A DNA stretch of 64,000 nucleotides, from the IMG/VR virus record IMGVR_UViG_3300005965_000002, positions 62,001 to 126,000 of that record; one strand, written 5' to 3'. Below, in pieces: positions 1-64,000 of this stretch. The notes below the pieces were generated by a model, which was not told where the DNA came from, made no database searches, and saw only the letters and a list, made by a program, of their open reading frames with translations. Within the stretch, counting starts at the first letter, position 1. The number at the start of each line of letters is the position of its first letter. A program made the position numbers and the translations under genes.

Positions 1-2987
1 GGTATCCTTCGACCGATACCGAAAGCTTTTTCGTGTATCTTTAAGGTTATAGGTGCCTGATTTCTTTTAAATTCGTTTCTTCTAACCATACGACCAATCT
101 GGTGGTAGTCGCTTGCACTCATTTGATTTTGTACCCGCAGTATCTCTGCCCAGTCTTCCCTATATGCTTCTCTTCCTTCAATAAATACCTTTAGTCTCGC
201 ATCTAGAAGAGGATAAGGGGGCAAATTATCAGTATCCTCCTGTCCGGGAGCTAGCTCAGCGGAAGGAGCCTTATTAATGATAGACTCCGGTATTAATTCT
301 TTATTATGAAATTCATTATAGTACCTGGCAAGCTCATAGACTTCCATCTTATAAAGATCACTTAAAGGGGCCAGGCCCCCATTCATGTCCCCGTATATTG
401 TGCAATTATGCGTTTTTACGCCATTTACTGTGTATTCATGGTCTTTTTCTACTGTGAAATCGAACATTTCAACTTCTGTTTCCACAGTTTCTAATTTTTT
501 AATAGCGGCGTAGTATGTCTTACTCTTAATTCTATCTTCCAAAGCAACCGTGATATCACTTTTATTTTTAATTGTATCAAGAAATTTTTTAAGAATACTT
601 CTTCCAATCCACTTACTATTTTTATTTAAGTGCCTTCGAATAGTCCCATTTACCTTCCAATGTGTGTTGTCCTTGATGTGTGATAATTCACAGTGTGTTA
701 TAGGAACAACATCATAGCTGGTTTTTATTTTTTTTGTGTTTTTTGTGTTATTATATAGTCTATTAGCTATACTTTTCTTCAGGATTTTAAAATTTAACAA
801 TTTTTCTGATTCTATTGCCGGTATATACACTTCGTGTAAGTTTTTCCTGGACCTAATATAGGAAACTACCCCCAAATTCAACAAAATTAGATGTAACTTT
901 TCTACTAATTTATAGCTAACACTATGGTATAGGATTTCTGACGTATTTTTGTTACCGTTGCTAGTACTATCTAAAAAAACACCTTCAATGAAAGGTTTTA
1001 CAAGATTTAGCGGGGCTCTCATAATGCACGCCGGTACATCTTTATTATGGGAACCATGTTCAATTCCTAAATGTCTTAAAAAACTGTTAAACTGAACACT
1101 ACATATTTCTATAAAAAAGCAACCTCTTTGGTCTTTTTTTGTAACTTTATACGAGCTTTCTTTTAGCCTTATGCTCTTAAAAAACATTACACAGAAATCA
1201 GAAACATACTTTTTAGAAGTACGTATTCTATAGATACTATCATTTATCCCGGAATAAGAGCCGTCAGCAACACAGATACCTATAAATTTAGATAGATTTT
1301 CATTCAAGTGAGATGGAAAATTAATATCTTGGGATATATAGTCAAATTCTTTTTTTTTGTAAGAAAACGTTATGTCGGTACTTCTGCCCCATATGTTTTC
1401 ACCAAAACTTACTATAGACATGTCTCCTACTTTTAGATTTTTAGCCTCTATAAATTCTTCTTTTCCATTTTTGTGTATCTTTATTTTGTGGTCTTCCGAT
1501 ATCTTTATTATATCCCCAAGTATGTTAGTAATTTTGATAAATCTATTTTTAACATTCCTAAATGAGTGCGTAACAGGCATGTCCTTGATAGAATAGGAAT
1601 TTTTTTCGTCAAAAACGCTACGAGCGCTAATTATGCCATTATCCGTAAATATGTAACTATCTCCATGGACACAATAACCCACGGACATCTCACTTTTGTT
1701 TCCTGTGGAAACTAGTAGATACCCAAATTGGTTAGAAAAAGCCATCAAAAGGAGCCCTCTTATACGGGCTTGCATGTTTTGCCTAGTCAAATCTGCGTCT
1801 GGAAGGTCGCCGACAGCGAAAAGAAAATCAGTGAAAACTTTTTCAAATATCCCTTTGATAGGTAGATTCTTTAGCTCTACTCCCAAGTTACTGCATAGCT
1901 TCTCAGAGTCCGTCACACTTCCTATACTAGAATACTCTGATGGCATTGTTACCGCAAAAACTTTGTCCGGACCAATAGCATCAGCGGCCATAGCTATTGC
2001 AACAGCGCTATCTATTCCTCCTGAGGATCCTATTACGATCCCTTTAAAGCACCCAAGTTTAGAAAAATAGTCATGGATACCATTTTTTATCTGTTCGTAA
2101 AAGAATTTTCCAGGGTTATCTTTGTTAATGGGACGCCTGTCATCCTTAGAAAGAAAATCATCTTGTACGGGGATCCCACCGACAAAAACAGATTCTACAC
2201 ATTGTTCGGAATAACTACCTGCGCGTAAGCAGATGTTTCCATTCTGATCTGTTACAAAGCTGTTGCCGTCGAACACTATGGAATCGTTAGCACCTACTTG
2301 GTTAACGTAAACTATGGGAATACCGTACTTCTTGGCGTTATCAGAAACTATTCTTTCTCTGACCCTACGCTTGTTGATCACTGAAGGAGAGGCGTTAATG
2401 CTGATAATAAGGTCGGCGTTTGCTTTGAAGAGATCTTCTACAGGTTTTTTTGAATAAGATTTATTCTCGAACCAAATATCTTCACAGATCAGTAACCCTA
2501 TACGATTACCATTAAAATTAAAGATTCCGGTTTCATTACCCGGTTCAAAATAGCGTGCCTCGTCAAACACATCATACGTAGGAAGCAGTTGCTTGCGATA
2601 TCTGTAAACAATCTTTCCACTTTCTATAACAAGCGCGGTATTAAAAAGGTTTTTGCCTTTACCTTTATTCTCCTCTATAGCTCCTATTATAATTATACCA
2701 GGAAATGTTTTTACCTCTGATAGTACTCTACTTAGTTCGATTTCATGGTCATGAAAAAAAGAAAAGAAGTCCAGAAGATCAAGGGGAGGATATCCTGCAA
2801 GAGCAAGTTCTGAAAAAACTATACAGTGGCTTTGATCGAAACTTTTATATTTGTGTATGTACTCTTCTATTTTTTGGACATAGCTAATGATCTTGTCCGC
2901 ATTACCTTTTAAATCTCCAACTATAAAATTGAGTTGGGCCATGTGGACGCTTAGCGACTTTTGACTACGATTAGTTGAGATATTCAT
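1..2987 (-). CDS. nadE: Glutamine-dependent NAD+ synthetase, intein-containing, 3' end beyond window
   Basis: Manual translation (not in ORF track): MNISTNRSQKSLSVHMAQLNFIVGD..ELALAGYPP..KQLLPTYDVFDEARYF (nitrilase-like glutaminase domain), then SGGIDSA, NMQARIR, TGNKSEMSVGY|intein|CTIYGDMNGGLAPL, KAPSAELAPGQED. ATG at 2987 overlaps the end of pncB; alternative ATG at 2942. Confidence 0.95.
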   Translation of the reverse strand, partial: MNISTNRSQKSLSVHMAQLNFIVGDLKGNADKIISYVQKIEEYIHKYKSFDQSHCIVFSELALAGYPPLDLLDFFSFFHDHEIELSRVLSEVKTFPGIIIIGAIEENKGKGKNLFNTALVIESGKIVYRYRKQLLPTYDVFDEARYFEPGNETGIFNFNGNRIGLLICEDIWFENKSYSKKPVEDLFKANADLIISINASPSVINKRRVRERIVSDNAKKYGIPIVYVNQVGANDSIVFDGNSFVTDQNGNICLRAGSYSEQCVESVFVGGIPVQDDFLSKDDRRPINKDNPGKFFYEQIKNGIHDYFSKLGCFKGIVIGSSGGIDSAVAIAMAADAIGPDKVFAVTMPSEYSSIGSVTDSEKLCSNLGVELKNLPIKGIFEKVFTDFLFAVGDLPDADLTRQNMQARIRGLLLMAFSNQFGYLLVSTGNKSEMSVGYCVHGDSYIFTDNGIISARSVFDEKNSYSIKDMPVTHSFRNVKNRFIKITNILGDIIKISEDHKIKIHKNGKEEFIEAKNLKVGDMSIVSFGENIWGRSTDITFSYKKKEFDYISQDINFPSHLNENLSKFIGICVADGSYSGINDSIYRIRTSKKYVSDFCVMFFKSIRLKESSYKVTKKDQRGCFFIEICSVQFNSFLRHLGIEHGSHNKDVPACIMRAPLNLVKPFIEGVFLDSTSNGNKNTSEILYHSVSYKLVEKLHLILLNLGVVSYIRSRKNLHEVYIPAIESEKLLNFKILKKSIANRLYNNTKNTKKIKTSYDVVPITHCELSHIKDNTHWKVNGTIRRHLNKNSKWIGRSILKKFLDTIKNKSDITVALEDRIKSKTYYAAIKKLETVETEVEMFDFTVEKDHEYTVNGVKTHNCTIYGDMNGGLAPLSDLYKMEVYELARYYNEFHNKELIPESIINKAPSAELAPGQEDTDNLPPYPLLDARLKVFIEGREAYREDWAEILRVQNQMSASDYHQIGRMVRRNEFKRNQAPITLKIHEKAFGIGRRI
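405..1673 (-). mobile_element. Intein (423 aa) with LAGLIDADG-type endonuclease in NadE
   Basis: Starts CVHGDSYIFT, ends GVKTHN, +1 residue Cys. Removal restores GY-CTIYGD. Internal KFIGICVADG and a degenerate FIEGVFLDS block. Confidence 0.9.
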
Positions 2988-4587
2988 TTTTACCAACGCA
3001 GTGAATGTTCAAGATATGATTAGGATTCTTTCTTTTTCTTTTTATATCTCTGGTAATTACTGTCATCAGATTTTGCTCATACTGAGTATCTTCACACATG
3101 CTTTTTGCCGGGTTATTAGATATCTTGGCGACTGGCTGCAGTTCCTCATAATTTCTGCCACACTCTACCATTTTAATTACAAGCTGTAAGGCTTTTGGTC
3201 CGATGTCGTTTGTAAGGTTAGTCCCAACACCGAAAGCTACGCGAATGCGCCCGCTGAAGTACTTAGCTAGACGAATAACGGTGGGTATATCTAACCCATC
3301 ACTGAAAACTAAGGTTTTCGTCCGGGGATCTATACCAAGATGCTTATAGTGGTCAATTAGCCTGTCTCCCCAAAGAAATGGATTCCCACTATCATGTCGA
3401 GCACCATCAAAAAGTTTGGCAAAATATCTGTCAAAATCAGCGAGGAATTTTTCATCTCCGTAAGTATCAGAAAGAACTATCCCGAGGTCCCCTCGGTACT
3501 CTTTAGCCCAGCTATCCATAACAAACTGCTGCGCGTCAGAAAGCCGGGGACCCAAAGCTTGACCTGCCTGGAAGAGCTCATGAGCCATTGTCCCGATGGG
3601 CTTAAGGTCGTAAAACATAGAAAGCATGACGTTACTGGTACCAGACAATACACCAGCTTCTGCCATTGTACTAACTACTTCTTCATGCCACTCACCACTA
3701 AAGCATCTTCGGGTGCCGAAATCTGATATGATTAATTTCTGTCCTGTTTCGGACTCATATTTTTTAACCATCTGTATCTTAGCTTGGAGTCGTTCCCGGC
3801 CTTCATCTAAGTCGGTATTTTTGTGCAGTGCCCGTGTGTAGCATTCATGTACGATTTTAAGTATTTTTACTTCAAAAGGTATCGTATGAAGCCAGGGCCC
3901 CCGAATGACAATATCGAGTTTTCCGTTTTTCTCTTTTACAGTCACGTACTTTCTGCGTAGATAAAACATACGCAAGAAATCTACGTAATCAGGGGAAAGA
4001 AATTTACATTTCTGTTCAATAAAATTAAGTTCTTCTTCTGTATAAGACAAGTTACATATATGGTCAATCTGCTTTTCTATTTCTTTTTTAAAAGGAAGTA
4101 GATCTACTCCATCGGTACGGCATTTAAAACGCGCCTTCATAACTGCTCTCGAACAGTTATGAAGTATATATTGTTGCATGGAGAGCTTATAGAGATCGTC
4201 ATCTGTCATATATTGGATTACATAGGGATCCCCGTTTTCATCCTTCTTGGCAGAATCATTATATATCTTAGACATAAAAGTGCCTTGGCTGTCACTTTCC
4301 GAGACACAAGTCATGGAAATAAATTCAGCCTCAGGATTGGCTTTTTTGATTTCAGGCATGATTTCAGTTTCCGGATCGGAAACTGGATTTTCGGTTTTAA
4401 CAACGAATGTGTCGATTACCATGCCTTCATGCTTATCAAGTACTTCTTGTATGTGCTCGCTTACGTTTTCAATATCTTCAGACACATTATCTCTAAGCAA
4501 GCTTTTCAGCGAATTGACCAATATATTATGGTCTCTCGTTGCAAAGCCCGAACGGGGCCTGATCCAACAGTCTACTAAGTACCTCAC
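2971..4587 (-). CDS. pncB: Nicotinate phosphoribosyltransferase with ~115-aa unknown N-terminal extension
   Basis: DLYK, DFGTRR, GTSN, GTMAHE (phospho-His), DTY, RHDSG, FSDGL and FGVGTNL motifs. Confidence 0.93.
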   Translation of the reverse strand: MRYLVDCWIRPRSGFATRDHNILVNSLKSLLRDNVSEDIENVSEHIQEVLDKHEGMVIDTFVVKTENPVSDPETEIMPEIKKANPEAEFISMTCVSESDSQGTFMSKIYNDSAKKDENGDPYVIQYMTDDDLYKLSMQQYILHNCSRAVMKARFKCRTDGVDLLPFKKEIEKQIDHICNLSYTEEELNFIEQKCKFLSPDYVDFLRMFYLRRKYVTVKEKNGKLDIVIRGPWLHTIPFEVKILKIVHECYTRALHKNTDLDEGRERLQAKIQMVKKYESETGQKLIISDFGTRRCFSGEWHEEVVSTMAEAGVLSGTSNVMLSMFYDLKPIGTMAHELFQAGQALGPRLSDAQQFVMDSWAKEYRGDLGIVLSDTYGDEKFLADFDRYFAKLFDGARHDSGNPFLWGDRLIDHYKHLGIDPRTKTLVFSDGLDIPTVIRLAKYFSGRIRVAFGVGTNLTNDIGPKALQLVIKMVECGRNYEELQPVAKISNNPAKSMCEDTQYEQNLMTVITRDIKRKRKNPNHILNIHCVGKNEYLN

Positions 4588-4662
4588 ATTAAGCCTCCAA
4601 AAATAAGTAAAGTTTCGAGCGCAAGAGATAATATACTTTTTTAAAATGCCCGGTTTAAAGCA

Positions 4663-5760
4663 TTAACTAAAAAAATTATCTACCGTGTTTACGCACAGAG
4701 TATCGATATCGTTGATATTAGGTGACTTAGGTAGAGTAGATTTCTTATACAATTCTGTGAGTTTTTGGTCACAATCATGGGCATACTGCTCTATTTTGTC
4801 ATATGACCAAGCTCCGTTTCTGATAGCCCGTAGCTCATCAGCATCAATATCCGTACGGTCTACGTTTACCTTTTCGGTTTCTAAGATCTCAAGACCCATC
4901 CTCAAGAGTCGGACCAAGTGTGCGGCGTTTTTAGCGTCAAATCCGTATTTTTCTTCAAGCTCAGCACGAGCCTTATTTCTGGATTTTTTCCATTCATAGT
5001 ATCTATCCCAGTCTCTTTTAGCTTCATAATAGGCAACCTCTTTTTTGGCTTCCTGTACGTATTCCTCTTTGAGGTAATTATCCCCGAGAGATATAAACGT
5101 ATTAGCCTGGGCTTTAATGCCACACTGCAGCCATTCCAGAGCAGTTTTTCTTTGCTCCGGGATCAAAAACTGGGTATACAGAGGAATTACATAATCCCCG
5201 TAAAGCCTGTCTAACTCATCCAAAAAATTCTGTTTCTCTTCTTCTATAATAAATTCCAGAGCGGCACTTACTACTGCTTTAAGCTGAGAAGTCGGAAATA
5301 TTGAGGGATTTCTTAGGCCAAACTCTTCTCTTTCGGGTGATTTTTTAGGAGGATCTAAAAGAAATTTTCTATGGGTTTTTATGCGGTTAAGTTGTGCAAT
5401 TGCATACCCGGAAAAAGTATACCTGCATCTCTTAGTCACGAAGATATCTCTGTTTTCAATAAAAGTATCCCAGTAAGGGCTTCGGGTAATAACACATCTG
5501 TCCGGCATCCATAAAAGATCCATCATATTAGGATTGTTATCGGAAATCAACCTTAGAGCTTTACGGATATCATAGCAAACGCGATCTTTTTCTTCGAACC
5601 CACGAAACTGTTCAAACTTTTGAAATCCGAAAAAATATTCTTTACCTGGAATCATGACGCCTGCTTTATCATAATCTGATTCGGCATGGTGTATACCGTA
5701 AGCTCTGCTGCCTACTACAGTCTCAAATATGATTCTGGGTAATACATAAGAAATTTCCAC
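4663..5760 (-). CDS. Pol-beta superfamily nucleotidyltransferase (Nuc-transf/YcgL/RlaP-like)
   Basis: GSRAYG..SDYD motif, NNPN, C-terminal GFDAKNAAHLVRL..IRNG. Confidence 0.8.
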   Translation of the reverse strand: MEISYVLPRIIFETVVGSRAYGIHHAESDYDKAGVMIPGKEYFFGFQKFEQFRGFEEKDRVCYDIRKALRLISDNNPNMMDLLWMPDRCVITRSPYWDTFIENRDIFVTKRCRYTFSGYAIAQLNRIKTHRKFLLDPPKKSPEREEFGLRNPSIFPTSQLKAVVSAALEFIIEEEKQNFLDELDRLYGDYVIPLYTQFLIPEQRKTALEWLQCGIKAQANTFISLGDNYLKEEYVQEAKKEVAYYEAKRDWDRYYEWKKSRNKARAELEEKYGFDAKNAAHLVRLLRMGLEILETEKVNVDRTDIDADELRAIRNGAWSYDKIEQYAHDCDQKLTELYKKSTLPKSPNINDIDTLCVNTVDNFFS

Positions 5761-5985
5761 TTTATCTTCTCCTTATTTTTGTTATCAATATACTTATCAA
5801 AGCGCTTTAATTAAAGAAAAAGAAAATTTTTATTATAGGATAAAAGTGCTCAATTCTACTTTAATTCTCCAAAAACCTCTGTTATATTAATATGATTTCC
5901 CTACCTTTTTAGGTCTAATAATTCTTTAATACGCCCTCTTGAGTTAAAATAGAGACGGTATAAAATGAAAGGATGTGTTTGAAAA

Positions 5986-8900
5986 ATGTTTAAGACTGCA
6001 CTAGCCTATGAGAATTGGAAAACCAAATATCGGTACGAGAACGAGACCCCCGAAGAAACTTTCCTCAGAGTCGCAAAGGCTCTAGCTTCAGTAGAAAAAG
6101 ACCCTGAATATTGGACTGATAAATTTTATAGAACTCTTGTTAAGCTTAACTCAGAAGGTGAAGCCATAGGCTTAAAATGCACTCCCGGGGGGCGTATTAC
6201 AGCTAATGCGGGAACGGATTTCAAGCATGCAACTCTCCTCAACTGCTACATTTCGGGGGCTGTTTCTAATGCTGAAATAAAATATCCTAGAAAGACCTTT
6301 GATAATAAGCTTGCTCACGATATCGTCTATAAGTCCGATAAAAATCCTGATGATCTTATTAATATATTTTTAACTATTCTGGAGCAAGCTAAAACCCTTG
6401 CTTCTGAAGGAGGGTATGGGATAAATTTTGATTTTATCCGCCCTAGAGGATCCTTAATTAAGGGTACCGGAATAAAGCACCCAGGCGTAGTTAGCTATAT
6501 GAAAATATGGGATTCCGTTTCGGAATGTATAGTAAAAGGTACAAATGATGGGTATATAGATAAACTAAAAAATTACTTAAATAAAGAAGATTTTAATGAT
6601 ACTAAGGAAATAGTAAAATCCATGACCCGTAAGGGAGCTATGATGGGTGTTCTTAGTTGTGTTTCTGGAGACACCTTAATTTCTACCATAGACGGTTTGA
6701 TTCCTATTAAACAATTAGTAGGAAAAAATCCTCTTTTATACTGTACAGGTAAGGATAGAAACATATACGTCAGAAGAGCTAATAAAGTATGGAAGACAGG
6801 AAAAAGAAAAACGCTAAAGATATTATTAGACAATGATACTCATTTGATATGCACTCCTGACCATAGAATTATGCTACATGATGGGTCTTATAAGGAGGCT
6901 AAAGACTTGGTATTAGGAGACTCATTGTCAGCATTCTATAAAAGTATTTATTGTAGAAAAGGTATTTACAAAACAAGTGCTTATAAACAAATAGGTATTA
7001 CTGGTCAAAAGAAAACCATACCTGAGCACAAAGCCGTGTGTGAATTTAAATACGGTATGTACCCCGAGATAGTTGTCGAAGAGGATGGAGTTTCCTATTC
7101 GGATAATAGCCAAGTCATACACCATATAGACGGGAATTCATTAAACAACTCCCCTGACAATATAGAACTTATATCTTTTTCAGAACACGCTGATCGCCAT
7201 AAAGAAGAAACAATAAGAATATTCGATAAAAATAGAAAAAGAATAGCAAAAGAAAGAAAAGGAAAAACTTGGGAAGAGTATTACGGACCAGAAAAAGCTG
7301 CTATTTTAAAGAAGAGAGCCAGTGAAAGAATTAAATTAAAAAGAAAAGGTAGCTGGAATAAAGGTTTAAATGGTGCTAAGTATAAGGAACATTATCAGAA
7401 CGGATTTAAAAATCAGTTTGAAGAGGCCAACACTTGGGAAGAAGCGTATGGTTTAGAGAAAGCTTTATCGGCAAAGAATAAAAAGAAAGAAACTCTTGCT
7501 AAAAATACCCTTAGTAACCATAAAGTAATAAGTGTCTCAGATTATGAAGAAATTGATGTTTTTGATATATCTGTGCCCGATTTTCATAATTTTGTGGCTA
7601 ATGGTATCTTTGTTCATAATTGTAGTCATCCTGATATTGAAGAGTTTATCAGAGCAAAACAATCCTCCGGAGTTTTAACCAAGTTTAACATATCAGTACT
7701 TATAGACGACAAATTCATGGAAGCCGTAAAAAAAGATAAACTCTATGATTTGAGCTTTAATGGCAAAATATACAAAAGGGTAAAAGCTAAAGACTTGTAT
7801 AATATTATCATGGAATCAACATATAATAGAGCGGAGCCTGGAGTTCTTTTTGTTGATAACATGCATCGAAATAATCCGCTATCCTATTTAGGTAAAGCTA
7901 CATGCTGCAATCCCTGTGGAGAGGTGCCGGGTTTGGGCTCTTTAACAACAACATGTTTATTGGGGTCTCTTAATCTTACTCAATATGTATTAGCTTACGA
8001 TAAAGAAACAGGTGCTAAATTAAAGAAACCTATTTTTGATTGGGAACAATACGAAGATGATATAAAAGTATTTACTCGAATGCTTGATAATGTAAATGAT
8101 ATTACTTATAACTCTCTTCCCTCTTATGATTGGGTTACTAAAAACATACGTCAGTTTGGTATGGGGATAAATGGTTTAGGATCTGCTTTATCAATGTTAA
8201 GAATTCCATATAACTCCAATAAATCCCACCAATTTGTTAAAAAAGCTGTATCCATTAAAGAGAATATAACCTGGCAAACTTCAGCTTTGTTAGCAAAAGA
8301 AAAAGGTACATTTCCAGCATATGATAAAGAACAATTTGAATCTACTGAATATTTTAACTCAGATCGCATAATAGACGAAACCCGTGAAATGCTCCGTAAA
8401 TACGGAGCCCGTAATGGAAAGACGACGACAAACCCGCCTCTTGGTAATACCTCAGTAATCTGCGACAATGTATCTAATGGCATAGAGCCTGTCTTCATGC
8501 TTGAGTATGAGCGTAAGGCTATCTGTAAAGATTGGCCTGAGGGTGTAAATGGGGAAAATATTAAAAAGCTCCTCAAGAAATATGATGAGAATGACTATAC
8601 ATATTGGCGGGGTGACATAAACGGAAAGACTTATTATTATGAGCCTCATAATAGAGGATTGTGTGGGGTAACAACAGTCCGCGACTATGGTTATCAATGG
8701 TTACTTGATAATTATCCCGAAGAAGATCATAGCGAGTACCTCGTAACCACAGATAAGCTCACTGTGGATGATCACGTAAACTTGCAGAGTATTGTTCAGT
8801 ACTACTGCAACCAGTCTGTTTCTAAAACTTCAAACCTTCCTTTTGGATATCCTTTTGATGAGTTTAAAGACCTTTATATGAAGGCTTGGAAGAAGGGTTT

Positions 8901-9519
8901 GAATGGTTTCACTACTTATCGTAGCGGATCTATGGAATCTGTTATTTCAGAAATAAGCAAAGCAGAAGAGAGCAAAGAGATTATAGCCCGGGACATAAAG
9001 CTTCCTACTGAATTCGTTAATGGCCCTACTCGGGTAATCAAAAGAGAGCAAATGAAGTTTTACATTCATTTCTCTTATTTACCTGAAGACTCCGAGATGG
9101 TATTCCCGGTTGCTATGTGGATATATACTAATGATAGAAACAAAGATAACTCTCGTATATGTAACAAAGCTTCACGCAATTTGGCTAAGCTGGCGCTAGA
9201 TTGCGGTGTTGATAGGGAAATTGTAGAGAAAGCCCTTGATAAAGCTAAAAAAGATTATCCACATAATAGACTTGGTAGGATGATCTCGCTATGTATGAGG
9301 CATAACGTTAGCCGAGATGATATACTGGTGTCTTTAATGGGTATTGATGGTGATCATATTTCTACACTATTAACTGCCGTACGAAAGTTTATAGGAGAGA
9401 CCATTAAGGATGGTACTAAACTAAAAGGTTACAGATGTGAAGAGTGCAATGGAGATAATGTAATCTTAGAAGGTGGTTGTAAAAAATGTCAGGACTGTGG
9501 CTTTAGTGGTTGTGGTTGA
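5986..9519 (+). CDS. nrdJ: Class II (B12-dependent) ribonucleotide reductase, intein-containing
   Basis: PGGRI, NC, GGYG..F..IRP, HPDIEEFI, EPG, NPCGE, CLLGSLNL, GIEP, QSVSKT, TTYR. C-terminal TSCPD-like domain and CxxC..CxxC ribbon. No beta subunit nearby. Confidence 0.92.
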   Translation: MFKTALAYENWKTKYRYENETPEETFLRVAKALASVEKDPEYWTDKFYRTLVKLNSEGEAIGLKCTPGGRITANAGTDFKHATLLNCYISGAVSNAEIKYPRKTFDNKLAHDIVYKSDKNPDDLINIFLTILEQAKTLASEGGYGINFDFIRPRGSLIKGTGIKHPGVVSYMKIWDSVSECIVKGTNDGYIDKLKNYLNKEDFNDTKEIVKSMTRKGAMMGVLSCVSGDTLISTIDGLIPIKQLVGKNPLLYCTGKDRNIYVRRANKVWKTGKRKTLKILLDNDTHLICTPDHRIMLHDGSYKEAKDLVLGDSLSAFYKSIYCRKGIYKTSAYKQIGITGQKKTIPEHKAVCEFKYGMYPEIVVEEDGVSYSDNSQVIHHIDGNSLNNSPDNIELISFSEHADRHKEETIRIFDKNRKRIAKERKGKTWEEYYGPEKAAILKKRASERIKLKRKGSWNKGLNGAKYKEHYQNGFKNQFEEANTWEEAYGLEKALSAKNKKKETLAKNTLSNHKVISVSDYEEIDVFDISVPDFHNFVANGIFVHNCSHPDIEEFIRAKQSSGVLTKFNISVLIDDKFMEAVKKDKLYDLSFNGKIYKRVKAKDLYNIIMESTYNRAEPGVLFVDNMHRNNPLSYLGKATCCNPCGEVPGLGSLTTTCLLGSLNLTQYVLAYDKETGAKLKKPIFDWEQYEDDIKVFTRMLDNVNDITYNSLPSYDWVTKNIRQFGMGINGLGSALSMLRIPYNSNKSHQFVKKAVSIKENITWQTSALLAKEKGTFPAYDKEQFESTEYFNSDRIIDETREMLRKYGARNGKTTTNPPLGNTSVICDNVSNGIEPVFMLEYERKAICKDWPEGVNGENIKKLLKKYDENDYTYWRGDINGKTYYYEPHNRGLCGVTTVRDYGYQWLLDNYPEEDHSEYLVTTDKLTVDDHVNLQSIVQYYCNQSVSKTSNLPFGYPFDEFKDLYMKAWKKGLNGFTTYRSGSMESVISEISKAEESKEIIARDIKLPTEFVNGPTRVIKREQMKFYIHFSYLPEDSEMVFPVAMWIYTNDRNKDNSRICNKASRNLAKLALDCGVDREIVEKALDKAKKDYPHNRLGRMISLCMRHNVSRDDILVSLMGIDGDHISTLLTAVRKFIGETIKDGTKLKGYRCEECNGDNVILEGGCKKCQDCGFSGCG
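6658..7620 (+). mobile_element. Intein (321 aa) with HNH endonuclease in RNR
   Basis: VLS|CVSGDTLIST ... CTPDH ... FVHN|CSHPDI. Internal HHIDGNSLNNSPDNIEL (HNH). Confidence 0.93.
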
Positions 9520-9555
9520 TAAATAACATATTCATATAATATCTAAGGAGTTTGT

Positions 9556-10185
9556 ATGTCCATGGAACACGTAAAATCATTTCTAAACGGCTTTGAAAAT
9601 GCAGAAAAAGCCAAGCTACTTGAAGAGTTAACTACTGCTCTCTCAGACCAGGGACAAGTCTTGTGTGTTACACCGGAAAAAGTTATTCCACCATTGCGTG
9701 TAAAGAAACTTTTTGACGATGCTATCATTCCTACAAAGAGCCATGAAACTGATAGCGGGTTTGATCTTTATGCTTATAAGGTAGAAAAACTATACGAAAA
9801 TAATGAGGCGGTGAGTTTGGAAAGCTATGCTTCTCCAAGCATTTCAAAAGAAATTTACTTACTTCCGGGTCAGAGGTGCCTTATTAATACTGGCATCTCT
9901 GCAACCGTAGGGCCTGGTTTTGAAATTCAGATACGTCCTAGGAGTGGTAACGCCTTAAAGAAGGGTATTACTGTTCTGAACACCCCCGGTACTATCGATG
10001 AGGGTTACAGAGGTATGATTGGTGTCATCCTACAAAATGCCTCGGATTCTCAGGTTACTATTAATATGGGTGACAGAATAGCTCAAATGGTAGTTTGCCC
10101 CGTGGTTTTATCTAAAATTCAAGTCGTTGAGGATTTAGACGTGACAGAAAGAAATGATGGTGGCTTTGGTCATACAGGTAATTAA
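9556..10185 (+). CDS. dut: Trimeric dUTPase
   Basis: SGFDL, RPRSG, NTPGTIDEGYRG, RIAQ and RNDGGFGHTG motifs. Confidence 0.96.
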   Translation: MSMEHVKSFLNGFENAEKAKLLEELTTALSDQGQVLCVTPEKVIPPLRVKKLFDDAIIPTKSHETDSGFDLYAYKVEKLYENNEAVSLESYASPSISKEIYLLPGQRCLINTGISATVGPGFEIQIRPRSGNALKKGITVLNTPGTIDEGYRGMIGVILQNASDSQVTINMGDRIAQMVVCPVVLSKIQVVEDLDVTERNDGGFGHTGN

Positions 10186-10211
10186 TAACCTTTTTTACAG
10201 GAGCATATTTT

Positions 10212-10406
10212 ATGCCATCCGCTTTTATTAAAAGAACTTGCTTAAACCCAAACTGTAACAAAAATTATGATCTGACAAAAATAGAAGCGAAATCAGACGA
10301 TGGGTACTGCTGCTTTGAATGCTGGGAAGAAATGAATTGTGAAGCTCCTCAGGAAGAAGTAGATATCTTTGAAACTAACGAAGTACTTGATTTAAAATTT
10401 GATTAA
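10212..10406 (+). CDS. Small Cys-rich (putative Zn-binding) protein
   Basis: CLNPNC..YCCFEC; GGAG RBS upstream. Confidence 0.6.
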   Translation: MPSAFIKRTCLNPNCNKNYDLTKIEAKSDDGYCCFECWEEMNCEAPQEEVDIFETNEVLDLKFD

Positions 10407-10418
10407 TACGGAGTATTT

Positions 10419-11147
10419 ATGCCTTTGAAAAGATTGTGGAAACCTAGCCCCTTCTTCTCAAAAAGGGGCGATTATCCTTTAGATATGATTGTAATCCATC
10501 ATGTGGGCAGTAAAAACGGTAAACTTTACAGCCCTGGAGGAACTATAAGGTGGTTTACGGATCTAGAAGTACATAGAAATAAAGAAACCGGTAAAATAGA
10601 GAATAAGGTTTCTGCCCACTATCTAATTACCAGGCAACCATACCAACACCATGATGTGGTTTCCTTTGTACACGACTGGGATGTAGCTTATCACGCAGGC
10701 CGTTCAGAATGGGAAGTAGATGGTACTAAGAGGAGAGGCATAAACAAATACTCTATAGGTATAGAATTAGAAGGCGACGGTAACTTTGTTGAGTATACTG
10801 ATTTTCAATATGACACCTTAATACAACTTATCAAGGAAATCAGAGAAAAATATGATATCCCTGATAAATTAATCGTAGGCCATGAAGAGGTATCCCCGGG
10901 AAGGAAAGTAGATCCTGGGAAATACTTTGACTGGGCTATATTAATGAAGGGTATAAGCCCGGAACCTGAACCTATAGTTATGCCTCCTATTGAGATTACC
11001 TCGGGAGAACAACAGGAAGACTCTACTACGAAAACTGAGGGTAGCGTGGTAGTAGATGACTTCTATATGGAGGATGGTAAAAAAGAGAACGGATCTTTTA
11101 TACAAGCCATTTTTGCTTTCCTGCAGAACCTGCTTTCTCGTAGCTAA
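10419..11147 (+). CDS. N-acetylmuramoyl-L-alanine amidase (Amidase_2/AmpD-like), possible endolysin
   Basis: IVIHH, VSAHYLI, AYHAG, SIGIELEG, VGHEEVSPGRKVDPG. Confidence 0.9.
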   Translation: MPLKRLWKPSPFFSKRGDYPLDMIVIHHVGSKNGKLYSPGGTIRWFTDLEVHRNKETGKIENKVSAHYLITRQPYQHHDVVSFVHDWDVAYHAGRSEWEVDGTKRRGINKYSIGIELEGDGNFVEYTDFQYDTLIQLIKEIREKYDIPDKLIVGHEEVSPGRKVDPGKYFDWAILMKGISPEPEPIVMPPIEITSGEQQEDSTTKTEGSVVVDDFYMEDGKKENGSFIQAIFAFLQNLLSRS

Positions 11148-11153
11148 AAAACG

Positions 11154-11187
11154 AACCCCTCATCTATTATAGTAGGTGAGGGGTTTT
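11154..11187. terminator. Bidirectional intrinsic terminator between convergent amidase and dnaJ
   Basis: AACCCCTCA...TGAGGGGTT stem flanked by A and T runs. Confidence 0.75.
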
Positions 11188-11212
11188 CTATAAATATCTT
11201 ACTTTATCTTCG

Positions 11213-12115
11213 TTAGTCCTTCTCTATACTGATGATTTTTTTATACAGTACAATTGTTTCTTCAGAAGGGGTTATATCTTTTTCTACAAAAATTATTCTT
11301 ATTCTTCTAGGGTAAGGAAGCTCAGGACGTTTATCTATAATTTCTGGATCAGAGTTATCAGGGGCGAACTTAACTCTAAATTTTTTATCGTATATAGTAA
11401 CTACTATTGGTTCTCTTATAATTTTTCTTAAGGGGTGTATTGATATATACTTTTTAAATCCCCACCCATCGAGGAGTATCCTGCTTTTTTCTTCTAAATT
11501 TATTTTAATGTGAACATCCCCAAAATTGCCATTAAGATCTTGGTTTCCTTTACCTCTCACTATAGCAGTTTTTTCATTACATTCTTTAAGATCTACTCTG
11601 AACTCTATAGGAATTACTTGAAAGGTAAACTTGGTACCGGAGCACTTCGGGCAAGCAGAGTCTTTCTTATAACCTATACCCTCGCAAGACGGGCAAGTAG
11701 GATCGTTATTTAATAGCGACATTACTTTGTTTTTTATCTTACCTTTGCCGGAGCAAATGTCGCAGATACCATCTTTTTTAAGATAGCTTCCTGTGCCTTC
11801 ACAATCGGCGCACAGCACCCGTCTGTTGATATGTATATACTTGGGCCTGCCAAAGTATATATCATCGATAGAGACGGTTACAGACGTGTATATGAAGCCT
11901 TTGGTGTGGGTAGGTTTGCTTGTTTGGATCTGATCTAAAATAGAAGGGTCTTCTCTAATGCTTTTTATCGCCCTAACTATTTCAGAAAATTTTTTAGCAG
12001 TCTGAGGATCTTTGGTTTTATCGGGGTGGTATAGTATAGCTAAACGTTTGAAGCTTTTTTCTGCTTCTTTGTAAGTACATCCGAGGGGTAATTCTAAAAC
12101 ATCTAATGGATTCAT
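11213..12115 (-). CDS. dnaJ: DnaJ-like co-chaperone
   Basis: J domain with HPD, four CxxCxGx Zn repeats, C-terminal GxG..GD; lacks the G/F-rich region. Confidence 0.88.
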   Translation of the reverse strand: MNPLDVLELPLGCTYKEAEKSFKRLAILYHPDKTKDPQTAKKFSEIVRAIKSIREDPSILDQIQTSKPTHTKGFIYTSVTVSIDDIYFGRPKYIHINRRVLCADCEGTGSYLKKDGICDICSGKGKIKNKVMSLLNNDPTCPSCEGIGYKKDSACPKCSGTKFTFQVIPIEFRVDLKECNEKTAIVRGKGNQDLNGNFGDVHIKINLEEKSRILLDGWGFKKYISIHPLRKIIREPIVVTIYDKKFRVKFAPDNSDPEIIDKRPELPYPRRIRIIFVEKDITPSEETIVLYKKIISIEKD

Positions 12116-12130
12116 ATATTATATAAAAAG

Positions 12131-12159
12131 AAAAGGAGGGATAAATTCCCTCCTTTTTT
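12131..12159 (-). terminator. Intrinsic terminator after the 12173-13970 cluster
   Basis: AAAAGGAGGGA-TAAAT-TCCCTCCTTTT hairpin. Confidence 0.75.
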
Positions 12160-12172
12160 ATTAACTGCTTAC

Positions 12173-12670
12173 TTAACGAGTATTTGCTCTGGGAGCCTGG
12201 TTCATCAATCGATAACCAGGAATTCCTTTGTAAGAAGATGGGAAAGTCGATTCATCTTCTTCAGATTCGTTAGTAACGGTCCTTAAGAAGATCACAGACT
12301 TAGTAGCAGCAGTAGTGCTTAAACCGCCCTGGCTAGCTATTAATCTAACCATAATAGACGTGTTATAGATACTGCCTCCTAAATCAGAGCGAGCTTCCCA
12401 TTCAAAGTTTAAAGAGGTTCCCTCTGAGCTAAAAGTAAGATCGTTAATGTCGGTATCCGATGACTCTGTCATTTCATCCCAAGTACTACCGCCATCTATT
12501 GAATACTCGAATGAGCTCAAAGAGACTCCCGAACGCTCCGGATCAGCAGTACCGGTGTACGGGATGTTGATACTCTGAAAATCGCTACTCAAAGTGGGAG
12601 TGCCGATTTTAACTTTAAATTGTACTACCGATAACTCCGTATCTAAATTTTTCACTTCTATAGTACTCAT
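12173..12670 (-). CDS. Beta-rich putative virion protein
   Basis: S/T-rich, EYSIDGGSTW motif typical of Ig/FN3-like structural domains. Confidence 0.5.
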   Translation of the reverse strand: MSTIEVKNLDTELSVVQFKVKIGTPTLSSDFQSINIPYTGTADPERSGVSLSSFEYSIDGGSTWDEMTESSDTDINDLTFSSEGTSLNFEWEARSDLGGSIYNTSIMVRLIASQGGLSTTAATKSVIFLRTVTNESEEDESTFPSSYKGIPGYRLMNQAPRANTR

Positions 12671-12683
12671 TTTATTCTCCTAG

Positions 12684-13061
12684 TTAAACTTCTATGTTAA
12701 GGCCTGTTTTTGCTAATTGCTTTTTCAACGTTTTTTCCAATTCTTTCAACGTCTTCTTGTTTGAAAGATCGTTATAGATATCTCCGTGTAGTATCTCAGC
12801 AGCATCTTCGCTGTTAGGGTTGTCAGAAGGTCCTACAGCTAAATTTTGTCTTTTATAGACTACAAAAGCTAATAGTTTTCGCTTATCTTCTTCTACTAGC
12901 CCCTCAAAAGGCTTCTTATTACTTTCAACGTTCTCTCTTACCTTTTGATATATCTTGGGAGCATCATGATTAAGCGTACGCATATCCAGATCATCTAGTC
13001 CTATAGACTTTTCGATGATATCAGCGTATCTTCTGATCTTTTTCCCTATTGATTCAAACAT
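12684..13061 (-). CDS. Hypothetical protein (possible head protein)
   Basis: Operon-coupled ORF; N-terminal KIRRYADII. Confidence 0.5.
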   Translation of the reverse strand: MFESIGKKIRRYADIIEKSIGLDDLDMRTLNHDAPKIYQKVRENVESNKKPFEGLVEEDKRKLLAFVVYKRQNLAVGPSDNPNSEDAAEILHGDIYNDLSNKKTLKELEKTLKKQLAKTGLNIEV

Positions 13062-13510
13062 TAGTCATTGTACTCAAAGACGAATCTATAGTTAACGTTT
13101 TCAGAAGCGGGGTCTTGCGTTCCTAATGAATTTCCTCCAGCCTGGACATCTAACCAAACGTAGTTCCAGTTACCAGCGGATCCACCAATGTCTAACCCAT
13201 CGCTAACGAGAGTAAAATCACTCACATCAGGTCTTACAGTAAAGTTATCTGATAGCCTGGTATCTCCAGCAGGTACTCCAGGAATCTGGGTAGCGCTTTG
13301 AAATTTACCAAATGCACAGTGAACAAAAGATCCGCGATCTTCCAAGAATAAAGCAATTCTTGAGGGAGTTATACCATCACCATAGGGCTGTAATACAATA
13401 GGAGATGCATTATGACTACCCTGGACTACAGTACCAAATGATAAACCTGTAGCATCATTAGTTATTTCCTCAAAGTCTGAAGGATTATAGGTTCTAACTT
13501 TTAAGCTCAT
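13061..13510 (-). CDS. Putative virion protein, paralog of 13527-13970
   Basis: Shares KVR.Y.P, TGL.FG, YxWLDVQ and NVNYRFVFEY with its neighbour. Confidence 0.6.
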   Translation of the reverse strand: MSLKVRTYNPSDFEEITNDATGLSFGTVVQGSHNASPIVLQPYGDGITPSRIALFLEDRGSFVHCAFGKFQSATQIPGVPAGDTRLSDNFTVRPDVSDFTLVSDGLDIGGSAGNWNYVWLDVQAGGNSLGTQDPASENVNYRFVFEYND

Positions 13511-13526
13511 TTTATCCTACCTTTTC

Positions 13527-13970
13527 TTAAGAATACTCGAAGACAAATCTATAATTAACGTTAGTAGTGCTCCCTGTTTCGAGGGCACCTACCTGCACGT
13601 CCAGCCAGATATAATCTCCATTTCCTTGTGTATCTAAGTTTATGTTAACACTTCCTGCCCCTGTAGCCTGGGTATTTACGGTAAAATGGTCTGATATGTA
13701 AGGGCCTGGGAGTGACGTGTCAGAGGTCCAAGACCTAACGTCAGCAGCGAATTCATCGCTTACGAGATATCCGAATTGAGACTGATTATAGCCTCCGTTA
13801 TTCTGTAGATAAAGCTTTAAATCAGTAAAACTATCTTCAGATGTTTTGAGCGGCCTAACAAGAACAGGCAGCGCACCGTGTTGACCCGCTCTAATATTTC
13901 CAAAATTTAGACCGGTTACATCGCTGGCTAATAAATTACCCGTCCTGGGGCTATATGCTCTAACCTTCAT
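13527..13970 (-). CDS. Putative virion protein, paralog of 13061-13510
   Basis: Same shared motifs; preceded by the TAATTATCTCTTAATA motif. Confidence 0.6.
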   Translation of the reverse strand: MKVRAYSPRTGNLLASDVTGLNFGNIRAGQHGALPVLVRPLKTSEDSFTDLKLYLQNNGGYNQSQFGYLVSDEFAADVRSWTSDTSLPGPYISDHFTVNTQATGAGSVNINLDTQGNGDYIWLDVQVGALETGSTTNVNYRFVFEYS

Positions 13971-14036
13971 ATACTTAATTCCGATAGCTAAGAATACTCT
14001 ATTCCTTAACTTAAGTATATTAAGAGATAATTATCC

Positions 14037-15083
14037 TTAATAAGCCTTTAGGACATTTAATATGTGTTGGAGTCTGTGGGTGTAGGTATGGTTTAATGCT
14101 ACTTTTTTATAAGCATTAAAGGCCATTGAATCTCGAAGTTTGTCATCTTTGATATACTTTTCTGCTTGGTAGGATAGTTCTTCAGGAGAGGAAAAAAACC
14201 CTACTTCATCTTCGGTGAATATCTCCCTTGCTTCTTCTCTTGTATCTTCCATAAGCATAAAGGACTGGCAAAGGGGAGCCTCATATGCGCGGGGATTTAA
14301 GCTTAGAGCTGGATAGCGGCTTTTGTTATTTGGATTACTTCCGGATTTAGTGCGGGGATTCCATTTAATATCTCTAAAAAAATTAAGTACAATTTTTGCC
14401 CCATTGTAGTATTTGACTGTGTCCTCATGGTTCACAGTGCCATTCACATCTACATAATCCCAAAGGGGCGTCTTTTTTGACATATAGTTCACATGACCGG
14501 AGATATTAAACTTTAGATTGTGCTTTTGCACAACGGGAATGAGGCCTTCCATCATTTTTTGCCTGTTTGGATAGACAGCTCCTATAAAAAGGATATCGGA
14601 ATGGTATCTCGAATTTATCCTCTCTCTGGGTATTTTACCACATTCTTCCTCGGAAGCCGCTGTGGGGCAATAGTATACATTTTTATACTTTTTACTAGTT
14701 CCTATAGATTTTTCATTTGAGAAGTAGTAATCTATCTTATCAAGCTTATATTTCATAGGATCGAAGCTATGAGGATCCTCAGTACCTACCACAACAGTTT
14801 TTACGTGATAATAGCTCTCCAGCATATAATCCGGGATGTTCAACCCACCAATAAAGAAAATGTGGGTGAATTCTTTTTCTTTAATTAAGGCCAGAGAGTG
14901 TGCTACATGGTAACAAATTTTAGGAGAGACTATCTCAACAAAATTATGGAATGGGAGGGTTTCAAATTGTACACCTAGCTTTTTAAGGGCGTACATGTAA
15001 CCGTGATAAACATCGGTGAGAGCAAAATTGGTAAAATCAGAAACTAAAAGAACTTTTATCTTATTTTTTAGCTTTAGCATCAC
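14037..15083 (-). CDS. GT-B glycosyltransferase, CgeB/Glyco_trans_1_2-like
   Basis: TEDP, DILFIG.YPNR, YNGAKIVLN, NPRAYE and HTYTHRL motifs. Confidence 0.82.
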   Translation of the reverse strand: MMLKLKNKIKVLLVSDFTNFALTDVYHGYMYALKKLGVQFETLPFHNFVEIVSPKICYHVAHSLALIKEKEFTHIFFIGGLNIPDYMLESYYHVKTVVVGTEDPHSFDPMKYKLDKIDYYFSNEKSIGTSKKYKNVYYCPTAASEEECGKIPRERINSRYHSDILFIGAVYPNRQKMMEGLIPVVQKHNLKFNISGHVNYMSKKTPLWDYVDVNGTVNHEDTVKYYNGAKIVLNFFRDIKWNPRTKSGSNPNNKSRYPALSLNPRAYEAPLCQSFMLMEDTREEAREIFTEDEVGFFSSPEELSYQAEKYIKDDKLRDSMAFNAYKKVALNHTYTHRLQHILNVLKAY

Positions 15084-15459
15084 GGGTTGATATCCTTAGA
15101 TTGCCGTTATCTTCGTCTACGGTAAAAATTTGTAAGATACCATCTTTTACGTATCCTATATTCCTTGCAATGACCTTTATTTCCCTATTACTCATATCTT
15201 GGTATCCTAGCTGACTAAAAAACCAATCATCAGCCTTTATAAACGGATACTCATCTTTTGCTATGGATATTTTAGATTCACCACGCCATAATAATTCAAG
15301 CGCCACTAACTTGTCCTTTTTTATCTCGAACCAGTTAGTGGCGTGATTTTTTCCGTTGCTATCAGTATAGTTTTCTTTTTCTCTTAATTTACGGCCATCA
15401 TCATAATAGGCGATAAACCCGGTGAAACTCTTTCTGCTATTTCCTTCTCTTGGGGACAT
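15061..15459 (-). CDS. Hypothetical protein
   Basis: Overlap-coupled ORF in operon. Confidence 0.55.
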   Translation of the reverse strand: MSPREGNSRKSFTGFIAYYDDGRKLREKENYTDSNGKNHATNWFEIKKDKLVALELLWRGESKISIAKDEYPFIKADDWFFSQLGYQDMSNREIKVIARNIGYVKDGILQIFTVDEDNGNLRISTRDAKAKK

Positions 15460-15778
15460 GGAATTTTGGCCTTTTGGGTCTTGATGGTTTAATTGCTTTA
15501 GGCTTTTTTGGTTTGTGAATTTTTGGCTTTTTCGGCTTTGGTGGCTTATGTTTTTTGTGCGTCATCCAATTAGGAGTGGTACGCTTGAATAGTTTTTTCG
15601 TTTTACCGAAAAGCTTTGTTCTCTTTAAATAACGCCTTCTTTGAAGCCTAATCTTTGCTTTATGCTTTCTGTAATAGAGCTTAGCCTTTAATCTTTGGGC
15701 TGGTGTTCGCCTTTTGAGCTTTTTCACCAGCCTTCTTTTGTATGCTCCAAGTATTACTCTTCTTACTGACACCGGCAT
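15437..15778 (-). CDS. Very basic Lys/Arg-rich protein (putative nucleic-acid condensing protein)
   Basis: Composition dominated by K/R with KPKKPK repeats and no acidic residues. Confidence 0.55.
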   Translation of the reverse strand: MPVSVRRVILGAYKRRLVKKLKRRTPAQRLKAKLYYRKHKAKIRLQRRRYLKRTKLFGKTKKLFKRTTPNWMTHKKHKPPKPKKPKIHKPKKPKAIKPSRPKRPKFHVPKRRK

Positions 15779-15828
15779 CTTACATTCCTTTTTAAGAGAT
15801 TTGTTAAGGTGCCAGTATAAAAAGATTA

Positions 15829-16380
15829 TTACTTAATAAGTCCGTGCTCTTTTTGGAATTTATATAGATTATACGCGGGGGAGTTTGATAACTCTCGTTC
15901 TATCCTCTTATATTCGTCTAAAAGAGGAGCCGCTCTCTCAGGGGTCATACCCTTTCTAAGGAGCTTCTTACGTATCTTATGCAATTCTTTAAGTGGTTTA
16001 ATAACCTCTTTATACCTTCTCGATGTCCCAGCCAAAGATGAGGAGTTCTTTAGACCGTGGCAGACTTTACAGAGATAAAGCTGCTCTTTTTTTGGGAATT
16101 TTGAAGGTAGATAGAGTTTTAAACAATGCCTGCCACATTTAGGGCACAGAATATACCAGCGAGCACCACCTAAATGGTTAGACTTATGGTGGTATGTGAA
16201 AGTCTGATTATTAATCGTGAAGTTTTTCAGACTAGCATACATTCGCCTGAAAAATTCCTCTTCGGTATCGTCTGGGTATTTCTTTTTGATTTCTTTTTTT
16301 ACTTTTTGAGCGATTACGGCAAAATCTAATCTGTCCGTGGACTCAATAGGTAGGTATTTGGATTTTTGCATGTCAGTCAC
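15829..16380 (-). CDS. Zn-finger protein of unknown function
   Basis: GGARWYILCPKC..LY..CKVCHGL. Confidence 0.6.
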   Translation of the reverse strand: MTDMQKSKYLPIESTDRLDFAVIAQKVKKEIKKKYPDDTEEEFFRRMYASLKNFTINNQTFTYHHKSNHLGGARWYILCPKCGRHCLKLYLPSKFPKKEQLYLCKVCHGLKNSSSLAGTSRRYKEVIKPLKELHKIRKKLLRKGMTPERAAPLLDEYKRIERELSNSPAYNLYKFQKEHGLIK

Positions 16381-16440
16381 CTTTGAATAAGCGACAATCT
16401 ATTCTTATCTATGGATAAACAAATTATTAAAAGATAATTA

Positions 16441-16947
16441 TTAACTGCCGCTTTCCATCAATTTAGTTTTACTTCCAGAAACAAATTCAAGAAGTTTTTC
16501 CAGTAGTTTTATAGTAAAAACAATAAAACTACCCAAAATACCAGGCTCTTTCTTAGCTTCTGTCAGAGACTTATCAAGCACCCATTCATACGCGGAGAGC
16601 TCAGGGTACTTTTCGTATTTTACTTCTGGATCCTTTAACTCTTGCTCTAGCTGTTTTTCAGCATCTTCTCTCGAAAGTTTGTAAGCAAACGCATTACATT
16701 CTTTCGGATTGGTACAGTGGTCAAGTAGGTCTAAATTAAGTCTGGCTTTTTTTGCATCGCTAAAGTCTAAACAATTGTATGCACATAGCTTAATCTGATA
16801 TGGTTCACCAGCGTTATTATTTATAGTTATTGTTTTGCCATATGCACAATTATCATGTACTTTCTTTCTATCTTCCTTTATCTTTTCGTATAAAGCTTTT
16901 CTATAAAGCTTTCTATACTGCCTGTATATTACCCCTGGACTTTTCAT
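16441..16947 (-). CDS. Hypothetical Cys-containing protein
   Basis: ORF in operon. Confidence 0.5.
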   Translation of the reverse strand: MKSPGVIYRQYRKLYRKALYEKIKEDRKKVHDNCAYGKTITINNNAGEPYQIKLCAYNCLDFSDAKKARLNLDLLDHCTNPKECNAFAYKLSREDAEKQLEQELKDPEVKYEKYPELSAYEWVLDKSLTEAKKEPGILGSFIVFTIKLLEKLLEFVSGSKTKLMESGS

Positions 16948-16994
16948 TTAGCTATTTCTCCATTTAGTTACTGGCCGGGGAATGACGGATACAT

Positions 16995-17519
16995 TCATTT
17001 TGAGCTATGATCGTTACTATGGTCATAAAAAAAGTCGTCGTTCAAGAAATGTATAGTATCCACGTAGTTGCAAAACCTCTTATTAAAGCTAGAACCCTTC
17101 ACGGACCACACATCTACAGTTTTTCCATGATCCTTTAAGTATTTACAGAGGTCGATAAAATCTCCATCCCCGGACATTAAAACCCATTTATCGAATTTAT
17201 TTATCATCCTCATACAATCAATACAGATTGCCATATCCTGGTCGGTGCCTGTATAGGTGACCCCACCTCCACCCTTATTATAGTAATCTACATGTTTATA
17301 TGCTTTTTTGATAATGAGCTTGTACTTTAGATTCTTTAAAAATTGTTCAAACTTATCACTTTGAGCGTCTGGGGTCCTGATTATATAGGCGTACATCCCT
17401 ATAATATCATCACCACTTTTGTCAAAGTATTCCTTAATTTTTAAGAAGTCGATCCTTTTTTGCTTATCCTTTGCGGAAAAAAACAGATTTTGTACATCCA
17501 GTTGTACGAAGGTTCTCAT
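16995..17519 (-). CDS. NYN domain (LabA/DUF88, PIN-like) nuclease
   Basis: DVQN, DQDMAICID, LMSGDGDF, GKTVDV. Confidence 0.88.
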   Translation of the reverse strand: MRTFVQLDVQNLFFSAKDKQKRIDFLKIKEYFDKSGDDIIGMYAYIIRTPDAQSDKFEQFLKNLKYKLIIKKAYKHVDYYNKGGGGVTYTGTDQDMAICIDCMRMINKFDKWVLMSGDGDFIDLCKYLKDHGKTVDVWSVKGSSFNKRFCNYVDTIHFLNDDFFYDHSNDHSSK

Positions 17520-18130
17520 ATTTTTTTCTCTACCTTTATATTGCTATCTACCAATTTTACTTCATACTCGTTTTTCGCGTGCTCTGCTAAGTTAGGATTG
17601 TGGGTTATTATCAAGATGTCCATTCCTAATTTAGTAGAGAGCTCAGATATTAACTTGCTAACATTTTCTATATAAAGACTGTCGACGGCTCCGAAGCTTT
17701 CATCTAGCATCATAAATCTTTGCTTCTTCAGTTTTATGATACTTAGGATTCTTAGTATCGTGCTCTCGACTACTTGCACGCTGCTTTTGGAGCTAGGGTT
17801 AACTAATTTACCATTATAATAAGTTTGTAAGTCAATAAATAGCTTTTTCCTTTTTTCCTGTACTTCAGATTGGAACTTCATATCCCGGTCAGTAAAAACT
17901 GTGTTGAGTCCGTACGTAACAAGCTTATCCATTTTGGATAAATCATTTTGTATAAGCTTATCTATAAGGTACTTTAGTACTTTCTCTGTTTGAGTAAGTT
18001 CTTCATCTTCCTTAGTAAGACTGCTTACTTCTTTTTCAATTTTTTCGAGCTGATCCTTTTTGGCTTTATAGATACCTTCGAGGTATCGCACTCGATCTAA
18101 AAAATCGTCTAGTTTTTCTGTATCTATCAT
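17516..18130 (-). CDS. SbcC/Rad50 C-terminal half
   Basis: Coiled coil, Walker B MMLDE, D-loop FGAVD, H-loop IITH; no Walker A. Confidence 0.82.
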   Translation of the reverse strand: MIDTEKLDDFLDRVRYLEGIYKAKKDQLEKIEKEVSSLTKEDEELTQTEKVLKYLIDKLIQNDLSKMDKLVTYGLNTVFTDRDMKFQSEVQEKRKKLFIDLQTYYNGKLVNPSSKSSVQVVESTILRILSIIKLKKQRFMMLDESFGAVDSLYIENVSKLISELSTKLGMDILIITHNPNLAEHAKNEYEVKLVDSNIKVEKKI

Positions 18131-19290
18131 GCTTTAATAACTCTTGAGTAGCTACCGATACCAACACTGATATACTTGTTATCATTGTCAGCACCAGTCT
18201 TATATAATTTGAAAAATGGCTTATCATTGTCCATATATAACTCTAGCAGCCCGTCCGAGCCAAAAGACGACAGAACTGTTTTAAATAGCTTGTAGGATAC
18301 CGTCCTCGTAACTTCATCGTTGTCATCATCAATTCTTACGCAACTGACTGTCTCAGTACATTCCAGGTTACCTATCATGGACATAGTTAGCTTAGCATCA
18401 GATCCAGTGCCTGAGAGATTTAGCTCTATCCCTGTTGCAGCTAAATCCTTAGAAGTTATTACAAGCCTGTCGAGGCACTTAATCAAAGTATTCTTATCCA
18501 CCTCTATATGGGGCCCCTCAGATTTGATCATGTCTTTCTTTATCTTAGGGGTCTCGATTGCTGACTTTAGAAATGAAAAATATAGGTTCCCTGCTAAATC
18601 GGTTACACCTATCTCTTTGTCGTTTTCGAATACTTTAACAATCTCCTCTCCGCTAGTGCTGAGAGTCCCTGAAAAAGAAGGGATAGCAGTCTTACGAATC
18701 TTGGTATTATCAAAAGGCTTAAAGGTTTTGCTTAGAAAAAATCCTATTTTATTGCTCCCGTTTGCACTGTAAGCTATGCTGTCATGAAGTATCAGAAAAT
18801 CATATTTTCTGACTTCATCCTTTAAGGGGGTCATATAATTTAGCGACCATTTTAGGATATTTGACAAGGTTTCAGAAGATATCTCACATATTACGTCGTC
18901 CTCATCTACCGTACCGCTGAATGTAAGCATTTTATCGGGAGGAAAAGACTGAAATGACGTAAAAGATTTACCGGCTTGAGTAGTATATATTTTTACTACT
19001 AAATCTTCGGGGTTGATCTCTATTCTAACTTGCTCTGTATCTATCTTGGAAATGAGCTTATCAATGATCTTAGGGTCAATTGTAAAAGACATCTCACTTT
19101 TATCTTGATCGATTACATCGATAGACACGCGGCACTTAAGATCATTATTGGTACCAACAATAGATAGCTTACTGTCTTTTACAGAACAAAGTAAATGCGC
19201 ACGTTCTTCTTGCAGAACTACTTTAGATAGTGAAAGCTTTGCCGTATCTACAGCTTTTTTAAATTCTGCTTTATCCACTATGATTAGCAT
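18127..19290 (-). CDS. dnaN: DNA polymerase III beta sliding clamp
   Basis: 387 aa with a three-domain beta-clamp pattern (GTNNDL, FP, SANG); clamp loader genes are in the same window. Confidence 0.75.
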   Translation of the reverse strand: MLIIVDKAEFKKAVDTAKLSLSKVVLQEERAHLLCSVKDSKLSIVGTNNDLKCRVSIDVIDQDKSEMSFTIDPKIIDKLISKIDTEQVRIEINPEDLVVKIYTTQAGKSFTSFQSFPPDKMLTFSGTVDEDDVICEISSETLSNILKWSLNYMTPLKDEVRKYDFLILHDSIAYSANGSNKIGFFLSKTFKPFDNTKIRKTAIPSFSGTLSTSGEEIVKVFENDKEIGVTDLAGNLYFSFLKSAIETPKIKKDMIKSEGPHIEVDKNTLIKCLDRLVITSKDLAATGIELNLSGTGSDAKLTMSMIGNLECTETVSCVRIDDDNDEVTRTVSYKLFKTVLSSFGSDGLLELYMDNDKPFFKLYKTGADNDNKYISVGIGSYSRVIKA

Positions 19291-19291
19291 A

Positions 19292-19552
19292 TTATCCCTC
19301 GATCTCTTCTAATTTCTTTGCAGCTGCATCTAAATTACTTTCAAGATCAGATACTAATTTAGAAAACTCGGATTCTTTTTCTTTTATTACATTTTTGAGT
19401 TCACTAGGTTTGTACCCGGCATCTGTGATTTCTTTGACGACTTCAGAAAGAGCCTTTTTCTTGGCTTTATATTGTTCTTCGAGCCTGATTTTTTGAGTTT
19501 CTAGCTCTTTAGCCTTCTGCTTTAATTCCTGAAATTTCTCTAAATCAGACAT
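19292..19552 (-). CDS. Small coiled-coil protein
   Basis: Heptad-rich 86-aa ORF. Confidence 0.6.
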   Translation of the reverse strand: MSDLEKFQELKQKAKELETQKIRLEEQYKAKKKALSEVVKEITDAGYKPSELKNVIKEKESEFSKLVSDLESNLDAAAKKLEEIEG

Positions 19553-19603
19553 GAATATACCTTTCTTCTATCATAATATAGTAGGCGGTCAATAAAAATT
19601 AAA

Positions 19604-20434
19604 CTAAAACCCAATATCTATAACTTCCCCGTTGCTATCTTCCTTTATTGAGCTTCTTTTTCTTCTATTTGCTTGTTTCTTTTGATTAAACTCATCACAC
19701 ATTGTTTGCCAGGCGCACCACTTACAGTGCTTTGAGAGCTTAACGTTGGGTTTGAATTCTTTGTCCTCTTTGATAGTCTTTTTTACGAGCGCCAGCTTGT
19801 TCTTAAATTTGATTATGTCATCCATCGTAAAATCTATGTAGTCTATTAATCTTAACTTGAAGTATAAGAATCCTATTTTATCCGGGAGTTTTCTGTGATG
19901 TAAAAGATATGCTAAAGCATAAAAGTATAACTGCTCCACATCGACGTTTTTTCCGACTTTATCAGTACCTTTACCGTCTAAAATTTCTATAGTACCGTCC
20001 GGGCAATGATGTATAAAATCTATCTTAGCTACTAATTCATCACCGCTTTTTTTCAAATTAATGACATACTTCTTCTCAGAAATGCAATTTGACCAAAAGT
20101 CGAACTTTTTAAGTACCTCCAAGGCATCTTGATAAACTAATTCAAATATGTCTACAGATGAATATTTTACCCAAGGATCGTCCCACACAACGTGGTTTCT
20201 ATCGAGCACTTTTTTCCACAAACGCCGGAGTAACCCTTTAATGACTTCAGGAGTAAAATCCGGTACCTCTCTTATGTAGTATTTTACATAGTATTCGAAA
20301 AACATCTGTATTAAAATACCATACAGAGCAAAATACTTACTAGGTGGGTATGGTGGCGGTACCCTGTTTATTTGGTAATAGAATTGCCTCGGGCAATCTT
20401 TATAGGTTTTATAATTTGAATATGACAGCCTCAT
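19604..20434 (-). CDS. PD-(D/E)XK RecB/Cas4-like exonuclease
   Basis: LSYS..CPR, E..KID..ILDGK, QLYFYA, CKWC..C. Confidence 0.85.
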   Translation of the reverse strand: MRLSYSNYKTYKDCPRQFYYQINRVPPPYPPSKYFALYGILIQMFFEYYVKYYIREVPDFTPEVIKGLLRRLWKKVLDRNHVVWDDPWVKYSSVDIFELVYQDALEVLKKFDFWSNCISEKKYVINLKKSGDELVAKIDFIHHCPDGTIEILDGKGTDKVGKNVDVEQLYFYALAYLLHHRKLPDKIGFLYFKLRLIDYIDFTMDDIIKFKNKLALVKKTIKEDKEFKPNVKLSKHCKWCAWQTMCDEFNQKKQANRRKRSSIKEDSNGEVIDIGF

Positions 20435-21426
20435 TTATTCACACCTTTCAGAATAAGGTCCGCTTCGTCCATATAATGCTTAACCCTATCTATTATATTT
20501 TGACCTATATTTATATCTTTAATCTGATCATCTATTTTATCTATATCTGTTTCTTTTTCTTCTAACTCTGTTTTTAACTTTTCAACGAACTCAACAGCCT
20601 TCTCAATTTTTTCCTTTTGCTTCTTTTTACGCTCTATGTAGAAAGCTTCTTCTGCTGGACGGACTTTTAGCTTTACTATTTGTATTTTCGGTTTTTTATT
20701 TTCATCTATAGTAACTAATGATATCTTAGGGATTCTTTTAATACTATCCTCAGATAATGAGCCTCTACTAATAGCTCCAACATTTATAAAATGTTGCTCT
20801 TTTGAGGATCGCCTGATTACCTCTACCCCCTGGTCGATATGGTAATGGCCCAGGACAAAAATATCATCACTTAGCTCTGCTATTTCATCATACGAAAACA
20901 ACTTTTTTCCATATAGGTCACCACCTTTTTTTGTACTATAAAGATGGAGGACGCAAACAGAAAATTCATCATTTTTACTCTTGGGTATATCTTCAAAATT
21001 TGGCTCTTCAACAAAGGGAAAACTTCTTAGATTAATGCTGAATTTATTTTCCCTATCCCAGACTTCTTCATTTCTTAGCTGGGTAAGAGCCCCGCTTTTA
21101 TACAGAACATTCAAAGGCTGCTTATCGAATTGTTCATAGCTGTCATTTCTTAAGTCATGGTTGCCCTCGGTCATGTATATAGGAGCCGGGAAGGACTTAA
21201 AAAGTTCTATAAGCAATGAAGTAAGCTCGTGAGAATTTCTCATCGGAGCCTTTAAATTAAACAGATCACCGGCACAGATAAAGAAATCCACATTGAGTTT
21301 CTTACCCACAGCTTTAATCTGCTTAAGCTTGTGGAGAATATCATCACGATAAGACCCTTTTCTATTCTCAGGGTTTATATCGCTGATATGGACATCGGTA
21401 AACGTTATGAATTTAATGTCACTCAT
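20431..21426 (-). CDS. SbcD/Mre11 metallophosphoesterase nuclease
   Basis: DVH, GDLF, GNHD, GHYH; start taken at MSDIKF (21426). Confidence 0.9.
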   Translation of the reverse strand: MSDIKFITFTDVHISDINPENRKGSYRDDILHKLKQIKAVGKKLNVDFFICAGDLFNLKAPMRNSHELTSLLIELFKSFPAPIYMTEGNHDLRNDSYEQFDKQPLNVLYKSGALTQLRNEEVWDRENKFSINLRSFPFVEEPNFEDIPKSKNDEFSVCVLHLYSTKKGGDLYGKKLFSYDEIAELSDDIFVLGHYHIDQGVEVIRRSSKEQHFINVGAISRGSLSEDSIKRIPKISLVTIDENKKPKIQIVKLKVRPAEEAFYIERKKKQKEKIEKAVEFVEKLKTELEEKETDIDKIDDQIKDINIGQNIIDRVKHYMDEADLILKGVNK

Positions 21427-22574
21427 TTTATATCTGCTCCACAAGCAGGGCACTTATCAAAGGCGCTTAGCTGATCTGTAATACCATTAATTTGTTTTTT
21501 AACTTCAGATAATTCTATTTCTATCTCTTTAGTCTCTCTCGCAGATTTAATCAGTTTTTCTTGTAAGCTTTTTAGATTTGTGATTTCATTTCCGAATTTA
21601 ATAGTAGGTATTTTTACTTTGCCAGATTTAGAGAGATTTTGTTCTTCAGTATAGAGCTTCTCATATCGTATCTGTAATGCCTTTAACTTTTCTATTTCCC
21701 TTTGCTCTATTTCGAGTTTTTCCCTATCAATTATACTAACTGACGAGATGCTTTCTAGTCTTTTAATCTCTTTAGCCAAACCCGTTAATTTAAGGTTAAG
21801 CTCTTTGAGGTTATTTATAGACTCCTGAAAATCGGTGATAGGGCTATAGTCATGAACCTCTACAGACTCAACTGCCTTTAATTTTTTGTATTCTTGGGCT
21901 AACTTTGAGTAAGAATCACGCAAGTCCTTAAATTTGATTATCTCGGACTCTGCTTGTTTGACCTGGTTCCTGAATCCTACTATCTGAGCTTTAGCTTTCA
22001 GGACCTCTTCAAATCCTTCAAACCTCGCAATTTCTCTTTGAGCGGATTCTAGGTCGGCTTGACGAGTTTTTAGGAGGGACCGGTTCTTTCTTATATCTTT
22101 GGCACACAGATCAGAAGATTTATATAATCTGTCTAACCCGTAGATAGATATAAGAAGATCGGCTGTTTTGGAGTCGCGCTTATCGACTAGAAACAACGGA
22201 AAGAACTGCTCGGAGTAATGAAGGTTTATTTTATCATTACCCGCAGCAATCAAACCAAGACCCGCTTCAGTAATAGCTGACGGAGGGGGCTCGTTGCCTA
22301 CTTTTTCTAGCCTTTTACCATTTACAACATAAAAATTGTTTCCATCTTCTTTATGCCAGGTAAGGTCTAGATTGTTAGCCCTAATTCTTACTTCAGCGTA
22401 CTTAGCTTCCCAATTAATGAAGCTAGTACCTTGCTCATTAGTAAGTGCAGCATTGATTGCCCTCAACACTGCACTTTTTCCCAGGTGGTTCCTACCTGTT
22501 ATTACCGTAAATCCATCAACTTTTATATGAGCGTGTTTAATTGATTCATAGTTCGTAATCTCTATCTCAATCAT
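21423..22574 (-). CDS. SbcC/Rad50 N-terminal half ending in a Zn hook
   Basis: ITNYES, Walker A GRNHLGKS, Q-loop SEQ, coiled coil, terminal CPAC. Confidence 0.85.
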   Translation of the reverse strand: MIEIEITNYESIKHAHIKVDGFTVITGRNHLGKSAVLRAINAALTNEQGTSFINWEAKYAEVRIRANNLDLTWHKEDGNNFYVVNGKRLEKVGNEPPPSAITEAGLGLIAAGNDKINLHYSEQFFPLFLVDKRDSKTADLLISIYGLDRLYKSSDLCAKDIRKNRSLLKTRQADLESAQREIARFEGFEEVLKAKAQIVGFRNQVKQAESEIIKFKDLRDSYSKLAQEYKKLKAVESVEVHDYSPITDFQESINNLKELNLKLTGLAKEIKRLESISSVSIIDREKLEIEQREIEKLKALQIRYEKLYTEEQNLSKSGKVKIPTIKFGNEITNLKSLQEKLIKSARETKEIEIELSEVKKQINGITDQLSAFDKCPACGADIK

Positions 22575-23853
22575 TTTTCTCGCCCATAAGACTTTCTAAC
22601 TCATCCAAATCTGCTTTCGCGTCTGGATCTATGTCTGAACCTTCGTTTAAGATATCATCAGAGAGCCCCAGGTTACTTCGGAGATCCTTCATAATATCTC
22701 TCTCATCATCGGTAAGGTTCTCAATGCCCTTTTCAAGAAGCTCATCATGCATAGTTTTCATTTCATCTATATTCTGAGTAGGCTTCAAGTAGGTCTGCAG
22801 AGCTTTGAGGATTTCAGGGTTATTTTCCAAATGTTCAAGTAGAGCTTCCTTACCCTGACAGTTAAAGCTGTACTCGCCGTTGGGATCTTCCCACGAAAAC
22901 CAAGCGCCTTTGAGTTTAATAACCTTTTTGTTTTTGCCGAGTTCAACAAGGGATAGGATATTGTTTATACCCTTTCCGAAGGTTATGTAGATAGGTCCGG
23001 TCTTAAAAGGAAGATCAAGTTTATTTTTAACAACAGTAGCCTTAACTACCTGGTTGACTATCTTCTCTTCCTTTGCCCCTGTAATGTTACTCGTTACAAG
23101 AGCTTTTTCTTTCTGCTTAGGCCTGAGCTCTATACGTACGTTCGAGAAGAATCGTACAGCGTTTCCACCAGAGGTAGTTTCATCCGGTCCTGAATCATAT
23201 TTACTCTTCTTGATCACCTTACGCTTCTGGTTAAGAAGCATCAAACAAGTATTAGAGTTTTCTAATCTTTTTGTGATCCAGTTAAGAAAATGACTCATCA
23301 ACCGGGCTTGTTTACCAATTGCTGATACTTCGTCGGCATCTCCCTCAGCACTGTCTCTAGGTATCATTGCTGTTACTGAGTCAATGATAATAAGCCAGGG
23401 TTTGATTTCCATGAGTGATTGACCAATCAACTTAGCACCTTGTTCAAATGACATCGGAGTCATATGAATAAAGGTTTCTTGGTCAATATTAATGCCGAGG
23501 TTTTCTATATACTTCTTTTGTGTACGTAGGGAGTGCTCAAAGTCGGCGAATAAAACAGTACCGCCAGCTTTTTGTACTTCTTTAGCTGCATGCAAGGCTA
23601 TAGTTGTTTTACCGCAAGCCTCATCACCAAAAATCTCAACAGTATACCCACGAGGAAATCCACCGGGTTGGTCTTGGAGAGTACCGTCTCCTATGAGACG
23701 GTTTAAAACCCATGAACCAGATGGGATAATATCGATAGCCTTATGTATATCACCTTCAATTTGTTCTTTTTTTAATCTTTCAAGAAAAGACTGAGCAGCG
23801 CTTTTTGTAGGCTTACTCGTTGTTTTTTTCGTGCTCTTTTTTGCCGGAGGCAT
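22567..23853 (-). CDS. recA: RecA recombinase
   Basis: GGFPRG..EIFGDEACGKTT, IIIDSV, QARLMS, NQ.R, TSGGNAVRF, VVKNK. Confidence 0.95.
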   Translation of the reverse strand: MPPAKKSTKKTTSKPTKSAAQSFLERLKKEQIEGDIHKAIDIIPSGSWVLNRLIGDGTLQDQPGGFPRGYTVEIFGDEACGKTTIALHAAKEVQKAGGTVLFADFEHSLRTQKKYIENLGINIDQETFIHMTPMSFEQGAKLIGQSLMEIKPWLIIIDSVTAMIPRDSAEGDADEVSAIGKQARLMSHFLNWITKRLENSNTCLMLLNQKRKVIKKSKYDSGPDETTSGGNAVRFFSNVRIELRPKQKEKALVTSNITGAKEEKIVNQVVKATVVKNKLDLPFKTGPIYITFGKGINNILSLVELGKNKKVIKLKGAWFSWEDPNGEYSFNCQGKEALLEHLENNPEILKALQTYLKPTQNIDEMKTMHDELLEKGIENLTDDERDIMKDLRSNLGLSDDILNEGSDIDPDAKADLDELESLMGEKND

Positions 23854-24550
23854 TTTCGGAACTCCTTTTTATTTTATCAAAATCGTAAAACGAATCGTTT
23901 TGACGATATATGATGCCGTGGTAATCTACCGTACCTTTTTTCTTCCCTCTGGTGAATGTGTGCTTACCGGCAAAAGTGTGTAATTCGTACTCGTTTAAAT
24001 CTTTATCAGTTATTGTTTTTCTAAAATACCAGTCATAGAATTTTCTGGCAAAAACACCTGCCCAATAAGCATCACATGTATCTTCGGGAAGCCTTCTACC
24101 GACCATACCCAACGCCTCTTTAGCGGATTGGATCATGTGCGATTTGAAAACTTTCCTGGCGCTCATATCCGGGAATACAAGTTTCTTTAGCGTAGAAGGA
24201 GGGAAATAGACAACAAAGACACCTAGGTCAAGGTACTCACGGTGCAGGAATTGATTCAAAGCATACAGCATTTCTGTGTTAAACCCCTCAAAGTAAGGAG
24301 CTTCAGAGCCTATATACTTGATATCATACTCAAGAATTTTATCTCGTACCTGGTTAGCCTGTTTTATTAACCTCTGAACGAAGATTCCATCAGATGGGTC
24401 AGTTTTTAATCTGCCCTTATCTACAACTTCATTCGTAGGCTTATCTAGATCCATGACCACATAGCCCGTTTTTTTAACGGACGGGTCTAATCCTAACATA
24501 TACGCCATAGACTTGTATTGGGCTGAGGAAGAAGGGTCTTCCTCAGCCAT
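23813..24550 (-). CDS. RuvC-like Holliday junction resolvase
   Basis: LGLDPS..TGY, E, PSTLKK, K..M, DTCDA. Confidence 0.8.
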   Translation of the reverse strand: MAEEDPSSSAQYKSMAYMLGLDPSVKKTGYVVMDLDKPTNEVVDKGRLKTDPSDGIFVQRLIKQANQVRDKILEYDIKYIGSEAPYFEGFNTEMLYALNQFLHREYLDLGVFVVYFPPSTLKKLVFPDMSARKVFKSHMIQSAKEALGMVGRRLPEDTCDAYWAGVFARKFYDWYFRKTITDKDLNEYELHTFAGKHTFTRGKKKGTVDYHGIIYRQNDSFYDFDKIKRSSENASGKKEHEKNNE

Positions 24551-24558
24551 TCCTTTCT

Positions 24559-25197
24559 TTAGACATCCAGGACGTCGTCAAGCTGTACGTCGGTAGCAGC
24601 ATCATCGGAACCTGCGGTATCGATACCCAGGAGTTCACGGATTTCTTCAAGGGAAAGATCAGAGGCAAGGTTGCTTCCGATTTTCTCAAAGAGAGGATCT
24701 GCTTCCTTCAGAATCTTTTCTTCAAGTTCTGGCTTTGAGCGCCAGAAGCAAGAATTACAGCTCTGGATGATGATATTCTGGAATTCCTCGTTATCACAGG
24801 TGACCAGAATATCGTGGCTCTTAAGGGGGAATTCCTTATTGGCTTCGTTCAGGCGCTGGTACTTTTTATCATTGAAGATCCAAGGAACCAACTCGTAACC
24901 GGTCAGCTTGTCCTTACCATCGACCTTTTTGATATCGTAAACTACCAACACGGCACCCAAACGCCAGCGGGGGTCATTACCTTTGTAAGCGTGAGTGCAG
25001 CAAATCGCTGGATTCTCTTTTGTGCTCTTACAAACGTAATAGCGCTGGTTGAAGTGAACTTTCGTGGCCTTAAAAGGTTTTCTTTCATCACGAAAAACCA
25101 CACCACAGCGAACAGTCTTCCCTGCCTTGAATTTATGACTCTTGAAAAACTGAGGCTTTACATCTTCTCTATCGAAACCAATTTCCATCGCAGACAT
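24559..25197 (-). CDS. Putative single-stranded DNA-binding protein
   Basis: Zn-ligand-like H/C/CC, OB-like core and acidic tail; lies next to recA. Confidence 0.55.
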   Translation of the reverse strand: MSAMEIGFDREDVKPQFFKSHKFKAGKTVRCGVVFRDERKPFKATKVHFNQRYYVCKSTKENPAICCTHAYKGNDPRWRLGAVLVVYDIKKVDGKDKLTGYELVPWIFNDKKYQRLNEANKEFPLKSHDILVTCDNEEFQNIIIQSCNSCFWRSKPELEEKILKEADPLFEKIGSNLASDLSLEEIRELLGIDTAGSDDAATDVQLDDVLDV

Positions 25198-25246
25198 AGT
25201 TATCTCCTTAATGTGAATAATCTCATCGAAGCTCGTAGGACGAGGG

Positions 25247-25558
25247 TCAAAGAAATTCTTTAATTAATTCGCCAGCTTGGTAAACTATCTTCTTACCACT
25301 AATGTTCTTATCTACCATTTTTCCGGTAGTTCTATCAAATACTTTTTTAGTTTTGGTGCCCTTATCTTTTAAAACGACGGTACCAAAGCCAGCATCTAAA
25401 GTTAATTTTCCGTTTTTTAGTAATTCGTAGAACATGTCTTGAGTGAGACGCTTCTTAAGCTTTTTTCTAATTGCCTTTGTGTCGGCTTGCCTCAGTATTT
25501 CGGGGTCTATTTTTTCTGATAATACGGAAAAAATTGCCTCAAGGATTGTGTCTTCCAC
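25247..25558 (-). CDS. HU/IHF-like DNA-binding protein
   Basis: GFGT..KKVFDRTTGKMV..IVYQAG arm motif. Confidence 0.7.
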   Translation of the reverse strand: MEDTILEAIFSVLSEKIDPEILRQADTKAIRKKLKKRLTQDMFYELLKNGKLTLDAGFGTVVLKDKGTKTKKVFDRTTGKMVDKNISGKKIVYQAGELIKEFL

Positions 25559-25579
25559 ATGCTTACTCTCTCATAAATA

Positions 25580-26752
25580 TTATAAGGAGTCTAACAGATC
25601 ATCGACATCAATCCCTTCGGTTGACACCGAAGCCTCATCCTCATTAACAGGTTCTTGGGCTTTCTCACTACTTGAGGGATCATCGTTACCCTCTTCCGCC
25701 GAGTTATCGAGATCGGACTCGTCCAAATCGATATCCAACATATCTTCTGAATCGGATTCGCTATCATTGGACATCCTGACTCGTTGCTGAGCCTCGTCCC
25801 TGTCCTGGCTTTCCCCTTCAGAATTACTATCAGTATCTTCATCGGAACCGAATTCATCAAGAATGTCATCCACTGAATCTTCTTCCACTTCATCCATTCC
25901 GTCTACTTGCTCCCCGTTTTGATCCGACGAGCTTTCATCTCCGGACGAACTATCCGAATCATCAATAGATAGATCCACATCAAGGTCCGCCTCGATTGAA
26001 TCCTCTTCGGTAGCGTTTCCTACTGAGCCATCTGGTTTGTTAGTCCCAGCTTTCTGTTCAGGCGCACTATCCGATAATAGATCATCCCCGATTTCGGCAT
26101 CTTCTGTGTCGATATTATCTATATCTATATCTAAATCTTCATCTTCAGTCTTATCTATTTCTTCTGCAGAGGACTCGACGGTTTCATCAAAATCCTCTAC
26201 ATCAATTTCATCAGTCACCTCTTTTATATCAGCGAGATCGTTTGCAAAATCTTTTATGTCAGCATGGTCTATGGGTAGATTATTGAGCTTTGTTATATTC
26301 AGCTCTGTCATCCGGGCCATAGTTTTTAGATCGGAATTTTTTGAGCGCAATAGCTGGATTTGGGCTCTAAGAGCAGAGAGTAGATTTTGATAATCATTAA
26401 TTTTTTCTTCTGCTTCCGCTATCGCTCGGTGCTTATCCTCATATAAATCATCTACAGCGGCTTCCCTCTCCTTAATTGAAGGAAGCTTTTTTATTTTTTC
26501 GCTACTTGTCAGAGCCTTCCTTTTTAGAATCTCAAGCTCTGACTTATCGATATTGAGGTTACGTCGAATTACAGTATAGCTACGATTAGACTTTATGAAA
26601 ATCTTTTGGACCTGTCCTAACTTTTGTCCGCACTCAGCAATTTTTCTGTTAATATATGAGGGAGGAGCAACATCATGTCCATCAATATGTACATCGAGAG
26701 TCAGTAAACGGTCGTACGTTGCAGAGAAATAATCTTTTTGTTCGGTGCTCAT
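25580..26752 (-). CDS. Coiled-coil protein with ~200-aa highly acidic tail
   Basis: Helical N-half; D/E/S-rich low-complexity C-half. Confidence 0.6.
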   Translation of the reverse strand: MSTEQKDYFSATYDRLLTLDVHIDGHDVAPPSYINRKIAECGQKLGQVQKIFIKSNRSYTVIRRNLNIDKSELEILKRKALTSSEKIKKLPSIKEREAAVDDLYEDKHRAIAEAEEKINDYQNLLSALRAQIQLLRSKNSDLKTMARMTELNITKLNNLPIDHADIKDFANDLADIKEVTDEIDVEDFDETVESSAEEIDKTEDEDLDIDIDNIDTEDAEIGDDLLSDSAPEQKAGTNKPDGSVGNATEEDSIEADLDVDLSIDDSDSSSGDESSSDQNGEQVDGMDEVEEDSVDDILDEFGSDEDTDSNSEGESQDRDEAQQRVRMSNDSESDSEDMLDIDLDESDLDNSAEEGNDDPSSSEKAQEPVNEDEASVSTEGIDVDDLLDSL

Positions 26753-26820
26753 GTTCTATCTCCGTAAAAGGTCTGTTGAGTTAATATATCTGTTTTAAAA
26801 TATTTTTTAAAGTAGTTTCG

Positions 26821-27219
26821 TTATTTTTTTAGATTGGTAATGTTCAGCCCGCTACCGCTGTATATTTTTGAGTGGTTATTTATGAAATCTACAGTTTCAG
26901 GGTCATCTAGATCTCCCCAGAAGCATAGATTGCGTAAAGGGCTCTGCACAATCATTTTTACCTCATCCATGTGGGGGAAATATGAGGAAAAGATAGTTAT
27001 TCCCCCCGGATCACCAAAAGTATACTCGGATCGGAAATACTCCTGTAGAGCTTCAAACATCGGAGACTCATCGTAACCGTGTATAATTTCATTACTTACG
27101 GTTAGGATGACGTGAGGCCGGTCTCCAGCGATAATAACTGCTTTAGATTCTCCTGATTCGCGTATTCTTCCGGATTCGTATACAAGTCTTGCAAAGTAAT
27201 TCCATCTCCGTTCATCCAT
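26821..27219 (-). CDS. Degenerate dCMP/cytidine deaminase-fold protein
   Basis: AVII..N..TIFSSYFPHMDEVKMIVQS matches the TLYxTxxPCxxCxKxIxQS pattern; HAE and PCxxC are absent. Confidence 0.55.
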   Translation of the reverse strand: MDERRWNYFARLVYESGRIRESGESKAVIIAGDRPHVILTVSNEIIHGYDESPMFEALQEYFRSEYTFGDPGGITIFSSYFPHMDEVKMIVQSPLRNLCFWGDLDDPETVDFINNHSKIYSGSGLNITNLKK

Positions 27220-30200
27220 CCTCTGATCCTTTCGTCGAACAGAGTGTTTCTTCTCTGTATCCGATCATTATTAATCGCTTGCTCTATAGCTGATCCTTGC
27301 CCTAAGACCACAACTTTTTTCTTGGCCCTTGTAATGGCGGTATACAAAAGATTTCTCTGAAGAATTCTCTGACCATGGGCGCGTACAATAGGCAGGATAA
27401 TCAAGGGATATTCTAAGCCCTGACTATTATGGGTTACATACCCATTCATCACATATGTATTATCGTGTTCTACCTCAATATCATACATATCTACTTCAGG
27501 TAATTTTTCTACTGATATTACTTTATCATAATTATAATCACTATTGTAATATGTGTTTTCAAACTTATAAAATAAGGAATTACCCTCATTGTGTCCTATT
27601 TGAGGATTTCTCAAAGCGCACAGGTAGTCGCCGTTTTTTATATTTCCCGCTTCTTTAAAGTAGATTCCAGAGGTATTGGCTACAAGGTGCCTATGCTCAA
27701 AACTAGAATCTACAAATGCTCCTGATTTAGTAGTAATTCTATAAACTTCCTTTTTCCCCACATGTACCTTGGATATTACCCTTTTTTTATTATTTTTACC
27801 TGTTAGCACTATATCACCTTTTTTTATGTCAGATAAAGGTATTATCCCTCGTTCAGTAAAGATTTTATTGTATCCAGGAGCGCATTTGTGTACACTTATT
27901 GCATAAGCTAATTTAAGCATATCATCCGCAAGCTTCATGGGGATTTCTACTCGTTTTGTTTTCCCATCAAACTCATCAATATCAATAACAATATTTCCTT
28001 CTACTATTAAAACGACCTTACCAATATCTCCATTAAATACATCTAGGTAGTAGTTGTTCTTTTTGATTAGTACCCGGTCGCCTTTTCGAATTATCATCCG
28101 GTTTAAAGAAACCTCTTTTTTGTTATCTGCTGGAGGGTTTAGCACACTCTGAAGCGCTACGTTAAGCGTTTCTACACTCAGAGGGCCATTATTCCTCGGG
28201 GTGATAATCTGGAAAAGCGTGGGTTCCTTTTTCTTTTTGTTTCCGTCCTTTATATGCTGAGCAAACCGTATGATTGTTTCTTCGATTGTTCCCATATTCT
28301 TTTCACGAAGGAACCATATATCAGCATGCTTATCTCTTTTAAATAGGGAAAGATCCGTATTGCCGTCTCTTATCCTTTTAGCGGCTTTGATGATGTCAGA
28401 CTGCTCTTCCTGCCGGAATATGGTTCTAAGCTGAATGACTTTAAAGCATGCGCAGCTAATTAAGTGCTTAAGTACGGTACCTGGGCCTACAGAAGGTAGC
28501 TGGTCATTATCCCCGACGAACACAATCTTTGTGTGGGAGAATAAGGCAGAAACCAGCCTGAAGAACACCTCCATATCAACCATGGAAGTCTCATCTACAA
28601 TGACTACCTTTGTATTGTACTTATTCAGAGCATGGTAGTCCCATTTATCTCCTTTATACCCTAGCTGTCTGTGTATCGTGCGTGCATCATAATTAGCCGT
28701 TTTAGCCAGCTTTTTAGCAGATATGCCGGTAGGTGTCAGTAGGTCAAAGCTTATATTCTTTCTCACCATGAGTTCTACAAGAGCTTTAACAATTGTTGTA
28801 TTGTGAGTTACTGTGAAATCTCCTAAAACAAATCGACCGTTTCCTGATATTTGAAACCCATAATATTTACCCTTTCCTATGCTTTTAATTTGTATCCCAG
28901 TAACTAGATTATCTTTAATTTGTTTTCTTTCCTCGGCTGTTTTTTTCTTAACCTTCGTTGGTATCTTACATAGACCATTACCAGAAATAGTAGCACGGTA
29001 ATAAGTGCCCTCTCCTGAATAGTATTTCCCTTTACTAAAGCATGAAAAGGATTTTTTGCATGGTTTAGGGTAAGCGCTGAATCCTAATGATCTAGCGATG
29101 AAAACTACATCGTTTAAAAGCTTTTCACTCTTAAATATTATGTCATAGCAGTTTCCTCTTTTATCATAAGATCCATCAGAATCGATTATACCAGCTAAAA
29201 GATTGAGTCTTATTTCTTCGCTGTTGGCCTTATATAAGTGGGGGACAGTTTTTGCTATTGTCAGCCCAGATTCTTGTAGATAATTCCAAAAAAAATTGGG
29301 CTTTCTTTTTCCCTTTAATTCTCCGTATGCTTTTGAATCCATATCACGGGATATGTGGTATTCAATATTATCTCCACTAACTTTTTTTATTGAAATTTCT
29401 GTCCCTCTTAGTATGGTATCGATAGCCTCAACTACTTCGGTAAACGGAGTACTTATTCTTGAGGCGTCTATAGCGCCGTTTCCTAACCACATACCGAGTA
29501 GGTATGGATGTATAGGTATATCTTTTGTTGGAAATTTAACAGGCACTCTGTACCCTTTTAGCCTTTCACGAAAGCTCTTGGCTAAAGAAAAATAAGTGTC
29601 TATGGATATATCGTGTATTTTTCCTTTACCTGACCCAGCATAGGTTGATTGCTTTAGAGAGAGAATATGAGACCTATTTACGACGTACTTATCTCCCTTT
29701 TTAGGAATAACTTCAAAAAGTTCTTCTTCCCCAGTCGCCGTGGAAAGAACTACCCTGGGGGTAGAGTCATCCCCCATCAGAACATCGTTTGTCTTTATAT
29801 CTTGAACTTCTTTAATTGTACCATCATACATTAGAACGGGTGTCCCGTAGCCTAAGCATTTACCTGTACCCGGGGAGCCTGTAATCACCATTACTTTTTC
29901 TTTTGTGAAAGATCTAATAGATTCTTTTTGATCCTCACTAAGATCCATGTGGTGGGCTTTTTCGTACTCGGATATAAATTCTTCTACGTTGAAATCCCCA
30001 AAATCGCACTCATCGTGCTTATCATAGATTTTCTTAAGTAGCCTGGCACTTTCATTTTCATAGAAAAACATGTTTATGTCGTAGTACCGGTTTTCGTCCT
30101 GGTAAATAAAGCCATCCTTTACCAGTCCTTCTATATGAGGCTCTATCTCAGAAAAAAGAACAACACCATTTTTGAATGGGTACTCAGAACTTTTATTGTA

Positions 30201-30920
30201 ATCATTGAATAGCTTGCTGATTTCAGCAGGCTGCAGGAACAGGTGTCCGGACTGCATACAGCTACGAAGCATAAAAAGGATAAAGTATCGGTATCTTAGC
30301 GGGTCCTGCGGAGATTTGCCTAGTTTGTGCGCCAGGTAATCGCAAGTGGTGAATCCGAATCCTTCAAAGCTTAAAAGATAGGGATTCTGCTTGATGACTA
30401 ATTCGGCATTGTAGCTATATTTCGATATGATTTTTTCTATTTTGAACTTAGAAAGCCCGAGGCTATGGAGGAATACTTTTACGGATTTTAACTCTTTATT
30501 TTCCTTCCACGCCTCAACAATATTTTCTACTATTTTTTCGCCTATACCCTCGATCTCAGTTAATCTTTCCGGGGTATTTTCAATGATATCTTCTATATCT
30601 TCTTTCTTAAAGTGCTCCGCTATGTCTCGGGCTCTTTCGGGTCCAATCCATTTTGCGATGGACTGTAAGTAGAGATAAATTCCCTGTAGTGAGTTATCGT
30701 GTGCGAAGGTATGGCTGAGAGCTTTGAATGTCATCCCGTATTTAGGGTGATTGAAGAAATCACCATGCACATCTACCATAGCGTTAGGTAGAAGATTTGG
30801 GAAAGAACCGGAAACCGAAATCCTAGCTCCGTCTTTCTGCGCAAGTATAAAAATTTTGAAGTCACCGTCTTGCGATTCAAATTTTATTTTGTTTACTTTT
30901 CCGGTGATAGTTTCCATCAT
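27102..30920 (-). CDS. recD2: RecD2-like SF1B helicase with two inteins
   Basis: HhH repeats, GSPGTGK|T, PTG.SA, TIHR, DETSM, VGD.DQLPSV, RQ, NGDIG, HK|SQG.EY, LLYTAITRAK. Confidence 0.93.
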   Translation of the reverse strand: MMETITGKVNKIKFESQDGDFKIFILAQKDGARISVSGSFPNLLPNAMVDVHGDFFNHPKYGMTFKALSHTFAHDNSLQGIYLYLQSIAKWIGPERARDIAEHFKKEDIEDIIENTPERLTEIEGIGEKIVENIVEAWKENKELKSVKVFLHSLGLSKFKIEKIISKYSYNAELVIKQNPYLLSFEGFGFTTCDYLAHKLGKSPQDPLRYRYFILFMLRSCMQSGHLFLQPAEISKLFNDYNKSSEYPFKNGVVLFSEIEPHIEGLVKDGFIYQDENRYYDINMFFYENESARLLKKIYDKHDECDFGDFNVEEFISEYEKAHHMDLSEDQKESIRSFTKEKVMVITGSPGTGKCLGYGTPVLMYDGTIKEVQDIKTNDVLMGDDSTPRVVLSTATGEEELFEVIPKKGDKYVVNRSHILSLKQSTYAGSGKGKIHDISIDTYFSLAKSFRERLKGYRVPVKFPTKDIPIHPYLLGMWLGNGAIDASRISTPFTEVVEAIDTILRGTEISIKKVSGDNIEYHISRDMDSKAYGELKGKRKPNFFWNYLQESGLTIAKTVPHLYKANSEEIRLNLLAGIIDSDGSYDKRGNCYDIIFKSEKLLNDVVFIARSLGFSAYPKPCKKSFSCFSKGKYYSGEGTYYRATISGNGLCKIPTKVKKKTAEERKQIKDNLVTGIQIKSIGKGKYYGFQISGNGRFVLGDFTVTHNTTIVKALVELMVRKNISFDLLTPTGISAKKLAKTANYDARTIHRQLGYKGDKWDYHALNKYNTKVVIVDETSMVDMEVFFRLVSALFSHTKIVFVGDNDQLPSVGPGTVLKHLISCACFKVIQLRTIFRQEEQSDIIKAAKRIRDGNTDLSLFKRDKHADIWFLREKNMGTIEETIIRFAQHIKDGNKKKKEPTLFQIITPRNNGPLSVETLNVALQSVLNPPADNKKEVSLNRMIIRKGDRVLIKKNNYYLDVFNGDIGKVVLIVEGNIVIDIDEFDGKTKRVEIPMKLADDMLKLAYAISVHKCAPGYNKIFTERGIIPLSDIKKGDIVLTGKNNKKRVISKVHVGKKEVYRITTKSGAFVDSSFEHRHLVANTSGIYFKEAGNIKNGDYLCALRNPQIGHNEGNSLFYKFENTYYNSDYNYDKVISVEKLPEVDMYDIEVEHDNTYVMNGYVTHNSQGLEYPLIILPIVRAHGQRILQRNLLYTAITRAKKKVVVLGQGSAIEQAINNDRIQRRNTLFDERIRGWMNGDGITLQDLYTNPEEYANQENLKQLLSLETGLTSS
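27426..27884 (-). mobile_element. Mini-intein (153 aa) in RecD2 motif V
   Basis: SVHK|CAPGYNKIFT...YVTHN|SQGLEY; no endonuclease. Confidence 0.92.
28800..29858 (-). mobile_element. LAGLIDADG intein (353 aa) in RecD2 Walker A
   Basis: GTGK|CLGYGTPVLM...VTHN|TTIV; LLGMWLGNG and LLAGIIDSDG. Confidence 0.95.
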
Positions 30921-30935
30921 CGCCCTTAATAAGTA

Positions 30936-31244
30936 CTAGTTCAGAGAATCGTTATCTATCCTGGATTTTGGTATCTTTATCTTAATCCCTAAGATCAGCT
31001 TAAAACCCGCTAACGTTATAGATACAAGTGTCAGAAGAGCTGATAAGCAAGCTATAGCAACTACTAAAATAGCAGCTGTATCAGCTACAATCCAAGAAAT
31101 ATCTCTTATTCGTGATCCTTCAGATAGCCCAAAAAGGAAAAATGCTGAAAGGGCTATAGCTGGGATTACTAATAGAAGACCTTTGAAGAAAGAATTCATA
31201 AAAATACCTAAAAGGGGAGTGCTAACCCTCATGGTATGTAGCAC
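30936..31244 (-). CDS. Small membrane protein (two hydrophobic segments)
   Basis: Two long hydrophobic stretches; start may be the downstream MNSFF. Confidence 0.55.
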   Translation of the reverse strand: MLHTMRVSTPLLGIFMNSFFKGLLLVIPAIALSAFFLFGLSEGSRIRDISWIVADTAAILVVAIACLSALLTLVSITLAGFKLILGIKIKIPKSRIDNDSLN

Positions 31245-31265
31245 TCCCCGCCTCAGTTAGTGGTT

Positions 31266-31916
31266 TTAGTTCTGAATGTATTTACGATCAACGCGCACGA
31301 TGATATATTCACCAGGCTTGTACGTGGAGAATTTCATACCCTCACTGAATGCTTTTGCTGCATTAATTTCGAGGATTTCTACCCTGTCGCCCTCCCGTGT
31401 GGCAAACTTCGACGCAAAGTCGTTAGCCATCTCTGGAGTGTCATACAATTTGATGTACTTTTTTGTATGACTGCGTAGGCCTGTCTCCCGCATCCGACCT
31501 GCCAGGTTTTCCAGAGTACCAAAGTAAAGTGTATCAGGGGGTTGGACATACCGAACGATTTTGTACTTGATCTGGTTCTCCCCGTTGATGAGGATCTTCT
31601 GGTCTCTATCCTTGAAAAAGAACTCCACTACATGATTGTCATTGATGTAGTCAAGGTAAGGATGGAGGAAGACAACCACTTCTCTCATAGCCGGGATTGG
31701 TACGAATGCTTCTTGGTTATAAGGAAGCGAGTAGGATCTTCCTTCATTATCAAAAATCTCCAAGGAACCCGCGCAATTTTCACCATCACATTTGTCAGCT
31801 ACGCTCTTCAAAATATCAATAGAGCATAAAAGAGCTGTTTTGAGATCAGCGCTGCTTTTGAAAAGAGTTGGGGGTGACTTCTTAAACGGCGGTTTTTTGT
31901 TGTGATGCGGTATCAT
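31266..31916 (-). CDS. Degenerate RNA 2'-phosphotransferase (Tpt1/KptA)-like protein
   Basis: PPDTLYFGT..GL..KKYIKLY..ILEINA..GMKF..GEYI..V..KYI follows the KptA C-lobe pattern; start MIPHH has a GGAGG RBS. Confidence 0.7.
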   Translation of the reverse strand: MIPHHNKKPPFKKSPPTLFKSSADLKTALLCSIDILKSVADKCDGENCAGSLEIFDNEGRSYSLPYNQEAFVPIPAMREVVVFLHPYLDYINDNHVVEFFFKDRDQKILINGENQIKYKIVRYVQPPDTLYFGTLENLAGRMRETGLRSHTKKYIKLYDTPEMANDFASKFATREGDRVEILEINAAKAFSEGMKFSTYKPGEYIIVRVDRKYIQN

Positions 31917-31941
31917 TAACTTATCCTCCTGTGGTAGTTTA

Positions 31942-32373
31942 TTAGGATTCCGCTTTATTATTAGTATCACTACTAATGTTGGTTTCTTCTTCTTCTATTT
32001 CTTCTTCTTTTAGGGCTTCAGAGATATCAGATTCGGATAAAAGGACTTCTCTTTTAAGCAAACCAAATATCGTGGTATTTAGAAAACTGTTAACTACTCG
32101 GGTCTCTGTAAGAAGGTGCTGAATCATCTGGTTGATAGGAGATTCCTGATCCTTTAAAATATTCCTTACATTAGCCTTATCCCCATTAGCTAAACCAGAT
32201 AAAACTGTAGAGATATGCTCCATTGCTCGTACATTGAAGGAAATTTTCTTCTGAATAAAACCTTTCAGGTCTCGATTAATACCTTCCATGGAAAATGTAT
32301 AAGCTACTTCTTCTAACCGGCTATTATTCATTTCTTGATACTCTTGGAATTTCTTTTTGAGATCATCATTCAT
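31942..32373 (-). CDS. Hypothetical protein
   Basis: First ORF of the leftward block. Confidence 0.55.
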   Translation of the reverse strand: MNDDLKKKFQEYQEMNNSRLEEVAYTFSMEGINRDLKGFIQKKISFNVRAMEHISTVLSGLANGDKANVRNILKDQESPINQMIQHLLTETRVVNSFLNTTIFGLLKREVLLSESDISEALKEEEIEEEETNISSDTNNKAES

Positions 32374-32797
32374 ATTTTTAATCCTTAGGTGCAGTGATCA
32401 ACACTATGAATATACTGGTTTGCTCATTCTTTTTAAAGCGAATAAATGACATTTTTTGAGAAAATAAGAATATTTACTATTTTATAAACTGTATACTCGT
32501 TATTAATTATGACTTTTACCTTACCTAATAATTTACCAGAACCCAATATACTTTTTTAAATCATTACCTTACATATACTTTTTTAAAATTCAAAAAATAA
32601 AACCTATATATTAGTAATTATATTAATAATTACTCTTCTATTGTGTTTCCTCGAAGAGGAAATACAGTAGTAGCTATAAGAAATAAAGCTTAAACAGATG
32701 GCGACAAAAAATTAGAAAAAAGTTAGTAATGAGTAGATCTTACTTTAATTATGAAAATTTGATAAGTATATTGGAATAGATGTAAAGAAATCCAGGA
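32374..32797. promoter_or_regulatory. AT-rich divergent intergenic region at the strand switch (promoters, possible origin)
   Basis: Genes diverge here. Two ATATACTTTTTTAAA repeats, inverted repeat 32613-32634, hairpin 32638-32670, TTTGATAAGTATATTG at 32758. Confidence 0.6.
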
Positions 32798-33483
32798 GTG
32801 AATATGGGTCCTATTATAGTTATATCTGCTGATAAACTATCTCAATCAATGTTTTGTTCTTATTTATCCCAGATTTCCCTTATAGGGAAGGAAGTGGTAG
32901 TTAGAGATATAAATCTACTCTACTCCCCTGATGTTCAAGAGCAGATGATTGATGAATTTCTTACTCAGTTAGATAAAAGCCAACTATTGGTTGTTAAGTA
33001 TAAGATCAAAATAAATACTGATATGGATAAATTTAAGCTGCCGCCTAAAATACAGGATGCAGCATCTTATATTGTATTATTCGACATGTACTCCACCCAC
33101 CCTGAAGTATTAAAGGATACTCAGCAGTTTCCTAAGATACTTGATCGCTGGGAGGATTATATAAAAGGGCTCTCTTAGAGAGCTAACCCTCGTTTGAGAG
33201 AAGGTGAGCAAGGAGATAAGCAGCGGGATCGAGGCAGATTGACCGTGGTGGCTCCTGAAAATGCAAACCGGGCGGCTTATGAGGATTTTTAAAGGTCTTT
33301 TTAGGAAAAGGCCCCCTGCCGAAAGGCTGAGGAATTCTGCCAATAACTTACAGCCCGTAAATGCACGCGAAGCTGAGTGAGGCCCTGCCAGAAAGAAGCT
33401 TATAAATATCAAGCACTTAGGCAGGAAATAATACCAACTAAAGCCAAAACAGTAGTAGCCATCAGAAACAAAGCTTAAACAGA
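32664..33483 (+). repeat. 35-bp imperfect direct repeat (32664-32698 and 33449-33483)
   Basis: ACAGTAGTAGCTATAAGAAATAAAGCTTAAACAGA vs ACAGTAGTAGCCATCAGAAACAAAGCTTAAACAGA; 3 mismatches. Confidence 0.9.
32798..33178 (+). CDS. Hypothetical protein
   Basis: AGGAG RBS and promoter-like motif upstream. Confidence 0.6.
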   Translation: MNMGPIIVISADKLSQSMFCSYLSQISLIGKEVVVRDINLLYSPDVQEQMIDEFLTQLDKSQLLVVKYKIKINTDMDKFKLPPKIQDAASYIVLFDMYSTHPEVLKDTQQFPKILDRWEDYIKGLS

Positions 33484-33520
33484 AGAAACTCTGTTTCGGC
33501 GGGGTGCGTTAATCCCCTCG
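33169..33520 (+). ncRNA. Candidate structured non-coding RNA
   Basis: GC-elevated intergenic segment with many stems, including GCC-GAAA-GGC; family not recognised. Confidence 0.35.
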
Positions 33521-33549
33521 ACAAAAATTTTAGGTGAGGAATGTAACTC

Positions 33550-34563
33550 ATGTATTTCAAAGCCATTAAAGGCCATGGGGAAAATATTGCCCTGTTTAAA
33601 AAATGGGTGGTAGAAAACTCATTTGAAGGTGTTTATCTTTTTACAGGACCTAAAGGGGTAGGGAAATTTACAACGGCTCGCCAGCTCTGTAAATACATCC
33701 TGTGTACCGGAGTAAAAGATGATACCTGTCGCTGTGGAAGCTGTAAAATTTTTCCAGGCACCCCTGATTATCTGGAGATTAGTAAGGGTGGAGGAGAAAC
33801 TATTAAAGTTGCTGACGCAGAAAGCATAGACAATTTTACTAGTCTTCTTCCTTATAAAAGTAGAAAAAGGGTTGTGTTGATTGATGATGCAGAGAATCTA
33901 AACGTAAAAGCGGCTAATCGTCTACTAAAGGTGTTAGAAGATATAAAGAGCCATATGATTGTCATTTTGGTTTCTAGTAACCCGCATCTAATTCTCCCAA
34001 CTATTAAATCACGCACAACAGAAATTCCTTTCAGTCGCTTATCTGTGGAGGAATCTTTAGAGGTATTGAAGGATAGGGGCATGTCCGTTGGAAAAATTAA
34101 AGATATGTCCAAGGCTATACCATATTTGAGGGAAAGCATGCCTCGGGCAGGTCTTAAGTACTATGAGTATTATAAGTATGTACCCTCCTTCCTGGAGCTA
34201 ATGGTTTCTTCCAGTGAAGACGAAGTCTTGAGTGCTATTAAGAGTATAGAAGAAAATGAAAACATTTCTTATTTTGCCGAAATGTTAGTTGAGTACCTAT
34301 CTGACATGCTAAGGATAATGTACGATGCCGAGAACAACATACATTTTGATGCAAAGTTTAAGGAAATAGAGAAATTGACATTTTCTTGGAACGACGATCT
34401 ATGTATAGCATTTGCTAACCGCCTGCGAAACGCAATATCTGATTATGATCGAGGAATAAATTTGAAGTTGTATAATAGAGTACGCACAGCAGTATCCTGG
34501 GTTTACATTCTTCTCCAGAATCATTTGGGTAGGAAACAAAGTAAAGCCAAGGTTGCTCCATAG
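33550..34563 (+). CDS. holB: Clamp loader delta-prime subunit
   Basis: GPKGVGK, C-rich Zn module, IDDAENLN..AANRLLK.LE, LPTIKSR. Confidence 0.88.
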   Translation: MYFKAIKGHGENIALFKKWVVENSFEGVYLFTGPKGVGKFTTARQLCKYILCTGVKDDTCRCGSCKIFPGTPDYLEISKGGGETIKVADAESIDNFTSLLPYKSRKRVVLIDDAENLNVKAANRLLKVLEDIKSHMIVILVSSNPHLILPTIKSRTTEIPFSRLSVEESLEVLKDRGMSVGKIKDMSKAIPYLRESMPRAGLKYYEYYKYVPSFLELMVSSSEDEVLSAIKSIEENENISYFAEMLVEYLSDMLRIMYDAENNIHFDAKFKEIEKLTFSWNDDLCIAFANRLRNAISDYDRGINLKLYNRVRTAVSWVYILLQNHLGRKQSKAKVAP

Positions 34564-34571
34564 AGGAAATA

Positions 34572-35480
34572 ATGCCTAATAAGTATTTGATTACTGCTAA
34601 AGATTCATATTTTGCTCGTGAAAAAATTTTTCAGATAGCTGAAAAACACGATATACCGGATCCAAAAATTTTTGTAGAGCACAAGGACTTCATAGAGGAA
34701 GCCTACCAGGGTGACCTTTTTAATGATAGTCAAAAAGCCCTGGCTTTAATACCTCTTACAACAGAATCCCTGCCCCACATACTTAGTCTTTGTAACCAGA
34801 CTACTTCTGATGTTCTAATTCTAGTAGATTACGGTGGTCTATCCAAGAATCGAAACTACACAAAGATCAAAGCTCTTTGTGAGATTGTCCCGGTTAAAAA
34901 GTTTAGTGATAAAGAATCGGTTTCCTGGACAGCGGCTACCCTTAAAAACCACGCCTTTTCTTATGAGCCGGGCGTACCCGAGTTAGTAGCTGCTTATAAA
35001 GGACCTGATGCTCAAGGTATAATGAATGAGATAAAAAAGTTGGATTTGTATTTAGACGATAAAAAAGTTACAAAAAAAGTTTGTAAAACAATCATTTCCC
35101 GTGTAGGAGAGGGTAAAATGTTTGATTTTACAGAGCACTTCTTTAGAAAGCACAAAAAGGAAGTTATTGAGGAGTTTAATTCATTTTCAGAATCTTCATA
35201 TATAGGTTTGGTGCATCTACTGATTTCTCAGTGTGACCGGATATATAAGGTAGCTGTTTATAGAGAGCAAAAGATGTCAGCGGAAGAAATAGCAGAACTG
35301 ATAGGTATACCCCCTTTTATCATAAAGACTAAGATTTTTACAGCGCTGAATGTTTTTAATAAGGTAAAATTATTAAAGTTAATGGATATGTTTAATGAGC
35401 TAGATAAGCTCTTAAGATCATCTCCATATAATAAGAGATTGATGTTCGAGTCCTTTTTGCTGAAATCCTTTAACTTGTAA
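34572..35480 (+). CDS. holA: Clamp loader delta subunit
   Basis: NEIKKLDLY, FDF, GIPPFIIK, L.ELDKLLRS pattern of HolA. Confidence 0.78.
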   Translation: MPNKYLITAKDSYFAREKIFQIAEKHDIPDPKIFVEHKDFIEEAYQGDLFNDSQKALALIPLTTESLPHILSLCNQTTSDVLILVDYGGLSKNRNYTKIKALCEIVPVKKFSDKESVSWTAATLKNHAFSYEPGVPELVAAYKGPDAQGIMNEIKKLDLYLDDKKVTKKVCKTIISRVGEGKMFDFTEHFFRKHKKEVIEEFNSFSESSYIGLVHLLISQCDRIYKVAVYREQKMSAEEIAELIGIPPFIIKTKIFTALNVFNKVKLLKLMDMFNELDKLLRSSPYNKRLMFESFLLKSFNL

Positions 35481-35551
35481 TAATCTTTTTATTATTAAGG
35501 TAAAGCGGAGACTACAGTGACTGTAAGAAGCATAAAAAAAGGGTATGCCGG

Positions 35552-35872
35552 ATGAAAACGGGTGATCGTGGGGTTATAATAGAGATGGATCTGGACCAAC
35601 AAAGGTTAAAAGAATTGGTTAGTGAAGCTCTTAGGATAATTTACGAATTTATAGAAGGTGAGTATGTATACACAAAAGAAGATATAATGGGACAACTTGA
35701 AAGAATTTTGTCCACGAACCGTGTATCAGTTCCTTTTGTTTTAAATATAGGAAGTAAAAAAATTCCTGACTTGGAGCTTAAAGTAGAGCCTAGGCGAAAA
35801 AGATTGCTCTGCCACACTAAGTTTAGAAAAAAGATAGCTGTAGTTAATCAGATTTTAAGGACAATGAAATGA
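35552..35872 (+). CDS. Hypothetical protein
   Basis: ORF downstream of a copy of the late-type motif. Confidence 0.5.
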   Translation: MKTGDRGVIIEMDLDQQRLKELVSEALRIIYEFIEGEYVYTKEDIMGQLERILSTNRVSVPFVLNIGSKKIPDLELKVEPRRKRLLCHTKFRKKIAVVNQILRTMK

Positions 35873-36351
35873 TAGCCGAACCTTTATTTATTAGGTTTGT
35901 GAATGGTAAGATATCATCTCCAGGTATTATCGAATCCTTTAGGAATAATGCTGTAAATGATAAGACAAGAGATATAATAGAAGCAGCTACTGCTTCCCCT
36001 CCTAATTTAAGCGTTTTTAGAAAAGATTTTAGGAATTTATTAACAGATGTTATTGATAAAGGTATTACCCAGGATTTCATTAACTACGTAAATAGCTATA
36101 TGAAGCCCTCCATTGAGGAATATGTGCAGGGTTCGAGTGGTGGAAGGGCTGGTGAAAATAGGACGATAGGCATAAAGGATGAGGACACACCTTGGGTAGA
36201 GGCGGTAGTCTGTTATAATTTGTGCCTCTACATAAAAGTTGAGGGGATTGAGAAGATTAAACAGTGTGCTGTATGTAAAAAATTTTTCTGCCATAAAACT
36301 AAGTATGCCAAGTATTGTAATGATTCATGTAAGAGTAGAGGTAGAGAATGA
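35869..36351 (+). CDS. Protein with C-terminal CGNR-like Zn finger
   Basis: IKQCAVCKKFF..AKYCNDSC. Confidence 0.6.
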   Translation: MIAEPLFIRFVNGKISSPGIIESFRNNAVNDKTRDIIEAATASPPNLSVFRKDFRNLLTDVIDKGITQDFINYVNSYMKPSIEEYVQGSSGGRAGENRTIGIKDEDTPWVEAVVCYNLCLYIKVEGIEKIKQCAVCKKFFCHKTKYAKYCNDSCKSRGRE

Positions 36352-36872
36352 GGAAGAACCTCGTATTAGCTTTTGGCTTGCAGAATACTTACATGCATCA
36401 GGATGGCGCTATATCTTTAGGAGATAAAGCAGAAGTTTATAGATTCAGGATTAAAGATTATATACAGTCTTTAAATCAGGAAGTGAATAAGTTATACTTA
36501 TTAAGAGAAGTACACGCTCCTAATGATACTTTTTTCTGCCGCGACCGTACTCATTCTTTAGTCGGGAGTAAAGATGTAGAGGTCCCTGAAGTATTTAAAT
36601 CATATTTTAAATTTATCATCAATACGACACGATATAACGCTTTATATAAGACACCATTAGAATCAGAGATATTTAAAATTGACCCGGAAAAAATAGTATT
36701 GATAGGATTTGAAACCCATACTAATATCCTTTTTACTGCTGAGGAGTTAAGAAATAGAGGATATAATGTAACGGTAATTGAGCCTCTAGCAGCATCCAGA
36801 GATTTGACCTTGCATGCCTCAGCGATATCTCTATTAAGTGACACACTGTCTGTTTCTATTAGTCAGGAGTAA
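36348..36872 (+). CDS. Isochorismatase/nicotinamidase-fold protein lacking the catalytic triad
   Basis: LQNTY..DGAI, E.H, H..VGS, RYNALYKT.LE, GFET..IL.TA..RGY.V.V. Asp, Lys and Cys are replaced by Gly, Thr and Asn. Confidence 0.8.
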   Translation: MRKNLVLAFGLQNTYMHQDGAISLGDKAEVYRFRIKDYIQSLNQEVNKLYLLREVHAPNDTFFCRDRTHSLVGSKDVEVPEVFKSYFKFIINTTRYNALYKTPLESEIFKIDPEKIVLIGFETHTNILFTAEELRNRGYNVTVIEPLAASRDLTLHASAISLLSDTLSVSISQE

Positions 36873-36875
36873 GTT

Positions 36876-37193
36876 ATGGTAGCAATATTTCAGTACAAAA
36901 TACAGTGTCCCTATTGCGATACAGAAATATCTTTAGTTGCGGAAGAATCGAATCCAATAATTTTTCCCTGCAAAGGATGTAGCAATCATATTGTAATAGA
37001 GGGTAATATCGTGTACAATGTTCCATCTAATGTAGCACAGAGAGTAATGAAAAGGGTTAAAGTCAAACAGTGTGGCCAGGTAGTGAAGTCAAAACTTAAC
37101 CCTAAACATGTCATAACTCAGAAAGAGATAGATGACTTGCACGAAATGCTTGAAAATAATAGTACTATAGAGGATTTTTTAAAACAACTTTAA
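36876..37193 (+). CDS. Zn-ribbon protein
   Basis: CPYC..CKGC. Confidence 0.6.
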   Translation: MVAIFQYKIQCPYCDTEISLVAEESNPIIFPCKGCSNHIVIEGNIVYNVPSNVAQRVMKRVKVKQCGQVVKSKLNPKHVITQKEIDDLHEMLENNSTIEDFLKQL

Positions 37194-37206
37194 AAAATAG
37201 TACATA

Positions 37207-37659
37207 ATGTATATATTAAGGTATATGGAAGATAAAGAACTTGACGGAAAACTGGTATACCTTACAATCCATTTTGAAAATTGGTTAAAACAGGTAAATC
37301 CTGCATTTAACGTCCCTATGGCTAATAGGTTAGCTAAGGTGATTAAAGTCTTCGATTGGGATACAGAAGAGGGTCAGATACTGCTAGCCGAGAGGGAAAA
37401 GACTGGTAAGTGGAAAAATCTAGATCCCAAAGACTTTAAATTTGTCCTTAAGGTATACTACCCCGAATTAGTCTTAAAAGGCAAAGTCAGAGGCTTCTCC
37501 GCCCAGGAGCTTGCTTGTAGGTATTACCCGGGCAAGGATATAACTATGTTTGAGCCGCTGCCAGATTCCCTAGTAAAAGAATTAGTGCGACAAGAAAAAA
37601 ACATACTGAAGGTAGAAAAAAGAAATGTATCTGGATCCGTTCGTAAGAAGAGCAAATGA
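37207..37659 (+). CDS. Hypothetical protein
   Basis: ORF in operon; start may be the downstream MEDKE. Confidence 0.55.
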   Translation: MYILRYMEDKELDGKLVYLTIHFENWLKQVNPAFNVPMANRLAKVIKVFDWDTEEGQILLAEREKTGKWKNLDPKDFKFVLKVYYPELVLKGKVRGFSAQELACRYYPGKDITMFEPLPDSLVKELVRQEKNILKVEKRNVSGSVRKKSK

Positions 37660-38317
37660 AGCTATTTTTCGATACGAGGAACCTTTAGAATATCTAAACG
37701 ACAGAGGAATAACAAAAGACGAAATAAGAAAATATTCTTTAGGTTACTTGAATATTGCCAATATAAAAGATGATGAAACCGAAGAATACAAAAGATTTAA
37801 AGAACAGACCTACAATTTTAGGGCCCTCGAAAAAAAGTTACTGATTCCCTTAAAAAATATTCTCGGTAAAGTGAATGGTGTCATTACCAGGGACTTGAAA
37901 GAAAAACGATACAAACAGTTTTTCTTGAAAGAAGCAAAGGATATAGGCACCTTTTTTGGATTGTATGAGGCTCTGCCGGAAATATGTAAGCAGAGGAAAG
38001 TCTTCGTTCACGAGGGAGCGATAGACGCGATTTCTTTTGCGAAAGTTTTTCCAAATAGTATTTCTGTACTAACTTCTCGAATTAACGAATGCCAATACGA
38101 GACATTGCGTTTTTTCGCTGATACGATTATCTTAGTTTTCGATGAGGATAGCCCGGGTAAGCACGGCGTAGATACAATGTATAAACTGTTTGGTAAGAAA
38201 CATCTTTATACAGTTTCGATTGGGTTTAACGATTCAAATGCATGCTTACAAAGAATGGGGCTCGAATCTTTTAAAAGATATATGAGGAACAAAGTCCCTC
38301 TTTTATTAAGAAATTAA
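37625..38317 (+). CDS. DnaG-type primase catalytic core (TOPRIM)
   Basis: YLNDRGIT, IPLKN..G, VHEGAIDAIS, FDEDSPG; no Zn-binding domain. Confidence 0.82.
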   Translation: MYLDPFVRRANEAIFRYEEPLEYLNDRGITKDEIRKYSLGYLNIANIKDDETEEYKRFKEQTYNFRALEKKLLIPLKNILGKVNGVITRDLKEKRYKQFFLKEAKDIGTFFGLYEALPEICKQRKVFVHEGAIDAISFAKVFPNSISVLTSRINECQYETLRFFADTIILVFDEDSPGKHGVDTMYKLFGKKHLYTVSIGFNDSNACLQRMGLESFKRYMRNKVPLLLRN

Positions 38318-38343
38318 TATTAATAGATAATAAGGAAACTTAC

Positions 38344-39699
38344 ATGTCGGGTACAAAGTATCGTCCATTAGATTTTAATAGCGTATTGGGATTGGATTCT
38401 ATCAAGCTTATTCTCCAAAGAATAATTGATAGAAAGGAATTCGATCCCGCTTACTTATTCAGCGGTGACTTTTCTACTGGAAAAACTACCCTGGGAAGAA
38501 TATTCGTTCGGAGTGTCTTCTGCACCAACCGTAAAAAGGATATGTCCCCATGTAATGAGTGCTCGTCTTGTAAAGACTTTTTATCAGAGCGCCACCCCGG
38601 TTATATTGAGATTGATGCAGCTAATAATGGATCAAAGGAAAAAATAAAAGAGATCAGAGAAAAGCTTTCGTACGAGTCTGTAACAAGCAGGATATTTATT
38701 TTATTTGATGAATGTCATAATATTAGTAAAGAAGGAAACGACGCATTACTTAAGGAGTTAGAGAAAGACAGGGATAACGTACATTTTATTTTTTGCACCA
38801 CAGAATTAGATAAGATGCCCCCGCCTTTAAGATCGAGATGCATACAATTTGAAATACACCAGCCTACTGAAGAAAATATACGTAAAAAGTTAGAGTTTAT
38901 TTGTAAGAAGGAAAATATTAATTATGAGCTTGAGGCTTTAAGATTAATAGTTCAGTCCACCGGCAGGCATTACCGTGACTCTGAGAATAAGCTTAGACAA
39001 GTATCTTTCTTAGGGGATATATCTCTTGAGAATACTAAAAAAGTAACGTGTGTGTACGAAGAAGAAATAGCAAGGATGTTAATTTATCTTTCAGATGATG
39101 TAAACATTGCTATGGAAATTTGTGATTACTTAGTAGAAAGAATGAATGTAAAAAATATCTATCAGACAATACTTAGACTCATAGTAGATGGTATTAAGCT
39201 GCTGCAGGGTGACATGGAAGTTGATAACTCAGCTATGTCGTATATGAATGATTTAGTACGGCAATACGGAGATTCGTTATATGAAATGCTAGATTTCATA
39301 TTATCAAAAGGAAGATTTACAGATTTAACATTTCTCCAATCCGACCTCTTATTAATGCACTATAAATTCCTCAGATGTCAATTCGATTCAAAGGCACTCG
39401 CGCCACAAGCCGCATCAGTATCAGCACCAAATAAAGATCAAGATCAAAAAATAGTATCAAGAAATAAGATGGAAAAATTAAAACAAGCAGGATCCTCTTG
39501 GGAACGTGCTGAGATGATGCGGAAATTACGTAATGAAAAAAATAAGACAAAGAAAGATGATAGAGTAGAAGAAGCCGTATCAAAGGCATGGGGTCCTGAA
39601 GTGGATTCTTTTGGGACAGAGTCGGTGTTTAAAAGGGAGATATCTCCTACTGACTTTATGAAAAAAATTGGAGGAGCTCTGGATGATAACAAGATCTAG
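38344..39699 (+). CDS. dnaX: Clamp loader gamma/tau subunit
   Basis: KYRP..F, G..STGKTT, PCNECSSC, EIDAA, DECH, LLKELE, SRC, G.YRD. Confidence 0.92.
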   Translation: MSGTKYRPLDFNSVLGLDSIKLILQRIIDRKEFDPAYLFSGDFSTGKTTLGRIFVRSVFCTNRKKDMSPCNECSSCKDFLSERHPGYIEIDAANNGSKEKIKEIREKLSYESVTSRIFILFDECHNISKEGNDALLKELEKDRDNVHFIFCTTELDKMPPPLRSRCIQFEIHQPTEENIRKKLEFICKKENINYELEALRLIVQSTGRHYRDSENKLRQVSFLGDISLENTKKVTCVYEEEIARMLIYLSDDVNIAMEICDYLVERMNVKNIYQTILRLIVDGIKLLQGDMEVDNSAMSYMNDLVRQYGDSLYEMLDFILSKGRFTDLTFLQSDLLLMHYKFLRCQFDSKALAPQAASVSAPNKDQDQKIVSRNKMEKLKQAGSSWERAEMMRKLRNEKNKTKKDDRVEEAVSKAWGPEVDSFGTESVFKREISPTDFMKKIGGALDDNKI

Positions 39700-40243
39700 T
39701 AGAGCCCCTAAGAATAAGGGTATGGATCTTTCACATAAGTACAAAGGACCCGGAAATTGGTTAATAATACGAATTAAAGAAGGTTGTGAATTATCTGAGA
39801 ATTTTGATTTAATAGAGAGAGAATTAAATCTAATCTTAGAAAGCGATACTGAATATTTTATCCCAGCGTATGTGGAAAAGGTTGAAGATCAGTATATACC
39901 TATAGTTCTTTTCGAGGGGTATGTTTTTGTGAGGTGTGCTCATTGCTCATGTGATTCATCAAGTATATCATGCCTCGATGGGCCATTAGTAGTTAATAAG
40001 AGTATACAGTACGCTAGAAATAGGGACATTAATAATTTTAAGGACAAGCTTAATAAGCAGATACAGGATATGATCCCTAAGAAAGGGCAACTAATAGTTC
40101 CTAAAGTCGGTACCTTTAAAAACTTGGAGGGTACCGTAATTTCTGTGAATCGTAAAAAAAGAACCGCTAAGGCGATATTTAAGCAGGCATCAAGAGTCGT
40201 ATCAGCCTATATAAACGTAATAAATCTTGAAATTATAGATTAG
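39668..40243 (+). CDS. NusG/RfaH-like transcription factor (NGN+KOW)
   Basis: YFIP..LFEGYVFV (NGN), KGQ.I....GTFKNLEGTVISVN (KOW); true start is likely 39683 or 39722. Confidence 0.78.
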   Translation: MEELWMITRSSRAPKNKGMDLSHKYKGPGNWLIIRIKEGCELSENFDLIERELNLILESDTEYFIPAYVEKVEDQYIPIVLFEGYVFVRCAHCSCDSSSISCLDGPLVVNKSIQYARNRDINNFKDKLNKQIQDMIPKKGQLIVPKVGTFKNLEGTVISVNRKKRTAKAIFKQASRVVSAYINVINLEIID

Positions 40244-40250
40244 GAAAGAC

Positions 40251-41198
40251 ATGAAAGCTTACTTTATTATTGATGGAAATAACTTGGCTCACCGGGCACA
40301 CAACAGCCATTTTGACTTGAAGAAGGCAAATGGGGATCCTTCCGGTATGGTTTACGGATTTATGAGAATATTGATCTCTTTAAAAAAGAAGTACAGAGCT
40401 TTCAAATTTATTGTTGTGTGGGATAATAGGCCGGATAAAAAGTATGAGCTAAAACCCGATTATAAAGCTGGTAGATCTAGACTACCCACAAAGGTATTTG
40501 ACCAAGTAGGTGAAATAAAGTTGATATTAAGTAGGTGCGGGGTGGATCAGTACGAAAAGAGAGGGGAAGAGGCAGATGATGTAATAGCAACTTTGGTGCG
40601 CAGGTTTAAAGACGAAGGTTCTAAGGTATACGTATATAGTAACGATAAGGATCTCCTACAGCTAGTTGAGGATGGAAAAGTTACAGTATACAGGCCTAAG
40701 GTAGGAAATACCCCGGAAAAGTTTTTTGATGAAGAAGCTGTGAAGGAGAAATTTAACGTATCTCCAAAAAAATTAGCTCTATATCGTAGCTTCGACGGGG
40801 ATTCAAGTGATAATATATCAGGAGTTCCAAGGGTACGTAGGAAACTAATAGCAAGTATTGTGTCTAAGCAATCATCTCTCGCGGATATATTTAATAGTAT
40901 TCACGATGATGCGGACATAAAGAAAATGTTAAGCGAAAAAGAATACGAAGCTATAAATAAGCATCTGGAAACCGCTGCAATAAATCTTAAGATAATTGAG
41001 CTGAATCAGTTTTTAGAAGATATAGATAAGACAGAGGCTCAGTATTCGGTGGAAGAGGTATCAAAGATACTTAGTGACTACGAAATTAAATCTATAGACG
41101 CAGAAAATGTCATAGATTTATTTAAGACATCTGTGAATATTAAATTCACTGAGCCTAAGCAAGCTATCAAGCTTGAAACCTATTCCCTCTTTGATTAA
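40251..41198 (+). CDS. 5'-3' exonuclease / flap endonuclease (PolA N-terminal-like)
   Basis: IDGNN..R, YKAGR, EADDVIATL, SNDKDLLQL, GDSSDNISGV. Confidence 0.93.
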   Translation: MKAYFIIDGNNLAHRAHNSHFDLKKANGDPSGMVYGFMRILISLKKKYRAFKFIVVWDNRPDKKYELKPDYKAGRSRLPTKVFDQVGEIKLILSRCGVDQYEKRGEEADDVIATLVRRFKDEGSKVYVYSNDKDLLQLVEDGKVTVYRPKVGNTPEKFFDEEAVKEKFNVSPKKLALYRSFDGDSSDNISGVPRVRRKLIASIVSKQSSLADIFNSIHDDADIKKMLSEKEYEAINKHLETAAINLKIIELNQFLEDIDKTEAQYSVEEVSKILSDYEIKSIDAENVIDLFKTSVNIKFTEPKQAIKLETYSLFD

Positions 41199-41211
41199 CA
41201 GGGGAGGACAT

Positions 41212-41838
41212 ATGAAGCATAGCGTATGTCGTAGTATGGATCCTTTTGAGATACAGAGCAGATATTCATCTGAAGATTATTCTTTCTTTAGCTTTAAAGA
41301 AAGCTCATTTTGTTTAGATGATTTTGAACCGTTTATTGATAAGCTGCCTCGTAGAGAAAAAGATCTAATTGAAATGTACTACAAAAGGCAAAAAAAGCAG
41401 AAAGAAATAGCGGAGTTTTTTAATGTGACCCAGGGCGCTGTTTCTCATAGGCTCTCTAGAGCAAGAAAAAGATTAAAATTTTTGAGGGATATGCCCAAAG
41501 CTACAGGTAATCTCGAAGAAGATTTATCCACACATTTTACTGATTTTGAGATTGATATCATAAAATATATGATAGAGACTACGTGTCAGTCTAAAACTGC
41601 TGATATACTCAACAAGAAGCACGGGCTAAAAGGTAAAGAGAAGATGACGCAAGTTAAAGTAAGACACAAGTTTGATAGAGCAATATCAAAGATAAATAAC
41701 CTTAAGAAGAAAAACCCGGAACTCAATGTATACTTTGAACTTACGAAGTATGTACAGAAAAATCCGTATATGCTGCACGAGGTAATTTTGCCGCATTTCG
41801 ATAGAGGCTATAAGGTAAACTATAAAGGTGTTTTCTAA
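41212..41838 (+). CDS. Sigma-70 region-4-like HTH protein (tandem HTH)
   Basis: LPRREKDLIEMYY..QKEIAEFFNVTQGAVSHRLSRA; a second similar HTH follows; GGAGG RBS before ATG 41212. Confidence 0.75.
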   Translation: MKHSVCRSMDPFEIQSRYSSEDYSFFSFKESSFCLDDFEPFIDKLPRREKDLIEMYYKRQKKQKEIAEFFNVTQGAVSHRLSRARKRLKFLRDMPKATGNLEEDLSTHFTDFEIDIIKYMIETTCQSKTADILNKKHGLKGKEKMTQVKVRHKFDRAISKINNLKKKNPELNVYFELTKYVQKNPYMLHEVILPHFDRGYKVNYKGVF

Positions 41839-42189
41839 TGAGTAGGGAAAGTGGGGGCGGTTCTTCAGTCACAGAGGTAACTGGTACGGCCCAGAGGACT
41901 CCTATGAAGAAGTTGTTAATAAATTTTATTCAAAAAACCATAGGCTACCAGACAGTGTTACCTATCCCGTTTACGCAAAAGTTAGAGTGAGTGATGATAA
42001 GAAGTTACTGAGTTGTGAGAGGAATTTTAAGATAGAAAATCAGATGAAAAAAACTCTACCTTTAGTGGTACAAAAGATCAGAAATAAATAAAGTTTAGAT
42101 ATAATTATCTATTAATACATATCCTCCATTAGAATTTGGGAGCTTTGCAGTAAAATTCTGAAAAAGCTAGTTCTAATGGAGGTTTTCTT

Positions 42190-42594
42190 TTGTATAAGAG
42201 TTTAGCTAGTGTAATTAGAAGAATCGCAGCTACTATCGATAACCCCGATTCTGCCTACCAAAACATACCCTACTACCAACCGAGTACAGATATATCTGAT
42301 ATAGGGACTAAAGAGGAGATACAGGACGGACCTCCTTCTCTTTATACAAAACACTTTGATAAGAAAAAGTTTTTGGATACAGTTTACCAGGGACCTAACC
42401 CCCCGGTAACTGATGTTCTTATAAAGGATAGAGAAAGGGCTAACATTAACCCTGGTGATCCTATACAGAATTTGAATGGAGACCCTACTAGGAATCCTAA
42501 TCAAAGTCCTAATGAGAAGTATTTTGAAGACGACTTTGATAGAGATACTATCGGTTTTAATCCGGGAGAAAAAAAAGACTATTATATACCTTAA
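42190..42594 (+). CDS. Hypothetical protein, first of head module
   Basis: GGAGG RBS, TTG start, late-type motif at 42102. Confidence 0.6.
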   Translation: MYKSLASVIRRIAATIDNPDSAYQNIPYYQPSTDISDIGTKEEIQDGPPSLYTKHFDKKKFLDTVYQGPNPPVTDVLIKDRERANINPGDPIQNLNGDPTRNPNQSPNEKYFEDDFDRDTIGFNPGEKKDYYIP

Positions 42595-42604
42595 GGTGGC
42601 GAAT

Positions 42605-42946
42605 ATGGAAAGCAAATTTGAAGAAGCTGTAAAAAGAATGAACAGTAAACTCGCTGGTGAGGAAGACTACAATAAGTCTGTAGTTAATAACCTATATCAG
42701 TGCCTGAGTGAAGGGTTGTCTCCAAAGAAGATGGCTTCGAAGGTAGCTGGTAAGGGAGCTATTAATAACAAAAGCGCTTCCATAAAAATTTCCAGTTTAG
42801 CGGATATGTATAACTTCGATAGGGTCGCTAATGACGTTCTGGTTCATAAGTCTAATAAAGATTTATGGGCTATTGAAGCCGATGATCAAGGTGAGGTGCG
42901 TATAACAAGACTTTTTGATAACAATGGAGAACCCCTTAGGGTTTAA
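42605..42946 (+). CDS. Hypothetical head-module protein
   Basis: Start at MESKF; LVHKSNKDLW; KxAS motifs. Confidence 0.6.
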   Translation: MESKFEEAVKRMNSKLAGEEDYNKSVVNNLYQCLSEGLSPKKMASKVAGKGAINNKSASIKISSLADMYNFDRVANDVLVHKSNKDLWAIEADDQGEVRITRLFDNNGEPLRV

Positions 42947-42961
42947 GCAGTGGAGGACTAA

Positions 42962-43603
42962 ATGTCTAAAAGAATTAGAATGACTGAGAAAGTAGCTGCT
43001 GGACCTAAGGCTAAGAAAGATATACAGGATAATGGTAGGCAGACTGATGGTTTTAGTTATGATAAGTCACATGCTAAAACTTTACAGAAAGTCCTCCATA
43101 ATTTAAATGTAGCCTTAGGTACTCAGATAGCAGCTATGAAGGATTTGGCTATGCTCAGGGGTTCTGATGTTACTCCTGATGGCAAACTGGGGGGACGTGG
43201 GTTTGTTATGGAGTTTAGAGAAATGAAGTCTCTTATTAACGAATCCATTAATAATCTTTCTGATATTACTGACTCAATAGGTGACGAGCTAACAAACCCT
43301 AAATGGGGGTTGAGTAAAAATCAGGTAAATAAGATAGAAAAAGAGAAAGATAAGGTCCAGGATGAGGTTGAGGAAGTACAGGAAGAGATTAAAGAAAAAT
43401 CAGAAGACGATGAGGATTTAAGCCTCGATGATCTTAGAACTAACCAACCTAAAGAATCTGAAGAAATAAGCCCAAAGGACGTGAAAGATTCTAGTTATGT
43501 AGAGTCCGTGAGAAAATATAAAGAGATGTTAGAAGATCCAAATAAGAAAGATAAAGTGGCTGCAGCATTAAGAAGATCAATCCAGGCAAACCTTCTACGA
43601 TAG
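42962..43603 (+). CDS. Hypothetical head-module protein
   Basis: PDGKLGGRGFV core and acidic tail. Confidence 0.6.
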   Translation: MSKRIRMTEKVAAGPKAKKDIQDNGRQTDGFSYDKSHAKTLQKVLHNLNVALGTQIAAMKDLAMLRGSDVTPDGKLGGRGFVMEFREMKSLINESINNLSDITDSIGDELTNPKWGLSKNQVNKIEKEKDKVQDEVEEVQEEIKEKSEDDEDLSLDDLRTNQPKESEEISPKDVKDSSYVESVRKYKEMLEDPNKKDKVAAALRRSIQANLLR

Positions 43604-43614
43604 GAGAATATAAA

Positions 43615-45537
43615 ATGTCTTCACTTGGCGATATTTCCGGTTTCATGAAAGACTCCGGGGCCAAAGTCCCTGATTTGGACTGGCTCCAATTAGATGTTAA
43701 TAATAAGGACAATATTCCTGTCCCTATGAATGTTGAAATTGTTCCTCAGCTTGAAGAAGCGTGGGGACACGATAAAGTTGCTGGTACTACTCATCTGATA
43801 GAAAATCAGTCAGCTACCTACAACCCTTCTTTAGAGAAGAAGGCATCCGATGAAGATGTTAAAAAGGTAGTTGATGCAGCTAAGATAGAAATCATGAGGG
43901 GATCACTTGGTAAGGAACTAACCGAGAAACTAGGTAGCCAGTTCCCTCAAGAAGTAATAGTAGCTGCTAAGGATGAGCTGAAAAAGGTAGCTTCAGAGCA
44001 GGGACTTTTAGGAAGTGTCTACATAGACATCAGTCCTTTTAATTCATGTGCTGAGGCATCTAGAGTTTTGGGTCATAATAAGATTCGAATGGCTAGATAT
44101 GTTGTGGGAGAGCCCAAGAGGCATGTTTGCTCTTCTCATGCTACCGGAGTCTGTAAGGAACTCAAGAAAAAAGTTATTAGCAGCATGGAATATGATGAGG
44201 CTGTTTTAAATGAGTATACTACTCATTTAAAAATAGCGGGACTATTGAGCGCCGATGAAAAAGTTGTTAGTAGGGAAGGCCTGCGTAACGCTATCATAGC
44301 GTCAAAAATGCCTGCTAATAAAAAACAGGAACCTCAGAAAAAACAAGATAGTTCTGAGACTCAAATTGATGCTAGCAAACTTGATGAAAGTTTTGCCAAG
44401 CATCTTGAAAAAGAAGCAGCTGATATCCGTAAGTCTTATGAGTCAGATCGTTTTGAAGAAGCAAGACCTATAGTCGCTTTTATACAGAATGAAATGCTTA
44501 AGGGTAAGATCGGGAATTCTTTAAAAGAGTCAATTCAGAAGAATTTCCCACCGGATACCATTGAGAAGTTTTCTGCTGAGATTAAAAAGATCGCGTCCTT
44601 GCAGGGATTGATGGGTAATGTTTACGTGGATCTTGCTTATTATCCAAATGCTGAAGAAGCCGTAAAGTGTATTAAAACAGCGTCTACTAACCCAGCTTAT
44701 CTGATTAACACCAGACCTACTAATGAATTCGATAATAAGCTGGAAGTAGTAGCTAAGGCTACAGGGTGTCAGATTCTACCTAGAAATGGTGGTATAGATA
44801 AGAAGGTAGCTCATAGCTATATTGATGATCTTGCCTTTTCTGATAAGATTTCATTTGAGCTTTCAAAGGATCTTAAAAATAAGGTTGAGGCCGGAGAAAA
44901 TGTGTTGGCTATAATTAGAAATGCTTTTTTGGCCACACAGCAGCACACCAAGGCTGTTAAGGAAGGTGGAGTGCAAGGGTACTTTGCCTCAATGAATACA
45001 AGTAAATATAAGGATACAGAAAAAATTAAGACAGCCGCATATAAATCTATGGAAGCCGGTATTGAGTATGATAAGGTTTCTGCAAAGATGGCTGAGCTTA
45101 TGCCTACTACAGAAGCACTAAGTGCTGCTCGTACAGTTCTCGGTAGCATGAAAGAGGTTAAAGCTGATATCCTTAATAAGTGCAGCACTGATAAGTACCC
45201 CCTGGCTAAAGATGCTTCCATAGTGCAGGGTAGTAAATGTGCAAGTTGCATCCTCTCTACTGGTAATTCTTGCCTAAAACAGGAAAGAAAATTTGCCGGT
45301 AAAGAGAACATGGATAAACCCGTTGTGAACATCGACCCAAAAACATCGAAAGTCATTTACGATGAAAACCCTGACGTAAAAAGGGCGGACATAAATTCTG
45401 AATTTGAGATGTACGGAGATTTCGGTTCCGGAATGAATATCACCCTGAATGAAATGCGTGATCAGAAAAAAGAAGCAGGACTTGATATTGAAAACGGGTA
45501 CAACATGAATGGCCTGGATGCTGCCTTGTCCGACTAA
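43615..45537 (+). CDS. Putative head protein with internal duplication
   Basis: KKVASEQGLLGSVYID and KKIASLQGLMGNVYVD repeats; Cys clusters. Confidence 0.6.
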   Translation: MSSLGDISGFMKDSGAKVPDLDWLQLDVNNKDNIPVPMNVEIVPQLEEAWGHDKVAGTTHLIENQSATYNPSLEKKASDEDVKKVVDAAKIEIMRGSLGKELTEKLGSQFPQEVIVAAKDELKKVASEQGLLGSVYIDISPFNSCAEASRVLGHNKIRMARYVVGEPKRHVCSSHATGVCKELKKKVISSMEYDEAVLNEYTTHLKIAGLLSADEKVVSREGLRNAIIASKMPANKKQEPQKKQDSSETQIDASKLDESFAKHLEKEAADIRKSYESDRFEEARPIVAFIQNEMLKGKIGNSLKESIQKNFPPDTIEKFSAEIKKIASLQGLMGNVYVDLAYYPNAEEAVKCIKTASTNPAYLINTRPTNEFDNKLEVVAKATGCQILPRNGGIDKKVAHSYIDDLAFSDKISFELSKDLKNKVEAGENVLAIIRNAFLATQQHTKAVKEGGVQGYFASMNTSKYKDTEKIKTAAYKSMEAGIEYDKVSAKMAELMPTTEALSAARTVLGSMKEVKADILNKCSTDKYPLAKDASIVQGSKCASCILSTGNSCLKQERKFAGKENMDKPVVNIDPKTSKVIYDENPDVKRADINSEFEMYGDFGSGMNITLNEMRDQKKEAGLDIENGYNMNGLDAALSD

Positions 45538-45573
45538 GCAGCATTCAGCGTTTATATAACATAGGAGACATAT

Positions 45574-46260
45574 ATGCCAGATGATTCAATGGATCTCAAC
45601 TTAGACGAGATTCTTGAAACTGCTGAATTTGAGGATGAAAAAAATCCTATTGATATAGTAGAGAGAGAAAAGGGCGAAACAGAAGATATTAAGGATCTTG
45701 AATCCGAGATAGGTAAGGTACAAGAAAGCCATGATAAGGGTGAAGAGAGAGAATTAATAAACGAGCCCCAGGATCTTTTAGCTATTAATGTAAAAGGGCA
45801 CAGCCAGCTACAGCAGCTTATAGAAGACCCTTTAGAGAATGATGATCTATATCAGGCAATAGATAATGACGACCCCGCTCCGGCATTACTAAGGAGCGCC
45901 ATGAAGGAGTATGCAGAAGAGATAGCATACTTAAAGGCATGGAGGAAACATAATTATAAGTTAGACGCCGATATGACATCCGAGATATCTGATAAAAGGA
46001 TGAAAGCATTATTTAATCTTGTAAAGGCCGTACTTGAAAGAGAAAAGATAGCCAGTAAGCAAAGTAAAGGTAAGATAGATTTTCACGGAGAAAATTTTGC
46101 AAAGGTTTTTCAGTTTTTTCTCCAAGAGGTTCAGGAGACTTTTAAGACTGTAAATATACCAGAGCAGTATCAAAAGATCTTCTTTCCGCAGTTAGCAAAA
46201 CGACTGGACGGTTTTGAGAAAAAGGCGGAGAGGATATACTACGGGAAATCTCCTAGATGA
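45574..46260 (+). CDS. Putative terminase small subunit
   Basis: Helical protein overlapping the start of terL; positional inference only. Confidence 0.4.
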   Translation: MPDDSMDLNLDEILETAEFEDEKNPIDIVEREKGETEDIKDLESEIGKVQESHDKGEERELINEPQDLLAINVKGHSQLQQLIEDPLENDDLYQAIDNDDPAPALLRSAMKEYAEEIAYLKAWRKHNYKLDADMTSEISDKRMKALFNLVKAVLEREKIASKQSKGKIDFHGENFAKVFQFFLQEVQETFKTVNIPEQYQKIFFPQLAKRLDGFEKKAERIYYGKSPR

Positions 46261-48134
46261 GCATAGCTGAAATATGCGCTAACATGTCATCCGAAGAGGG
46301 TGTCGATACCAGTAAAATTCTGCATAAAGATGCTATGGAGTTTATTACTGCTCCGTGGGGTCTTGGGATGGGAACTGTACCAGGTGTTCCTTCGTTATAT
46401 CCCGCACAGAGATTTATCATTAAAATGTACTACGGGTTGGAATTAGATAATGGTTCTAATCGTGATATTATAATAAAAGATCAGTTCAACGAAGAAGAAA
46501 TTTACAGATTTAATGAGAAAGAGTATCAGGATTATCTTTTCTCCGAAGGTCGTATAAATAAGGATACTGAAAATAACTGGTTTACTGATCTTACCTTGGT
46601 TATGGGCAGGAGGGCCGGAAAAACTATGCTCACTTCTTGTATAATTTCTTATGAATTATACAAGCTTCTTTCGTATTATTGCCCTCAGGAATTTTACGGT
46701 ATAGTTCCTGAGTCTGAGATACGAGTGACGTGTGTAGCTACAAGCAAAGAAACAGCGGGTGAGCTCTTTAATGCGATTACTGGAAATATTGAGAGATCAG
46801 AGTTTTTTAGAAAGTTTAGAGGAAAACCTACTAAGCAGAGCATGTCTCTAAGAACACAGAGAGACTTGGATAAATATGGTGAGACCGGTAGAGCTACTCT
46901 TTCTATTCATGTGGCTCCATGCAGCGCTAAGGGTCTTCGCGGACATAATAACATTATTGTGGCTCTCGACGAGGTCGCATTCTTTTTTGAGGATGAGAAA
47001 AAAGAAGGAAAAAATTCAGCAAGCGACAGAAACGACCGAGCTATTTATAAAGCTGTTACCCCTTCTGTAGCTAAGTTCCAGGGAAAAGACGGTAAGCCCC
47101 ATGGTAAAATTATTTGTATATCGTCTCCTAATACAAAATCCGGTAAGTTCTTTGAATTGTATGAAAACTCATTTGGTGAGAATACAAAAAATCAGCTTAT
47201 GATACAAGCCCCTACGTGGGAGCTTGATAGTAACTTATCCTCAGAGTTTTTACATAATGAGTATAACTCAAATAGATCTAATTTTTATGTTGAGTACGGA
47301 GCACAGTTTAGTGATAGAGTAAAGGCATGGATAGAAGATCCAATAATAGTACGCCAAAATATAGTACCGGGTCTTATATACATAAAAAGAAGTAGTAACA
47401 GAATACCTCATTTTATGGGAATAGATATAGGACTAAAAGAGGACGGAACCGCTATTTGTATATGCCATCATGAAGAAGAGCTGGTAAACGGGGTACGTGA
47501 GAATTTAATCCAAGTAGACGACTGCCAGGTAAGGTTCGCACATGATGAGGGTAAAAAACATTTCACCCCGCAGGAGTTAGCTGACTGGCTCCATAGTTTT
47601 ACTAATAATTTCTTCATAGTCAAAGCTTTAATGGACCAATATTATGGGATGGGGATTATACCTCTTTTAGAAGATAAAGGCTTAAGACAGTTTGAGTATA
47701 GAATTTTTACTGAGACGCTGAATTCTCAGATTTATCAAAACCTACTCACTCAAATGATATCTTCAAATCTTAGGATTCCTGAAGAAGAAAGAGTGGTTGA
47801 CGGTAAAATTGAAAAAGATTCAGCTCTTGTGCAGGAGCTTCTTTCATTACAAGCTTATCAGAAGAGCAAGTATATAGTAAAGGTAGAAGCCCCGGATAGA
47901 AAAAACGCACACGATGACCGTTCAGATGCTTTCGCTCGTGCGGTCCTTCTAGCAACTGAATACAAAATTAGAGGTAAGGGAGGAAAGGTGGCTGCAGCTA
48001 GCTCAGGAAGAGCTCACAGCCATACTTTACTAAGATCGCTGGAAAGACGAAAAATTGATCTAAACAGACCCACAAGAGGTAGAATGCCATCCAGGACGGG
48101 AATGGGAGCAGGCTCTTTGGGGTTAAGACGATAG
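46257..48134 (+). CDS. terL: Terminase large subunit
   Basis: GRRAGKT, LRG, VALDE, ISSP, EYGAQF, GIDIG..D and HDD motifs. Confidence 0.92.
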   Translation: MSIAEICANMSSEEGVDTSKILHKDAMEFITAPWGLGMGTVPGVPSLYPAQRFIIKMYYGLELDNGSNRDIIIKDQFNEEEIYRFNEKEYQDYLFSEGRINKDTENNWFTDLTLVMGRRAGKTMLTSCIISYELYKLLSYYCPQEFYGIVPESEIRVTCVATSKETAGELFNAITGNIERSEFFRKFRGKPTKQSMSLRTQRDLDKYGETGRATLSIHVAPCSAKGLRGHNNIIVALDEVAFFFEDEKKEGKNSASDRNDRAIYKAVTPSVAKFQGKDGKPHGKIICISSPNTKSGKFFELYENSFGENTKNQLMIQAPTWELDSNLSSEFLHNEYNSNRSNFYVEYGAQFSDRVKAWIEDPIIVRQNIVPGLIYIKRSSNRIPHFMGIDIGLKEDGTAICICHHEEELVNGVRENLIQVDDCQVRFAHDEGKKHFTPQELADWLHSFTNNFFIVKALMDQYYGMGIIPLLEDKGLRQFEYRIFTETLNSQIYQNLLTQMISSNLRIPEEERVVDGKIEKDSALVQELLSLQAYQKSKYIVKVEAPDRKNAHDDRSDAFARAVLLATEYKIRGKGGKVAAASSGRAHSHTLLRSLERRKIDLNRPTRGRMPSRTGMGAGSLGLRR

Positions 48135-48144
48135 GATAGAAAAA

Positions 48145-51100
48145 ATGTCACAAAAATTTCAGGATCAGTTTTATTCTAACATAATAGTATACGATGAAAG
48201 AAAAAGGTACTATTACTTGTGGGCTCGTAAGAATAAGCCTTTGTTAGATGATGAGATTAGAAATTCTCAGTTAGCTATAGTAGATCAGGTTCGTCGCTCT
48301 ATCCAAAATGTGAGCGGTGATGTTTGCGTCCCTATCTCTCCGTATTCAACTAATAATCAGACAAACCCTTTTTCTATTACAGTTCCCGATGTGTATTCAG
48401 ACAATTTTATAGTAAAGGGAGGAAATGGGTTAGAGGCTCCCGCTGTAATGTTTGTAAAAGGATTTTACGTATTCTTGCCTGGAGATATTACATATAGAAA
48501 TCAGAATGATGCTGGTGGTAAATCAATAACGGATGAAGAGTACACAAAGACACCAATACCTGATATTTCAGAACCAAATGAGGATCGTATTGATATTATT
48601 TATGTCGATCTTCATTTTGGAGAGGTGTCTGCTACAGACTTAACTGAATATAAAGATACTAATTTAAGAAATCCTATAGTTGGAACGGAAACAGCAAATA
48701 GGCTAAGAGCTGTTTTTGATATTAGAATTTTAGAGGGGTTTACGTCATCTATAGATGAGAATATATTTAATAGACCCGAATTTTTAGGATCTATATCAAG
48801 TGATGACCCGGAAGCTAATCCTATATATAAAGAGCATTTTAAGGTTCCTATAGCAGTAGTATACAGGGAAGCCAACAAACCGTTAGATTCAAGTACTAAG
48901 ATAGTAGATCTACTTTCACTATATAACAAAAGAATACTTTCTTTAAATGAGATTACTTACAGAACCCTGCACGGAGGTTATGGAGAGACCGCTGTATATG
49001 AGCTAGGGATAAACCAGAACAATCCTAGATTCCCTCACGCTAAGTTAGATGAGGGGGCTTATGCTACAGGACTCAATCAGGGATTCGATACACAGGCATT
49101 TAATACTGATTCCGTAACTCCTCGCGTCCTCGATTCCGATGGTAAATTTGCTGTGGGAGGCCTCCTCGTCGGAAGAGAAGACTCTGAAAAAACGTATCCC
49201 ATTACCTCTGAGACTGGCCCGGTAGGATTATCTGATGGCGAAGCAATGGCGAATCAGATATCTTCAAAATCCGTATATATAGGATATGATAGAGGAGTCA
49301 CAGGATTAAGAGAATACCATGATCGTCTTAATATCCATATGCAAGGCATTACTGGGTTTGCTGGTCTAAGGATTATAAACGAAACCGGGGAAACAGGATC
49401 CATATCTGCCCATATAAAAGGAAAATCCGGTTCAGACGAAAATAATGTGTTTATCGATTATTTGGGTAGGTTAGGGATAAACACTCAGTATCCAGGGTGG
49501 ACCGCTGTAAATACTTTATGGAACACATCAGATGATAATATCGTTTTAGATGTTAATGATTCTGTAAGAATATGGCGGAACCAGTTTATTAAAGGTGACC
49601 AGTATATAGAAGGTAGTGCCTTTGGACAGGGGTGGCAAATACCGCAAAACCCTGAGGCACGTACCCCGGCTGCGTTTGGGTTTACCGGTATCACAAATCA
49701 GACAAGTGGAGTGATTCCAACAGATGATCTAGGTATTACGGGCAGAGCCGCTGTATACTTCAAACCGGGTGTGGCTGTTGTAGGTCACAAGGATGTTCCT
49801 GGGTATACAGGAAATTTTGGTTTTTATGAGGCTTTTGATTCTGATGGCGGCAGAGTTTTCACTATCGGTAGTTTAGGTGAAGATTTTGATAGGACTGTAA
49901 GAACTCTCTTTGGAGTAGGTTTTAGAACTCTATTTTTGACAGATTACAGTTTGTTATACCTACCACAGGGATATGGTCAAATCACGGGAGCAGATTCTCC
50001 ATGGGATCCTGATAAATTAGAAGTTACAGGTTTTGATTATAACGGTAATTTGGTCAATTTTACATATGAGATGCAGTCAACTGTAGGGTTAACCGGTATT
50101 TTTGAATTTGGGCAAGCGCTTGAAAACAATTTCCCCCAAACTAAAGCCCAGATAATACTGGACCCATTTGATGAATCTAGGGATCCGGGCGATAGAGCCG
50201 AGACACACGGGCAGTTAATTATAAAGGATTTGCAGGATAGGTCCTCTTTTAACATAAAATCAGTAAAACTTTATAGGGATAATTGGTTCACACCCCCCGG
50301 AGGCGGTGACTACTTAGAAATCCCTATGGTTGAGTCAAAATTTTTTGGATCCGGTAACCTAGGCGGTAATGTACTTGATCTTAAGTTCGCCAAACTTGAT
50401 CTTGGTGAAGCTGCTAACGCTTGGTTATTTAACGGAGACGTTTTCTTTAATGGTATCGGTGAACTCAATAGAGTCACATTTAGCCCCAACGTTCTTTTCC
50501 GGAACGATGTCTTCGTATATGGAAACTTTGTAGCAGATAGCTTGCTTTTTAATTACGCTAAAGTTAATAGTATGCAAGTTAATAATCAGCTAAAAGTAGA
50601 TGATGATCTAGCTGTTGGAGAGCATGCTGTTTTTGGTTATGATCTGGATGTGGCTTTTTCAAGGCTGAATTTGCAAATAAATATTAACGAAAATCTTACT
50701 TTACTAAATAACGGAGATATGCTGTCTGCTAAATACATAGCTCAGACGACAGGAGACTATGATGATGTTGACATAGATGTCTACGGAAGTTTTATAACAC
50801 AAACTAGAAGATATGGTTATGATCTCAGTCTGAAAATAGGTGGAAAATTCGGGAGTGATACAGACCCCTTAGGAATACATCTGATAGATAATAGATCAGG
50901 CATAACTTTAAATTCCGGGGATAGTCCTGATACTATAGTGTTTGACTACGGAAACGGTAGGGGTGATTACGGGACTCTTAATATAAATGTGAGGGGTAAT
51001 CTAACAGCTTCACAAGGAGTTTTGGCTGCAAACGTATCAGCGGGATCCGATCTCACGGAAGCTAACACTGATTATGCCCTCTATGTAAGCGGTGACAGCC

Positions 51101-52173
51101 GCATAGTAGGAACATTAACTGTTAACCAAATTAAGTACACAGGGAGTGAGGCTTCTGAAGACGGAGACCAAATAACTACTCCTCCTAATGTCAATGTTAT
51201 TGAAAGAAGTCAAGAATTTGTCATTGAGCCTCAAGGTGATATCTTAAGAACCAAAAAGTTTTCTTTATCCACAAAGGTTCTTCTTAACAATTCCGGTGGG
51301 TTGGGCGGTTCCCTGTACGAGTCATATGAATCGAATCCACCAACAGTCACCGAAGCGGATGTTTCTAGTACTACAGCTCTATTCGCGCATGATAACTTAA
51401 CGTATACGCAAGATGCTTTTAATGGAGATTATAGTCAAGATGAAGCTACTATCGAGCTTCGAGCAAGCGACTTTACTGACTCCTCTGTGCCAGAAGTGTT
51501 CCGGAGAAATTTCGACAGAATAACTATAGTTACATTAGGCACTCTTAGATCTACATTTGTCGGGTATGTGAGGGGTACGGATTACGGTATATCTAATGCC
51601 GATAAAGATAGCAGGGATCCAGCAAAAATAGTGCAGTCCTATGAATTTGAAAGCAGGTATTTTAGGAATAAGAACGGTGGTAGCATCATTAATTGGTTGC
51701 CTTCCTCATCAGGATCTAGCTCCAGATTTGGAGACGAGAACCTCATAGCTAAAGTAGAAGCCGATCTTATAGGTACTCATCCAAATAGACCAGAGATATA
51801 CCATATAGACAAACCCATAGCGGTTTTTCTACCACTCGATGTGTGGGAAAGGTATTGTATTAGATATCCGGATGCTTCAGATGCTTACACATACTCACTT
51901 TATTACCCTAAAGAAAATTTGATAGATAATTTAAACAGGGCAAAGTTTGAACAGTTAACAAGCTTCTCTAACACTGACGGCACTCCCGAAGATGAGTGGT
52001 TTTTAACTTTATACCCACAGCTTAACAATGTCACATCTGTAGCCTTTGCAGGTAGTAACAGTGATAGGTTGTATCGGGCAGAGTGGGATTTAAACATTAT
52101 AGTATACTCCAAAATATACGGTAAATGCTCTAATTTGATAGGTAATATAAACGTTTCTTATATGCAGGGATAA
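48145..52173 (+). CDS. Large virion structural protein (tail fibre/baseplate-like)
   Basis: N-terminal KPLLDDE and R.DIIYVDL..EV..D.L..ETANRL pattern; GRLGINT and beta-helix-like G/N/D-rich body. Confidence 0.6.
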   Translation: MSQKFQDQFYSNIIVYDERKRYYYLWARKNKPLLDDEIRNSQLAIVDQVRRSIQNVSGDVCVPISPYSTNNQTNPFSITVPDVYSDNFIVKGGNGLEAPAVMFVKGFYVFLPGDITYRNQNDAGGKSITDEEYTKTPIPDISEPNEDRIDIIYVDLHFGEVSATDLTEYKDTNLRNPIVGTETANRLRAVFDIRILEGFTSSIDENIFNRPEFLGSISSDDPEANPIYKEHFKVPIAVVYREANKPLDSSTKIVDLLSLYNKRILSLNEITYRTLHGGYGETAVYELGINQNNPRFPHAKLDEGAYATGLNQGFDTQAFNTDSVTPRVLDSDGKFAVGGLLVGREDSEKTYPITSETGPVGLSDGEAMANQISSKSVYIGYDRGVTGLREYHDRLNIHMQGITGFAGLRIINETGETGSISAHIKGKSGSDENNVFIDYLGRLGINTQYPGWTAVNTLWNTSDDNIVLDVNDSVRIWRNQFIKGDQYIEGSAFGQGWQIPQNPEARTPAAFGFTGITNQTSGVIPTDDLGITGRAAVYFKPGVAVVGHKDVPGYTGNFGFYEAFDSDGGRVFTIGSLGEDFDRTVRTLFGVGFRTLFLTDYSLLYLPQGYGQITGADSPWDPDKLEVTGFDYNGNLVNFTYEMQSTVGLTGIFEFGQALENNFPQTKAQIILDPFDESRDPGDRAETHGQLIIKDLQDRSSFNIKSVKLYRDNWFTPPGGGDYLEIPMVESKFFGSGNLGGNVLDLKFAKLDLGEAANAWLFNGDVFFNGIGELNRVTFSPNVLFRNDVFVYGNFVADSLLFNYAKVNSMQVNNQLKVDDDLAVGEHAVFGYDLDVAFSRLNLQININENLTLLNNGDMLSAKYIAQTTGDYDDVDIDVYGSFITQTRRYGYDLSLKIGGKFGSDTDPLGIHLIDNRSGITLNSGDSPDTIVFDYGNGRGDYGTLNINVRGNLTASQGVLAANVSAGSDLTEANTDYALYVSGDSRIVGTLTVNQIKYTGSEASEDGDQITTPPNVNVIERSQEFVIEPQGDILRTKKFSLSTKVLLNNSGGLGGSLYESYESNPPTVTEADVSSTTALFAHDNLTYTQDAFNGDYSQDEATIELRASDFTDSSVPEVFRRNFDRITIVTLGTLRSTFVGYVRGTDYGISNADKDSRDPAKIVQSYEFESRYFRNKNGGSIINWLPSSSGSSSRFGDENLIAKVEADLIGTHPNRPEIYHIDKPIAVFLPLDVWERYCIRYPDASDAYTYSLYYPKENLIDNLNRAKFEQLTSFSNTDGTPEDEWFLTLYPQLNNVTSVAFAGSNSDRLYRAEWDLNIIVYSKIYGKCSNLIGNINVSYMQG

Positions 52174-52175
52174 AT

Positions 52176-52364
52176 ATGCCTGGAGATTTAAAAGATCAAG
52201 AATGGTCAGCCTGGCCTGGATATTATGATCAAAGGTACCAGGATAATCCCGGATTTACTTACATGCCGGAGCCTAAAAGTGAGCAGGTACAGGTAAAAAG
52301 AATAATGAAAAGAATTCGAAAAAAATTCTTAAATGGGGAAGATCCAGATGGCAAATCCAAATAA
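52176..52364 (+). CDS. Small hypothetical protein
   Basis: Tightly coupled ORF. Confidence 0.5.
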   Translation: MPGDLKDQEWSAWPGYYDQRYQDNPGFTYMPEPKSEQVQVKRIMKRIRKKFLNGEDPDGKSK

Positions 52365-52686
52365 AATGATATCTGATTCAACACGCATGTCAAAGAAGCT
52401 TAAGGGAGAGATTGGTAAGTTAATGGCCCTATATGATGAGCTCTTTAAAGACATTGACCGAAAGTTCAGGACAGAGTATGTGAACCAAAATGGATCCATT
52501 GACGGGTTAGAAGATTTTTACACATTACTTATGGATTTGAAAATTAATAAATCTAAACTTAAGAATATTTTTTCTTTAATGTCTAGAATGAAGGATTTAA
52601 CTAAATACGATATTAATGAGGCTGAGAAGAAGATAGAAGACGAAAAAGAAAAAATAGAAGAAATAATAGATGGATCATTTAGATAG
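52333..52686 (+). CDS. Hypothetical helical protein
   Basis: ORF upstream of portal. Confidence 0.55.
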   Translation: MGKIQMANPNKMISDSTRMSKKLKGEIGKLMALYDELFKDIDRKFRTEYVNQNGSIDGLEDFYTLLMDLKINKSKLKNIFSLMSRMKDLTKYDINEAEKKIEDEKEKIEEIIDGSFR

Positions 52687-52695
52687 GAGATATAA

Positions 52696-55600
52696 ATGGC
52701 TGGGAGAAAAACAGGGAACAAAGGAACAACACCAAAGACTACGGTCACTAAGACTGCCTCTGAGGATTTAACTGTCCAGGAAGTACGTGGGGTAAAACCT
52801 ACTATGAAATTAACTGATAAAGAAAAACAAGTACGTGCGTTGAAGAAGTATGCTACTACCTCCTTTGGTTTTGGTAGTAGGGTAAGTTCAATGTACGGAA
52901 ATACGATGTTAAGTAATGAGGGTAATTTTTATTCTCCCCAGCTAAGTACAGACTTTCTTGAAAAACCACAAAATTTAAGAGAGAGACGGGCTTGGTATAG
53001 GCACTTCTATAATAGTAATGAGTTTGTAGGATCAGCAATAGACTTGCATTCCACCCTGCCTTTATCCAAAGTAAAACTGGAAAAGCCTAAGTGTAAAAAC
53101 CCAAAAATGGCACAATATGTTTATACGTTTTTTGAGGACATGTGCCAAGATATGAGACTGTTCAAGGTTCTTACAGAAATAAGCCACGAGTACTGGCTGA
53201 TGGGAAATTGTCTGGGAAAGAACTCAAAGCTTAGGTGTGTGGACTCTTATAAGAAAGCTGTTGATGTATCAGTAGGGGATTATGTACTTACTCATGAGGG
53301 TAGATTTAGAAGAGTAAAGAATAAATTTTCTCGGTACTCAGAAAAAATAACAAATATAGAAATGTGGAAAACTTATAAGAAGTTGGATCTTACAGAAGAA
53401 CATCCGGTTGAAGTTTATAGAAATGGTAAATTTGAATTTATAGAAGTCAAAGATCTAACGGAAGATGATTACATACGTGTAACATGGGTAAAAGATATAG
53501 ATGATGTAAAAACCATAAATTACTTAGAGAGTTTTAAAAATTTGGATATTACAGAATCTGGATATACGAAAGAAACAAATATAAAGAGAAAAAGAGCTAA
53601 GAAATCTCATGAATGCAGATTAAAGATGCTATTTTGGTTATCCAATTTAACGGAGCCTGTGATCAAGTCTAGAGATGACATAGCCTTTGATTTGAATGTT
53701 GAAAGAAAGACACTAGATAATGTTTTAACACAGTTAAATAAAGAATTTGGTAAAAGCAGATATAGTAGAAGAATAGGAGCGTCCAACTATCAAAAAGGAT
53801 CAAGGGTAGAGTGGCTACCTTTTAAATATTCTGATGTTGATAGCTGTTATGAGATAAAAAGGATAGAAAATTTTACCACTCCCCACACGGTTGATATTGA
53901 TGAAGATTTCTGCTATTTACTCGGGTACTGGATTGGGGATGGAACAATTTCAAGAGATAATAGTAGAAAGAATATTTGGGGAAGAGCTATATGGAATATT
54001 GTTTTTGGTGATAGCTCTGATAAACAAAAAGAAAAAATATATAGAATATTGCAGGAAAAGATAGGTATACAATGTATTAAGGAATGGGATTCCTACAGAG
54101 ACTGTGGAGATGGTAAAGTTAGTAAGCTTAGTACTGTTAAGATTAAGAGTAATCCTGCGTTTGTAGAGTGGTGGGCTAATAATTTTGGAGAGACTACAAA
54201 AGGTGATAATAGGAAAAAGATACCTTTATGGGTTTCTAAATTGCCCTTAAATAAGCTATATGCTCTTATAGCTGGTTTAGTTGATTCTGACGGATGTATA
54301 TCAAATGGTGTTTGTGATATTAGTTTATCTTCAGAATCATTGATTAGTTCTATACAGGAAATTTTGCTGAAATGTAATATTGTGCCTAATATTAATAAAA
54401 AGGAAGGAACTAAAGGAACAGGTGTTTTAAACAATAATGGAAAAATCTATAGCGATGTATATAAAGTTGTATTTAAAGCTAGAGATTTTTCTTCTTTTGT
54501 AGGAAACTATTCTATAAAGGGCGCAAAGTATTCGGATATAAAGCAAGAAAAGCCATACCTAAGCAAATACATAATTACAGATAATGGTGATATAGCATTT
54601 AAAGTAAAAAAGATAACAGAATCTGAATATAATGATATGGTTTTTAACTTTGAAGTGGAAGAAGACCATACTTTTCAAGTAGAGGGTTTTTCCACACACA
54701 ACTGTTTTCCTTTTGCCGAAGACCACGATCCTTACGATGGTGATGAGCAGACTGTAGCCCATCTTAAAGAAGAGGGTAGACAGAGAGCTGAGTACCTGTG
54801 GGAAAATTTTAAAGTAAGAGACAAAGACCCTAATTACAAAGGTTGGAGAAAAATTATCATTTTACCCCCGGATCAGGTTCGGGTAAGAAATGTCCTGTTG
54901 TCCGACCAAGAATCAATTATAGAATTCATGCCTGACCCGGAGACAAAAAAGTTAATAATGGGAGAGGGGTTAGGTAGGGTGTATGGCTATAGTGAAAGTA
55001 TGCAAATAAGCGAGATGGAAAAGAACATAAGCGTACCTGAAAAAATGAGGGATCAGATTAGAGAGGGGGGATCCATACCTCTAGATACTGATCCATATAC
55101 AGGTTCTCACGTTTACCACTTAGCCAGGAAAAAGAGCCAGTATGAGACACTGGGTGTATCAATATTAGAGAGATGTATCAATACCCTCCTTTTTGCCGAT
55201 AAAATCCGTCAGGCTCAGACTTCTATAGCCTCTCGACATATGACCCCTATTAGAATTGTATGGGCAGAGGAGCTCAATGAGGCGGATGTTGAAGCTCTGA
55301 GAGAACAGGTAGACCTTGCTCTAGTGGATCCAGATTATTCCATTATAACCAATTACCAAGTAAATTGGGAAGAGATGGGAAGTAATGGAAGATTGTTGGA
55401 GTTATCTACAGAGTACGAGCATATAGAGAATTCTTTGTTTGCTGGTTTAAATGTCACTAGGGAAATTCTGACCGGTGAAGGTTCATACTCTGGTAGCCGA
55501 ATTACCCTGGAGGTAATGAATCGAATCTATCTGCTCTTCCGAGATAGCATCCAAGAGTACATAGAAAATTATCTCTTTAAGCCCGTGGCCCATAAAAAGG

Positions 55601-56139
55601 GATTTGTTGAGAAAGATGAGTTTGGAAGAGAGCGGTTGATTTATCCTAAGCTGTCCTTCACGAGACTCGCTATTAAGGATAATGATGTTTATTTTGACCA
55701 GGTAAATCAGCTATATCAGAAGGGTTCGGTATCAGTAGATGTTATCTTGGATATGCTTGGTATTGATCCTGACGCTACAAAAGAAAAAATTGAAGCGGAT
55801 CTATTCACTGTTAATGACGCCTCCTTTAACGCTTTTATGCAGTCCCTATACACCGCTGTCGGATCTGACTTCTTCCAAAAGTATGATGTTGAAGGGGCTC
55901 TGGCTAAGTATCTCAGGATACCGGAGCTTGTGCAGCCTGCCGGAGAAGAAGAAGGAGGTTTAGGCGGAGCAGGTCTGGGAGGCGGACTAGGCGGAGGAGA
56001 AGCTCGGTTTGCTTCAGAAGATACTTCTGATATGACAGAGAGAAGGAAGGCGGCATTGCAGAAATTGATGAAGATAGCTATCAAAAACCCAGATAAACTG
56101 GATAAGCTAGCTCAAATTTTCGACCGTAAGAGAATATAA
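52696..56139 (+). CDS. Portal protein, intein-containing
   Basis: FVGSAIDLHS..P, EYWLMGN, HLARK..Y..G.SIL pattern; ~650 aa after splicing; lies between terL and the protease. Confidence 0.8.
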   Translation: MAGRKTGNKGTTPKTTVTKTASEDLTVQEVRGVKPTMKLTDKEKQVRALKKYATTSFGFGSRVSSMYGNTMLSNEGNFYSPQLSTDFLEKPQNLRERRAWYRHFYNSNEFVGSAIDLHSTLPLSKVKLEKPKCKNPKMAQYVYTFFEDMCQDMRLFKVLTEISHEYWLMGNCLGKNSKLRCVDSYKKAVDVSVGDYVLTHEGRFRRVKNKFSRYSEKITNIEMWKTYKKLDLTEEHPVEVYRNGKFEFIEVKDLTEDDYIRVTWVKDIDDVKTINYLESFKNLDITESGYTKETNIKRKRAKKSHECRLKMLFWLSNLTEPVIKSRDDIAFDLNVERKTLDNVLTQLNKEFGKSRYSRRIGASNYQKGSRVEWLPFKYSDVDSCYEIKRIENFTTPHTVDIDEDFCYLLGYWIGDGTISRDNSRKNIWGRAIWNIVFGDSSDKQKEKIYRILQEKIGIQCIKEWDSYRDCGDGKVSKLSTVKIKSNPAFVEWWANNFGETTKGDNRKKIPLWVSKLPLNKLYALIAGLVDSDGCISNGVCDISLSSESLISSIQEILLKCNIVPNINKKEGTKGTGVLNNNGKIYSDVYKVVFKARDFSSFVGNYSIKGAKYSDIKQEKPYLSKYIITDNGDIAFKVKKITESEYNDMVFNFEVEEDHTFQVEGFSTHNCFPFAEDHDPYDGDEQTVAHLKEEGRQRAEYLWENFKVRDKDPNYKGWRKIIILPPDQVRVRNVLLSDQESIIEFMPDPETKKLIMGEGLGRVYGYSESMQISEMEKNISVPEKMRDQIREGGSIPLDTDPYTGSHVYHLARKKSQYETLGVSILERCINTLLFADKIRQAQTSIASRHMTPIRIVWAEELNEADVEALREQVDLALVDPDYSIITNYQVNWEEMGSNGRLLELSTEYEHIENSLFAGLNVTREILTGEGSYSGSRITLEVMNRIYLLFRDSIQEYIENYLFKPVAHKKGFVEKDEFGRERLIYPKLSFTRLAIKDNDVYFDQVNQLYQKGSVSVDVILDMLGIDPDATKEKIEADLFTVNDASFNAFMQSLYTAVGSDFFQKYDVEGALAKYLRIPELVQPAGEEEGGLGGAGLGGGLGGGEARFASEDTSDMTERRKAALQKLMKIAIKNPDKLDKLAQIFDRKRI
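53209..54702 (+). mobile_element. LAGLIDADG intein (498 aa) in portal
   Basis: LMGN|CLGKNSKL..LTEEHP..STHN|CFPF; LLGYWIGDG and LIAGLVDSDG. Confidence 0.93.
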
Positions 56140-56519
56140 TGAAGTATAAGTTAATCTCCGATTTTATAAAAAAGCTTTCTTATGAATTAGAAATCGACCC
56201 GCCAAAAAGGGAAGAAGGGGGCTCTGGGTTTATTAAAAATCCAGTAGTTAAGAATATTAAGCCTAGACCTGCAGAAGAAATCTACCAAGAAGATGTTGAA
56301 CAAGAAGAAACACAAAGTCCTCGTTCATTTAAAAGACCGTCAGATGAGTTAGTAGAGCATGAGTATGAAAAAACCGATAAGCCCCATGTTAAGCCTGAAA
56401 GAGGCAAGCCCGCTCCTCAGAAATGGGATTATAAAGATACTATGACAGATTATATGAGAGAATATAGGCGTCAAAATAAGGACTTAGATACAGGTAATAG
56501 ATATATAAAAAGGAAATAA
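56139..56519 (+). CDS. Hypothetical head-module protein
   Basis: Coupled to the portal stop; YMREYR motif. Confidence 0.55.
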   Translation: MKYKLISDFIKKLSYELEIDPPKREEGGSGFIKNPVVKNIKPRPAEEIYQEDVEQEETQSPRSFKRPSDELVEHEYEKTDKPHVKPERGKPAPQKWDYKDTMTDYMREYRRQNKDLDTGNRYIKRK

Positions 56520-56546
56520 CCTCAGGATTTTTATATCAAGGAGTTT

Positions 56547-56843
56547 ATGATGGCGAAAGTTCCAAGACCCATGGTTAAACAGATTGAAAATATCGAAGAG
56601 ATTATTAAAAGTCTCTGCGATCTTGTGAACGATAGTAAAATAAAGCTTGAGTATTATGGCAAGGATTTTTTGGAAGAGTTGTCAGAAATCAGGCAGTCAG
56701 GTTTGGAGTTAAGAGATCGTTTGGAAATTTTTAAGAATAAGATGGAGTATGCTGCTAACGAGCAATTTAATAGCAGCAGCCGGTTCGCATCTACAGATTC
56801 CGTGAAAAGAGTGGTAGATGGATATTTATCTAGAAACTCCTAA
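56547..56843 (+). CDS. Hypothetical head-module protein
   Basis: AGGAG RBS; RFAS motif. Confidence 0.55.
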   Translation: MMAKVPRPMVKQIENIEEIIKSLCDLVNDSKIKLEYYGKDFLEELSEIRQSGLELRDRLEIFKNKMEYAANEQFNSSSRFASTDSVKRVVDGYLSRNS

Positions 56844-56869
56844 CATAATCTATTAATATCACTCAATAA

Positions 56870-58087
56870 GTGACTGTAGTGTATCAGAAAGGATCTGTAA
56901 TGGCCAAAAATATATATAGTGAAAGTCAGGCAAGTCAGAACGATTTACGCTATTTACTAGGTCCCTGTGAAAATAAGGGTATAAAGATAGATCTTTCTGA
57001 TGCCAAAGCTAAAGCAAAAAATCTTTTGCTGAAGCATCCAGAGATTCTTCATGATGGTAGACATCTTTTTCGAAATGAAAATGGCACTACTATTGTACAG
57101 GAAATAGTACCCCGAGGAGACCAAGGCCTGCCCCGTGTTTTAAATCAAGGTGACTTAAATGATATGGATCTTAAAGGTTTGGCTGATTATGCAGCTAAAT
57201 TAGTTGATCCCTGTCTTCTCCGGTACGACAGGAGAGTTGCCCTGGAAGATGCTTTAAAGAAGGCAATTTGGGAAAAAGATTCTGGAATGTATCAAGGTAA
57301 AGTAAATACCAATACATTTTGTTTACTCATAGATTTAATGGGTAATAACACAAAGAATGCTAGCGGTGATACTGAAGAGGGTAATAAAGAGAAACCGGAT
57401 AAAGAACCTGAGGAAAAGAAGGTAGTACAGGTAACTGAGGTCACAAGGAAAATAATGACACCTGAGCAAGAAGCTGAGTTAAAGGGTGAAGGTACTGGTG
57501 ATACTAAAGGTGTACCAGAAAGTGACAAGATAAAGCATCGTAAGTTCCTGGAGAGAAAGGAAGAGGAAAAGAGTCAAGAAGAATCTGATAAACCTCGTCG
57601 TAAAAAAGATAAAACCAATCCTGAAAAGGAGAATAAGAAGATGGATAAAGCAGCAGCCTTAAAAAAGATCGAAGCCATGCAAAAAGCAATCGAGGAGATG
57701 AGGGGTGTACTTGCTTCTGATGATACAGAAGAAAGAACAGCATCCGAAGAAGTGAATGGTGTAGCTCCTATCATAGACTCTCTTGATAAGATCGCTGGTG
57801 AATTAGAAGAAACCGGTGACATTGAGCTCATGAAGGTAGCTTACGGTATTGACGTCGTTTCTGATGTCCTGGAAGGTAAGAAAGAAGCCAAAGTGCTTGA
57901 GCATGATCTTGATGAAAAGTTCATGAGAGAGTATTTCAAGGGTGGTGTGCGCGAAGGTGAAGCTGATGAAAAGAAATATATGAAGCAGTTTGATAATGAC
58001 GATTCCGCTGCTGTAGAAAACGTCAAAGATAAGAAGAGTAGAACTGCTTCCGAGAAGACTAAAAGACCGTACACCAGAATCGACTAA
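56870..58087 (+). CDS. Charged putative internal head protein
   Basis: Late-type motif upstream; KNAS and RTAS motifs; start may be MAKNI. Confidence 0.55.
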   Translation: MTVVYQKGSVMAKNIYSESQASQNDLRYLLGPCENKGIKIDLSDAKAKAKNLLLKHPEILHDGRHLFRNENGTTIVQEIVPRGDQGLPRVLNQGDLNDMDLKGLADYAAKLVDPCLLRYDRRVALEDALKKAIWEKDSGMYQGKVNTNTFCLLIDLMGNNTKNASGDTEEGNKEKPDKEPEEKKVVQVTEVTRKIMTPEQEAELKGEGTGDTKGVPESDKIKHRKFLERKEEEKSQEESDKPRRKKDKTNPEKENKKMDKAAALKKIEAMQKAIEEMRGVLASDDTEERTASEEVNGVAPIIDSLDKIAGELEETGDIELMKVAYGIDVVSDVLEGKKEAKVLEHDLDEKFMREYFKGGVREGEADEKKYMKQFDNDDSAAVENVKDKKSRTASEKTKRPYTRID

Positions 58088-58108
58088 GATTTAAGAAGGG
58101 AAGGTACC

Positions 58109-58681
58109 ATGCCTGGATTATTTCCAAATCCTTCCGCTGCTCCGGAGGTTTTTAACATCGGCGATCCTGTACGCTGGTACATAGATGAGAAGTCTGTATC
58201 ACCGTACGTAGGTAGAGTAGTCGCTGTTGAACCTGCTATCTATAAAGTTTGGGTAGAATGGCCCGTCGGTGGAAAAAGACAACATTCACCGGAAGAGCTT
58301 ATTTTGGTCCCTCCTCAGGACGGAAGACCTACGGTTGAAGGGGAATCAGGATACACAAACTATGGTATCCAGGAATCTTACGAAGATTTTGGTAAGCTGG
58401 AGAGTGAGAAGGCTAAGAAGTTAGCTAAGGATATCGTGTCTAAGGTGAAGAAGGATACGAACAAGAATACTAAGATACAGAAGATGGCTTCTAAAATAGC
58501 TGGTAAGTTTGCCTCCGATGTCGTAGATAAGATTTCTACTGATATCGTAGAGTGCAAAGATAAGGGTTTTAATGAAGTCTATACCTATCAGAATATATAC
58601 AAAAAATACTCCAATACTTGTTCTGATCATTTCATTAGGTACGCTATCGAGAAGATTTATAATGAATTAAATCAGGAGTAA
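58109..58681 (+). CDS. SH3-like hypothetical head protein
   Basis: FNIGDPVRW..GRVVAV..VWVEWP..PEEL. Confidence 0.55.
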   Translation: MPGLFPNPSAAPEVFNIGDPVRWYIDEKSVSPYVGRVVAVEPAIYKVWVEWPVGGKRQHSPEELILVPPQDGRPTVEGESGYTNYGIQESYEDFGKLESEKAKKLAKDIVSKVKKDTNKNTKIQKMASKIAGKFASDVVDKISTDIVECKDKGFNEVYTYQNIYKKYSNTCSDHFIRYAIEKIYNELNQE

Positions 58682-58684
58682 CCT

Positions 58685-60253
58685 ATGGCAATGCCTAAGT
58701 ATGGACACGCTGTTGTCGTAGGACACAGTATTGATCCTGGAAGATGGATAGATAAGAAGGTTGCTCCCGGAAGGGTAAAAGTAGCAAAAAGAGTCATAGC
58801 TGATTATGACCCGTCTAGGTGGTTGCTTAGCCATGCTACTATTATTGCGTCTGTTGACGTTGATCAGAAGGATCCAAGTGATCCGAAAAGTAATTATCTG
58901 ATTAAGCCCGAATACTCCGTATTTGTTAATAATAACGGAGACTCCTGGGAAAGAGGCCTTCTTAAAAATTGTTACCACACCTTTATAGGTGCCGATAACT
59001 ACGTCGAGCACGTTCAGATTCCCGAGCTCTCTAAGGGAAAAATTATCGATGCCGCTATACGTGAGGTGCCTTTCGCTAAAGATTCCGAGGGTAATGATTT
59101 AACAACTCTCTACGTTGATATTCTTGTAGCTACCAGTTTAAAGCATAAAGACCTTGTGCAGAAGATTAAGACTGGGGACTATAATGCAATGTCAATGGGC
59201 TGCCTTATAGAATATTCTCAGTGTAGTAAGTGTGGTAATATAGCCAAGGATGAGACACAAGCATGTAAGCATATCCTCTATTTTAAGAAAAATTTCTTCT
59301 ACGATGAGGGAGGAAATAAGAGGATCATAGCTGAGCTTTGTGGTAGATCTGAAGATCCTGATAGTTGTAAGTTCATAGAAGGTAGCTGGGTTAAGAAACC
59401 CGCCTTCGAAGGAGCTCTTCTTAGGAATATTGTTAATCCTTCAGAAGGTATGGGTGAAAAGTTACAAAATGCTATAGCGGTCCCTTCTGCCGTTCCCACT
59501 ATGACTGACTTTTCAAAAGCCGCATCGTTAACTGCTGGTAATTTAGTACGCCAGATACAGGCCCAGGAAGAGGGTGAAGCACCTGCAGAAGCGCCAAAGG
59601 ATGATGCTGGTTTTCCTGAAGCTCCCGAAGGAGAGGGTGCTCCGTTAGAGCTGGATAAGCCCGGAGAAGAAGCCACCCCGGATGCGGGAGGAGCTGGAGG
59701 TGGTTTAGGTGGTGTACCTGCAGAAGGTCCCGGTGCTGAGCCTGTCGCTCCAGTCCCTGAAGGAGATGCTACTGTTAAGGAAGTTAAGGATCTCCTAAAG
59801 AAACATGTTTTACAAGAAATACGTGATGAATTAATACAGAAGAACTATAATGTAGAACCAAGAAATTTAGATGTTAATCCGGGCCTGGAAAATGATATGA
59901 ATGAGTCTCTAGTTAAAGAGGCAACATTCAAGAGGGTAATGGCTTCTGCAAAGAAATTAGGTAATGATAGATTAACAAACGGATTATTTATACTTACAAA
60001 TTTGAGGGATTGGAAAAGCCTAAAAAGATATGGTTATAGTCGAGAAGATGTAATAGGAATGATGCACTATATAGATAAAGTTGCTTCTAAAGAACCGCTT
60101 GATACTGATGTTGTAAAGGCTCTGGTTTCTATAAAGGAATCATCGGATTTAACAGATTTTTTTACTGAAATTATTGTAGAAACAGGTAAAGAATTAACCG
60201 CTAGCCAGGCAAAAAAGTTAGCTGGTTGGCGAAAAATATTGAAAAAAATATAA
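58685..60253 (+). CDS. Prohead (maturation) protease with Zn finger and acidic linker
   Basis: NNNGD, VEH..GKIIDA, AMSMG, CSKC..CKH, E.SWV..PA; lies between portal and scaffold. Confidence 0.72.
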   Translation: MAMPKYGHAVVVGHSIDPGRWIDKKVAPGRVKVAKRVIADYDPSRWLLSHATIIASVDVDQKDPSDPKSNYLIKPEYSVFVNNNGDSWERGLLKNCYHTFIGADNYVEHVQIPELSKGKIIDAAIREVPFAKDSEGNDLTTLYVDILVATSLKHKDLVQKIKTGDYNAMSMGCLIEYSQCSKCGNIAKDETQACKHILYFKKNFFYDEGGNKRIIAELCGRSEDPDSCKFIEGSWVKKPAFEGALLRNIVNPSEGMGEKLQNAIAVPSAVPTMTDFSKAASLTAGNLVRQIQAQEEGEAPAEAPKDDAGFPEAPEGEGAPLELDKPGEEATPDAGGAGGGLGGVPAEGPGAEPVAPVPEGDATVKEVKDLLKKHVLQEIRDELIQKNYNVEPRNLDVNPGLENDMNESLVKEATFKRVMASAKKLGNDRLTNGLFILTNLRDWKSLKRYGYSREDVIGMMHYIDKVASKEPLDTDVVKALVSIKESSDLTDFFTEIIVETGKELTASQAKKLAGWRKILKKI

Positions 60254-60357
60254 AAATATTTAGATAATCCTAATTATCTATTAATATTATCAAATTTAAC
60301 GAATTGGAATATACGAAATTTTTTCTGATTTCTCAGCAATAAGTCAGGAGGATATGA

Positions 60358-61431
60358 ATGACTAGGAAAAGATTGACAGACAAAACCGCCGAGTGGCTGC
60401 AGTCTAAGCCGGGCCAGGTGGTAGAGGGCAAGGGATCCGGAATCGATAACGATCCGTATAATATGAATGACACGGGTCATGAGAAGAACGATCCTAAGAT
60501 GGATCAGTATGCAAGTGGAGATCCTTCTGCTTGGGGTGAAGATGTAAACAAGGACAAATGGTGGGATGGTGAGGAGTCTCGTAATGAGATGAATGTTGCT
60601 GAGATGGGTAAAGGTACTCCTAAGAATGCTGCACAGGCTATTAAGGCTGCTCGTCAGATGGAAGAGCGTGCTTACAAGTGCATCGTTGCTTCGCAGCGTA
60701 TCCTTCCTGGTGCTCCTGATAATATTATTGAAGCCCAGGCTATGGAACTCCTTAATCTCCCTGTAGCTGCTATCGATAACATGCTTGGTCGCCAGGAAAA
60801 GCTTGCTAAGATGATCGCTGAAGCTGCTGAGAAAGCTGCTGAGGATAGCGAAGAAGAAGAAGAGACTGCGGATCCTGCTGAGGAAACTGCGGATCCTGCT
60901 GAGGAAGAAGAAAAAGATAAGAAGAAGGATAAGAAGGATAAGAAGGATAAGAAGGACTGGCTTTCTGCTAAAAAAGCTGCCATCGCAGAATTGAAAGCAA
61001 AGCTTGCTGAAGAAGAAGCAAAGATCGATGATGCTGAAGAAGAAGCAAAGATCGATGATGATGAAGGCGAAGGAAACAATAAAAAGAGAGCCAAGGATAC
61101 TGAGACAGAACCTGGCCGTCAGCCTCAGGAAGAGGGTGACATAGAAGAAAAGCATAGCGAAGGAAAGAAATCTAAAGAAGAAAAGAAGCCTGCTGAAGAC
61201 ATGGGAGAAGTAGAAGCTAAAGGTAAAAGCTGCAAGTCTGCTTCTGATGAAATTGAGCTGACTGCTTCTTCTGACAACCTTCTCGATGATATCTTCTCAA
61301 GCGTTACTGCTTCTGATGAGAAGAAGGGTGCAAAGACTCTTTCTGGTATCGTGAAGAAAGAAGCTTCTGAGGGTTCAGATAATTTGTCAAATCTTTGGCG
61401 TACAGATCCGGACGTAAGTTCGAATTTCTAA
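60358..61431 (+). CDS. Putative scaffold protein
   Basis: Highly charged, low-complexity protein upstream of decoration and MCP genes. Confidence 0.6.
   Translation: MTRKRLTDKTAEWLQSKPGQVVEGKGSGIDNDPYNMNDTGHEKNDPKMDQYASGDPSAWGEDVNKDKWWDGEESRNEMNVAEMGKGTPKNAAQAIKAARQMEERAYKCIVASQRILPGAPDNIIEAQAMELLNLPVAAIDNMLGRQEKLAKMIAEAAEKAAEDSEEEEETADPAEETADPAEEEEKDKKKDKKDKKDKKDWLSAKKAAIAELKAKLAEEEAKIDDAEEEAKIDDDEGEGNNKKRAKDTETEPGRQPQEEGDIEEKHSEGKKSKEEKKPAEDMGEVEAKGKSCKSASDEIELTASSDNLLDDIFSSVTASDEKKGAKTLSGIVKKEASEGSDNLSNLWRTDPDVSSNF
60862..61062 (+). repeat. In-frame tandem repeats in scaffold
   Basis: 21-bp x2 (ETADPAE), 9-bp AAGAAGGAT x4 (KKD), 27-bp x2 (AEEEAKIDD). Confidence 0.85.
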
Positions 61432-61491
61432 ATCCGCTTCCAAGAAGTTGGAAGATTGGGTCCTTTTAATAAACACTTATGGAGGTAAACT

Positions 61492-62043
61492 ATGGCTATT
61501 GGAGAAGCCAGCGCAATCGTCCCTGATAAGGGTGTGAACATTCTTTATAGAGTTGTTCTTAACACTCTTGGTAATCTGACTGCTACCGGCCTGACTCAGG
61601 ATAACACAACCGGTAACGATCAGAAGACAGAAAATTCTCGTCTTGGAACTGATACTCCTAAGGGTATTCTCGGTGGTTCAGTTGTAGCCGTTAGCAGCAC
61701 TGCTGGTAGCGGATACATTGTGGCTGCTGACGGAAGCACTAACACGCCCGTCGGTATTGCTGAGAACAACGCCGTTGGTTATCCTTATGAGTCTTCAAGT
61801 GGTGTCGCATCCGGTAAGCTTCCTTACCTGTGCGGATCTGGTTCAGTCTTTTCGACTGATATCTATGAAACTCGTAACGCAGCTGACAGCGCTGACCTTA
61901 CATATGAGGCCGGTGATGAGCTGTATCCGTCTCAGAACGGTCTTCTGACCAACGAAGATGCTGGTGGTGGCGTCGTTGTTGGTGTGGTTCTGACCGCTCC
62001 GAGCACAAGCGATCCTTTCATGGTTGTCCAGCTTCGTATCTGA
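61492..62043 (+). CDS. Putative capsid decoration/cement protein
   Basis: G/S/T-rich; YEAGDELY..NGLLT..VGVV motif; directly before the MCP. Confidence 0.65.
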   Translation: MAIGEASAIVPDKGVNILYRVVLNTLGNLTATGLTQDNTTGNDQKTENSRLGTDTPKGILGGSVVAVSSTAGSGYIVAADGSTNTPVGIAENNAVGYPYESSSGVASGKLPYLCGSGSVFSTDIYETRNAADSADLTYEAGDELYPSQNGLLTNEDAGGGVVVGVVLTAPSTSDPFMVVQLRI

Positions 62044-62093
62044 TGAGGGCCATCGGAGTCGCGTTTTAACTAACACATAAATGGAGGTTTTTA

Positions 62094-62975
62094 ATGGAAC
62101 AACCTATTACCAATGAACTTAAACAAGAGATCATTGGGCAGTATCTGAAGACTGCTGCCGGTCGTCAGAAGCTGGCTGCCAGCATGATTCAGCCCCTGCG
62201 TCTGCGTCGTGACTACACCTCCGTGGCTCGTAAGGCCTTCTTGGTCGAACAGCTTCCGGATGGTGCTCTCCCGATCTATGACAAAGATCCCAATGTGACT
62301 GCTTTTGTGGTCGGAGAAGAAGGCGAGAACATTCTCGCTATTACACGTCCTCGCCGTGTAATTTTCCCTCTCTTCGAGATTGCATCTAACCCTGAGATCC
62401 CGTTGACACAGGTTAAAGAACGCCGTTTCGATCTTATCGAACGTAGCCAGGATCTTGCTAAAGCACAGATTCAGGCCGCTGAAGATGGTCGTGCATTTGA
62501 CGTTCTCGATGCCGTTGCTAGCAATGGTTTTGATAACCTCGGTAGCGCTTATACAAACGCTCCGGTCAACGCTACAGCTCCTCTGACACCTAGTGACATG
62601 ATTGATGCCTTCGCACGTATCGAAACTCATGACCTTCGTGTTGCTAGAGTTTTCTGTAACGCTCTGGACTTCGCTGACATCCGTAAGTGGGGTCGTGATG
62701 TTCTGGATATCGAAAGCCAGGCTACTCTTCTGCGTACCGGTCTGATGGCCTCTGTTTGGGGTGCTCAGATCATCGTTACCAGAAAGGTCGCCCCGGGTTA
62801 CATCTACGTTTGTGCAGAACCTGAGTTCCTAGGCCGTATACCGGTCAGAACAGAACTAACGGTTCTCTCAGCCGATGATCCGAAGGCTCGCCGTATAGGA
62901 TTCTCTGTCTTCGAGAACCTTGGGATAGGAGCACATAATCCGCTTGCAGTCACGCGGATTCGTATAGCTCGCTAA
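62094..62975 (+). CDS. Major capsid protein (compact HK97-type fold)
   Basis: Strong RBS and highly biased codons. E-loop LPDGALPIYD, spine helix AQIQAAED, WGAQIIVT..V.PG; strong terminator follows. Confidence 0.82.
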   Translation: MEQPITNELKQEIIGQYLKTAAGRQKLAASMIQPLRLRRDYTSVARKAFLVEQLPDGALPIYDKDPNVTAFVVGEEGENILAITRPRRVIFPLFEIASNPEIPLTQVKERRFDLIERSQDLAKAQIQAAEDGRAFDVLDAVASNGFDNLGSAYTNAPVNATAPLTPSDMIDAFARIETHDLRVARVFCNALDFADIRKWGRDVLDIESQATLLRTGLMASVWGAQIIVTRKVAPGYIYVCAEPEFLGRIPVRTELTVLSADDPKARRIGFSVFENLGIGAHNPLAVTRIRIAR

Positions 62976-62993
62976 GTAAATTCTTAGTAAAGT

Positions 62994-63030
62994 AAAAAAT
63001 CCCGGTATTTTTATATACCGGGATTTTTTT
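62994..63030 (+). terminator. Intrinsic terminator after MCP
   Basis: AAAAAATCCCGGTAT...ATACCGGGATTTTTTT. Confidence 0.9.
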
Positions 63031-63103
63031 ATGCCCACATACGACCCAAAAAAAGGTATTATTGGATATTGATAAATTTTTTGGCGATATATATATTGTT
63101 AAT

Positions 63104-64000
63104 ATGAATAAACTAGATGAAATCAGAGAGAAAATTAAGAATGGCTCTTCCTATGAGGAACTATCCAAGGAGTATCCTTTAACGATAAATGGATACAAGA
63201 AACTGGGAGGAGTAATAAAAAAGAAGAGAAAAGTAAATAGCCATTCGGTAGCTGCTGTATACGGGAAAAAGTTAAAGGACGGATTAAATACTATAGATAT
63301 AATAGTTCAAGATGAACAAAAAGGTAGAGAAAAGAAATTAAACAGATCTCATATTATAGGAACATTACTAGGAGACGCATCTATAATAGTCACCACAAAT
63401 AAATGCTACCGTAGAACTTTTTACTACACAGTGGCACATACATGGAGACAGATAGAATACACTAAACTTAACTATGAAAAATTAAAGCCATACGTATCCA
63501 GGGTTAATATATCGGAGCCTAGAGATTGTGACGGTTTTAAAGATCACTGTATTTATATAAATACGGAAAGTACATCTGATTTTTTAGAATATTACGATAT
63601 GTTTTATACCCATGGAAAAAGAGATTGTAATCCTAAGAAACATGTTTTTCGCAGCAATATAGCTACAGAAATAGATGTAGAAGTACTATCGTTTTGGTTA
63701 ATGGATGACGGTAATCAGAGGGGAAAAGCAAAAGGTGTATTTGAGTTGACCATAGGAATGCAGGATTTTTATACAGAGAGAGAAGTAAAATGCTTTGTTG
63801 ATATTCTAACAGATAAAATAGGTATACCTTTCTATTACAACTTTGGTTCTACTTCTATCGAGATATATAATAAAATAGAATCATCAGAAAAGGCTATTCA
63901 GTTATTATCTCCGTATATTATCCCTGACTTAAGTTACAAATTGGGTTTAGAACCTGACATGTGCGGTTCTGTTTATAGAGGTGAGATTTGGTATAAAAAC
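63104..64000 (+). mobile_element. Free-standing LAGLIDADG homing endonuclease, runs off the right edge
   Basis: Manual translation: MNKLDEIREK..IIGTLLGDASI..LSFWLMDDG; not in ORF track. Confidence 0.85.

What the first reader, a model, noticed from the sequence alone, without database searches (positions are those of the whole stretch)
405..1673. Intein inserted in the NAD synthetase substrate-binding motif
Seen: a 423-aa Cys...His-Asn intein splits the conserved GNKSExxxGY-xTxYGD motif. Established: inteins mostly occupy replication, recombination and packaging proteins, so a cofactor-biosynthesis enzyme is an unusual host. Inference: retention implies NadE is under selection in this phage. 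Cys at both junctions could make splicing redox-sensitive. The second LAGLIDADG block looks degenerate.
Basis: partly seen in the sequence, partly recalled or inferred. Interest (0 to 1): 0.7.

Follow-up and report, generated by a model that had tools for sequence, protein, structure and literature searches.

The report
Mobile intein splitting phage NAD synthetase
A large phage from salt-lake microbial mats carries a self-splicing, probably still mobile protein insert (an intein with a homing endonuclease) in the active site of its NAD synthetase gene. It is a real intein of an ordinary kind, in a host enzyme and at a site that I could not find described.

Summary
Window 405-1673 (- strand) is an uninterrupted 423-aa class 1 intein (Cys1, SEDH block B, Asp405, His-Asn end, Cys+1). 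It lies inside a glutamine-dependent NAD+ synthetase gene of a tailed jumbo phage (258-kb record, hypersaline lake and mat metagenomes). It sits between the NaAD-contacting Tyr and the next residue of the synthetase active site.

The AF2 model (pLDDT 88) matches LAGLIDADG homing-endonuclease inteins (TliVMA, PI-PfuI, PI-SceI). The same site is occupied in 11 other metagenomic NadE proteins (31-53% intein identity), mostly on phage-like contigs. Close syntenic relatives have the site empty.

None was found in GenBank phages, GTDB species genomes, other IMG/VR contigs or the paper library.

The claim that the second LAGLIDADG block is degenerate is not supported. Both catalytic Asp residues are kept and conserved family-wide.

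Two phage haplotypes have near-identical inteins (0.5% different). They differ by 12-16%, almost all synonymous changes, in the ~60 bp of extein on each side. This looks like a co-conversion footprint of recent homing.

The redox idea is untested and non-specific: Cys+1 is the native NadE residue.

Verdict: a new member (new host and site) of a known kind; moderate interest.

The parts
1..2942 (-). nadE precursor CDS (glutamine-dependent NAD+ synthetase with intein). ATG at 2940-2942; an alternative upstream TTG lies at 2994-2996. The last 8 codons and the stop lie 25 nt beyond the window's left edge.
   Evidence: (988-aa database call)
2202..2882 (-). N-terminal CN-hydrolase (glutaminase) domain. 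Catalytic Glu63 (2808-2810), Lys135 (2592-2594) and Cys171 (2484-2486) are invariant among homologues.
1674..2099 (-). N-extein part of the NAD synthetase (PP-loop ATP pyrophosphatase) domain, including SGGIDS at 2007-2024. It ends ...STGNKSEMSVGY.
405..1673 (-). 423-aa class 1 intein: HINT splicing domain, nested LAGLIDADG homing endonuclease and a helical accessory region. GC is 31.0%, against 38.6% for the genome.
1635..1673 (-). Intein block A (CVHGDSYIFTDNG); Cys1 codon at 1671-1673.
1488..1499 (-). Intein block B, SEDH (the TxxH-type motif; His62 is invariant).
1257..1289 (-). First LAGLIDADG helix, block C (KFIGICVADGS); catalytic Asp137 at 1263-1265.
1041..1043 (-). Invariant Lys211 of the endonuclease block D (NKxVP).
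966..995 (-). Second LAGLIDADG helix, block E (PFIEGVFLDS); Asp235 at 969-971. It aligns with the block E Asp of the active TliVMA endonuclease.
405..467 (-). Intein blocks F and G (MFDFTVEKDHEYTVNGVKTHN): Asp405, His422 and the terminal Asn423.
1..404 (-). C-extein (CTIYGDMNGG...); the +1 Cys codon is at 402-404. It continues beyond the window edge.
1683..1734 (.). N-extein flank in which the second natural haplotype differs at 10 positions within the 61 bp (1674-1734) next to the junction. Nine are synonymous third-position changes; two of the ten share the Tyr426 to His codon.
339..399 (.). C-extein flank in which the second natural haplotype differs at 8 positions within the 66 bp (339-404) next to the junction, all synonymous.
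2971..4587 (-). Upstream neighbour: nicotinate/nicotinamide phosphoribosyltransferase (NAPRTase). With nadE it forms a phage NAD module.

Best explanation
The segment is a class 1, Cys1/Cys+1 intein with a nested LAGLIDADG homing endonuclease. It is a selfish mobile element lodged in the synthetase active site of a jumbo phage's glutamine-dependent NAD+ synthetase.

Inferred mechanism. The gene is translated as a ~1000-aa precursor whose active-site strand is interrupted. The Mg-binding Glu and the NaAD-contacting Tyr are separated from the Thr/Asp half of the motif. The HINT domain then splices by the standard route: N-S acyl shift at Cys1, trans-thioesterification by Cys+1, cyclisation of Asn423 assisted by His422, then an S-N shift. 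This yields a ~565-583-aa NadE with the native ...GY-CTIYGD... sequence, plus a free 423-aa endonuclease.

When an intein-free nadE allele meets this phage during co-infection, the endonuclease cuts the empty site. Repair copies the intein in, together with some tens of base pairs of flanking extein.

The intein has been associated with phage nadE genes for a long time. It still appears to be moving.
For: Shown:
- Open 423-aa frame with Cys1, SEDH (His62), Asp405, His422-Asn423 and Cys+1. All are invariant in 12 NadE inteins and 2 terminase inteins.
- Pfam and NCBIfam intein and LAGLIDADG hits.
- AF2 model with pLDDT 88.4 and pTM 0.88. Best Foldseek matches are homing-endonuclease inteins: TliVMA 7qss (E 1.5e-22, TM 0.72), PI-PfuI, PI-TkoII and PI-SceI.
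- Both LAGLIDADG Asp residues (137, 235) and the block D Lys211 are conserved. Asp235 aligns with the Asp of the active TliVMA enzyme.
- The same GY|C(S)T site is occupied in 11 other NadE proteins.
- Syntenic relatives exist with the intein (373-kb contig) and with an empty site (46-kb contig).
- The extein tree forces at least 4 gains or losses.
- NadE inteins form one clade. That tree conflicts with the extein tree (AU p = 0.03).
- Intein GC is 31.0%, against a genome mean of 38.6 +/- 3.1. Only 0.3% of equal-sized windows are as low.
- The window haplotype and a second haplotype (runs X3, X4, X6) differ by 6 of 1269 nt in the intein (all six at third codon positions; four synonymous, two changing an amino acid: H768Q, K775N) and by 0.6-0.9% in distal extein. 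They differ by 8 of 66 and 10 of 61 nt in the extein directly next to the two junctions (Poisson p ~1e-12). A third run shows a recombinant haplotype.

The splicing chemistry and the homing mechanism are inferred from the established behaviour of class 1 LAGLIDADG inteins.
Against: - No experiment: neither splicing nor DNA cleavage was observed.
- Block E lacks the final Gly of the textbook motif (LDS, not DG/ADG).
- No intein-free allele of this same strain was seen in the laid contigs. Contigs drop rare variants, so this says little either way.
- The haplotype evidence rests on metagenome contigs, which can switch between co-occurring strains.
- The tree incongruence is marginal (p = 0.03) and involves long branches.
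- Low GC is also typical of homing-endonuclease genes generally. It need not date the acquisition.
Confidence: 0.85

Rival explanations
1. The intein splices but is no longer mobile. Its endonuclease is dead and it is now inherited only vertically with nadE.
For: - Block E reads FIEGVFLDS, not the LAGLIDADG consensus.
- The LAGLIDADG_3 Pfam score is modest (25.5 bits).
- Intein and extein divergences are correlated (r = 0.60), which fits much vertical descent.
Against: - Both catalytic Asp residues and the block D Lys are retained in all 12 alleles, at 31-53% identity.
- The inactive comparator PhoVMA has lost these Asp residues and a helix turn. The active TliVMA aligns with ours.
- The endonuclease part is as conserved as the enzyme (mean identity 38% against 41%).
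- Distribution among syntenic relatives is sporadic.
- There are co-conversion-like flank tracts around a near-identical intein.
Confidence: 0.12
2. Conditional protein splicing. A reversible Cys1-Cys+1 disulfide (or another intein Cys) holds the precursor inactive under oxidising conditions. The intein would then act as a redox switch on phage NAD+ synthesis.
For: - Cys is present at both 1 and +1.
- There is precedent for oxidant-inhibited inteins: M. smegmatis DnaBi1 forms an intramolecular disulfide at its catalytic Cys and is reversibly inhibited (PMC6195587).
- The product, NAD+, is a redox cofactor, and the habitat is oxic-to-anoxic mats.
Against: - Cys+1 is simply the native NadE residue, found in 77 of 117 intein-free homologues.
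- One NadE intein allele works with Ser+1 (P0021).
- No extra conserved Cys or CxxC-type feature was found among the invariant columns.
- Nothing here distinguishes this intein from the many Cys1/Cys+1 inteins with no known regulation.
Confidence: 0.06
3. The interrupted nadE is a dead gene. The insert cannot splice, so the phage makes no active NadE.
For: No direct evidence of splicing. No NadD/NMNAT (PF01467) was found in the 258-kb record to complete a Preiss-Handler route.
Against: - The frame is open over 1006 codons.
- All splicing residues and all NadE catalytic residues are intact and invariant across 12 diverged alleles: the E-K-C triad, SGGxDS, and the Glu, Thr and Asp of the split motif.
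- Differences between natural haplotypes are mostly synonymous (24 of 29 changed positions, 5 amino-acid changes).
- The record is only ~55% complete, and the host can supply NadD.
Confidence: 0.03

Closest known systems
TliVMA intein (Thermococcus litoralis V-ATPase A subunit; PDB 7qss) and related archaeal LAGLIDADG inteins (PI-PfuI 1dq3, PI-TkoII 2cw7)
   Same: Same three-part architecture: a split HINT domain, a two-motif LAGLIDADG endonuclease and an accessory region. Best structural match (E 1.5e-22, TM 0.72) and the only PDB sequence match (E 7e-8). Block C and block E Asp residues align. Similar size (429 against 423 aa). Both sit in an ATP-using enzyme's active site.
   Different: Only 16-18% sequence identity. 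Different host protein (NadE against V-ATPase), a bacterial virus against a hyperthermophilic archaeon, and a different homing site. Endonuclease activity is shown for TliVMA and only inferred here.
Phage terminase large-subunit inteins (metagenomic P0008 and P0009; mycobacteriophage TerL inteins of PMC5050341)
   Same: Nearest non-NadE sequence relatives (23-28% identity). P0009 shares the CxHxxSYIFTDNGII N-terminus. They are phage-borne class 1 LAGLIDADG inteins in ATP-using proteins. Mycobacteriophage TerL inteins were shown to splice, and some to cleave DNA.
   Different: Different extein and site. The NadE inteins form their own clade with 100/99 support. The host is a metabolic enzyme, not a packaging enzyme.
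PI-SceI (yeast VMA1 intein), the textbook homing intein
   Same: Class 1 splicing residues, LAGLIDADG endonuclease, and homing into the empty allele with co-conversion of flanks (established knowledge). Structural match in Foldseek (E ~1e-8 to 1e-10).
   Different: TM only ~0.45-0.5 and 9-10% identity. Eukaryotic nuclear gene with meiosis-linked homing.
Redox-responsive inteins (M. smegmatis DnaBi1, PMC6195587)
   Same: A catalytic Cys1 that could in principle be trapped in a disulfide.
   Different: No evidence here of a partner Cys under selection. The +1 Cys is the native extein residue, and one family member has Ser+1.

Membership tests
Class 1 intein (HINT splicing domain) | Cys/Ser/Thr as first residue (block A) | tested here: met
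   Cys1 at window 1671-1673; invariant in 14 aligned inteins.
Class 1 intein (HINT splicing domain) | Block B TxxH-type motif with conserved His | tested here: met
   S59-E-D-H62; His62 invariant.
Class 1 intein (HINT splicing domain) | Block F Asp, and block G penultimate His plus terminal Asn | tested here: met
   Asp405, His422 and Asn423, all invariant.
Class 1 intein (HINT splicing domain) | Nucleophile (Cys/Ser/Thr) as first C-extein residue | tested here: met
   Cys+1 (402-404). Eleven of 12 alleles have Cys and one has Ser. Cys is native in 77 of 117 intein-free NadE.
Class 1 intein (HINT splicing domain) | In-frame insertion at a conserved site; removing it restores a continuous homologue alignment | tested here: met
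   PDB homologues 5kha and 4f4h, and intein-free P0018 and P0020, align straight across the junction.
Class 1 intein (HINT splicing domain) | HINT fold | tested here: met
   AF2 model with pLDDT 88. The terminal beta-rich segments (1-110 and 385-423) and the whole model match solved inteins. This is a predicted structure only.
Class 1 intein (HINT splicing domain) | Autocatalytic protein splicing | not testable with these tools
   Needs expression and a western blot or mass spectrometry of ligated exteins.
LAGLIDADG homing endonuclease (two-motif, monomeric) | Two LAGLIDADG helices, each ending in an acidic catalytic residue | tested here: met
   Block C ...GICVAD137GS and block E ...GVFLD235S. 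Both Asp residues are conserved in 12 NadE inteins and align with TliVMA. The block E sequence departs from the consensus.
LAGLIDADG homing endonuclease (two-motif, monomeric) | alpha-beta-beta-alpha-beta-beta-alpha fold duplicated around the two helices | tested here: met
   Foldseek also matches free-standing I-DmoI, I-SceI and I-Tsp061I over the central ~190-210 residues (TMt 0.6-0.7). Predicted model only.
LAGLIDADG homing endonuclease (two-motif, monomeric) | Site-specific cleavage of the intein-free allele; homing | not testable with these tools
   Indirect support only: sporadic distribution among syntenic relatives and flank-restricted divergence around a near-identical intein.
Glutamine-dependent NAD+ synthetase (NadE, PRK13981 type) | CN-hydrolase glutaminase domain with the Glu-Lys-Cys triad, fused to a PP-loop (SGGxDS) synthetase domain | tested here: met
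   NCBIfam PRK13981 scores 556.6 bits, above the 479 cut-off, despite the insert. E63, K135, C171 and SGGIDS are present and invariant.
Glutamine-dependent NAD+ synthetase (NadE, PRK13981 type) | Synthetase active-site residues (Mg-I Glu; ATP-ribose Thr and Asp; NaAD Tyr and Thr) | tested here: met
   T431, E436 and Y441 on the N-extein; T866 and D870 on the C-extein. These match Table S4 of PMC3376133.

The most novel reading that the evidence does not exclude
The intein is not only selfish. It is also a post-translational gate on a phage NAD+-replenishing module (NAPRTase plus NadE). Splicing would respond to redox state, or to another infection-specific condition, through the Cys1/Cys+1 pair sitting in the NaAD/ATP pocket. 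Active NAD+ synthetase would then appear only at a defined stage, for example when host NAD+-depleting defences fire.
Probability: 0.06. Interest if true: 0.7.

Novelty: new member of a known kind. Interest (0 to 1): 0.4.

Why it matters
- It adds NAD+ synthetase, a coenzyme-biosynthesis enzyme, to the list of intein hosts. It defines one insertion site (GY|CT in the NaAD/ATP pocket), shared by at least 12 diverged alleles that sit mostly on phage-like contigs.
- It fits the published view that inteins prefer ATP-using active sites, and extends that view beyond replication and packaging proteins.
- It offers a natural system for studying homing. Occupied and empty alleles lie in the same genomic context. 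Two near-identical phage haplotypes, sampled over several years, appear to carry co-conversion tracts, so homing could be studied in wild jumbo-phage populations.
- Practically, it is a new Cys1/Cys+1 intein with a probable rare-cutting endonuclease.
- It does not change the understanding of how inteins work.

Tried and rejected
- Megablast of window 1-6000 against GenBank phages found no match.
- Literature searches for intein with NAD synthetase/NadE, and for inteins with jumbo phages, found no paper describing a NadE intein. Supplements of the main intein survey are not held, and InBase could not be consulted, so 'undescribed' is provisional.
- Scans of IMG/VR and of GTDB species genomes with the intein profile found only ~25%-identical inteins in other hosts: a RecA-like ATPase and a RecD-like helicase. 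Both scans rely on a single back-translated peptide pattern, so they are not exhaustive.
- tblastn against 50,697 phage records found NadE in about 9 records, all intein-free. The intein part matched only distant terminase, helicase and polymerase inteins.
- Laying contigs of 8 runs on the gene showed no intein-less joint. Contigs cannot show absence.
- The recent NAD+ reconstitution papers (NARP1-3) do not mention NadE. The counter-defence role of the module is therefore only an inference.
- I considered and rejected a non-intein domain insertion or a bacterial intein-like (BIL) domain, because all class 1 blocks and a nucleophilic +1 residue are present.
- I rejected assembly artefact, because the junctions are bridged in independent samples.
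- I rejected an alternative genetic code, because the frame is open in table 11.
Full report
**1. What is in the sequence**

The finding's coordinates are exact.
- On the - strand, window 405-1673 reads through 423 codons without a stop. It starts with Cys and ends with His-Asn.
- It lies inside one long ORF, window 3..2996 (-), which runs off the window's left edge.
- The window is bases 62001-126000 of a 258,580-bp IMG/VR virus record. That record has no terminal repeats, and CheckV rates it about 55% complete.
- In the record the ORF is complete: 1006 codons from a TTG. The protein database calls the same gene from the ATG 18 codons downstream, at window 2940-2942, giving 988 aa.
- I number residues from the TTG start.

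**2. The host protein**

- Pfam finds CN_hydrolase (residues 39-265, 3.7e-20).
- Pfam also finds NAD_synthase (1.1e-60), broken into two stretches on either side of the insert.
- NCBIfam's equivalog model for glutamine-dependent NAD+ synthase (PRK13981) scores 556.6 bits, above its 479 cut-off, despite the interruption.
- Solved intein-free homologues (5kha, 4f4h) align up to ...STGNKSELSVGYC. They resume at CTLYGDM... with nothing missing.
- Removing the 423 residues therefore restores a normal NadE of about 565-583 aa.
- The glutaminase triad (Glu63, Lys135, Cys171) and the PP-loop SGGIDS are present. They are invariant among homologues.

**3. Where exactly the insert sits**

Table S4 of De Ingeniis et al. 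(PMC3376133) lists the active-site residues of solved NAD synthetases. The Streptomyces avermitilis enzyme happens to share our numbering:
- Thr (ATP ribose) and Glu436 (Mg-I) lie upstream.
- Tyr441 contacts the NaAD nicotinate-ribose.
- Residue 442 (backbone) and Thr443 contact the nicotinic moiety.
- Asp447 contacts the ATP ribose.

The intein lies between the Tyr441 equivalent and the residue 442 equivalent. The precursor has its catalytic strand cut in two, with 423 residues in between.

The +1 Cys is not an intein adaptation. Among 117 intein-free NadE homologues that matched the motif pattern, this position is Cys in 77, Ala in 18, Ser in 12 and something else in 10.

**4. It is an intein with a homing endonuclease**

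*Sequence.*
- The excised segment scores above Pfam's Intein_splicing cut-off (44.5 bits against 35.8) and above LAGLIDADG_3 (25.5 against 22.5).
- It hits the intein parts of NCBIfam models for intein-bearing GyrA, V-ATPase A, IF-2 and DnaB.

*Conserved residues.* In an alignment of 12 NadE inteins and 2 terminase inteins, these columns are invariant:
- Cys1;
- His62, in S59-E-D-H62 (block B);
- Lys211 and Pro214 (endonuclease block D);
- Asp405 (block F);
- His422 and Asn423 (block G).

*Structure.*
- An AlphaFold2 model built on that alignment is confident (mean pLDDT 88.4, pTM 0.88).
- Its best Foldseek matches in the PDB are all homing-endonuclease inteins:
  - TliVMA 7qss (E 1.5e-22, TM 0.72);
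  - PhoVMA;
  - PI-PfuI;
  - PI-TkoII;
  - PI-SceI.
- The central part alone also matches free-standing I-DmoI, I-SceI and I-Tsp061I.

**5. The 'degenerate' second LAGLIDADG block**

- Block C is a good motif: KFIGICVAD137GS.
- Block E reads PFIEGVFLD235S, which is further from the textbook consensus.
- In the HMMER alignment to TliVMA, Asp137 and Asp235 fall on the two Asp residues of ...LIADGT... and ...IVCDGY....
- Beyer et al. (PMC8966425) showed that TliVMA cuts its homing site. The degenerate PhoVMA intein has lost those Asp residues and a turn of the block E helix.
- Here both Asp residues, and the whole of block E (F-[IL]-x-G-[VL]-x-[LM]-D-S), are kept in all 12 NadE inteins at 31-53% pairwise identity to ours.
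- The intein as a whole is about as conserved as the enzyme around it (mean pairwise identity 38% against 41%).

This is not what decay looks like. I rate the endonuclease as probably active, unproven.

**6. The site is shared, and sporadically occupied**

*Occupied alleles.*
- A word-indexed search of 5.8 billion proteins found three more NadE proteins with a related intein.
- An exhaustive HMMER search of 1.84 billion cluster representatives found more.
- In total, 11 other full-length NadE proteins (P0005-P0007, P0010-P0016, P0021) carry an intein at exactly the same place...G-Y | C-[VI]... [VT]-H-N | [CS]-T-[IL]....

*Their contexts.*
- Where enough contig is available, the context looks like a large phage genome.
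  - There are many small ORFs without Pfam hits.
  - NAD-related neighbours include NAPRTase, NUDIX, NAD kinase and a MazG-nucleotidyltransferase fusion.
  - One contig also carries CRISPR-Cas genes.
- One allele lies on a 373-kb contig. Its gene order is RNR - amidase_2 - dUTPase - RlaP - ... - NAPRTase - NadE - ... - patatin, which matches ours.
- A 46-kb contig has the same order, a NAPRTase of the same 538-aa length, and an intein-free 570-aa NadE.

*Trees.*
- On an extein tree of 67 sequences, our NadE falls in a well-supported group of five intein-bearing alleles and that one empty allele.
- The intein label needs 6 changes on that tree, and at least 4 are forced by starred branches.
- The NadE inteins form one clade relative to their nearest outside relatives, which are terminase inteins (100/99 support).
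- Inside that clade, the inteins of P0007 and P0010 group with those of distant NadE genes, not with ours.
- The AU test rejects the extein-like grouping only marginally (p = 0.03).

Together this is the usual picture for a homing intein: one origin at one site, long residence, and occasional loss and lateral spread.

**7. It is not catalogued, as far as I could check**

- No paper in the library pairs inteins with NAD synthetase.
- The main survey (PMC4760082) reports 61.5% of bacterial intein hosts in replication/repair and 21.7% in nucleotide metabolism. Other categories are 'considerably less represented'. The survey also reports a preference for ATPases. NadE is an ATP pyrophosphatase, so it fits that second rule.
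- In 50,697 GenBank phage records, NadE occurs in about nine. Examples are Agrobacterium phage Atu_ph07 and a 595-kb uncultured phage. It is always intein-free.
- Pattern scans of GTDB species genomes and of IMG/VR found only ~25%-identical inteins in other proteins.
- InBase and the survey's supplements were not available to me.

**8. Evidence for recent movement**

*Composition.*
- The intein is a compositional outlier: 31.0% GC, against 38.9% and 41.8% for the two exteins. The genome mean is 38.6 +/- 3.1.
- Only 0.3% of equal-sized windows in the record are as low.

*Occurrence.*
- The gene occurs in hypersaline-lake and microbial-mat metagenomes from 2017 to 2024.
- Contigs from independent runs bridge both junctions. 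X4 has one 1832-bp contig across the whole intein.

*Two haplotypes.*
- Runs X3, X4 and X6 carry a second haplotype.
- Its differences from the window are distributed as follows:

| Region (window coordinates) | Differences | Percent |
|---|---|---|
| C-extein, distal (1-338) | 2 of 338 | 0.6% |
| C-extein, next to junction (339-404) | 8 of 66 | 12% |
| Intein (405-1673) | 6 of 1269 | 0.47% |
| N-extein, next to junction (1674-1734) | 10 of 61 | 16% |
| N-extein, distal (1735-2071) | 3 of 337 | 0.9% |

- All six intein differences are at third codon positions.
- In the two flank clusters, 16 of the 18 changed positions are synonymous. The other two share one codon, which changes Tyr426 to His.
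- Eighteen differences in 127 bp, at the overall rate, has a Poisson probability of about 1e-12.
- Run X7 combines the window-type C-flank with the second haplotype's intein markers.

*Reading.* The simplest explanation is gene conversion tied to the intein. The same intein entered near-identical nadE backgrounds more than once, or with co-conversion tracts of different length, or the flanks were later re-converted.

*Caveat.* These are assembler contigs, which can switch strains. Read-level phasing is needed.

**9. The redox idea**

- Oxidant-sensitive inteins exist. An example is M. smegmatis DnaBi1 (PMC6195587).
- Any Cys1/Cys+1 pair is close in space by necessity.
- Nothing here singles out this intein, for three reasons:
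  - Cys+1 is the ancestral NadE residue.
  - One allele has Ser+1.
  - No further Cys is invariant.
- It remains a cheap experiment, not a finding.

**10. Whether NadE is under selection**

- The extein's catalytic residues are invariant over 12 diverged intein-bearing alleles.
- Differences between natural haplotypes are mostly synonymous: 24 of 29 changed positions are silent, and five amino-acid changes result.
- This supports purifying selection on the gene.
- The intein's presence does not by itself show that. An intein in an active site can only be lost precisely, so it persists as long as the gene matters.
- The gene sits next to a NAPRTase. Jumbo phages are known to carry NAD+ synthesis genes, interpreted as protection against NAD+ limitation (PMC7824862).
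- No NadD/NMNAT was found in the 55%-complete record.
- A role in countering NAD+-depleting defence is inference only.

**11. The phage**

- It is a tailed phage: large terminase, portal and head maturation protease were found.
- The record is unusually rich in inteins.

**Verdict**

This is a canonical class 1 LAGLIDADG intein in a new host enzyme and at a new site. It belongs to a small phage-associated family and probably still homes. It is a new member of a known kind, of moderate interest.

Noticed in passing
window 5986-9519 (+); 27102-30920 (-); 52696-56139 (+): The record is very intein-dense. The ribonucleotide reductase carries an HNH-type intein. The RecD2-like helicase carries two: a LAGLIDADG intein in the P-loop (GTGK|C) and a mini-intein. 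The portal protein carries a LAGLIDADG intein. With NadE that makes five well-supported inteins in 64 kb.
   Followed up: partly
outside the window: genome 151773-153305 (+), 167218-169329 (+), 246121-250020 (+): Three weaker intein candidates: a 510-aa protein of unknown function, an actin/MreB-like protein (ATS|CLTPG...IHN|CGAG) and DNA polymerase I. The last one appears to end ...KN|T without the penultimate His. Scores were below Pfam's cut-off.
   Followed up: no
window 1-4587 (-), with L001 1-1472; loci L014 and L016: There is a conserved module: RNR - amidase_2 - dUTPase - RlaP - NAPRTase - NadE - small genes - patatin-like phospholipase. It is shared with a 373-kb and a 46-kb metagenomic contig. 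The relatives differ in which genes carry inteins: the dUTPase has one in L014 and not in L016, and the RNR is 1186 aa against 1617 aa. The whole lineage looks like an intein incubator.
   Followed up: partly
window 339-399 and 1683-1734, versus 405-1673: Runs X3, X4 and X6 carry a second haplotype. It differs by 12-16%, almost all synonymous, only in the ~60 bp of extein next to each intein junction. The intein and the distal extein differ by less than 1%. Run X7 shows a recombinant of the two.
   Followed up: partly
whole record (G000): No NaMN/NMN adenylyltransferase (PF01467) was found to link NAPRTase to NadE. The record is only ~55% complete. A relative (L023) has a MazG-CTP_transf_like fusion near its nadE, and others have NUDIX and NAD kinase genes nearby.
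   Followed up: partly
window 2971-2996: The NAPRTase ORF's 3' end overlaps the longest nadE ORF by 26 nt. With the database's ATG start at 2942 there is no overlap, so the true nadE start is uncertain (TTG 2996, ATG 2987 or ATG 2942).
   Followed up: no
loci L014 (21472-22578), L016 (17889-19028), L025 (2622-4137): Related phage contigs carry IS605/TnpB (Cas12f1-like_TNB) elements and several DUF559/HNH genes close to the NAD module. These are further signs of heavy mobile-element load.
   Followed up: no

What the first reader, a model, noticed from the sequence alone, without database searches (positions are those of the whole stretch)
1..4587. Phage-encoded deamidated-route NAD+ synthesis module (PncB plus glutamine-dependent NadE)
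Seen: overlapping pncB and nadE with intact catalytic motifs, behind a promoter-like motif at 4630-4645. Established: described phage NAD+ reconstitution routes are amidated (Nampt/NadV plus NMNAT, or Adps plus Namat) and counter NAD-depleting defences such as Thoeris and SIR2-domain systems. Inference: this pair defines a different Preiss-Handler route (nicotinate to NaMN to NaAD to NAD+). The adenylyltransferase step is not in the window and may lie beyond the left edge or be supplied by the host.
Basis: partly seen in the sequence, partly recalled or inferred. Interest (0 to 1): 0.8.

Follow-up and report, generated by a model that had tools for sequence, protein, structure and literature searches.

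The report
Phage NAD salvage genes, intein-split NadE

Summary
The two genes are real. pncB lies at 2971-4587 (-). A glutamine-dependent nadE runs from 2987 or 2942 (-) and ends 8 codons beyond the left edge. Both lie on a 258,580-bp viral contig seen in several hypersaline lake and microbial mat data sets, so this is not host or chimeric DNA.

Three points change the picture.

1. nadE is not intact. A 423-residue LAGLIDADG intein (405-1673) splits the synthetase motif ...SVGY|CTIYGD. Splicing residues are intact. The same intein sits at the same site in ten other metagenomic NadE proteins. It is scattered over the extein tree, with exteins 98.6% identical with and without it, so it looks mobile.

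2. Clustered pncB and nadE are not a new route. A pncB-nadD-nadE cluster in jumbo phages was described by annotation alone in 2024. Of 29 viral contigs with this NadE, 19 carry a NAPRTase within 10 kb and 6 also carry a NadD-like gene.

3. No adenylyltransferase or working nicotinamidase was found in the 74 kb examined, so the host must supply those steps, or the 185 kb I did not read does.

A counter-defence role is plausible (an Acb2/Tad1-like gene lies 5.4 kb away) but untested. Verdict: a new member of a known kind. Moderate interest.

The parts
2971..4587 (-). pncB, nicotinate phosphoribosyltransferase, 538 aa, GTG start. Residues 122-538 (2971-4224) are the enzyme. Residues 1-~101 (4285-4587) are an extra N-terminal domain.
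   Evidence: Pfam NAPRTase_N and NAPRTase. Match to 1yir at E 4e-102, with GTMAHE at 3571-3594. The start is conserved in L005.
4285..4587 (-). N-terminal domain fused to PncB. It belongs to a family of ~100-aa phage proteins that otherwise stand alone directly downstream of RlaP-like genes. Function unknown.
   Evidence: Profile search: 46 representative clusters, and only this lineage is fused. Contexts in L004, L022, L047, L048, L050, L051. AF2 model pLDDT 87, with no significant PDB fold match.
1674..2987 (-). nadE N-extein: glutaminase (CN_hydrolase) domain plus the first part of the NAD synthetase domain. The likely start is ATG 2987; the gene caller's start is 2942.
   Evidence: Pfam. 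Alignment to 5kha residues 9-411, ending exactly at ...SVGY. Triad codons lie within 2790-2816, 2580-2600 and 2472-2495, and the PP-loop at 2004-2027.
405..1673 (-). NadE intein, 423 aa, class 1 (Cys1 ... His-Asn, then Cys+1), with a two-motif LAGLIDADG homing endonuclease.
   Evidence: Pfam Intein_splicing and LAGLIDADG_3. Block A 1647-1673, block B 1476-1502, LAGLIDADG motifs 1254-1295 and 957-995, block F 432-470, block G 405-428. Same site and conserved blocks in 10 homologues. Contigs of four other runs bridge the junctions.
1..404 (-). nadE C-extein (CTIYGDMNGG... to ...GIGRRI). The gene continues for 8 codons plus a stop beyond the left edge.
4594..4598 (-). Shine-Dalgarno GGAGG, 6 nt before the pncB GTG.
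   Evidence: Read directly from the sequence.
4630..4659 (-). Promoter-like motif TTTAAA-18-TATATT between the RlaP-like gene and pncB. Not above chance.
4663..5760 (-). RlaP-like Pol-beta nucleotidyltransferase, the same-strand gene upstream of pncB. Probably RNA repair and not part of the NAD route.
   Evidence: Pfam RlaP 75 bits. phrog_388 at E 7e-53. The literature describes RlaP as an RNA-ligase-associated NTase. The RlaP-small-protein pair occurs without NAPRTase in L050.

Best explanation
This is an accessory two-gene nicotinate-salvage (Preiss-Handler) cassette of a 259-kb phage from hypersaline lakes and microbial mats.

Proposed route:
1. PncB converts nicotinate plus PRPP (with ATP) to nicotinate mononucleotide (NaMN).
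2. An adenylyltransferase makes deamido-NAD (NaAD). None was found in the 74 kb of phage DNA examined, so this is most likely the host's NadD.
3. NadE amidates NaAD to NAD+, using ammonia tunnelled from its own glutaminase domain.

NadE is translated as a ~1,003-aa precursor. It can only become active after a 423-aa LAGLIDADG intein splices itself out of the conserved synthetase motif SVGY|CTIYGD. The intein is a selfish mobile element that circulates among phage nadE alleles.

The net effect would be more NAD+ in the infected cell. Whether that mainly feeds phage NAD-consuming enzymes or offsets NAD-depleting defences is not resolved.

Shown here: gene identities, catalytic and splicing residues, phage context, recurrence of the cassette, and the intein presence/absence pattern. 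Inferred: enzyme activities, splicing, dependence on the host NadD, and the benefit to the phage.
For: - Domains and residues.
- Phage origin and independent recovery: terminase and protease genes; IMG/VR contig of 258,580 bp; a 99.995%-identical ENA contig; contigs of four further runs from 2017 and 2022.
- Recurrence: of 29 viral NadE loci, 19 have a same-strand NAPRTase within 10 kb, 10 of them directly upstream, and 6 have a NadD-like gene. The literature describes a pncB-nadD-nadE cluster in jumbo phages.
- Accessory nature: relatives with the same backbone carry both genes (L003, L004, L005, L022), NAPRTase only (L048), or neither downstream of the RlaP-small-protein pair (L050, a 4.3-kb contig).
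- No NadD: no Pfam hit in the ORFs of 120 aa or more that were scanned, and no hit to a phage NadD profile in any ORF of the window plus L001 (best E 2.4).
- Intein: the same site in 11 proteins, with blocks A, B, F, G and both LAGLIDADG acidic residues conserved. Nine gains or losses are needed on the extein tree. P0005 (with intein) and P0016/P0017 (without) have exteins 98.6% identical, and their insertion-site residues differ (SVGY|CTIHG vs STGF|CTYGG). Mostly third-codon-position SNPs cluster right beside the intein between strains.
Against: - No activity, splicing or expression data. All the runs found were DNA.
- About 185 kb of the phage genome was not examined and could hold an adenylyltransferase or a nicotinamidase.
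- The start of nadE is ambiguous.
- The function of the extra N-terminal domain on PncB is unknown, and it could alter the enzyme's behaviour.
- The extein tree was built on sequences picked by similarity to an intein-bearing query and with a quick method. Two intein rows sit on long branches.
Confidence: 0.72

Rival explanations
1. The cassette is a dedicated counter-defence pathway (in effect a fourth, deamidated 'NARP'). It rebuilds NAD+ after Thoeris, SIR2, DSR or RES-type NADases deplete it.
For: - All characterised phage NAD+ pathways act this way.
- An Acb2/Tad1-hairpin protein (Pfam E 6e-14) lies 5.4 kb downstream of nadE on the same contig.
- In another phage, the intein-bearing nadE sits next to a Gad1 anti-Gabija homologue and a MazG-NadD fusion.
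- The cassette is variably present among close relatives, as anti-defence genes often are.
Against: - NADases release nicotinamide, but PncB uses nicotinate.
- No functional nicotinamidase was found. The isochorismatase-like protein lacks the catalytic Lys and Cys.
- No adenylyltransferase in 74 kb, so two host steps would be needed while the host is under attack.
- No experiment supports it.
- The 2024 annotation study reads such genes as a general NAD supply.
Confidence: 0.3
2. NadE acts one step earlier, as in Francisella. It would amidate NaMN to NMN, and an NMN adenylyltransferase would then finish the route.
For: This route exists in bacteria (Sorci et al. 2009, cited). It would equally explain a pncB-nadE pair without nadD, if the host has NadR or NadM.
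Against: From my own knowledge, the Francisella enzyme is a single-domain ammonia-dependent NadE. This protein is the two-domain glutamine-dependent type, closest to 5kha and 4f4h (E 1e-71 and 5e-68). In six viral loci the partner gene is a NadD-type enzyme with the GGxFDPxHxGH motif.
Confidence: 0.05
3. The left end is host or chimeric DNA, or the genes are decaying remnants.
For: The enzymes are bacterial-type (PncB matches the Pseudomonas enzyme at E 4e-102). nadE is interrupted.
Against: - The same arrangement was assembled independently in JGI, ENA and Logan data.
- Base composition is continuous.
- Synteny with RNR, RlaP and patatin genes is conserved in related viral contigs.
- Both reading frames are open, with all catalytic residues present.
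- The interruption is an in-frame intein with intact splicing residues.
Confidence: 0.03
4. The RlaP-like Pol-beta nucleotidyltransferase just upstream supplies the missing adenylyl-transfer step.
For: The order RlaP, small protein, NAPRTase(NadE) is conserved in this phage clade, even where the NAPRTase is of a different type. The small protein is fused to PncB here.
Against: - The RlaP-small-protein pair occurs without NAPRTase or NadE (L050).
- No RlaP lies near pncB-nadE in viral contigs outside the clade.
- RlaP is described as an RNA-repair enzyme.
- From my own knowledge, all known NaMN/NMN adenylyltransferases have the HIGH-motif Rossmann fold.
Confidence: 0.02

Closest known systems
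Preiss-Handler gene cluster of 'NAD-jumbo phages' (Kuafu_71 pncB-nadD-nadE; PMC11662467)
   Same: A genome over 200 kb with clustered pncB and nadE, predicted to make NAD+ from nicotinate. Known only from annotation.
   Different: No nadD within 74 kb. NadE carries an intein. PncB carries an extra N-terminal domain. The source is a hypersaline lake or microbial mat, not a gut.
NARP1 (Adps + Namat), NARP2 (Nampt + Nmnat), NARP3 (PnuC + NadR-like)
   Same: Phage-encoded enzymes that raise NAD+ in the infected cell.
   Different: Those routes use amidated intermediates, are complete within the phage, start from NADase products or imported nicotinamide riboside, and are shown to defeat defence systems. 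This one starts from nicotinate, lacks the middle step and is untested.
Bacterial PncB (P. aeruginosa 1yir) and glutamine-dependent NadE (A. baumannii 5kha, Burkholderia 4f4h)
   Same: Full-length alignment, the same domains and the same catalytic residues.
   Different: The phage PncB has ~120 extra N-terminal residues. The phage NadE is split by an intein.
LAGLIDADG inteins such as the archaeal V-ATPase A-subunit inteins (7qss, 7qsu)
   Same: Hint splicing domain with a nested two-motif LAGLIDADG endonuclease, Cys1, His-Asn, and a Cys/Ser/Thr at +1. Inserted in a conserved nucleotide-binding motif. Best PDB sequence match, E 7e-8.
   Different: The host protein is NAD+ synthetase. Full-text searches found no paper that mentions inteins together with this enzyme.

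Membership tests
Nicotinate phosphoribosyltransferase (PncB, type II PRTase) | NAPRTase_N plus catalytic barrel domains above the Pfam gathering scores | tested here: met
   105 and 213 bits against cut-offs of 32.6 and 20.8.
Nicotinate phosphoribosyltransferase (PncB, type II PRTase) | End-to-end similarity to a solved PncB, including the conserved GTxAHE histidine | tested here: met
   1yir residues 11-393 at E 4e-102, with GTMAHE aligned.
Nicotinate phosphoribosyltransferase (PncB, type II PRTase) | Nicotinate-specific, ATP-stimulated activity | not testable with these tools
   Needs an enzyme assay.
Glutamine-dependent NAD+ synthetase (NadE-Gln) | Nitrilase-type glutaminase domain with a Glu-Lys-Cys triad | tested here: met
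   CN_hydrolase 73 bits. E45, K117 and C153 are invariant in A1.
Glutamine-dependent NAD+ synthetase (NadE-Gln) | PP-loop SGGxDS and a contiguous synthetase domain | tested here: inconclusive
   The PP-loop is present. The domain is interrupted in the gene. Conceptual splicing restores SVGY-CTIYGD exactly as in intein-less homologues. Splicing itself was not tested.
Class 1 intein with LAGLIDADG homing endonuclease | Cys/Ser at position 1, block B (T/S)xxH, C-terminal His-Asn, and Cys/Ser/Thr at +1 | tested here: met
   C1, SEDH, THN and C+1, conserved in all 11 proteins.
Class 1 intein with LAGLIDADG homing endonuclease | Two LAGLIDADG motifs that keep their acidic residues | tested here: met
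   GICVADGS and GVFLDS are conserved across homologues. Pfam LAGLIDADG_3 at E 3e-4, just under the cut-off.
Class 1 intein with LAGLIDADG homing endonuclease | Sporadic presence among closely related host-gene alleles | tested here: met
   Nine changes on the extein tree. Pairs with and without the intein have exteins 98.6%, 92.5% and 88.8% identical.
Class 1 intein with LAGLIDADG homing endonuclease | Protein splicing and site-specific DNA cleavage | not testable with these tools
   Needs expression and cleavage assays.
Phage NAD+ reconstitution pathway used as counter-defence (NARP) | Uses the products of NADase defences (nicotinamide, ADPR) as substrates | tested here: not met
   The entry enzyme is a nicotinate PRTase. 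No functional nicotinamidase was found in the window.
Phage NAD+ reconstitution pathway used as counter-defence (NARP) | All steps to NAD+ encoded by the phage | tested here: inconclusive
   No adenylyltransferase in 74 kb. About 185 kb of the contig was not read.
Phage NAD+ reconstitution pathway used as counter-defence (NARP) | Rescues the phage from NAD-depleting defence | not testable with these tools
   Needs infection assays.
'NAD-jumbo phage' with a complete Preiss-Handler pathway (PMC11662467) | Genome over 200 kb encoding pncB, nadD and nadE | tested here: inconclusive
   Contig of 258,580 bp with pncB and nadE. nadD was not found in the part examined.

The most novel reading that the evidence does not exclude
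The pncB-nadE pair is a fourth, deamidated-route phage counter-measure to NAD-depleting immunity. It works by pushing flux through the host's own NadD (and PncA). Its output is gated after translation by the NadE intein, whose two catalytic cysteines would make NAD+ synthesis depend on splicing conditions in the infected cell.
Probability: 0.1. Interest if true: 0.7.

Novelty: new member of a known kind. Interest (0 to 1): 0.4.

Why it matters
Only amidated phage NAD+ routes have been tested as counter-defence. The survey here shows that a NAPRTase-NadE pair, usually without NadD nearby, recurs in large viral contigs, so a direct test of the deamidated route would be worthwhile. I found no published description of an intein in NAD+ synthetase. 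It marks nadE as a gene these phages keep, gives a natural precursor/spliced pair for studying control of a metabolic enzyme by splicing, and shows signs of ongoing homing in an environmental phage population. The practical lesson is that nadE here would be mis-annotated, or judged broken, if the intein were overlooked.

Tried and rejected
- Near-identical DNA in GenBank phages: none.
- Phage PncA: the isochorismatase-like protein at 36348-36872 has Thr and Asn where the catalytic Lys and Cys should be. Rejected.
- Cryptic adenylyltransferase: no Pfam hit in the scanned ORFs of 120 aa or more, or in the 10 kb beyond the left edge. A profile of eight phage NadD-like proteins gave no hit (best E 2.4). 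A pattern scan of IMG/VR with a MazG-NadD query did not return this contig, which is weak evidence.
- The 149-aa gene just after nadE is a HAD/NT5C-like phosphatase by predicted structure (TM 0.63-0.68), not an adenylyltransferase.
- PncB N-terminal domain as a functional partner of NAD salvage: it proved to be a partner of RlaP that also occurs without NAPRTase. Its fold has no significant PDB match.
- RlaP as the missing enzyme: disfavoured.
- Riboswitch or other known RNA in 1-6200: none.
- Intein-less allele in four other metagenome runs: no joint was seen, but these are contigs, which drop rare variants.
- Tpt1-like NAD-using enzyme at 31266-31970: only a weak match to the C-terminal lobe, and the HGT histidine is replaced by Phe. 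Not used as evidence.
- Literature on an intein in NAD synthetase: none found.
Full report
**What is in the sequence**

The minus strand of 1-4587 holds two genes.

pncB (2971-4587, 538 aa) has both NAPRTase Pfam domains. Residues 122-507 align to P. aeruginosa PncB (1yir) at E 4e-102, including the GTMAHE histidine. The GTG start has a GGAGG six bases upstream. A 78%-identical homologue on contig L005 begins with the same residues.

The second reading frame is open from 3008 to the window edge. It encodes a nitrilase-type glutaminase domain followed by an NAD synthetase domain. The Glu-Lys-Cys triad and the SGGIDS loop are invariant across homologues. The full protein (P0001, 988 aa from the gene caller's ATG at 2942) ends 8 residues beyond the left edge. 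The closest homologue P0010 and the solved structure 5kha both align through the residues upstream of that ATG.

The promoter-like motif is there (4659-4630), but such motifs are no more common here than in shuffled sequence. No Rfam family matches 1-6200.

The synthetase domain is interrupted after ...GNKSEMSVGY by 423 residues that begin CVHGDSY and end VKTHN. The host protein then resumes CTIYGDMNGG. Pfam reports an intein splicing domain and a LAGLIDADG domain.

All canonical elements are present: Cys1, a block B SxxH, two LAGLIDADG motifs with their acidic residues, block F, His-Asn, and a Cys at +1. Removing the insert restores the motif exactly as it stands in intein-less NadE proteins. 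The nearest solved relatives are archaeal V-ATPase inteins (E 7e-8).

**The intein looks mobile**

- Ten further metagenomic NadE proteins (39-51% identical to the query) carry a homologous intein at the same site.
- On a tree of the exteins, the 11 intein-bearing sequences are scattered. Nine gains or losses are needed.
- Some alleles with and without the intein have nearly identical exteins. P0005 versus P0016/P0017 is 98.6% identical, P0009 versus P0020 is 92.5%, and P0007 versus P0018 is 88.8%. In the first pair the residues at the insertion site itself differ (SVGY|CTIHG vs STGF|CTYGG).
- Contigs from four other runs (hypersaline lake and microbial mat; two of 2017, two of 2022) cover this region. 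Those of three bridge both intein junctions and that of the fourth bridges one.
- A strain variant in two of those runs differs from the window by 10 SNPs within 1683-1734 and 9 within 287-399, mostly at third codon positions. These clusters sit right beside the intein, while only 6 SNPs fall within the 1,269-bp intein itself.

This pattern is what co-conversion during homing would leave. Splicing and cleavage themselves were not tested. The tree rests on a similarity-selected sample and a quick method.

**Origin**

The window is phage DNA.
- A large terminase (phrog_2, E 4e-22) and a head maturation protease are in the window.
- So is a large replication and recombination set: Pol III beta-like, clamp-loader subunits, RecA, RuvC-like, SbcCD-like, a RecD2-like helicase, a primase-like protein, a 5'-3' exonuclease and RNR.
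- The source contig is 258,580 bp, JGI 3300005965 Ga0081527_100007, listed in IMG/VR as UViG_3300005965_000002.
- An independent ENA assembly matches 21.5 kb around the cassette at 99.995% identity.
- Composition is even across the left end.

The 'host or chimeric' refutation therefore fails.

**Is the pathway complete?**

No, at least not in the 74 kb I could read.
- Pfam scans of the window's ORFs of 120 aa or more, and of the genes in the 10 kb beyond the left edge, found no HIGH-motif adenylyltransferase, NadR or Nudix protein.
- A profile built from eight phage NadD-like proteins found nothing in any ORF of the window plus L001 (best E 2.4).
- The genes after nadE are a HAD/NT5C-like phosphatase, a Cys-rich 124-aa protein, a patatin-like lipase, and further on an Acb2/Tad1-hairpin protein (Pfam E 6e-14).
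- The isochorismatase-like protein at 36348-36872 lacks the catalytic Lys and Cys, so it is not a nicotinamidase.

The host NadD (and PncA, if nicotinamide is the source) would have to serve, unless the unread 185 kb encodes these enzymes.

**How common is the arrangement?**

A pattern scan of IMG/VR with the NadE alignment returned 29 viral contigs, many of them 100-570 kb.
- 19 have a NAPRTase within 10 kb on the same strand.
- 10 have it directly upstream of nadE.
- 6 also have a NadD-like gene with the GGxFDPxHxGH and SSTxIR motifs.
- Only the window's own contig had the intein in that scan.

Two other intein-bearing nadE genes sit in different phage-like contexts. One lies beside a MazG-NadD fusion and a Gad1 homologue (L007). 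The other lies between Nudix genes with a NAPRTase 2.6 kb away (L008).

Among close relatives of this phage the cassette is variable. Both genes are present in L003, L004, L005 and L022, where L003, L004 and L022 have a different NAPRTase type. L048 has NAPRTase only. L050, a 4.3-kb contig, has neither downstream of the RlaP-small-protein pair. This is accessory-gene behaviour.

**Literature**

The experimentally shown phage routes (NARP1, NARP2, NARP3) are all amidated. A 2024 metagenomic study had already described jumbo phages with Preiss-Handler genes, including a pncB-nadD-nadE cluster, and read them as a general NAD supply. GenBank also holds large phages that encode both genes, annotated in Atu_ph07 and unannotated in LR756511. 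The route is therefore not newly defined here.

I found no paper that mentions an intein in NAD+ synthetase. That does not exclude a database listing.

**Side feature: the extra domain on PncB**

The first ~100 residues of PncB belong to a small family: 46 representative clusters among 1.84 billion proteins, and all the others are free-standing proteins of ~100 aa. In every context examined that showed the upstream gene, the family member lies directly downstream of an RlaP-like nucleotidyltransferase, with or without a NAPRTase after it. The fusion here probably arose from adjacency. A confident model (pLDDT 87) has no significant fold match in the PDB. Its function is unknown.

**Verdict**

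This is a new member of a known kind of phage NAD-salvage cassette. Its distinguishing features are a mobile intein in NadE and a fused domain on PncB. A counter-defence role is possible but unproven. It is weakened by the nicotinate entry point and by the two missing steps.

Noticed in passing
window 6658-7620 (+); 28800-29858 (-); 27426-27884 (-); 53209-54702 (+): Four more inteins in the same 64 kb. One is in the RNR large subunit (321 aa, HNH-type). Two are in a RecD2-like helicase: 353 aa in the P-loop GTGK|T, and a 153-aa mini-intein. One (498 aa, LAGLIDADG) is in an unassigned 1,147-aa protein. Five inteins in 64 kb is a high density.
   Followed up: partly
L001 18373-18687 (about 5.4 kb beyond the window's left edge): A 104-aa protein with the Acb2/Tad1 hairpin domain (Pfam E 6e-14). 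This is the fold of the phage sponges that soak up CBASS and Thoeris signals. The gene caller did not call it on the JGI contig, but it is 100% identical to the copy on the ENA contig.
   Followed up: partly
window 4285-4587 (-): The PncB N-terminal domain belongs to a rare family of ~100-aa phage proteins (motifs Y.V.CW..P.SGFDL and P.I.K.PEA). In every context that showed the upstream gene, members are encoded directly after an RlaP-like nucleotidyltransferase. Only this lineage has it fused to an enzyme. The predicted fold has no PDB match.
   Followed up: yes
window 287-399 and 1683-1734: Between this strain and the one in runs X3 and X4, mostly synonymous SNPs pile up in the extein DNA immediately flanking the intein, while the intein itself is nearly identical. 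This looks like co-conversion tracts.
   Followed up: partly
L001 12971-13420 (immediately after nadE, beyond the left edge): A 149-aa HAD/NT5C-like phosphatase with an unusual DFHG first motif. It overlaps nadE by 4 nt in relative L005, so the two are probably co-translated. Its nearest clusters are viral hypothetical proteins.
   Followed up: partly
window 36348-36872 (+): An isochorismatase-fold protein in which the catalytic Lys and Cys are replaced (Thr and Asn; the Asp also appears lost). It is a likely pseudoenzyme or binding protein, not a nicotinamidase.
   Followed up: yes
L003 8369-9925, L004 7977-9509, L022 ~8411-9973: Related phages have a different NAPRTase type (24-26% identical in L003 and L004, with the NAPRTase_C domain in L004) in the same slot before nadE. 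The gene appears to have been replaced at the same position.
   Followed up: partly
L007 7614-9500: In another phage, a MazG-NadD fusion and a Gad1 (anti-Gabija) homologue lie directly upstream of an intein-bearing nadE.
   Followed up: no
window 31266-31970 (-): A weak Tpt1/KptA-like protein. It matches only the C-terminal lobe of RNA 2'-phosphotransferase (E 4e-5), and Phe stands in place of the HGT histidine.
   Followed up: partly
window 17516-23853 (-), 33550-41838 (+): A cell-like replication and recombination set: Pol III beta-like, three clamp-loader-like subunits, RecA, RuvC-like, SbcCD-like, Cas4-like nuclease, NYN RNase, primase-like, NusG-like and a sigma-70 region 4 protein. A DnaJ gene lies at 11213-12115.
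   Followed up: no

What the first reader, a model, noticed from the sequence alone, without database searches (positions are those of the whole stretch)
5916..60286. Second motif TAATwATCTwTTwATA marks probable late transcription units
Seen on +: 42102-42117, 56844-56858, 60271-60286, 35478-35494 and a variant at 5916-5931. Seen on -: 14018-14033, 15816-15831 and 16425-16440. Most copies sit upstream of head or virion-like genes, which links the distant 12-16 kb cluster to the head module. One copy (38318-38333) points antisense to the primase/dnaX operon. Inference: a phage-specific late promoter or operator with no sigma70 -35 element.
Basis: partly seen in the sequence, partly recalled or inferred. 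Interest (0 to 1): 0.65.

Follow-up and report, generated by a model that had tools for sequence, protein, structure and literature searches.

The report
Conserved late-type promoter of huge phages
A sharply bounded 16-base motif (TAATA-NN-CT-NN-TAATA) sits just upstream of about 36 genes of this uncultivated huge phage and at the same genes in distant relatives, so it is almost certainly a phage-specific promoter class for structural, lysis and some other genes; what reads it is still unknown.

Summary
All nine listed copies exist. The window is part of a 258.6-kb virus record in which a matrix scan finds 35 strong sites against 1.2 expected. Of the 51 sites at 12 bits or more, 42 are intergenic (6% of the genome is) and 35 face a gene start within 120 nt. 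The motif is a contiguous 16-mer with no -35 element. A start codon with a good ribosome site 25 nt downstream puts the transcript start within about 10 nt, so the motif is the core promoter. It is conserved at orthologous positions in relatives of 26-50% GC, giving a clade consensus TAATA-NN-CT-NN-TAATA. The antisense copy is conserved in the four closer relatives. It heads the head module, scaffold/capsid, tail sheath, tail fibre and endolysin units. It also heads a replication operon, homing-endonuclease genes and many unknowns, so 'late' is only partly shown. A separate sigmaA-type class, TTTAAA-N17-GTATATT, drives tRNAs and the phage's RpoD-like sigma gene. No phage RNA polymerase was detected, even in a 98%-complete relative. 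Likeliest reader: host polymerase redirected by a phage factor, the best candidate being the conserved sigma4-like protein at 41212-41838. This is inferred, not shown.

The parts
5916..5931 (+). Motif copy (variant TAATAATTCTTTAATA, 17.6 bits), 54 nt before the ATG of the ribonucleotide reductase (intein-bearing) - dUTPase - small ORF - amidase endolysin unit
   Evidence: gene functions
14018..14033 (-). Motif copy (22.2 bits) before 13527-13970 and four further - strand genes ending in a DnaJ-like protein (11213-12115)
15816..15831 (-). Motif copy (21.2 bits), 37 nt before the ATG of 15437-15778; the unit continues into the glycosyltransferase gene 14037-15083; a copy is kept before the orthologue in G003
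16425..16440 (-). Motif copy (23.4 bits) before 15829-16380 (unknown, 183 aa); a weak overlapping second match at 16414
35478..35493 (+). Motif copy (17.4 bits) after holA-like 34572-35480, heading the operon 35552-41990 (primase-like, dnaX clamp loader, 5'-3' exonuclease, sigma4-like protein); conserved in G002, not in G001
38318..38333 (-). Antisense copy (18.1 bits) filling the 26-nt spacer between the primase-like gene and dnaX; same place and orientation in G001, L044 and L046 (19.8-19.9 bits) and weakly in G002 (12.8 bits)
42102..42117 (+). Motif copy (23.0 bits) at the start of the head/packaging module, directly after the sigma4-like gene; conserved in G001, G002, L044 and L046
42123..42191 (+). 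Hairpin (dG -28.9 kcal/mol, z -3.6) plus U-run immediately downstream of the 42102 copy, before ORF 42190-42594: a possible leader terminator/attenuator or short RNA
   Evidence: kept in close relatives, little covariation
56843..56858 (+). Weak motif copy (ACATAATCTATTAATA, 12.6 bits) before 56870-58087 (405 aa); the orthologous position in G001 has a 19.3-bit copy and G003 an 18.6-bit copy
60271..60286 (+). Motif copy (23.0 bits), 71 nt before the ATG of the acidic scaffold-like gene 60358-61431, followed by 61492-62043 and the major head protein 62094-62975; conserved in G001 and G003
41212..41838 (+). Candidate reader of the motif: 208-aa protein with a sigma-70 region-4 HTH (residues 32-97) and a second helical domain that weakly resembles sigma4. 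It is the last long gene (a 50-aa ORF, 41838-41990, follows) of the replication operon, 264 nt before the 42102 copy. The family has about 440 members, all in phage-like contigs

Best explanation
The 16-mer is the core promoter of a second, phage-specific transcription class (middle and/or late) in a clade of uncultivated huge phages. Shown: it is strongly over-represented, almost only intergenic, oriented towards the next gene, sharply bounded, and has no -35 box. It is conserved at orthologous genes across relatives of very different base composition. Inferred: transcription starts within about 10 nt of its 3' end. The host RNA polymerase, not a phage one, uses it after being redirected by a phage-encoded factor. 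The sigmaA-type class (TTTAAA-N17-GTATATT) comes first. It expresses tRNAs, the phage's RpoD-like sigma and, from the divergent 32.4-32.8 kb region, presumably the replication operon that ends with the sigma4-like protein 41212-41838. It has two HTH-like domains in tandem, which would suit the two TAATA repeats 11 bp apart on one face of the helix. The 35478 copy would then give positive feedback on its own operon. The conserved antisense copy at 38318 would fire against that operon and damp it.
For: Statistics and placement. Sharp 16-bp boundaries, no flanking conservation. Spacing to ribosome-site-plus-start codons: median 43 nt, mostly 36-61. The strong site at G000 19677 has its ATG 25 nt downstream with a good ribosome site, which forces the transcript start within about 10 nt. 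Nine sites sit at divergent (-+) junctions where a promoter is required and no sigmaA-type element faces the gene. Conservation at orthologous spacers: G001, G002, L044, L046. Before the tail sheath gene in 7 of 8 IMG/VR relatives, GC 26-50%. In the 98%-complete G003, 12 of 14 matches at <=1 mismatch are intergenic. Nine of 12 clean G003 sites with an orthologous downstream gene also have a copy in this genome, hypergeometric p = 9e-6. Downstream genes include the head module, scaffold/major head protein, tail sheath, collagen-like tail fibres and endolysin. The separate sigmaA-type class drives tRNAs and the sigma gene. No RNA polymerase family was hit in this record or in G003. Candidate reader: sigma4 fold, Z 8-9.7. 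Second domain: best matches are again sigma4, Z 6.0-6.3. The putative recognition helix is invariant in 49 homologues. LR745208.1 has no motif match, and its homologues differ in both helices. The gene position matches the Ltr late activators, including the Sigma70_r4 family LtrA (PMC3753634).
Against: Promoter function, the start site and timing are therefore all inferred. About half of the sites head non-structural or unknown genes, including a replication operon, so 'late' may be wrong for part of the regulon. A sigma4 domain on the beta flap normally reads DNA near -35. This motif lies at about -24 to -8 or closer, so the proposed reader would have to work differently from sigma or from Ltr-type activators. 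The second-domain match is below the level the tool treats as reliable. The difference in the LR745208.1 homologues is what any distant homologue would show. In G003 the spacer after the sigma4-like gene carries a different repeat (CCCGATCGGGTATATTT, twice) instead of this motif. Divergent phage polymerases can escape Pfam models, and the PF00940 search had no positive control.
Confidence: 0.6

Rival explanations
1. The motif is read by the phage's own RpoD-like sigma factor (G000:C1 4855-5799, - strand) as a long 'extended -10' promoter that needs no -35. TAATAW at the 3' end would serve as the -10 hexamer and the upstream ten bases would be read by altered regions 2.4 and 3.0. This would resemble phiEco32 gp36 promoters or the -35-less middle/late promoters of Thermus phage P23-45 (the latter from my own knowledge).
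For: A complete sigma (regions 1.2, 2, 3, 4) is encoded and sits behind a sigmaA-type promoter, so it would be made early. Compared with SigA of Staphylococcus, Bacillus and Clostridioides, the residues at the -12 and extended -10 contacts are changed (WWIRQAITRAI becomes WWIRQQVLEAL; RIPVHMVE becomes RIPINRVP). The Thr-to-Leu and His-to-Asn changes are shared by the G003 orthologue. If TAATAW is the -10 hexamer, the start would lie about 8 nt after the motif, which fits the spacing data. In phiEco32 a phage sigma reads a single motif centred at -11.5 (PMC12276001).
Against: The -35-reading residues of region 4.2 (TRERxRQ) are intact. A canonical two-box class with a 17-bp spacer is conserved with this sigma across the clade: TTGACA-N17-aGTATATT in G003 and TTTAAA-N17-GTATATT here. 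That class is the more natural partner for this sigma. No sigma-70 family member is known to me to read 16 contiguous base pairs of duplex upstream of -7.
Confidence: 0.17
2. The motif is the promoter of a phage-encoded RNA polymerase that was not detected. A T7-type single-subunit enzyme uses contiguous promoters of about 17 bp that start with TAATA-like and end with TATA-like bases next to the start site. A very divergent multisubunit or YonO-like enzyme is another possibility.
For: The motif is one contiguous, sharply bounded block of 16 bp abutting the likely start site, with AT-rich ends and a specific centre. Three genes have their ATG 13-15 nt after the motif without a ribosome site. 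One small ORF has a ribosome-site-like GAGAG at +2 to +6, which would fit a start right at the motif's end. This record is only 55% complete.
Against: No hit to PF00940, PF00562 or PF00623 in the 258-kb record, and none to PF00940 or PF00623 in the 98%-complete relative G003 that keeps the motif. The large unknown proteins tested gave no polymerase domains. Iyer et al. (PMC7824862) report that the jumbo phages that encode sigma factors (their group 2) lack their own RNA polymerase.
Confidence: 0.12
3. The motif is not a promoter. It would be an operator for a repressor or roadblock protein, or a signal in the RNA (a processing or translation-control site in 5' leaders).
For: A strand-specific element 36-61 nt before start codons would also fit a leader RNA signal. 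The antisense copy between the primase-like gene and dnaX could be a roadblock. The two TAATA repeats look like a protein-binding site.
Against: No sigmaA-type -35 or -10 accompanies the motif within 25 nt on either side. At nine divergent junctions, some with spacers of only 40-125 nt, it is the only conserved element facing the gene, so those genes would have no promoter. An RNA signal would not explain the conserved antisense copy.
Confidence: 0.08

Closest known systems
Ltr late transcriptional regulators of Gram-positive phages (RinA, ArpU, LtrA = Sigma70_r4 family, LtrB, LtrC; PMC3753634, PMC3152322)
   Same: [quoted passage not shown] Its proposed target is a DNA repeat lying between that gene and the module.
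   Different: Ltr systems switch on a single late promoter upstream of terS in temperate phages of about 40 kb. Here about 36 copies are spread over at least 258 kb, and the motif lies in the core promoter itself, not upstream of one. The protein is larger (208 aa, two HTH-like domains). Binding is untested. NCBIfam gave no ArpU or RinA match among the 25 families shown, of 38 hit.
T4 late promoters (TATAAATA at -10, no -35; gp55 + gp33 + sliding clamp gp45), from established knowledge; 'minimal sigma' and gp33-like HTH proteins of group 2 jumbo phages (PMC7824862)
   Same: An AT-rich late promoter with no -35 element that uses the host polymerase with small phage-encoded sigma-like proteins. 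A phage sliding clamp and clamp loader are encoded here too. Homing-endonuclease genes carry their own copies.
   Different: The motif is 16 bp, twice the length of the T4 element, and has a different sequence. No gp55 or gp33 homologue was identified. The replication genes here are of the bacterial Pol III type. A link to the clamp is not supported by any result.
phiEco32 middle/late promoters read by phage sigma gp36 (AATGTA centred at -11.5; PMC12276001)
   Same: A single conserved block in the -10 region defines the phage-specific class, while sigma70-type promoters serve the early genes.
   Different: gp36 is a two-domain sigma whose C-terminal domain still contacts the -35 region with the help of gp79. 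The motif here is longer and is a direct repeat.
T7-type single-subunit RNA polymerase promoters (established knowledge)
   Same: A contiguous block of about 17 bp, an AT-rich 5' part, a specific centre, an AT-rich 3' part next to the start site, and many near-identical copies.
   Different: No such polymerase gene was found in this record or in a 98%-complete relative.

Membership tests
Sigma-70/sigmaA two-box promoter | -35 hexamer about 17 bp upstream of a -10 hexamer | tested here: not met
   Information content is at background from 25 nt upstream to the motif's first base. The genome's other class does show TTTAAA-N17-GTATATT.
Sigma-70/sigmaA two-box promoter | TATAAT-like -10 hexamer about 7 nt before the start site | tested here: inconclusive
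   The 3' end reads TAATA plus A/T, which matches TATAAT at positions 1, 2 and 5, and at 6 when T follows. Start sites were not mapped.
Phage-specific promoter class (general) | Over-represented, intergenic, co-oriented with the downstream gene at a narrow distance | tested here: met
   35 sites against 1.2 expected. Of 51 sites at 12 bits or more, 42 are intergenic and 35 have a co-oriented start within 120 nt. Median 43 nt to the start codon.
Phage-specific promoter class (general) | Conserved at orthologous genes in diverged relatives | tested here: met
   G001, G002, L044, L046; seven of eight tail-sheath loci; G003 regulon overlap p = 9e-6.
Phage-specific promoter class (general) | Transcripts start at the element, at a defined time in infection | not testable with these tools
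Ltr (LtrA-type) late activator system | [quoted passage not shown] | tested here: met
   Sigma70_r4 E = 4e-12; sigma4 fold Z 8-9.7. Gene 41212-41838 is the last long gene (a 50-aa ORF follows) before the head/packaging module; the large terminase gene is at 46257-48134.
Ltr (LtrA-type) late activator system | Protein binds a DNA repeat upstream of the packaging genes and is sufficient to activate | not testable with these tools
   A TAATA-N6-TAATA direct repeat lies 264 nt after the gene. Binding and activation need experiments.
Ltr (LtrA-type) late activator system | One late promoter drives the whole late cluster | tested here: not met
   About 36 dispersed copies, including the left arm and one antisense copy.
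T4-type late transcription | gp55-like (sigma2-like) and gp33-like factors | tested here: inconclusive
   PF04542 finds only the RpoD-like sigma. No specific gp55 or gp33 profile was searched, and the record is 55% complete.
T4-type late transcription | Sliding clamp acts as activator through C-terminal tails of the factors | tested here: inconclusive
   A DnaN-like clamp (18127-19290) and clamp loader genes are present. The sigma4-like protein has a conserved disordered tail. The one complex job gave no verdict.
T7-type single-subunit polymerase promoter | Cognate single-subunit RNA polymerase gene in the genome | tested here: not met
   PF00940: no hit in G000 (258 kb) or in G003 (98% complete). 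Caveat: that search had no positive control.

The most novel reading that the evidence does not exclude
A 208-aa protein made of two sigma4-like HTH domains in tandem (41212-41838), found in hundreds of phage-like contigs including huge-phage genomes, acts as a sigma substitute or appropriator. It would read a direct repeat, TAATA-N6-TAATA, as a -35-less core promoter on the host polymerase. It would also regulate its own operon, through one sense copy (35478) and one conserved antisense copy (38318). That would be a way of specifying promoters not described for any sigma, Ltr or T4-type system.
Probability: 0.22. Interest if true: 0.75.

Novelty: new member of a known kind. Interest (0 to 1): 0.5.

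Why it matters
Huge phages known only from metagenomes have hundreds of genes of unknown function and no experimental system. A conserved, easily scanned promoter motif, together with the companion sigmaA-type class, divides their genomes into two transcription classes from sequence alone. That assigns unknown genes to a regulon shared with virion and lysis genes. It also gives defined DNA fragments and one or two candidate proteins for in vitro work. The motif keeps its all-AT arms in a genome of about 49% GC, which shows that its reader is phage-encoded or at least strongly conserved. If it is the sigma4-like protein, it would add a new way of redirecting bacterial RNA polymerase.

Tried and rejected
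1. Reversed-sequence control for the matrix scan. Rejected: the motif read backwards resembles itself shifted by one base, so block shuffles were used instead.
2. Megablast of 8 kb against the phage collection: no match.
4. The search for related loci with the RpoD-like sigma: no relatives found.
5. The genome search on the JGI loci L042, L044 and L045: these records are not held.
6. Terminators upstream of the copies: only 3 of 36 have a clear hairpin plus T-run, so the copies are not mainly placed after terminators.
7. Complex prediction of the conserved C-terminal tail of the sigma4-like protein with two copies of the phage DnaN-like clamp: no verdict. This is no evidence either way.
8. Foldseek of the sigma4-like protein against PDB: nothing at E <= 0.001, though the weak top rows were sigma4 domains.
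9. Idea that the 809-aa - strand protein in the late region could be a YonO-like polymerase: rejected, because it carries Mom-like and DUF7487 domains.
10. Idea that the motif is limited to low-GC relatives, prompted by the different repeat after the sigma4-like gene in L042: rejected once the tail-sheath loci and G003 were scanned.
11. Covariation support for the hairpin after 42102: only one compensatory pair, so it is not established as a structured RNA.
12. Rfam on the window: no family at gathering score.
13. The phage G paper (PMC12484599) and the huge-phage survey (PMC7162821) describe no comparable motif in the passages that my term searches returned.
Full report
WHERE THE WINDOW LIES. 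The window is bases 62001-126000 of a 258,580-bp linear IMG/VR virus record. CheckV rates it 55% complete, and its GC content is 38.6%. The standard code gives 94% coding density, so no other code was used. Strong Shine-Dalgarno sequences precede most genes. The nearest large terminase in the phage collection belongs to an unannotated 485-kb 'uncultured phage', LR745208.1, at 35% identity. This is therefore a member of an uncultivated huge-phage lineage. The left arm (0-95 kb) is mostly on the - strand. It holds tRNAs, NAD salvage genes, a topoisomerase, RecA, a RecD2-like helicase, a DnaN-like clamp and many small unknown genes. From about 95 kb onwards nearly everything is on the + strand. 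First come the clamp-loader, primase-like and exonuclease genes. Then come the head module: large terminase 46257-48134, portal 52696-56139, protease 58685-60253 and major head protein 62094-62975. Tail sheath and fibre genes follow outside the window.

THE OBSERVATION. The window holds 11 matches at up to 2 mismatches, against 2.5 expected, and no shuffle reached 11. A position matrix was built from the matches and run over the whole record. It finds 35 sites at 16 bits or more against 1.2 expected, and 51 sites at 12 bits or more against 7.1 expected. The control was shuffling within 50-bp blocks, which preserves local composition. Of the 51 sites, 42 are intergenic although only 6.2% of the genome is intergenic. 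Thirty-five have a gene start on the same strand within 120 nt. Only two or three strong intergenic sites point the 'wrong' way. Aligning the sites shows that information content falls to background on both sides of the 16 bases. There is no -35 box and no conserved downstream hexamer.

WHAT KIND OF ELEMENT IT IS. For each site I took the first start codon preceded by a ribosome-binding site. Its distance from the motif's 3' end is mostly 36-61 nt, with a median of 43 nt. One strong site (G000 19677, 21.6 bits) has its ATG only 25 nt downstream with a good ribosome site. The transcript must therefore start within about 10 nt of the motif. Three other genes start 13-15 nt downstream without a ribosome site. 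The motif is thus the core promoter region itself, not an upstream activator site.

Nine sites lie at divergent junctions, where a + strand gene sits among - strand genes and must have its own promoter. In these spacers, some only 40-125 nt long, the motif is the only recognisable element facing the gene. This argues against a pure operator or an RNA-level signal.

A second, separate promoter class exists in the same genome. It reads TTTAAA, a 17-bp spacer, then G and TATATT, which is the classical sigmaA geometry. It lies before tRNAs, NAD genes and the phage's sigma gene, and in the divergent 32.4-32.8 kb region.

CONSERVATION. Two IMG/VR fragments, G001 (46 kb) and G002 (21 kb), are syntenic with window 17-63 kb at 40-70% protein identity. 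Two JGI contigs, L044 and L046, are syntenic with the central part of that stretch; their sigma4-like proteins are 74-76% identical to the window's. Copies occupy the orthologous spacers in these relatives:
- After the sigma4-like gene (equivalent to 42102): all four relatives.
- Before the 405-aa gene (56843) and the scaffold-like gene (60271): G001.
- Before 35552: G002.
- The antisense copy between the primase-like gene and dnaX: all four, though weak in G002.

Eight further relatives were found through the tail sheath protein (55-61% identity, GC 26-50%). Seven of them carry a copy in the spacer just upstream of the sheath gene; in the eighth, a 6-kb fragment, the sequence before the gene holds none. 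The arms stay the same while the inner bases vary: TAATATTCTTCTAATA, TAATAAGCTATTAATA, TAATAACCTTCTAATA and TAATACTCTTCTAATA. The clade consensus is therefore TAATA-NN-CT-NN-TAATA, which is two TAATA repeats 11 bp apart.

One of these relatives, G003, is a 466,729-bp record rated 98% complete, with 49% GC. It has 14 matches at up to 1 mismatch against 3 for the control, and 12 of them are intergenic and co-oriented. Twelve clean G003 sites have a downstream gene with an orthologue in this genome. For nine of them the orthologue here also has a copy upstream (hypergeometric p = 9e-6). These include the orthologues of window genes 15437-15778, 56870-58087 and 60358-61431, and of the tail sheath gene. 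The more distant LR745208.1 (55% GC) has no match at all and shows other enriched intergenic words.

IS IT 'LATE'? Copies head the following units:
- The head/packaging module (42102).
- The 405-aa gene (56843).
- The scaffold and major head protein unit (60271).
- Tail sheath and two collagen-like tail fibre genes.
- The unit that ends in an amidase endolysin (5916).
These are, and this is typical late content. Copies also head ribonucleotide reductase and dUTPase (in the same unit as the endolysin). They head the primase-like/dnaX/exonuclease operon (35478), free-standing HNH and HTH genes on the opposite strand of the left arm, a glycosyltransferase, a DnaJ-like protein and many unknowns. 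About half of the strong sites are in the left arm. The gene content fits 'middle plus late' as well as 'late'.

WHO READS IT. No RNA polymerase family (PF00940, PF00562, PF00623) was detected in this record. PF00940 and PF00623 were also absent from the 98%-complete G003. The PF00940 search had no positive control, and very divergent enzymes could be missed. Two phage proteins of the sigma family are encoded.

(a) A complete RpoD-like sigma lies at G000 4855-5799. It is nearest to SigA of Firmicutes. Its -35-reading residues are intact, but its residues at the -12 and extended -10 contacts are altered. It is conserved in G003. In G003 the two-box class reads TTGACA-N17-aGTATATT in 46 intergenic copies. 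This sigma is therefore more naturally paired with that class.

Residues 32-97 fold as a sigma4 domain (Z 8-9.7). The C-terminal half, folded alone, again finds sigma4 domains first, but only at Z 6.0-6.3, which is below the level the tool treats as reliable. The family has about 440 members of 200-208 aa, on contigs of up to 470 kb. The putative recognition helix is invariant. The gene is the last long one of the replication operon (only a 50-aa ORF, 41838-41990, follows it). It lies just before the head module and its motif copy. This is the position of the Ltr late activators of Gram-positive phages, one family of which (LtrA) is defined by Sigma70_r4 and binds DNA repeats before terS (PMC3753634). 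In LR745208.1, which lacks the motif, the two homologues differ in both helices.

I therefore rank the readers as follows: host polymerase plus this protein first, the RpoD-like sigma second, and an undetected phage polymerase third.

COMPARISON WITH KNOWN SYSTEMS. The element works like a phage-specific late promoter without a -35 box. Known examples are T4 TATAAATA, and phiEco32 AATGTA at -11.5 read by gp36 (PMC12276001). It differs from both in length (16 bp) and in its direct-repeat form. It differs from Ltr systems in copy number and in lying within the core promoter. It resembles T7-type promoters in form, but no matching polymerase was found. Iyer et al. (PMC7824862) describe jumbo phages that lack a polymerase but encode RpoD-like and 'minimal' single-HTH sigma factors. 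This lineage fits that picture, and here a candidate promoter motif can be added to it. I found no description of this motif in the papers searched.

VERDICT. This is a real, strongly non-random and deeply conserved cis element. It is very probably a promoter class that includes the virion and lysis genes. It is a new promoter consensus within a known kind of system. The reader of the motif and the timing remain to be shown.

Noticed in passing
window 4630-4636 (-), 5787-5793 (-), 32409-32415 (-), 32545-32551 (-), 32766-32772 (+); about 25 sites in G000: A second promoter class with sigmaA geometry: TTTAAA, 17-bp spacer, G+TATATT. It lies before tRNAs, NAD genes and the phage sigma gene, and in the divergent 32.4-32.8 kb region. 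In the 49%-GC relative G003 it reads TTGACA-N17-aGTATATT (46 intergenic copies). The G immediately before TATATT is conserved across the clade.
   Followed up: partly
window 42123-42191 (+): A long hairpin (dG -28.9 kcal/mol, z -3.6) plus a U-run starts 6 nt after the 42102 motif copy, before ORF 42190-42594. A terminator-like structure right behind the head-module promoter suggests an attenuator, antitermination control or a short RNA. It is kept in G001, L044 and L046, not clearly in G002, and shows almost no covariation.
   Followed up: partly
window 38318-38333 (-): The antisense motif copy fills the 26-nt spacer between the primase-like gene and dnaX. It is conserved in position and orientation in four relatives. 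It would fire against the operon that encodes the sigma4-like protein, which could give negative feedback.
   Followed up: partly
window 3-2996 (-), 5986-9519 (+), 27102-30920 (-), 52696-56139 (+); G000:C1 151773-153305: Inteins with homing-endonuclease domains interrupt NAD synthetase, the ribonucleotide reductase large subunit, the RecD2-like helicase (two Hint regions), the portal protein and a 510-aa protein. This is an unusually heavy intein load.
   Followed up: no
G000:C1 3076->3164-3718 and 45996->46052-46843 (outside the window): Opposite-strand HTH and HNH endonuclease genes embedded in the - strand left arm each carry their own motif copy, much as T4 homing-endonuclease genes have their own late or middle promoters.
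   Followed up: partly
window 14013-14033: The motif copy on the - strand overlaps a GTATATTAA word on the + strand. The same arrangement occurs at G000 45996/46013. The motif's 3' end followed by TAC automatically creates the other class's -10 word on the opposite strand.
   Followed up: no
L042 10604-10688 and 5208-5221 (same sample as, and similar in length to, the 467-kb record G003): In this relative the spacer after the sigma4-like gene carries two copies of CCCGATCGGGTATATTT, with a third variant before another gene, instead of the TAATA motif. The same genome uses the TAATA motif elsewhere. This may be a third promoter type.
   Followed up: partly
window 41212-41838, residues about 184-199 of the protein: The disordered C-terminal tail of the sigma4-like protein carries a nearly invariant peptide (NLYMxHEVxLPHF). 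It looks like a short docking motif, and its partner is unknown.
   Followed up: partly
G000:C1 4855-5799 (-): The phage RpoD-like sigma keeps the -35-reading residues. It has Leu for the Thr that reads -12 and Asn for the His that reads the extended -10, and both changes are shared with the G003 orthologue.
   Followed up: partly
G000:C1 153302-155731 (-): A lone - strand gene inside the + strand virion region has its own sigmaA-type promoter. It encodes an 809-aa protein with Mom-like and DUF7487 domains, which hints at DNA base modification.
   Followed up: no
window 42190-42594 versus 42476-42946: Two overlapping ORFs in different frames. The first is conserved in G001 and is probably the true first gene of the head-module unit. 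The second probably starts downstream, near 42618.
   Followed up: partly
window 62094-62975: The major head protein is 92% identical to that of G001 and 82% to that of G003, while neighbouring proteins are 30-70% identical. It is far more conserved than the rest of the module.
   Followed up: no
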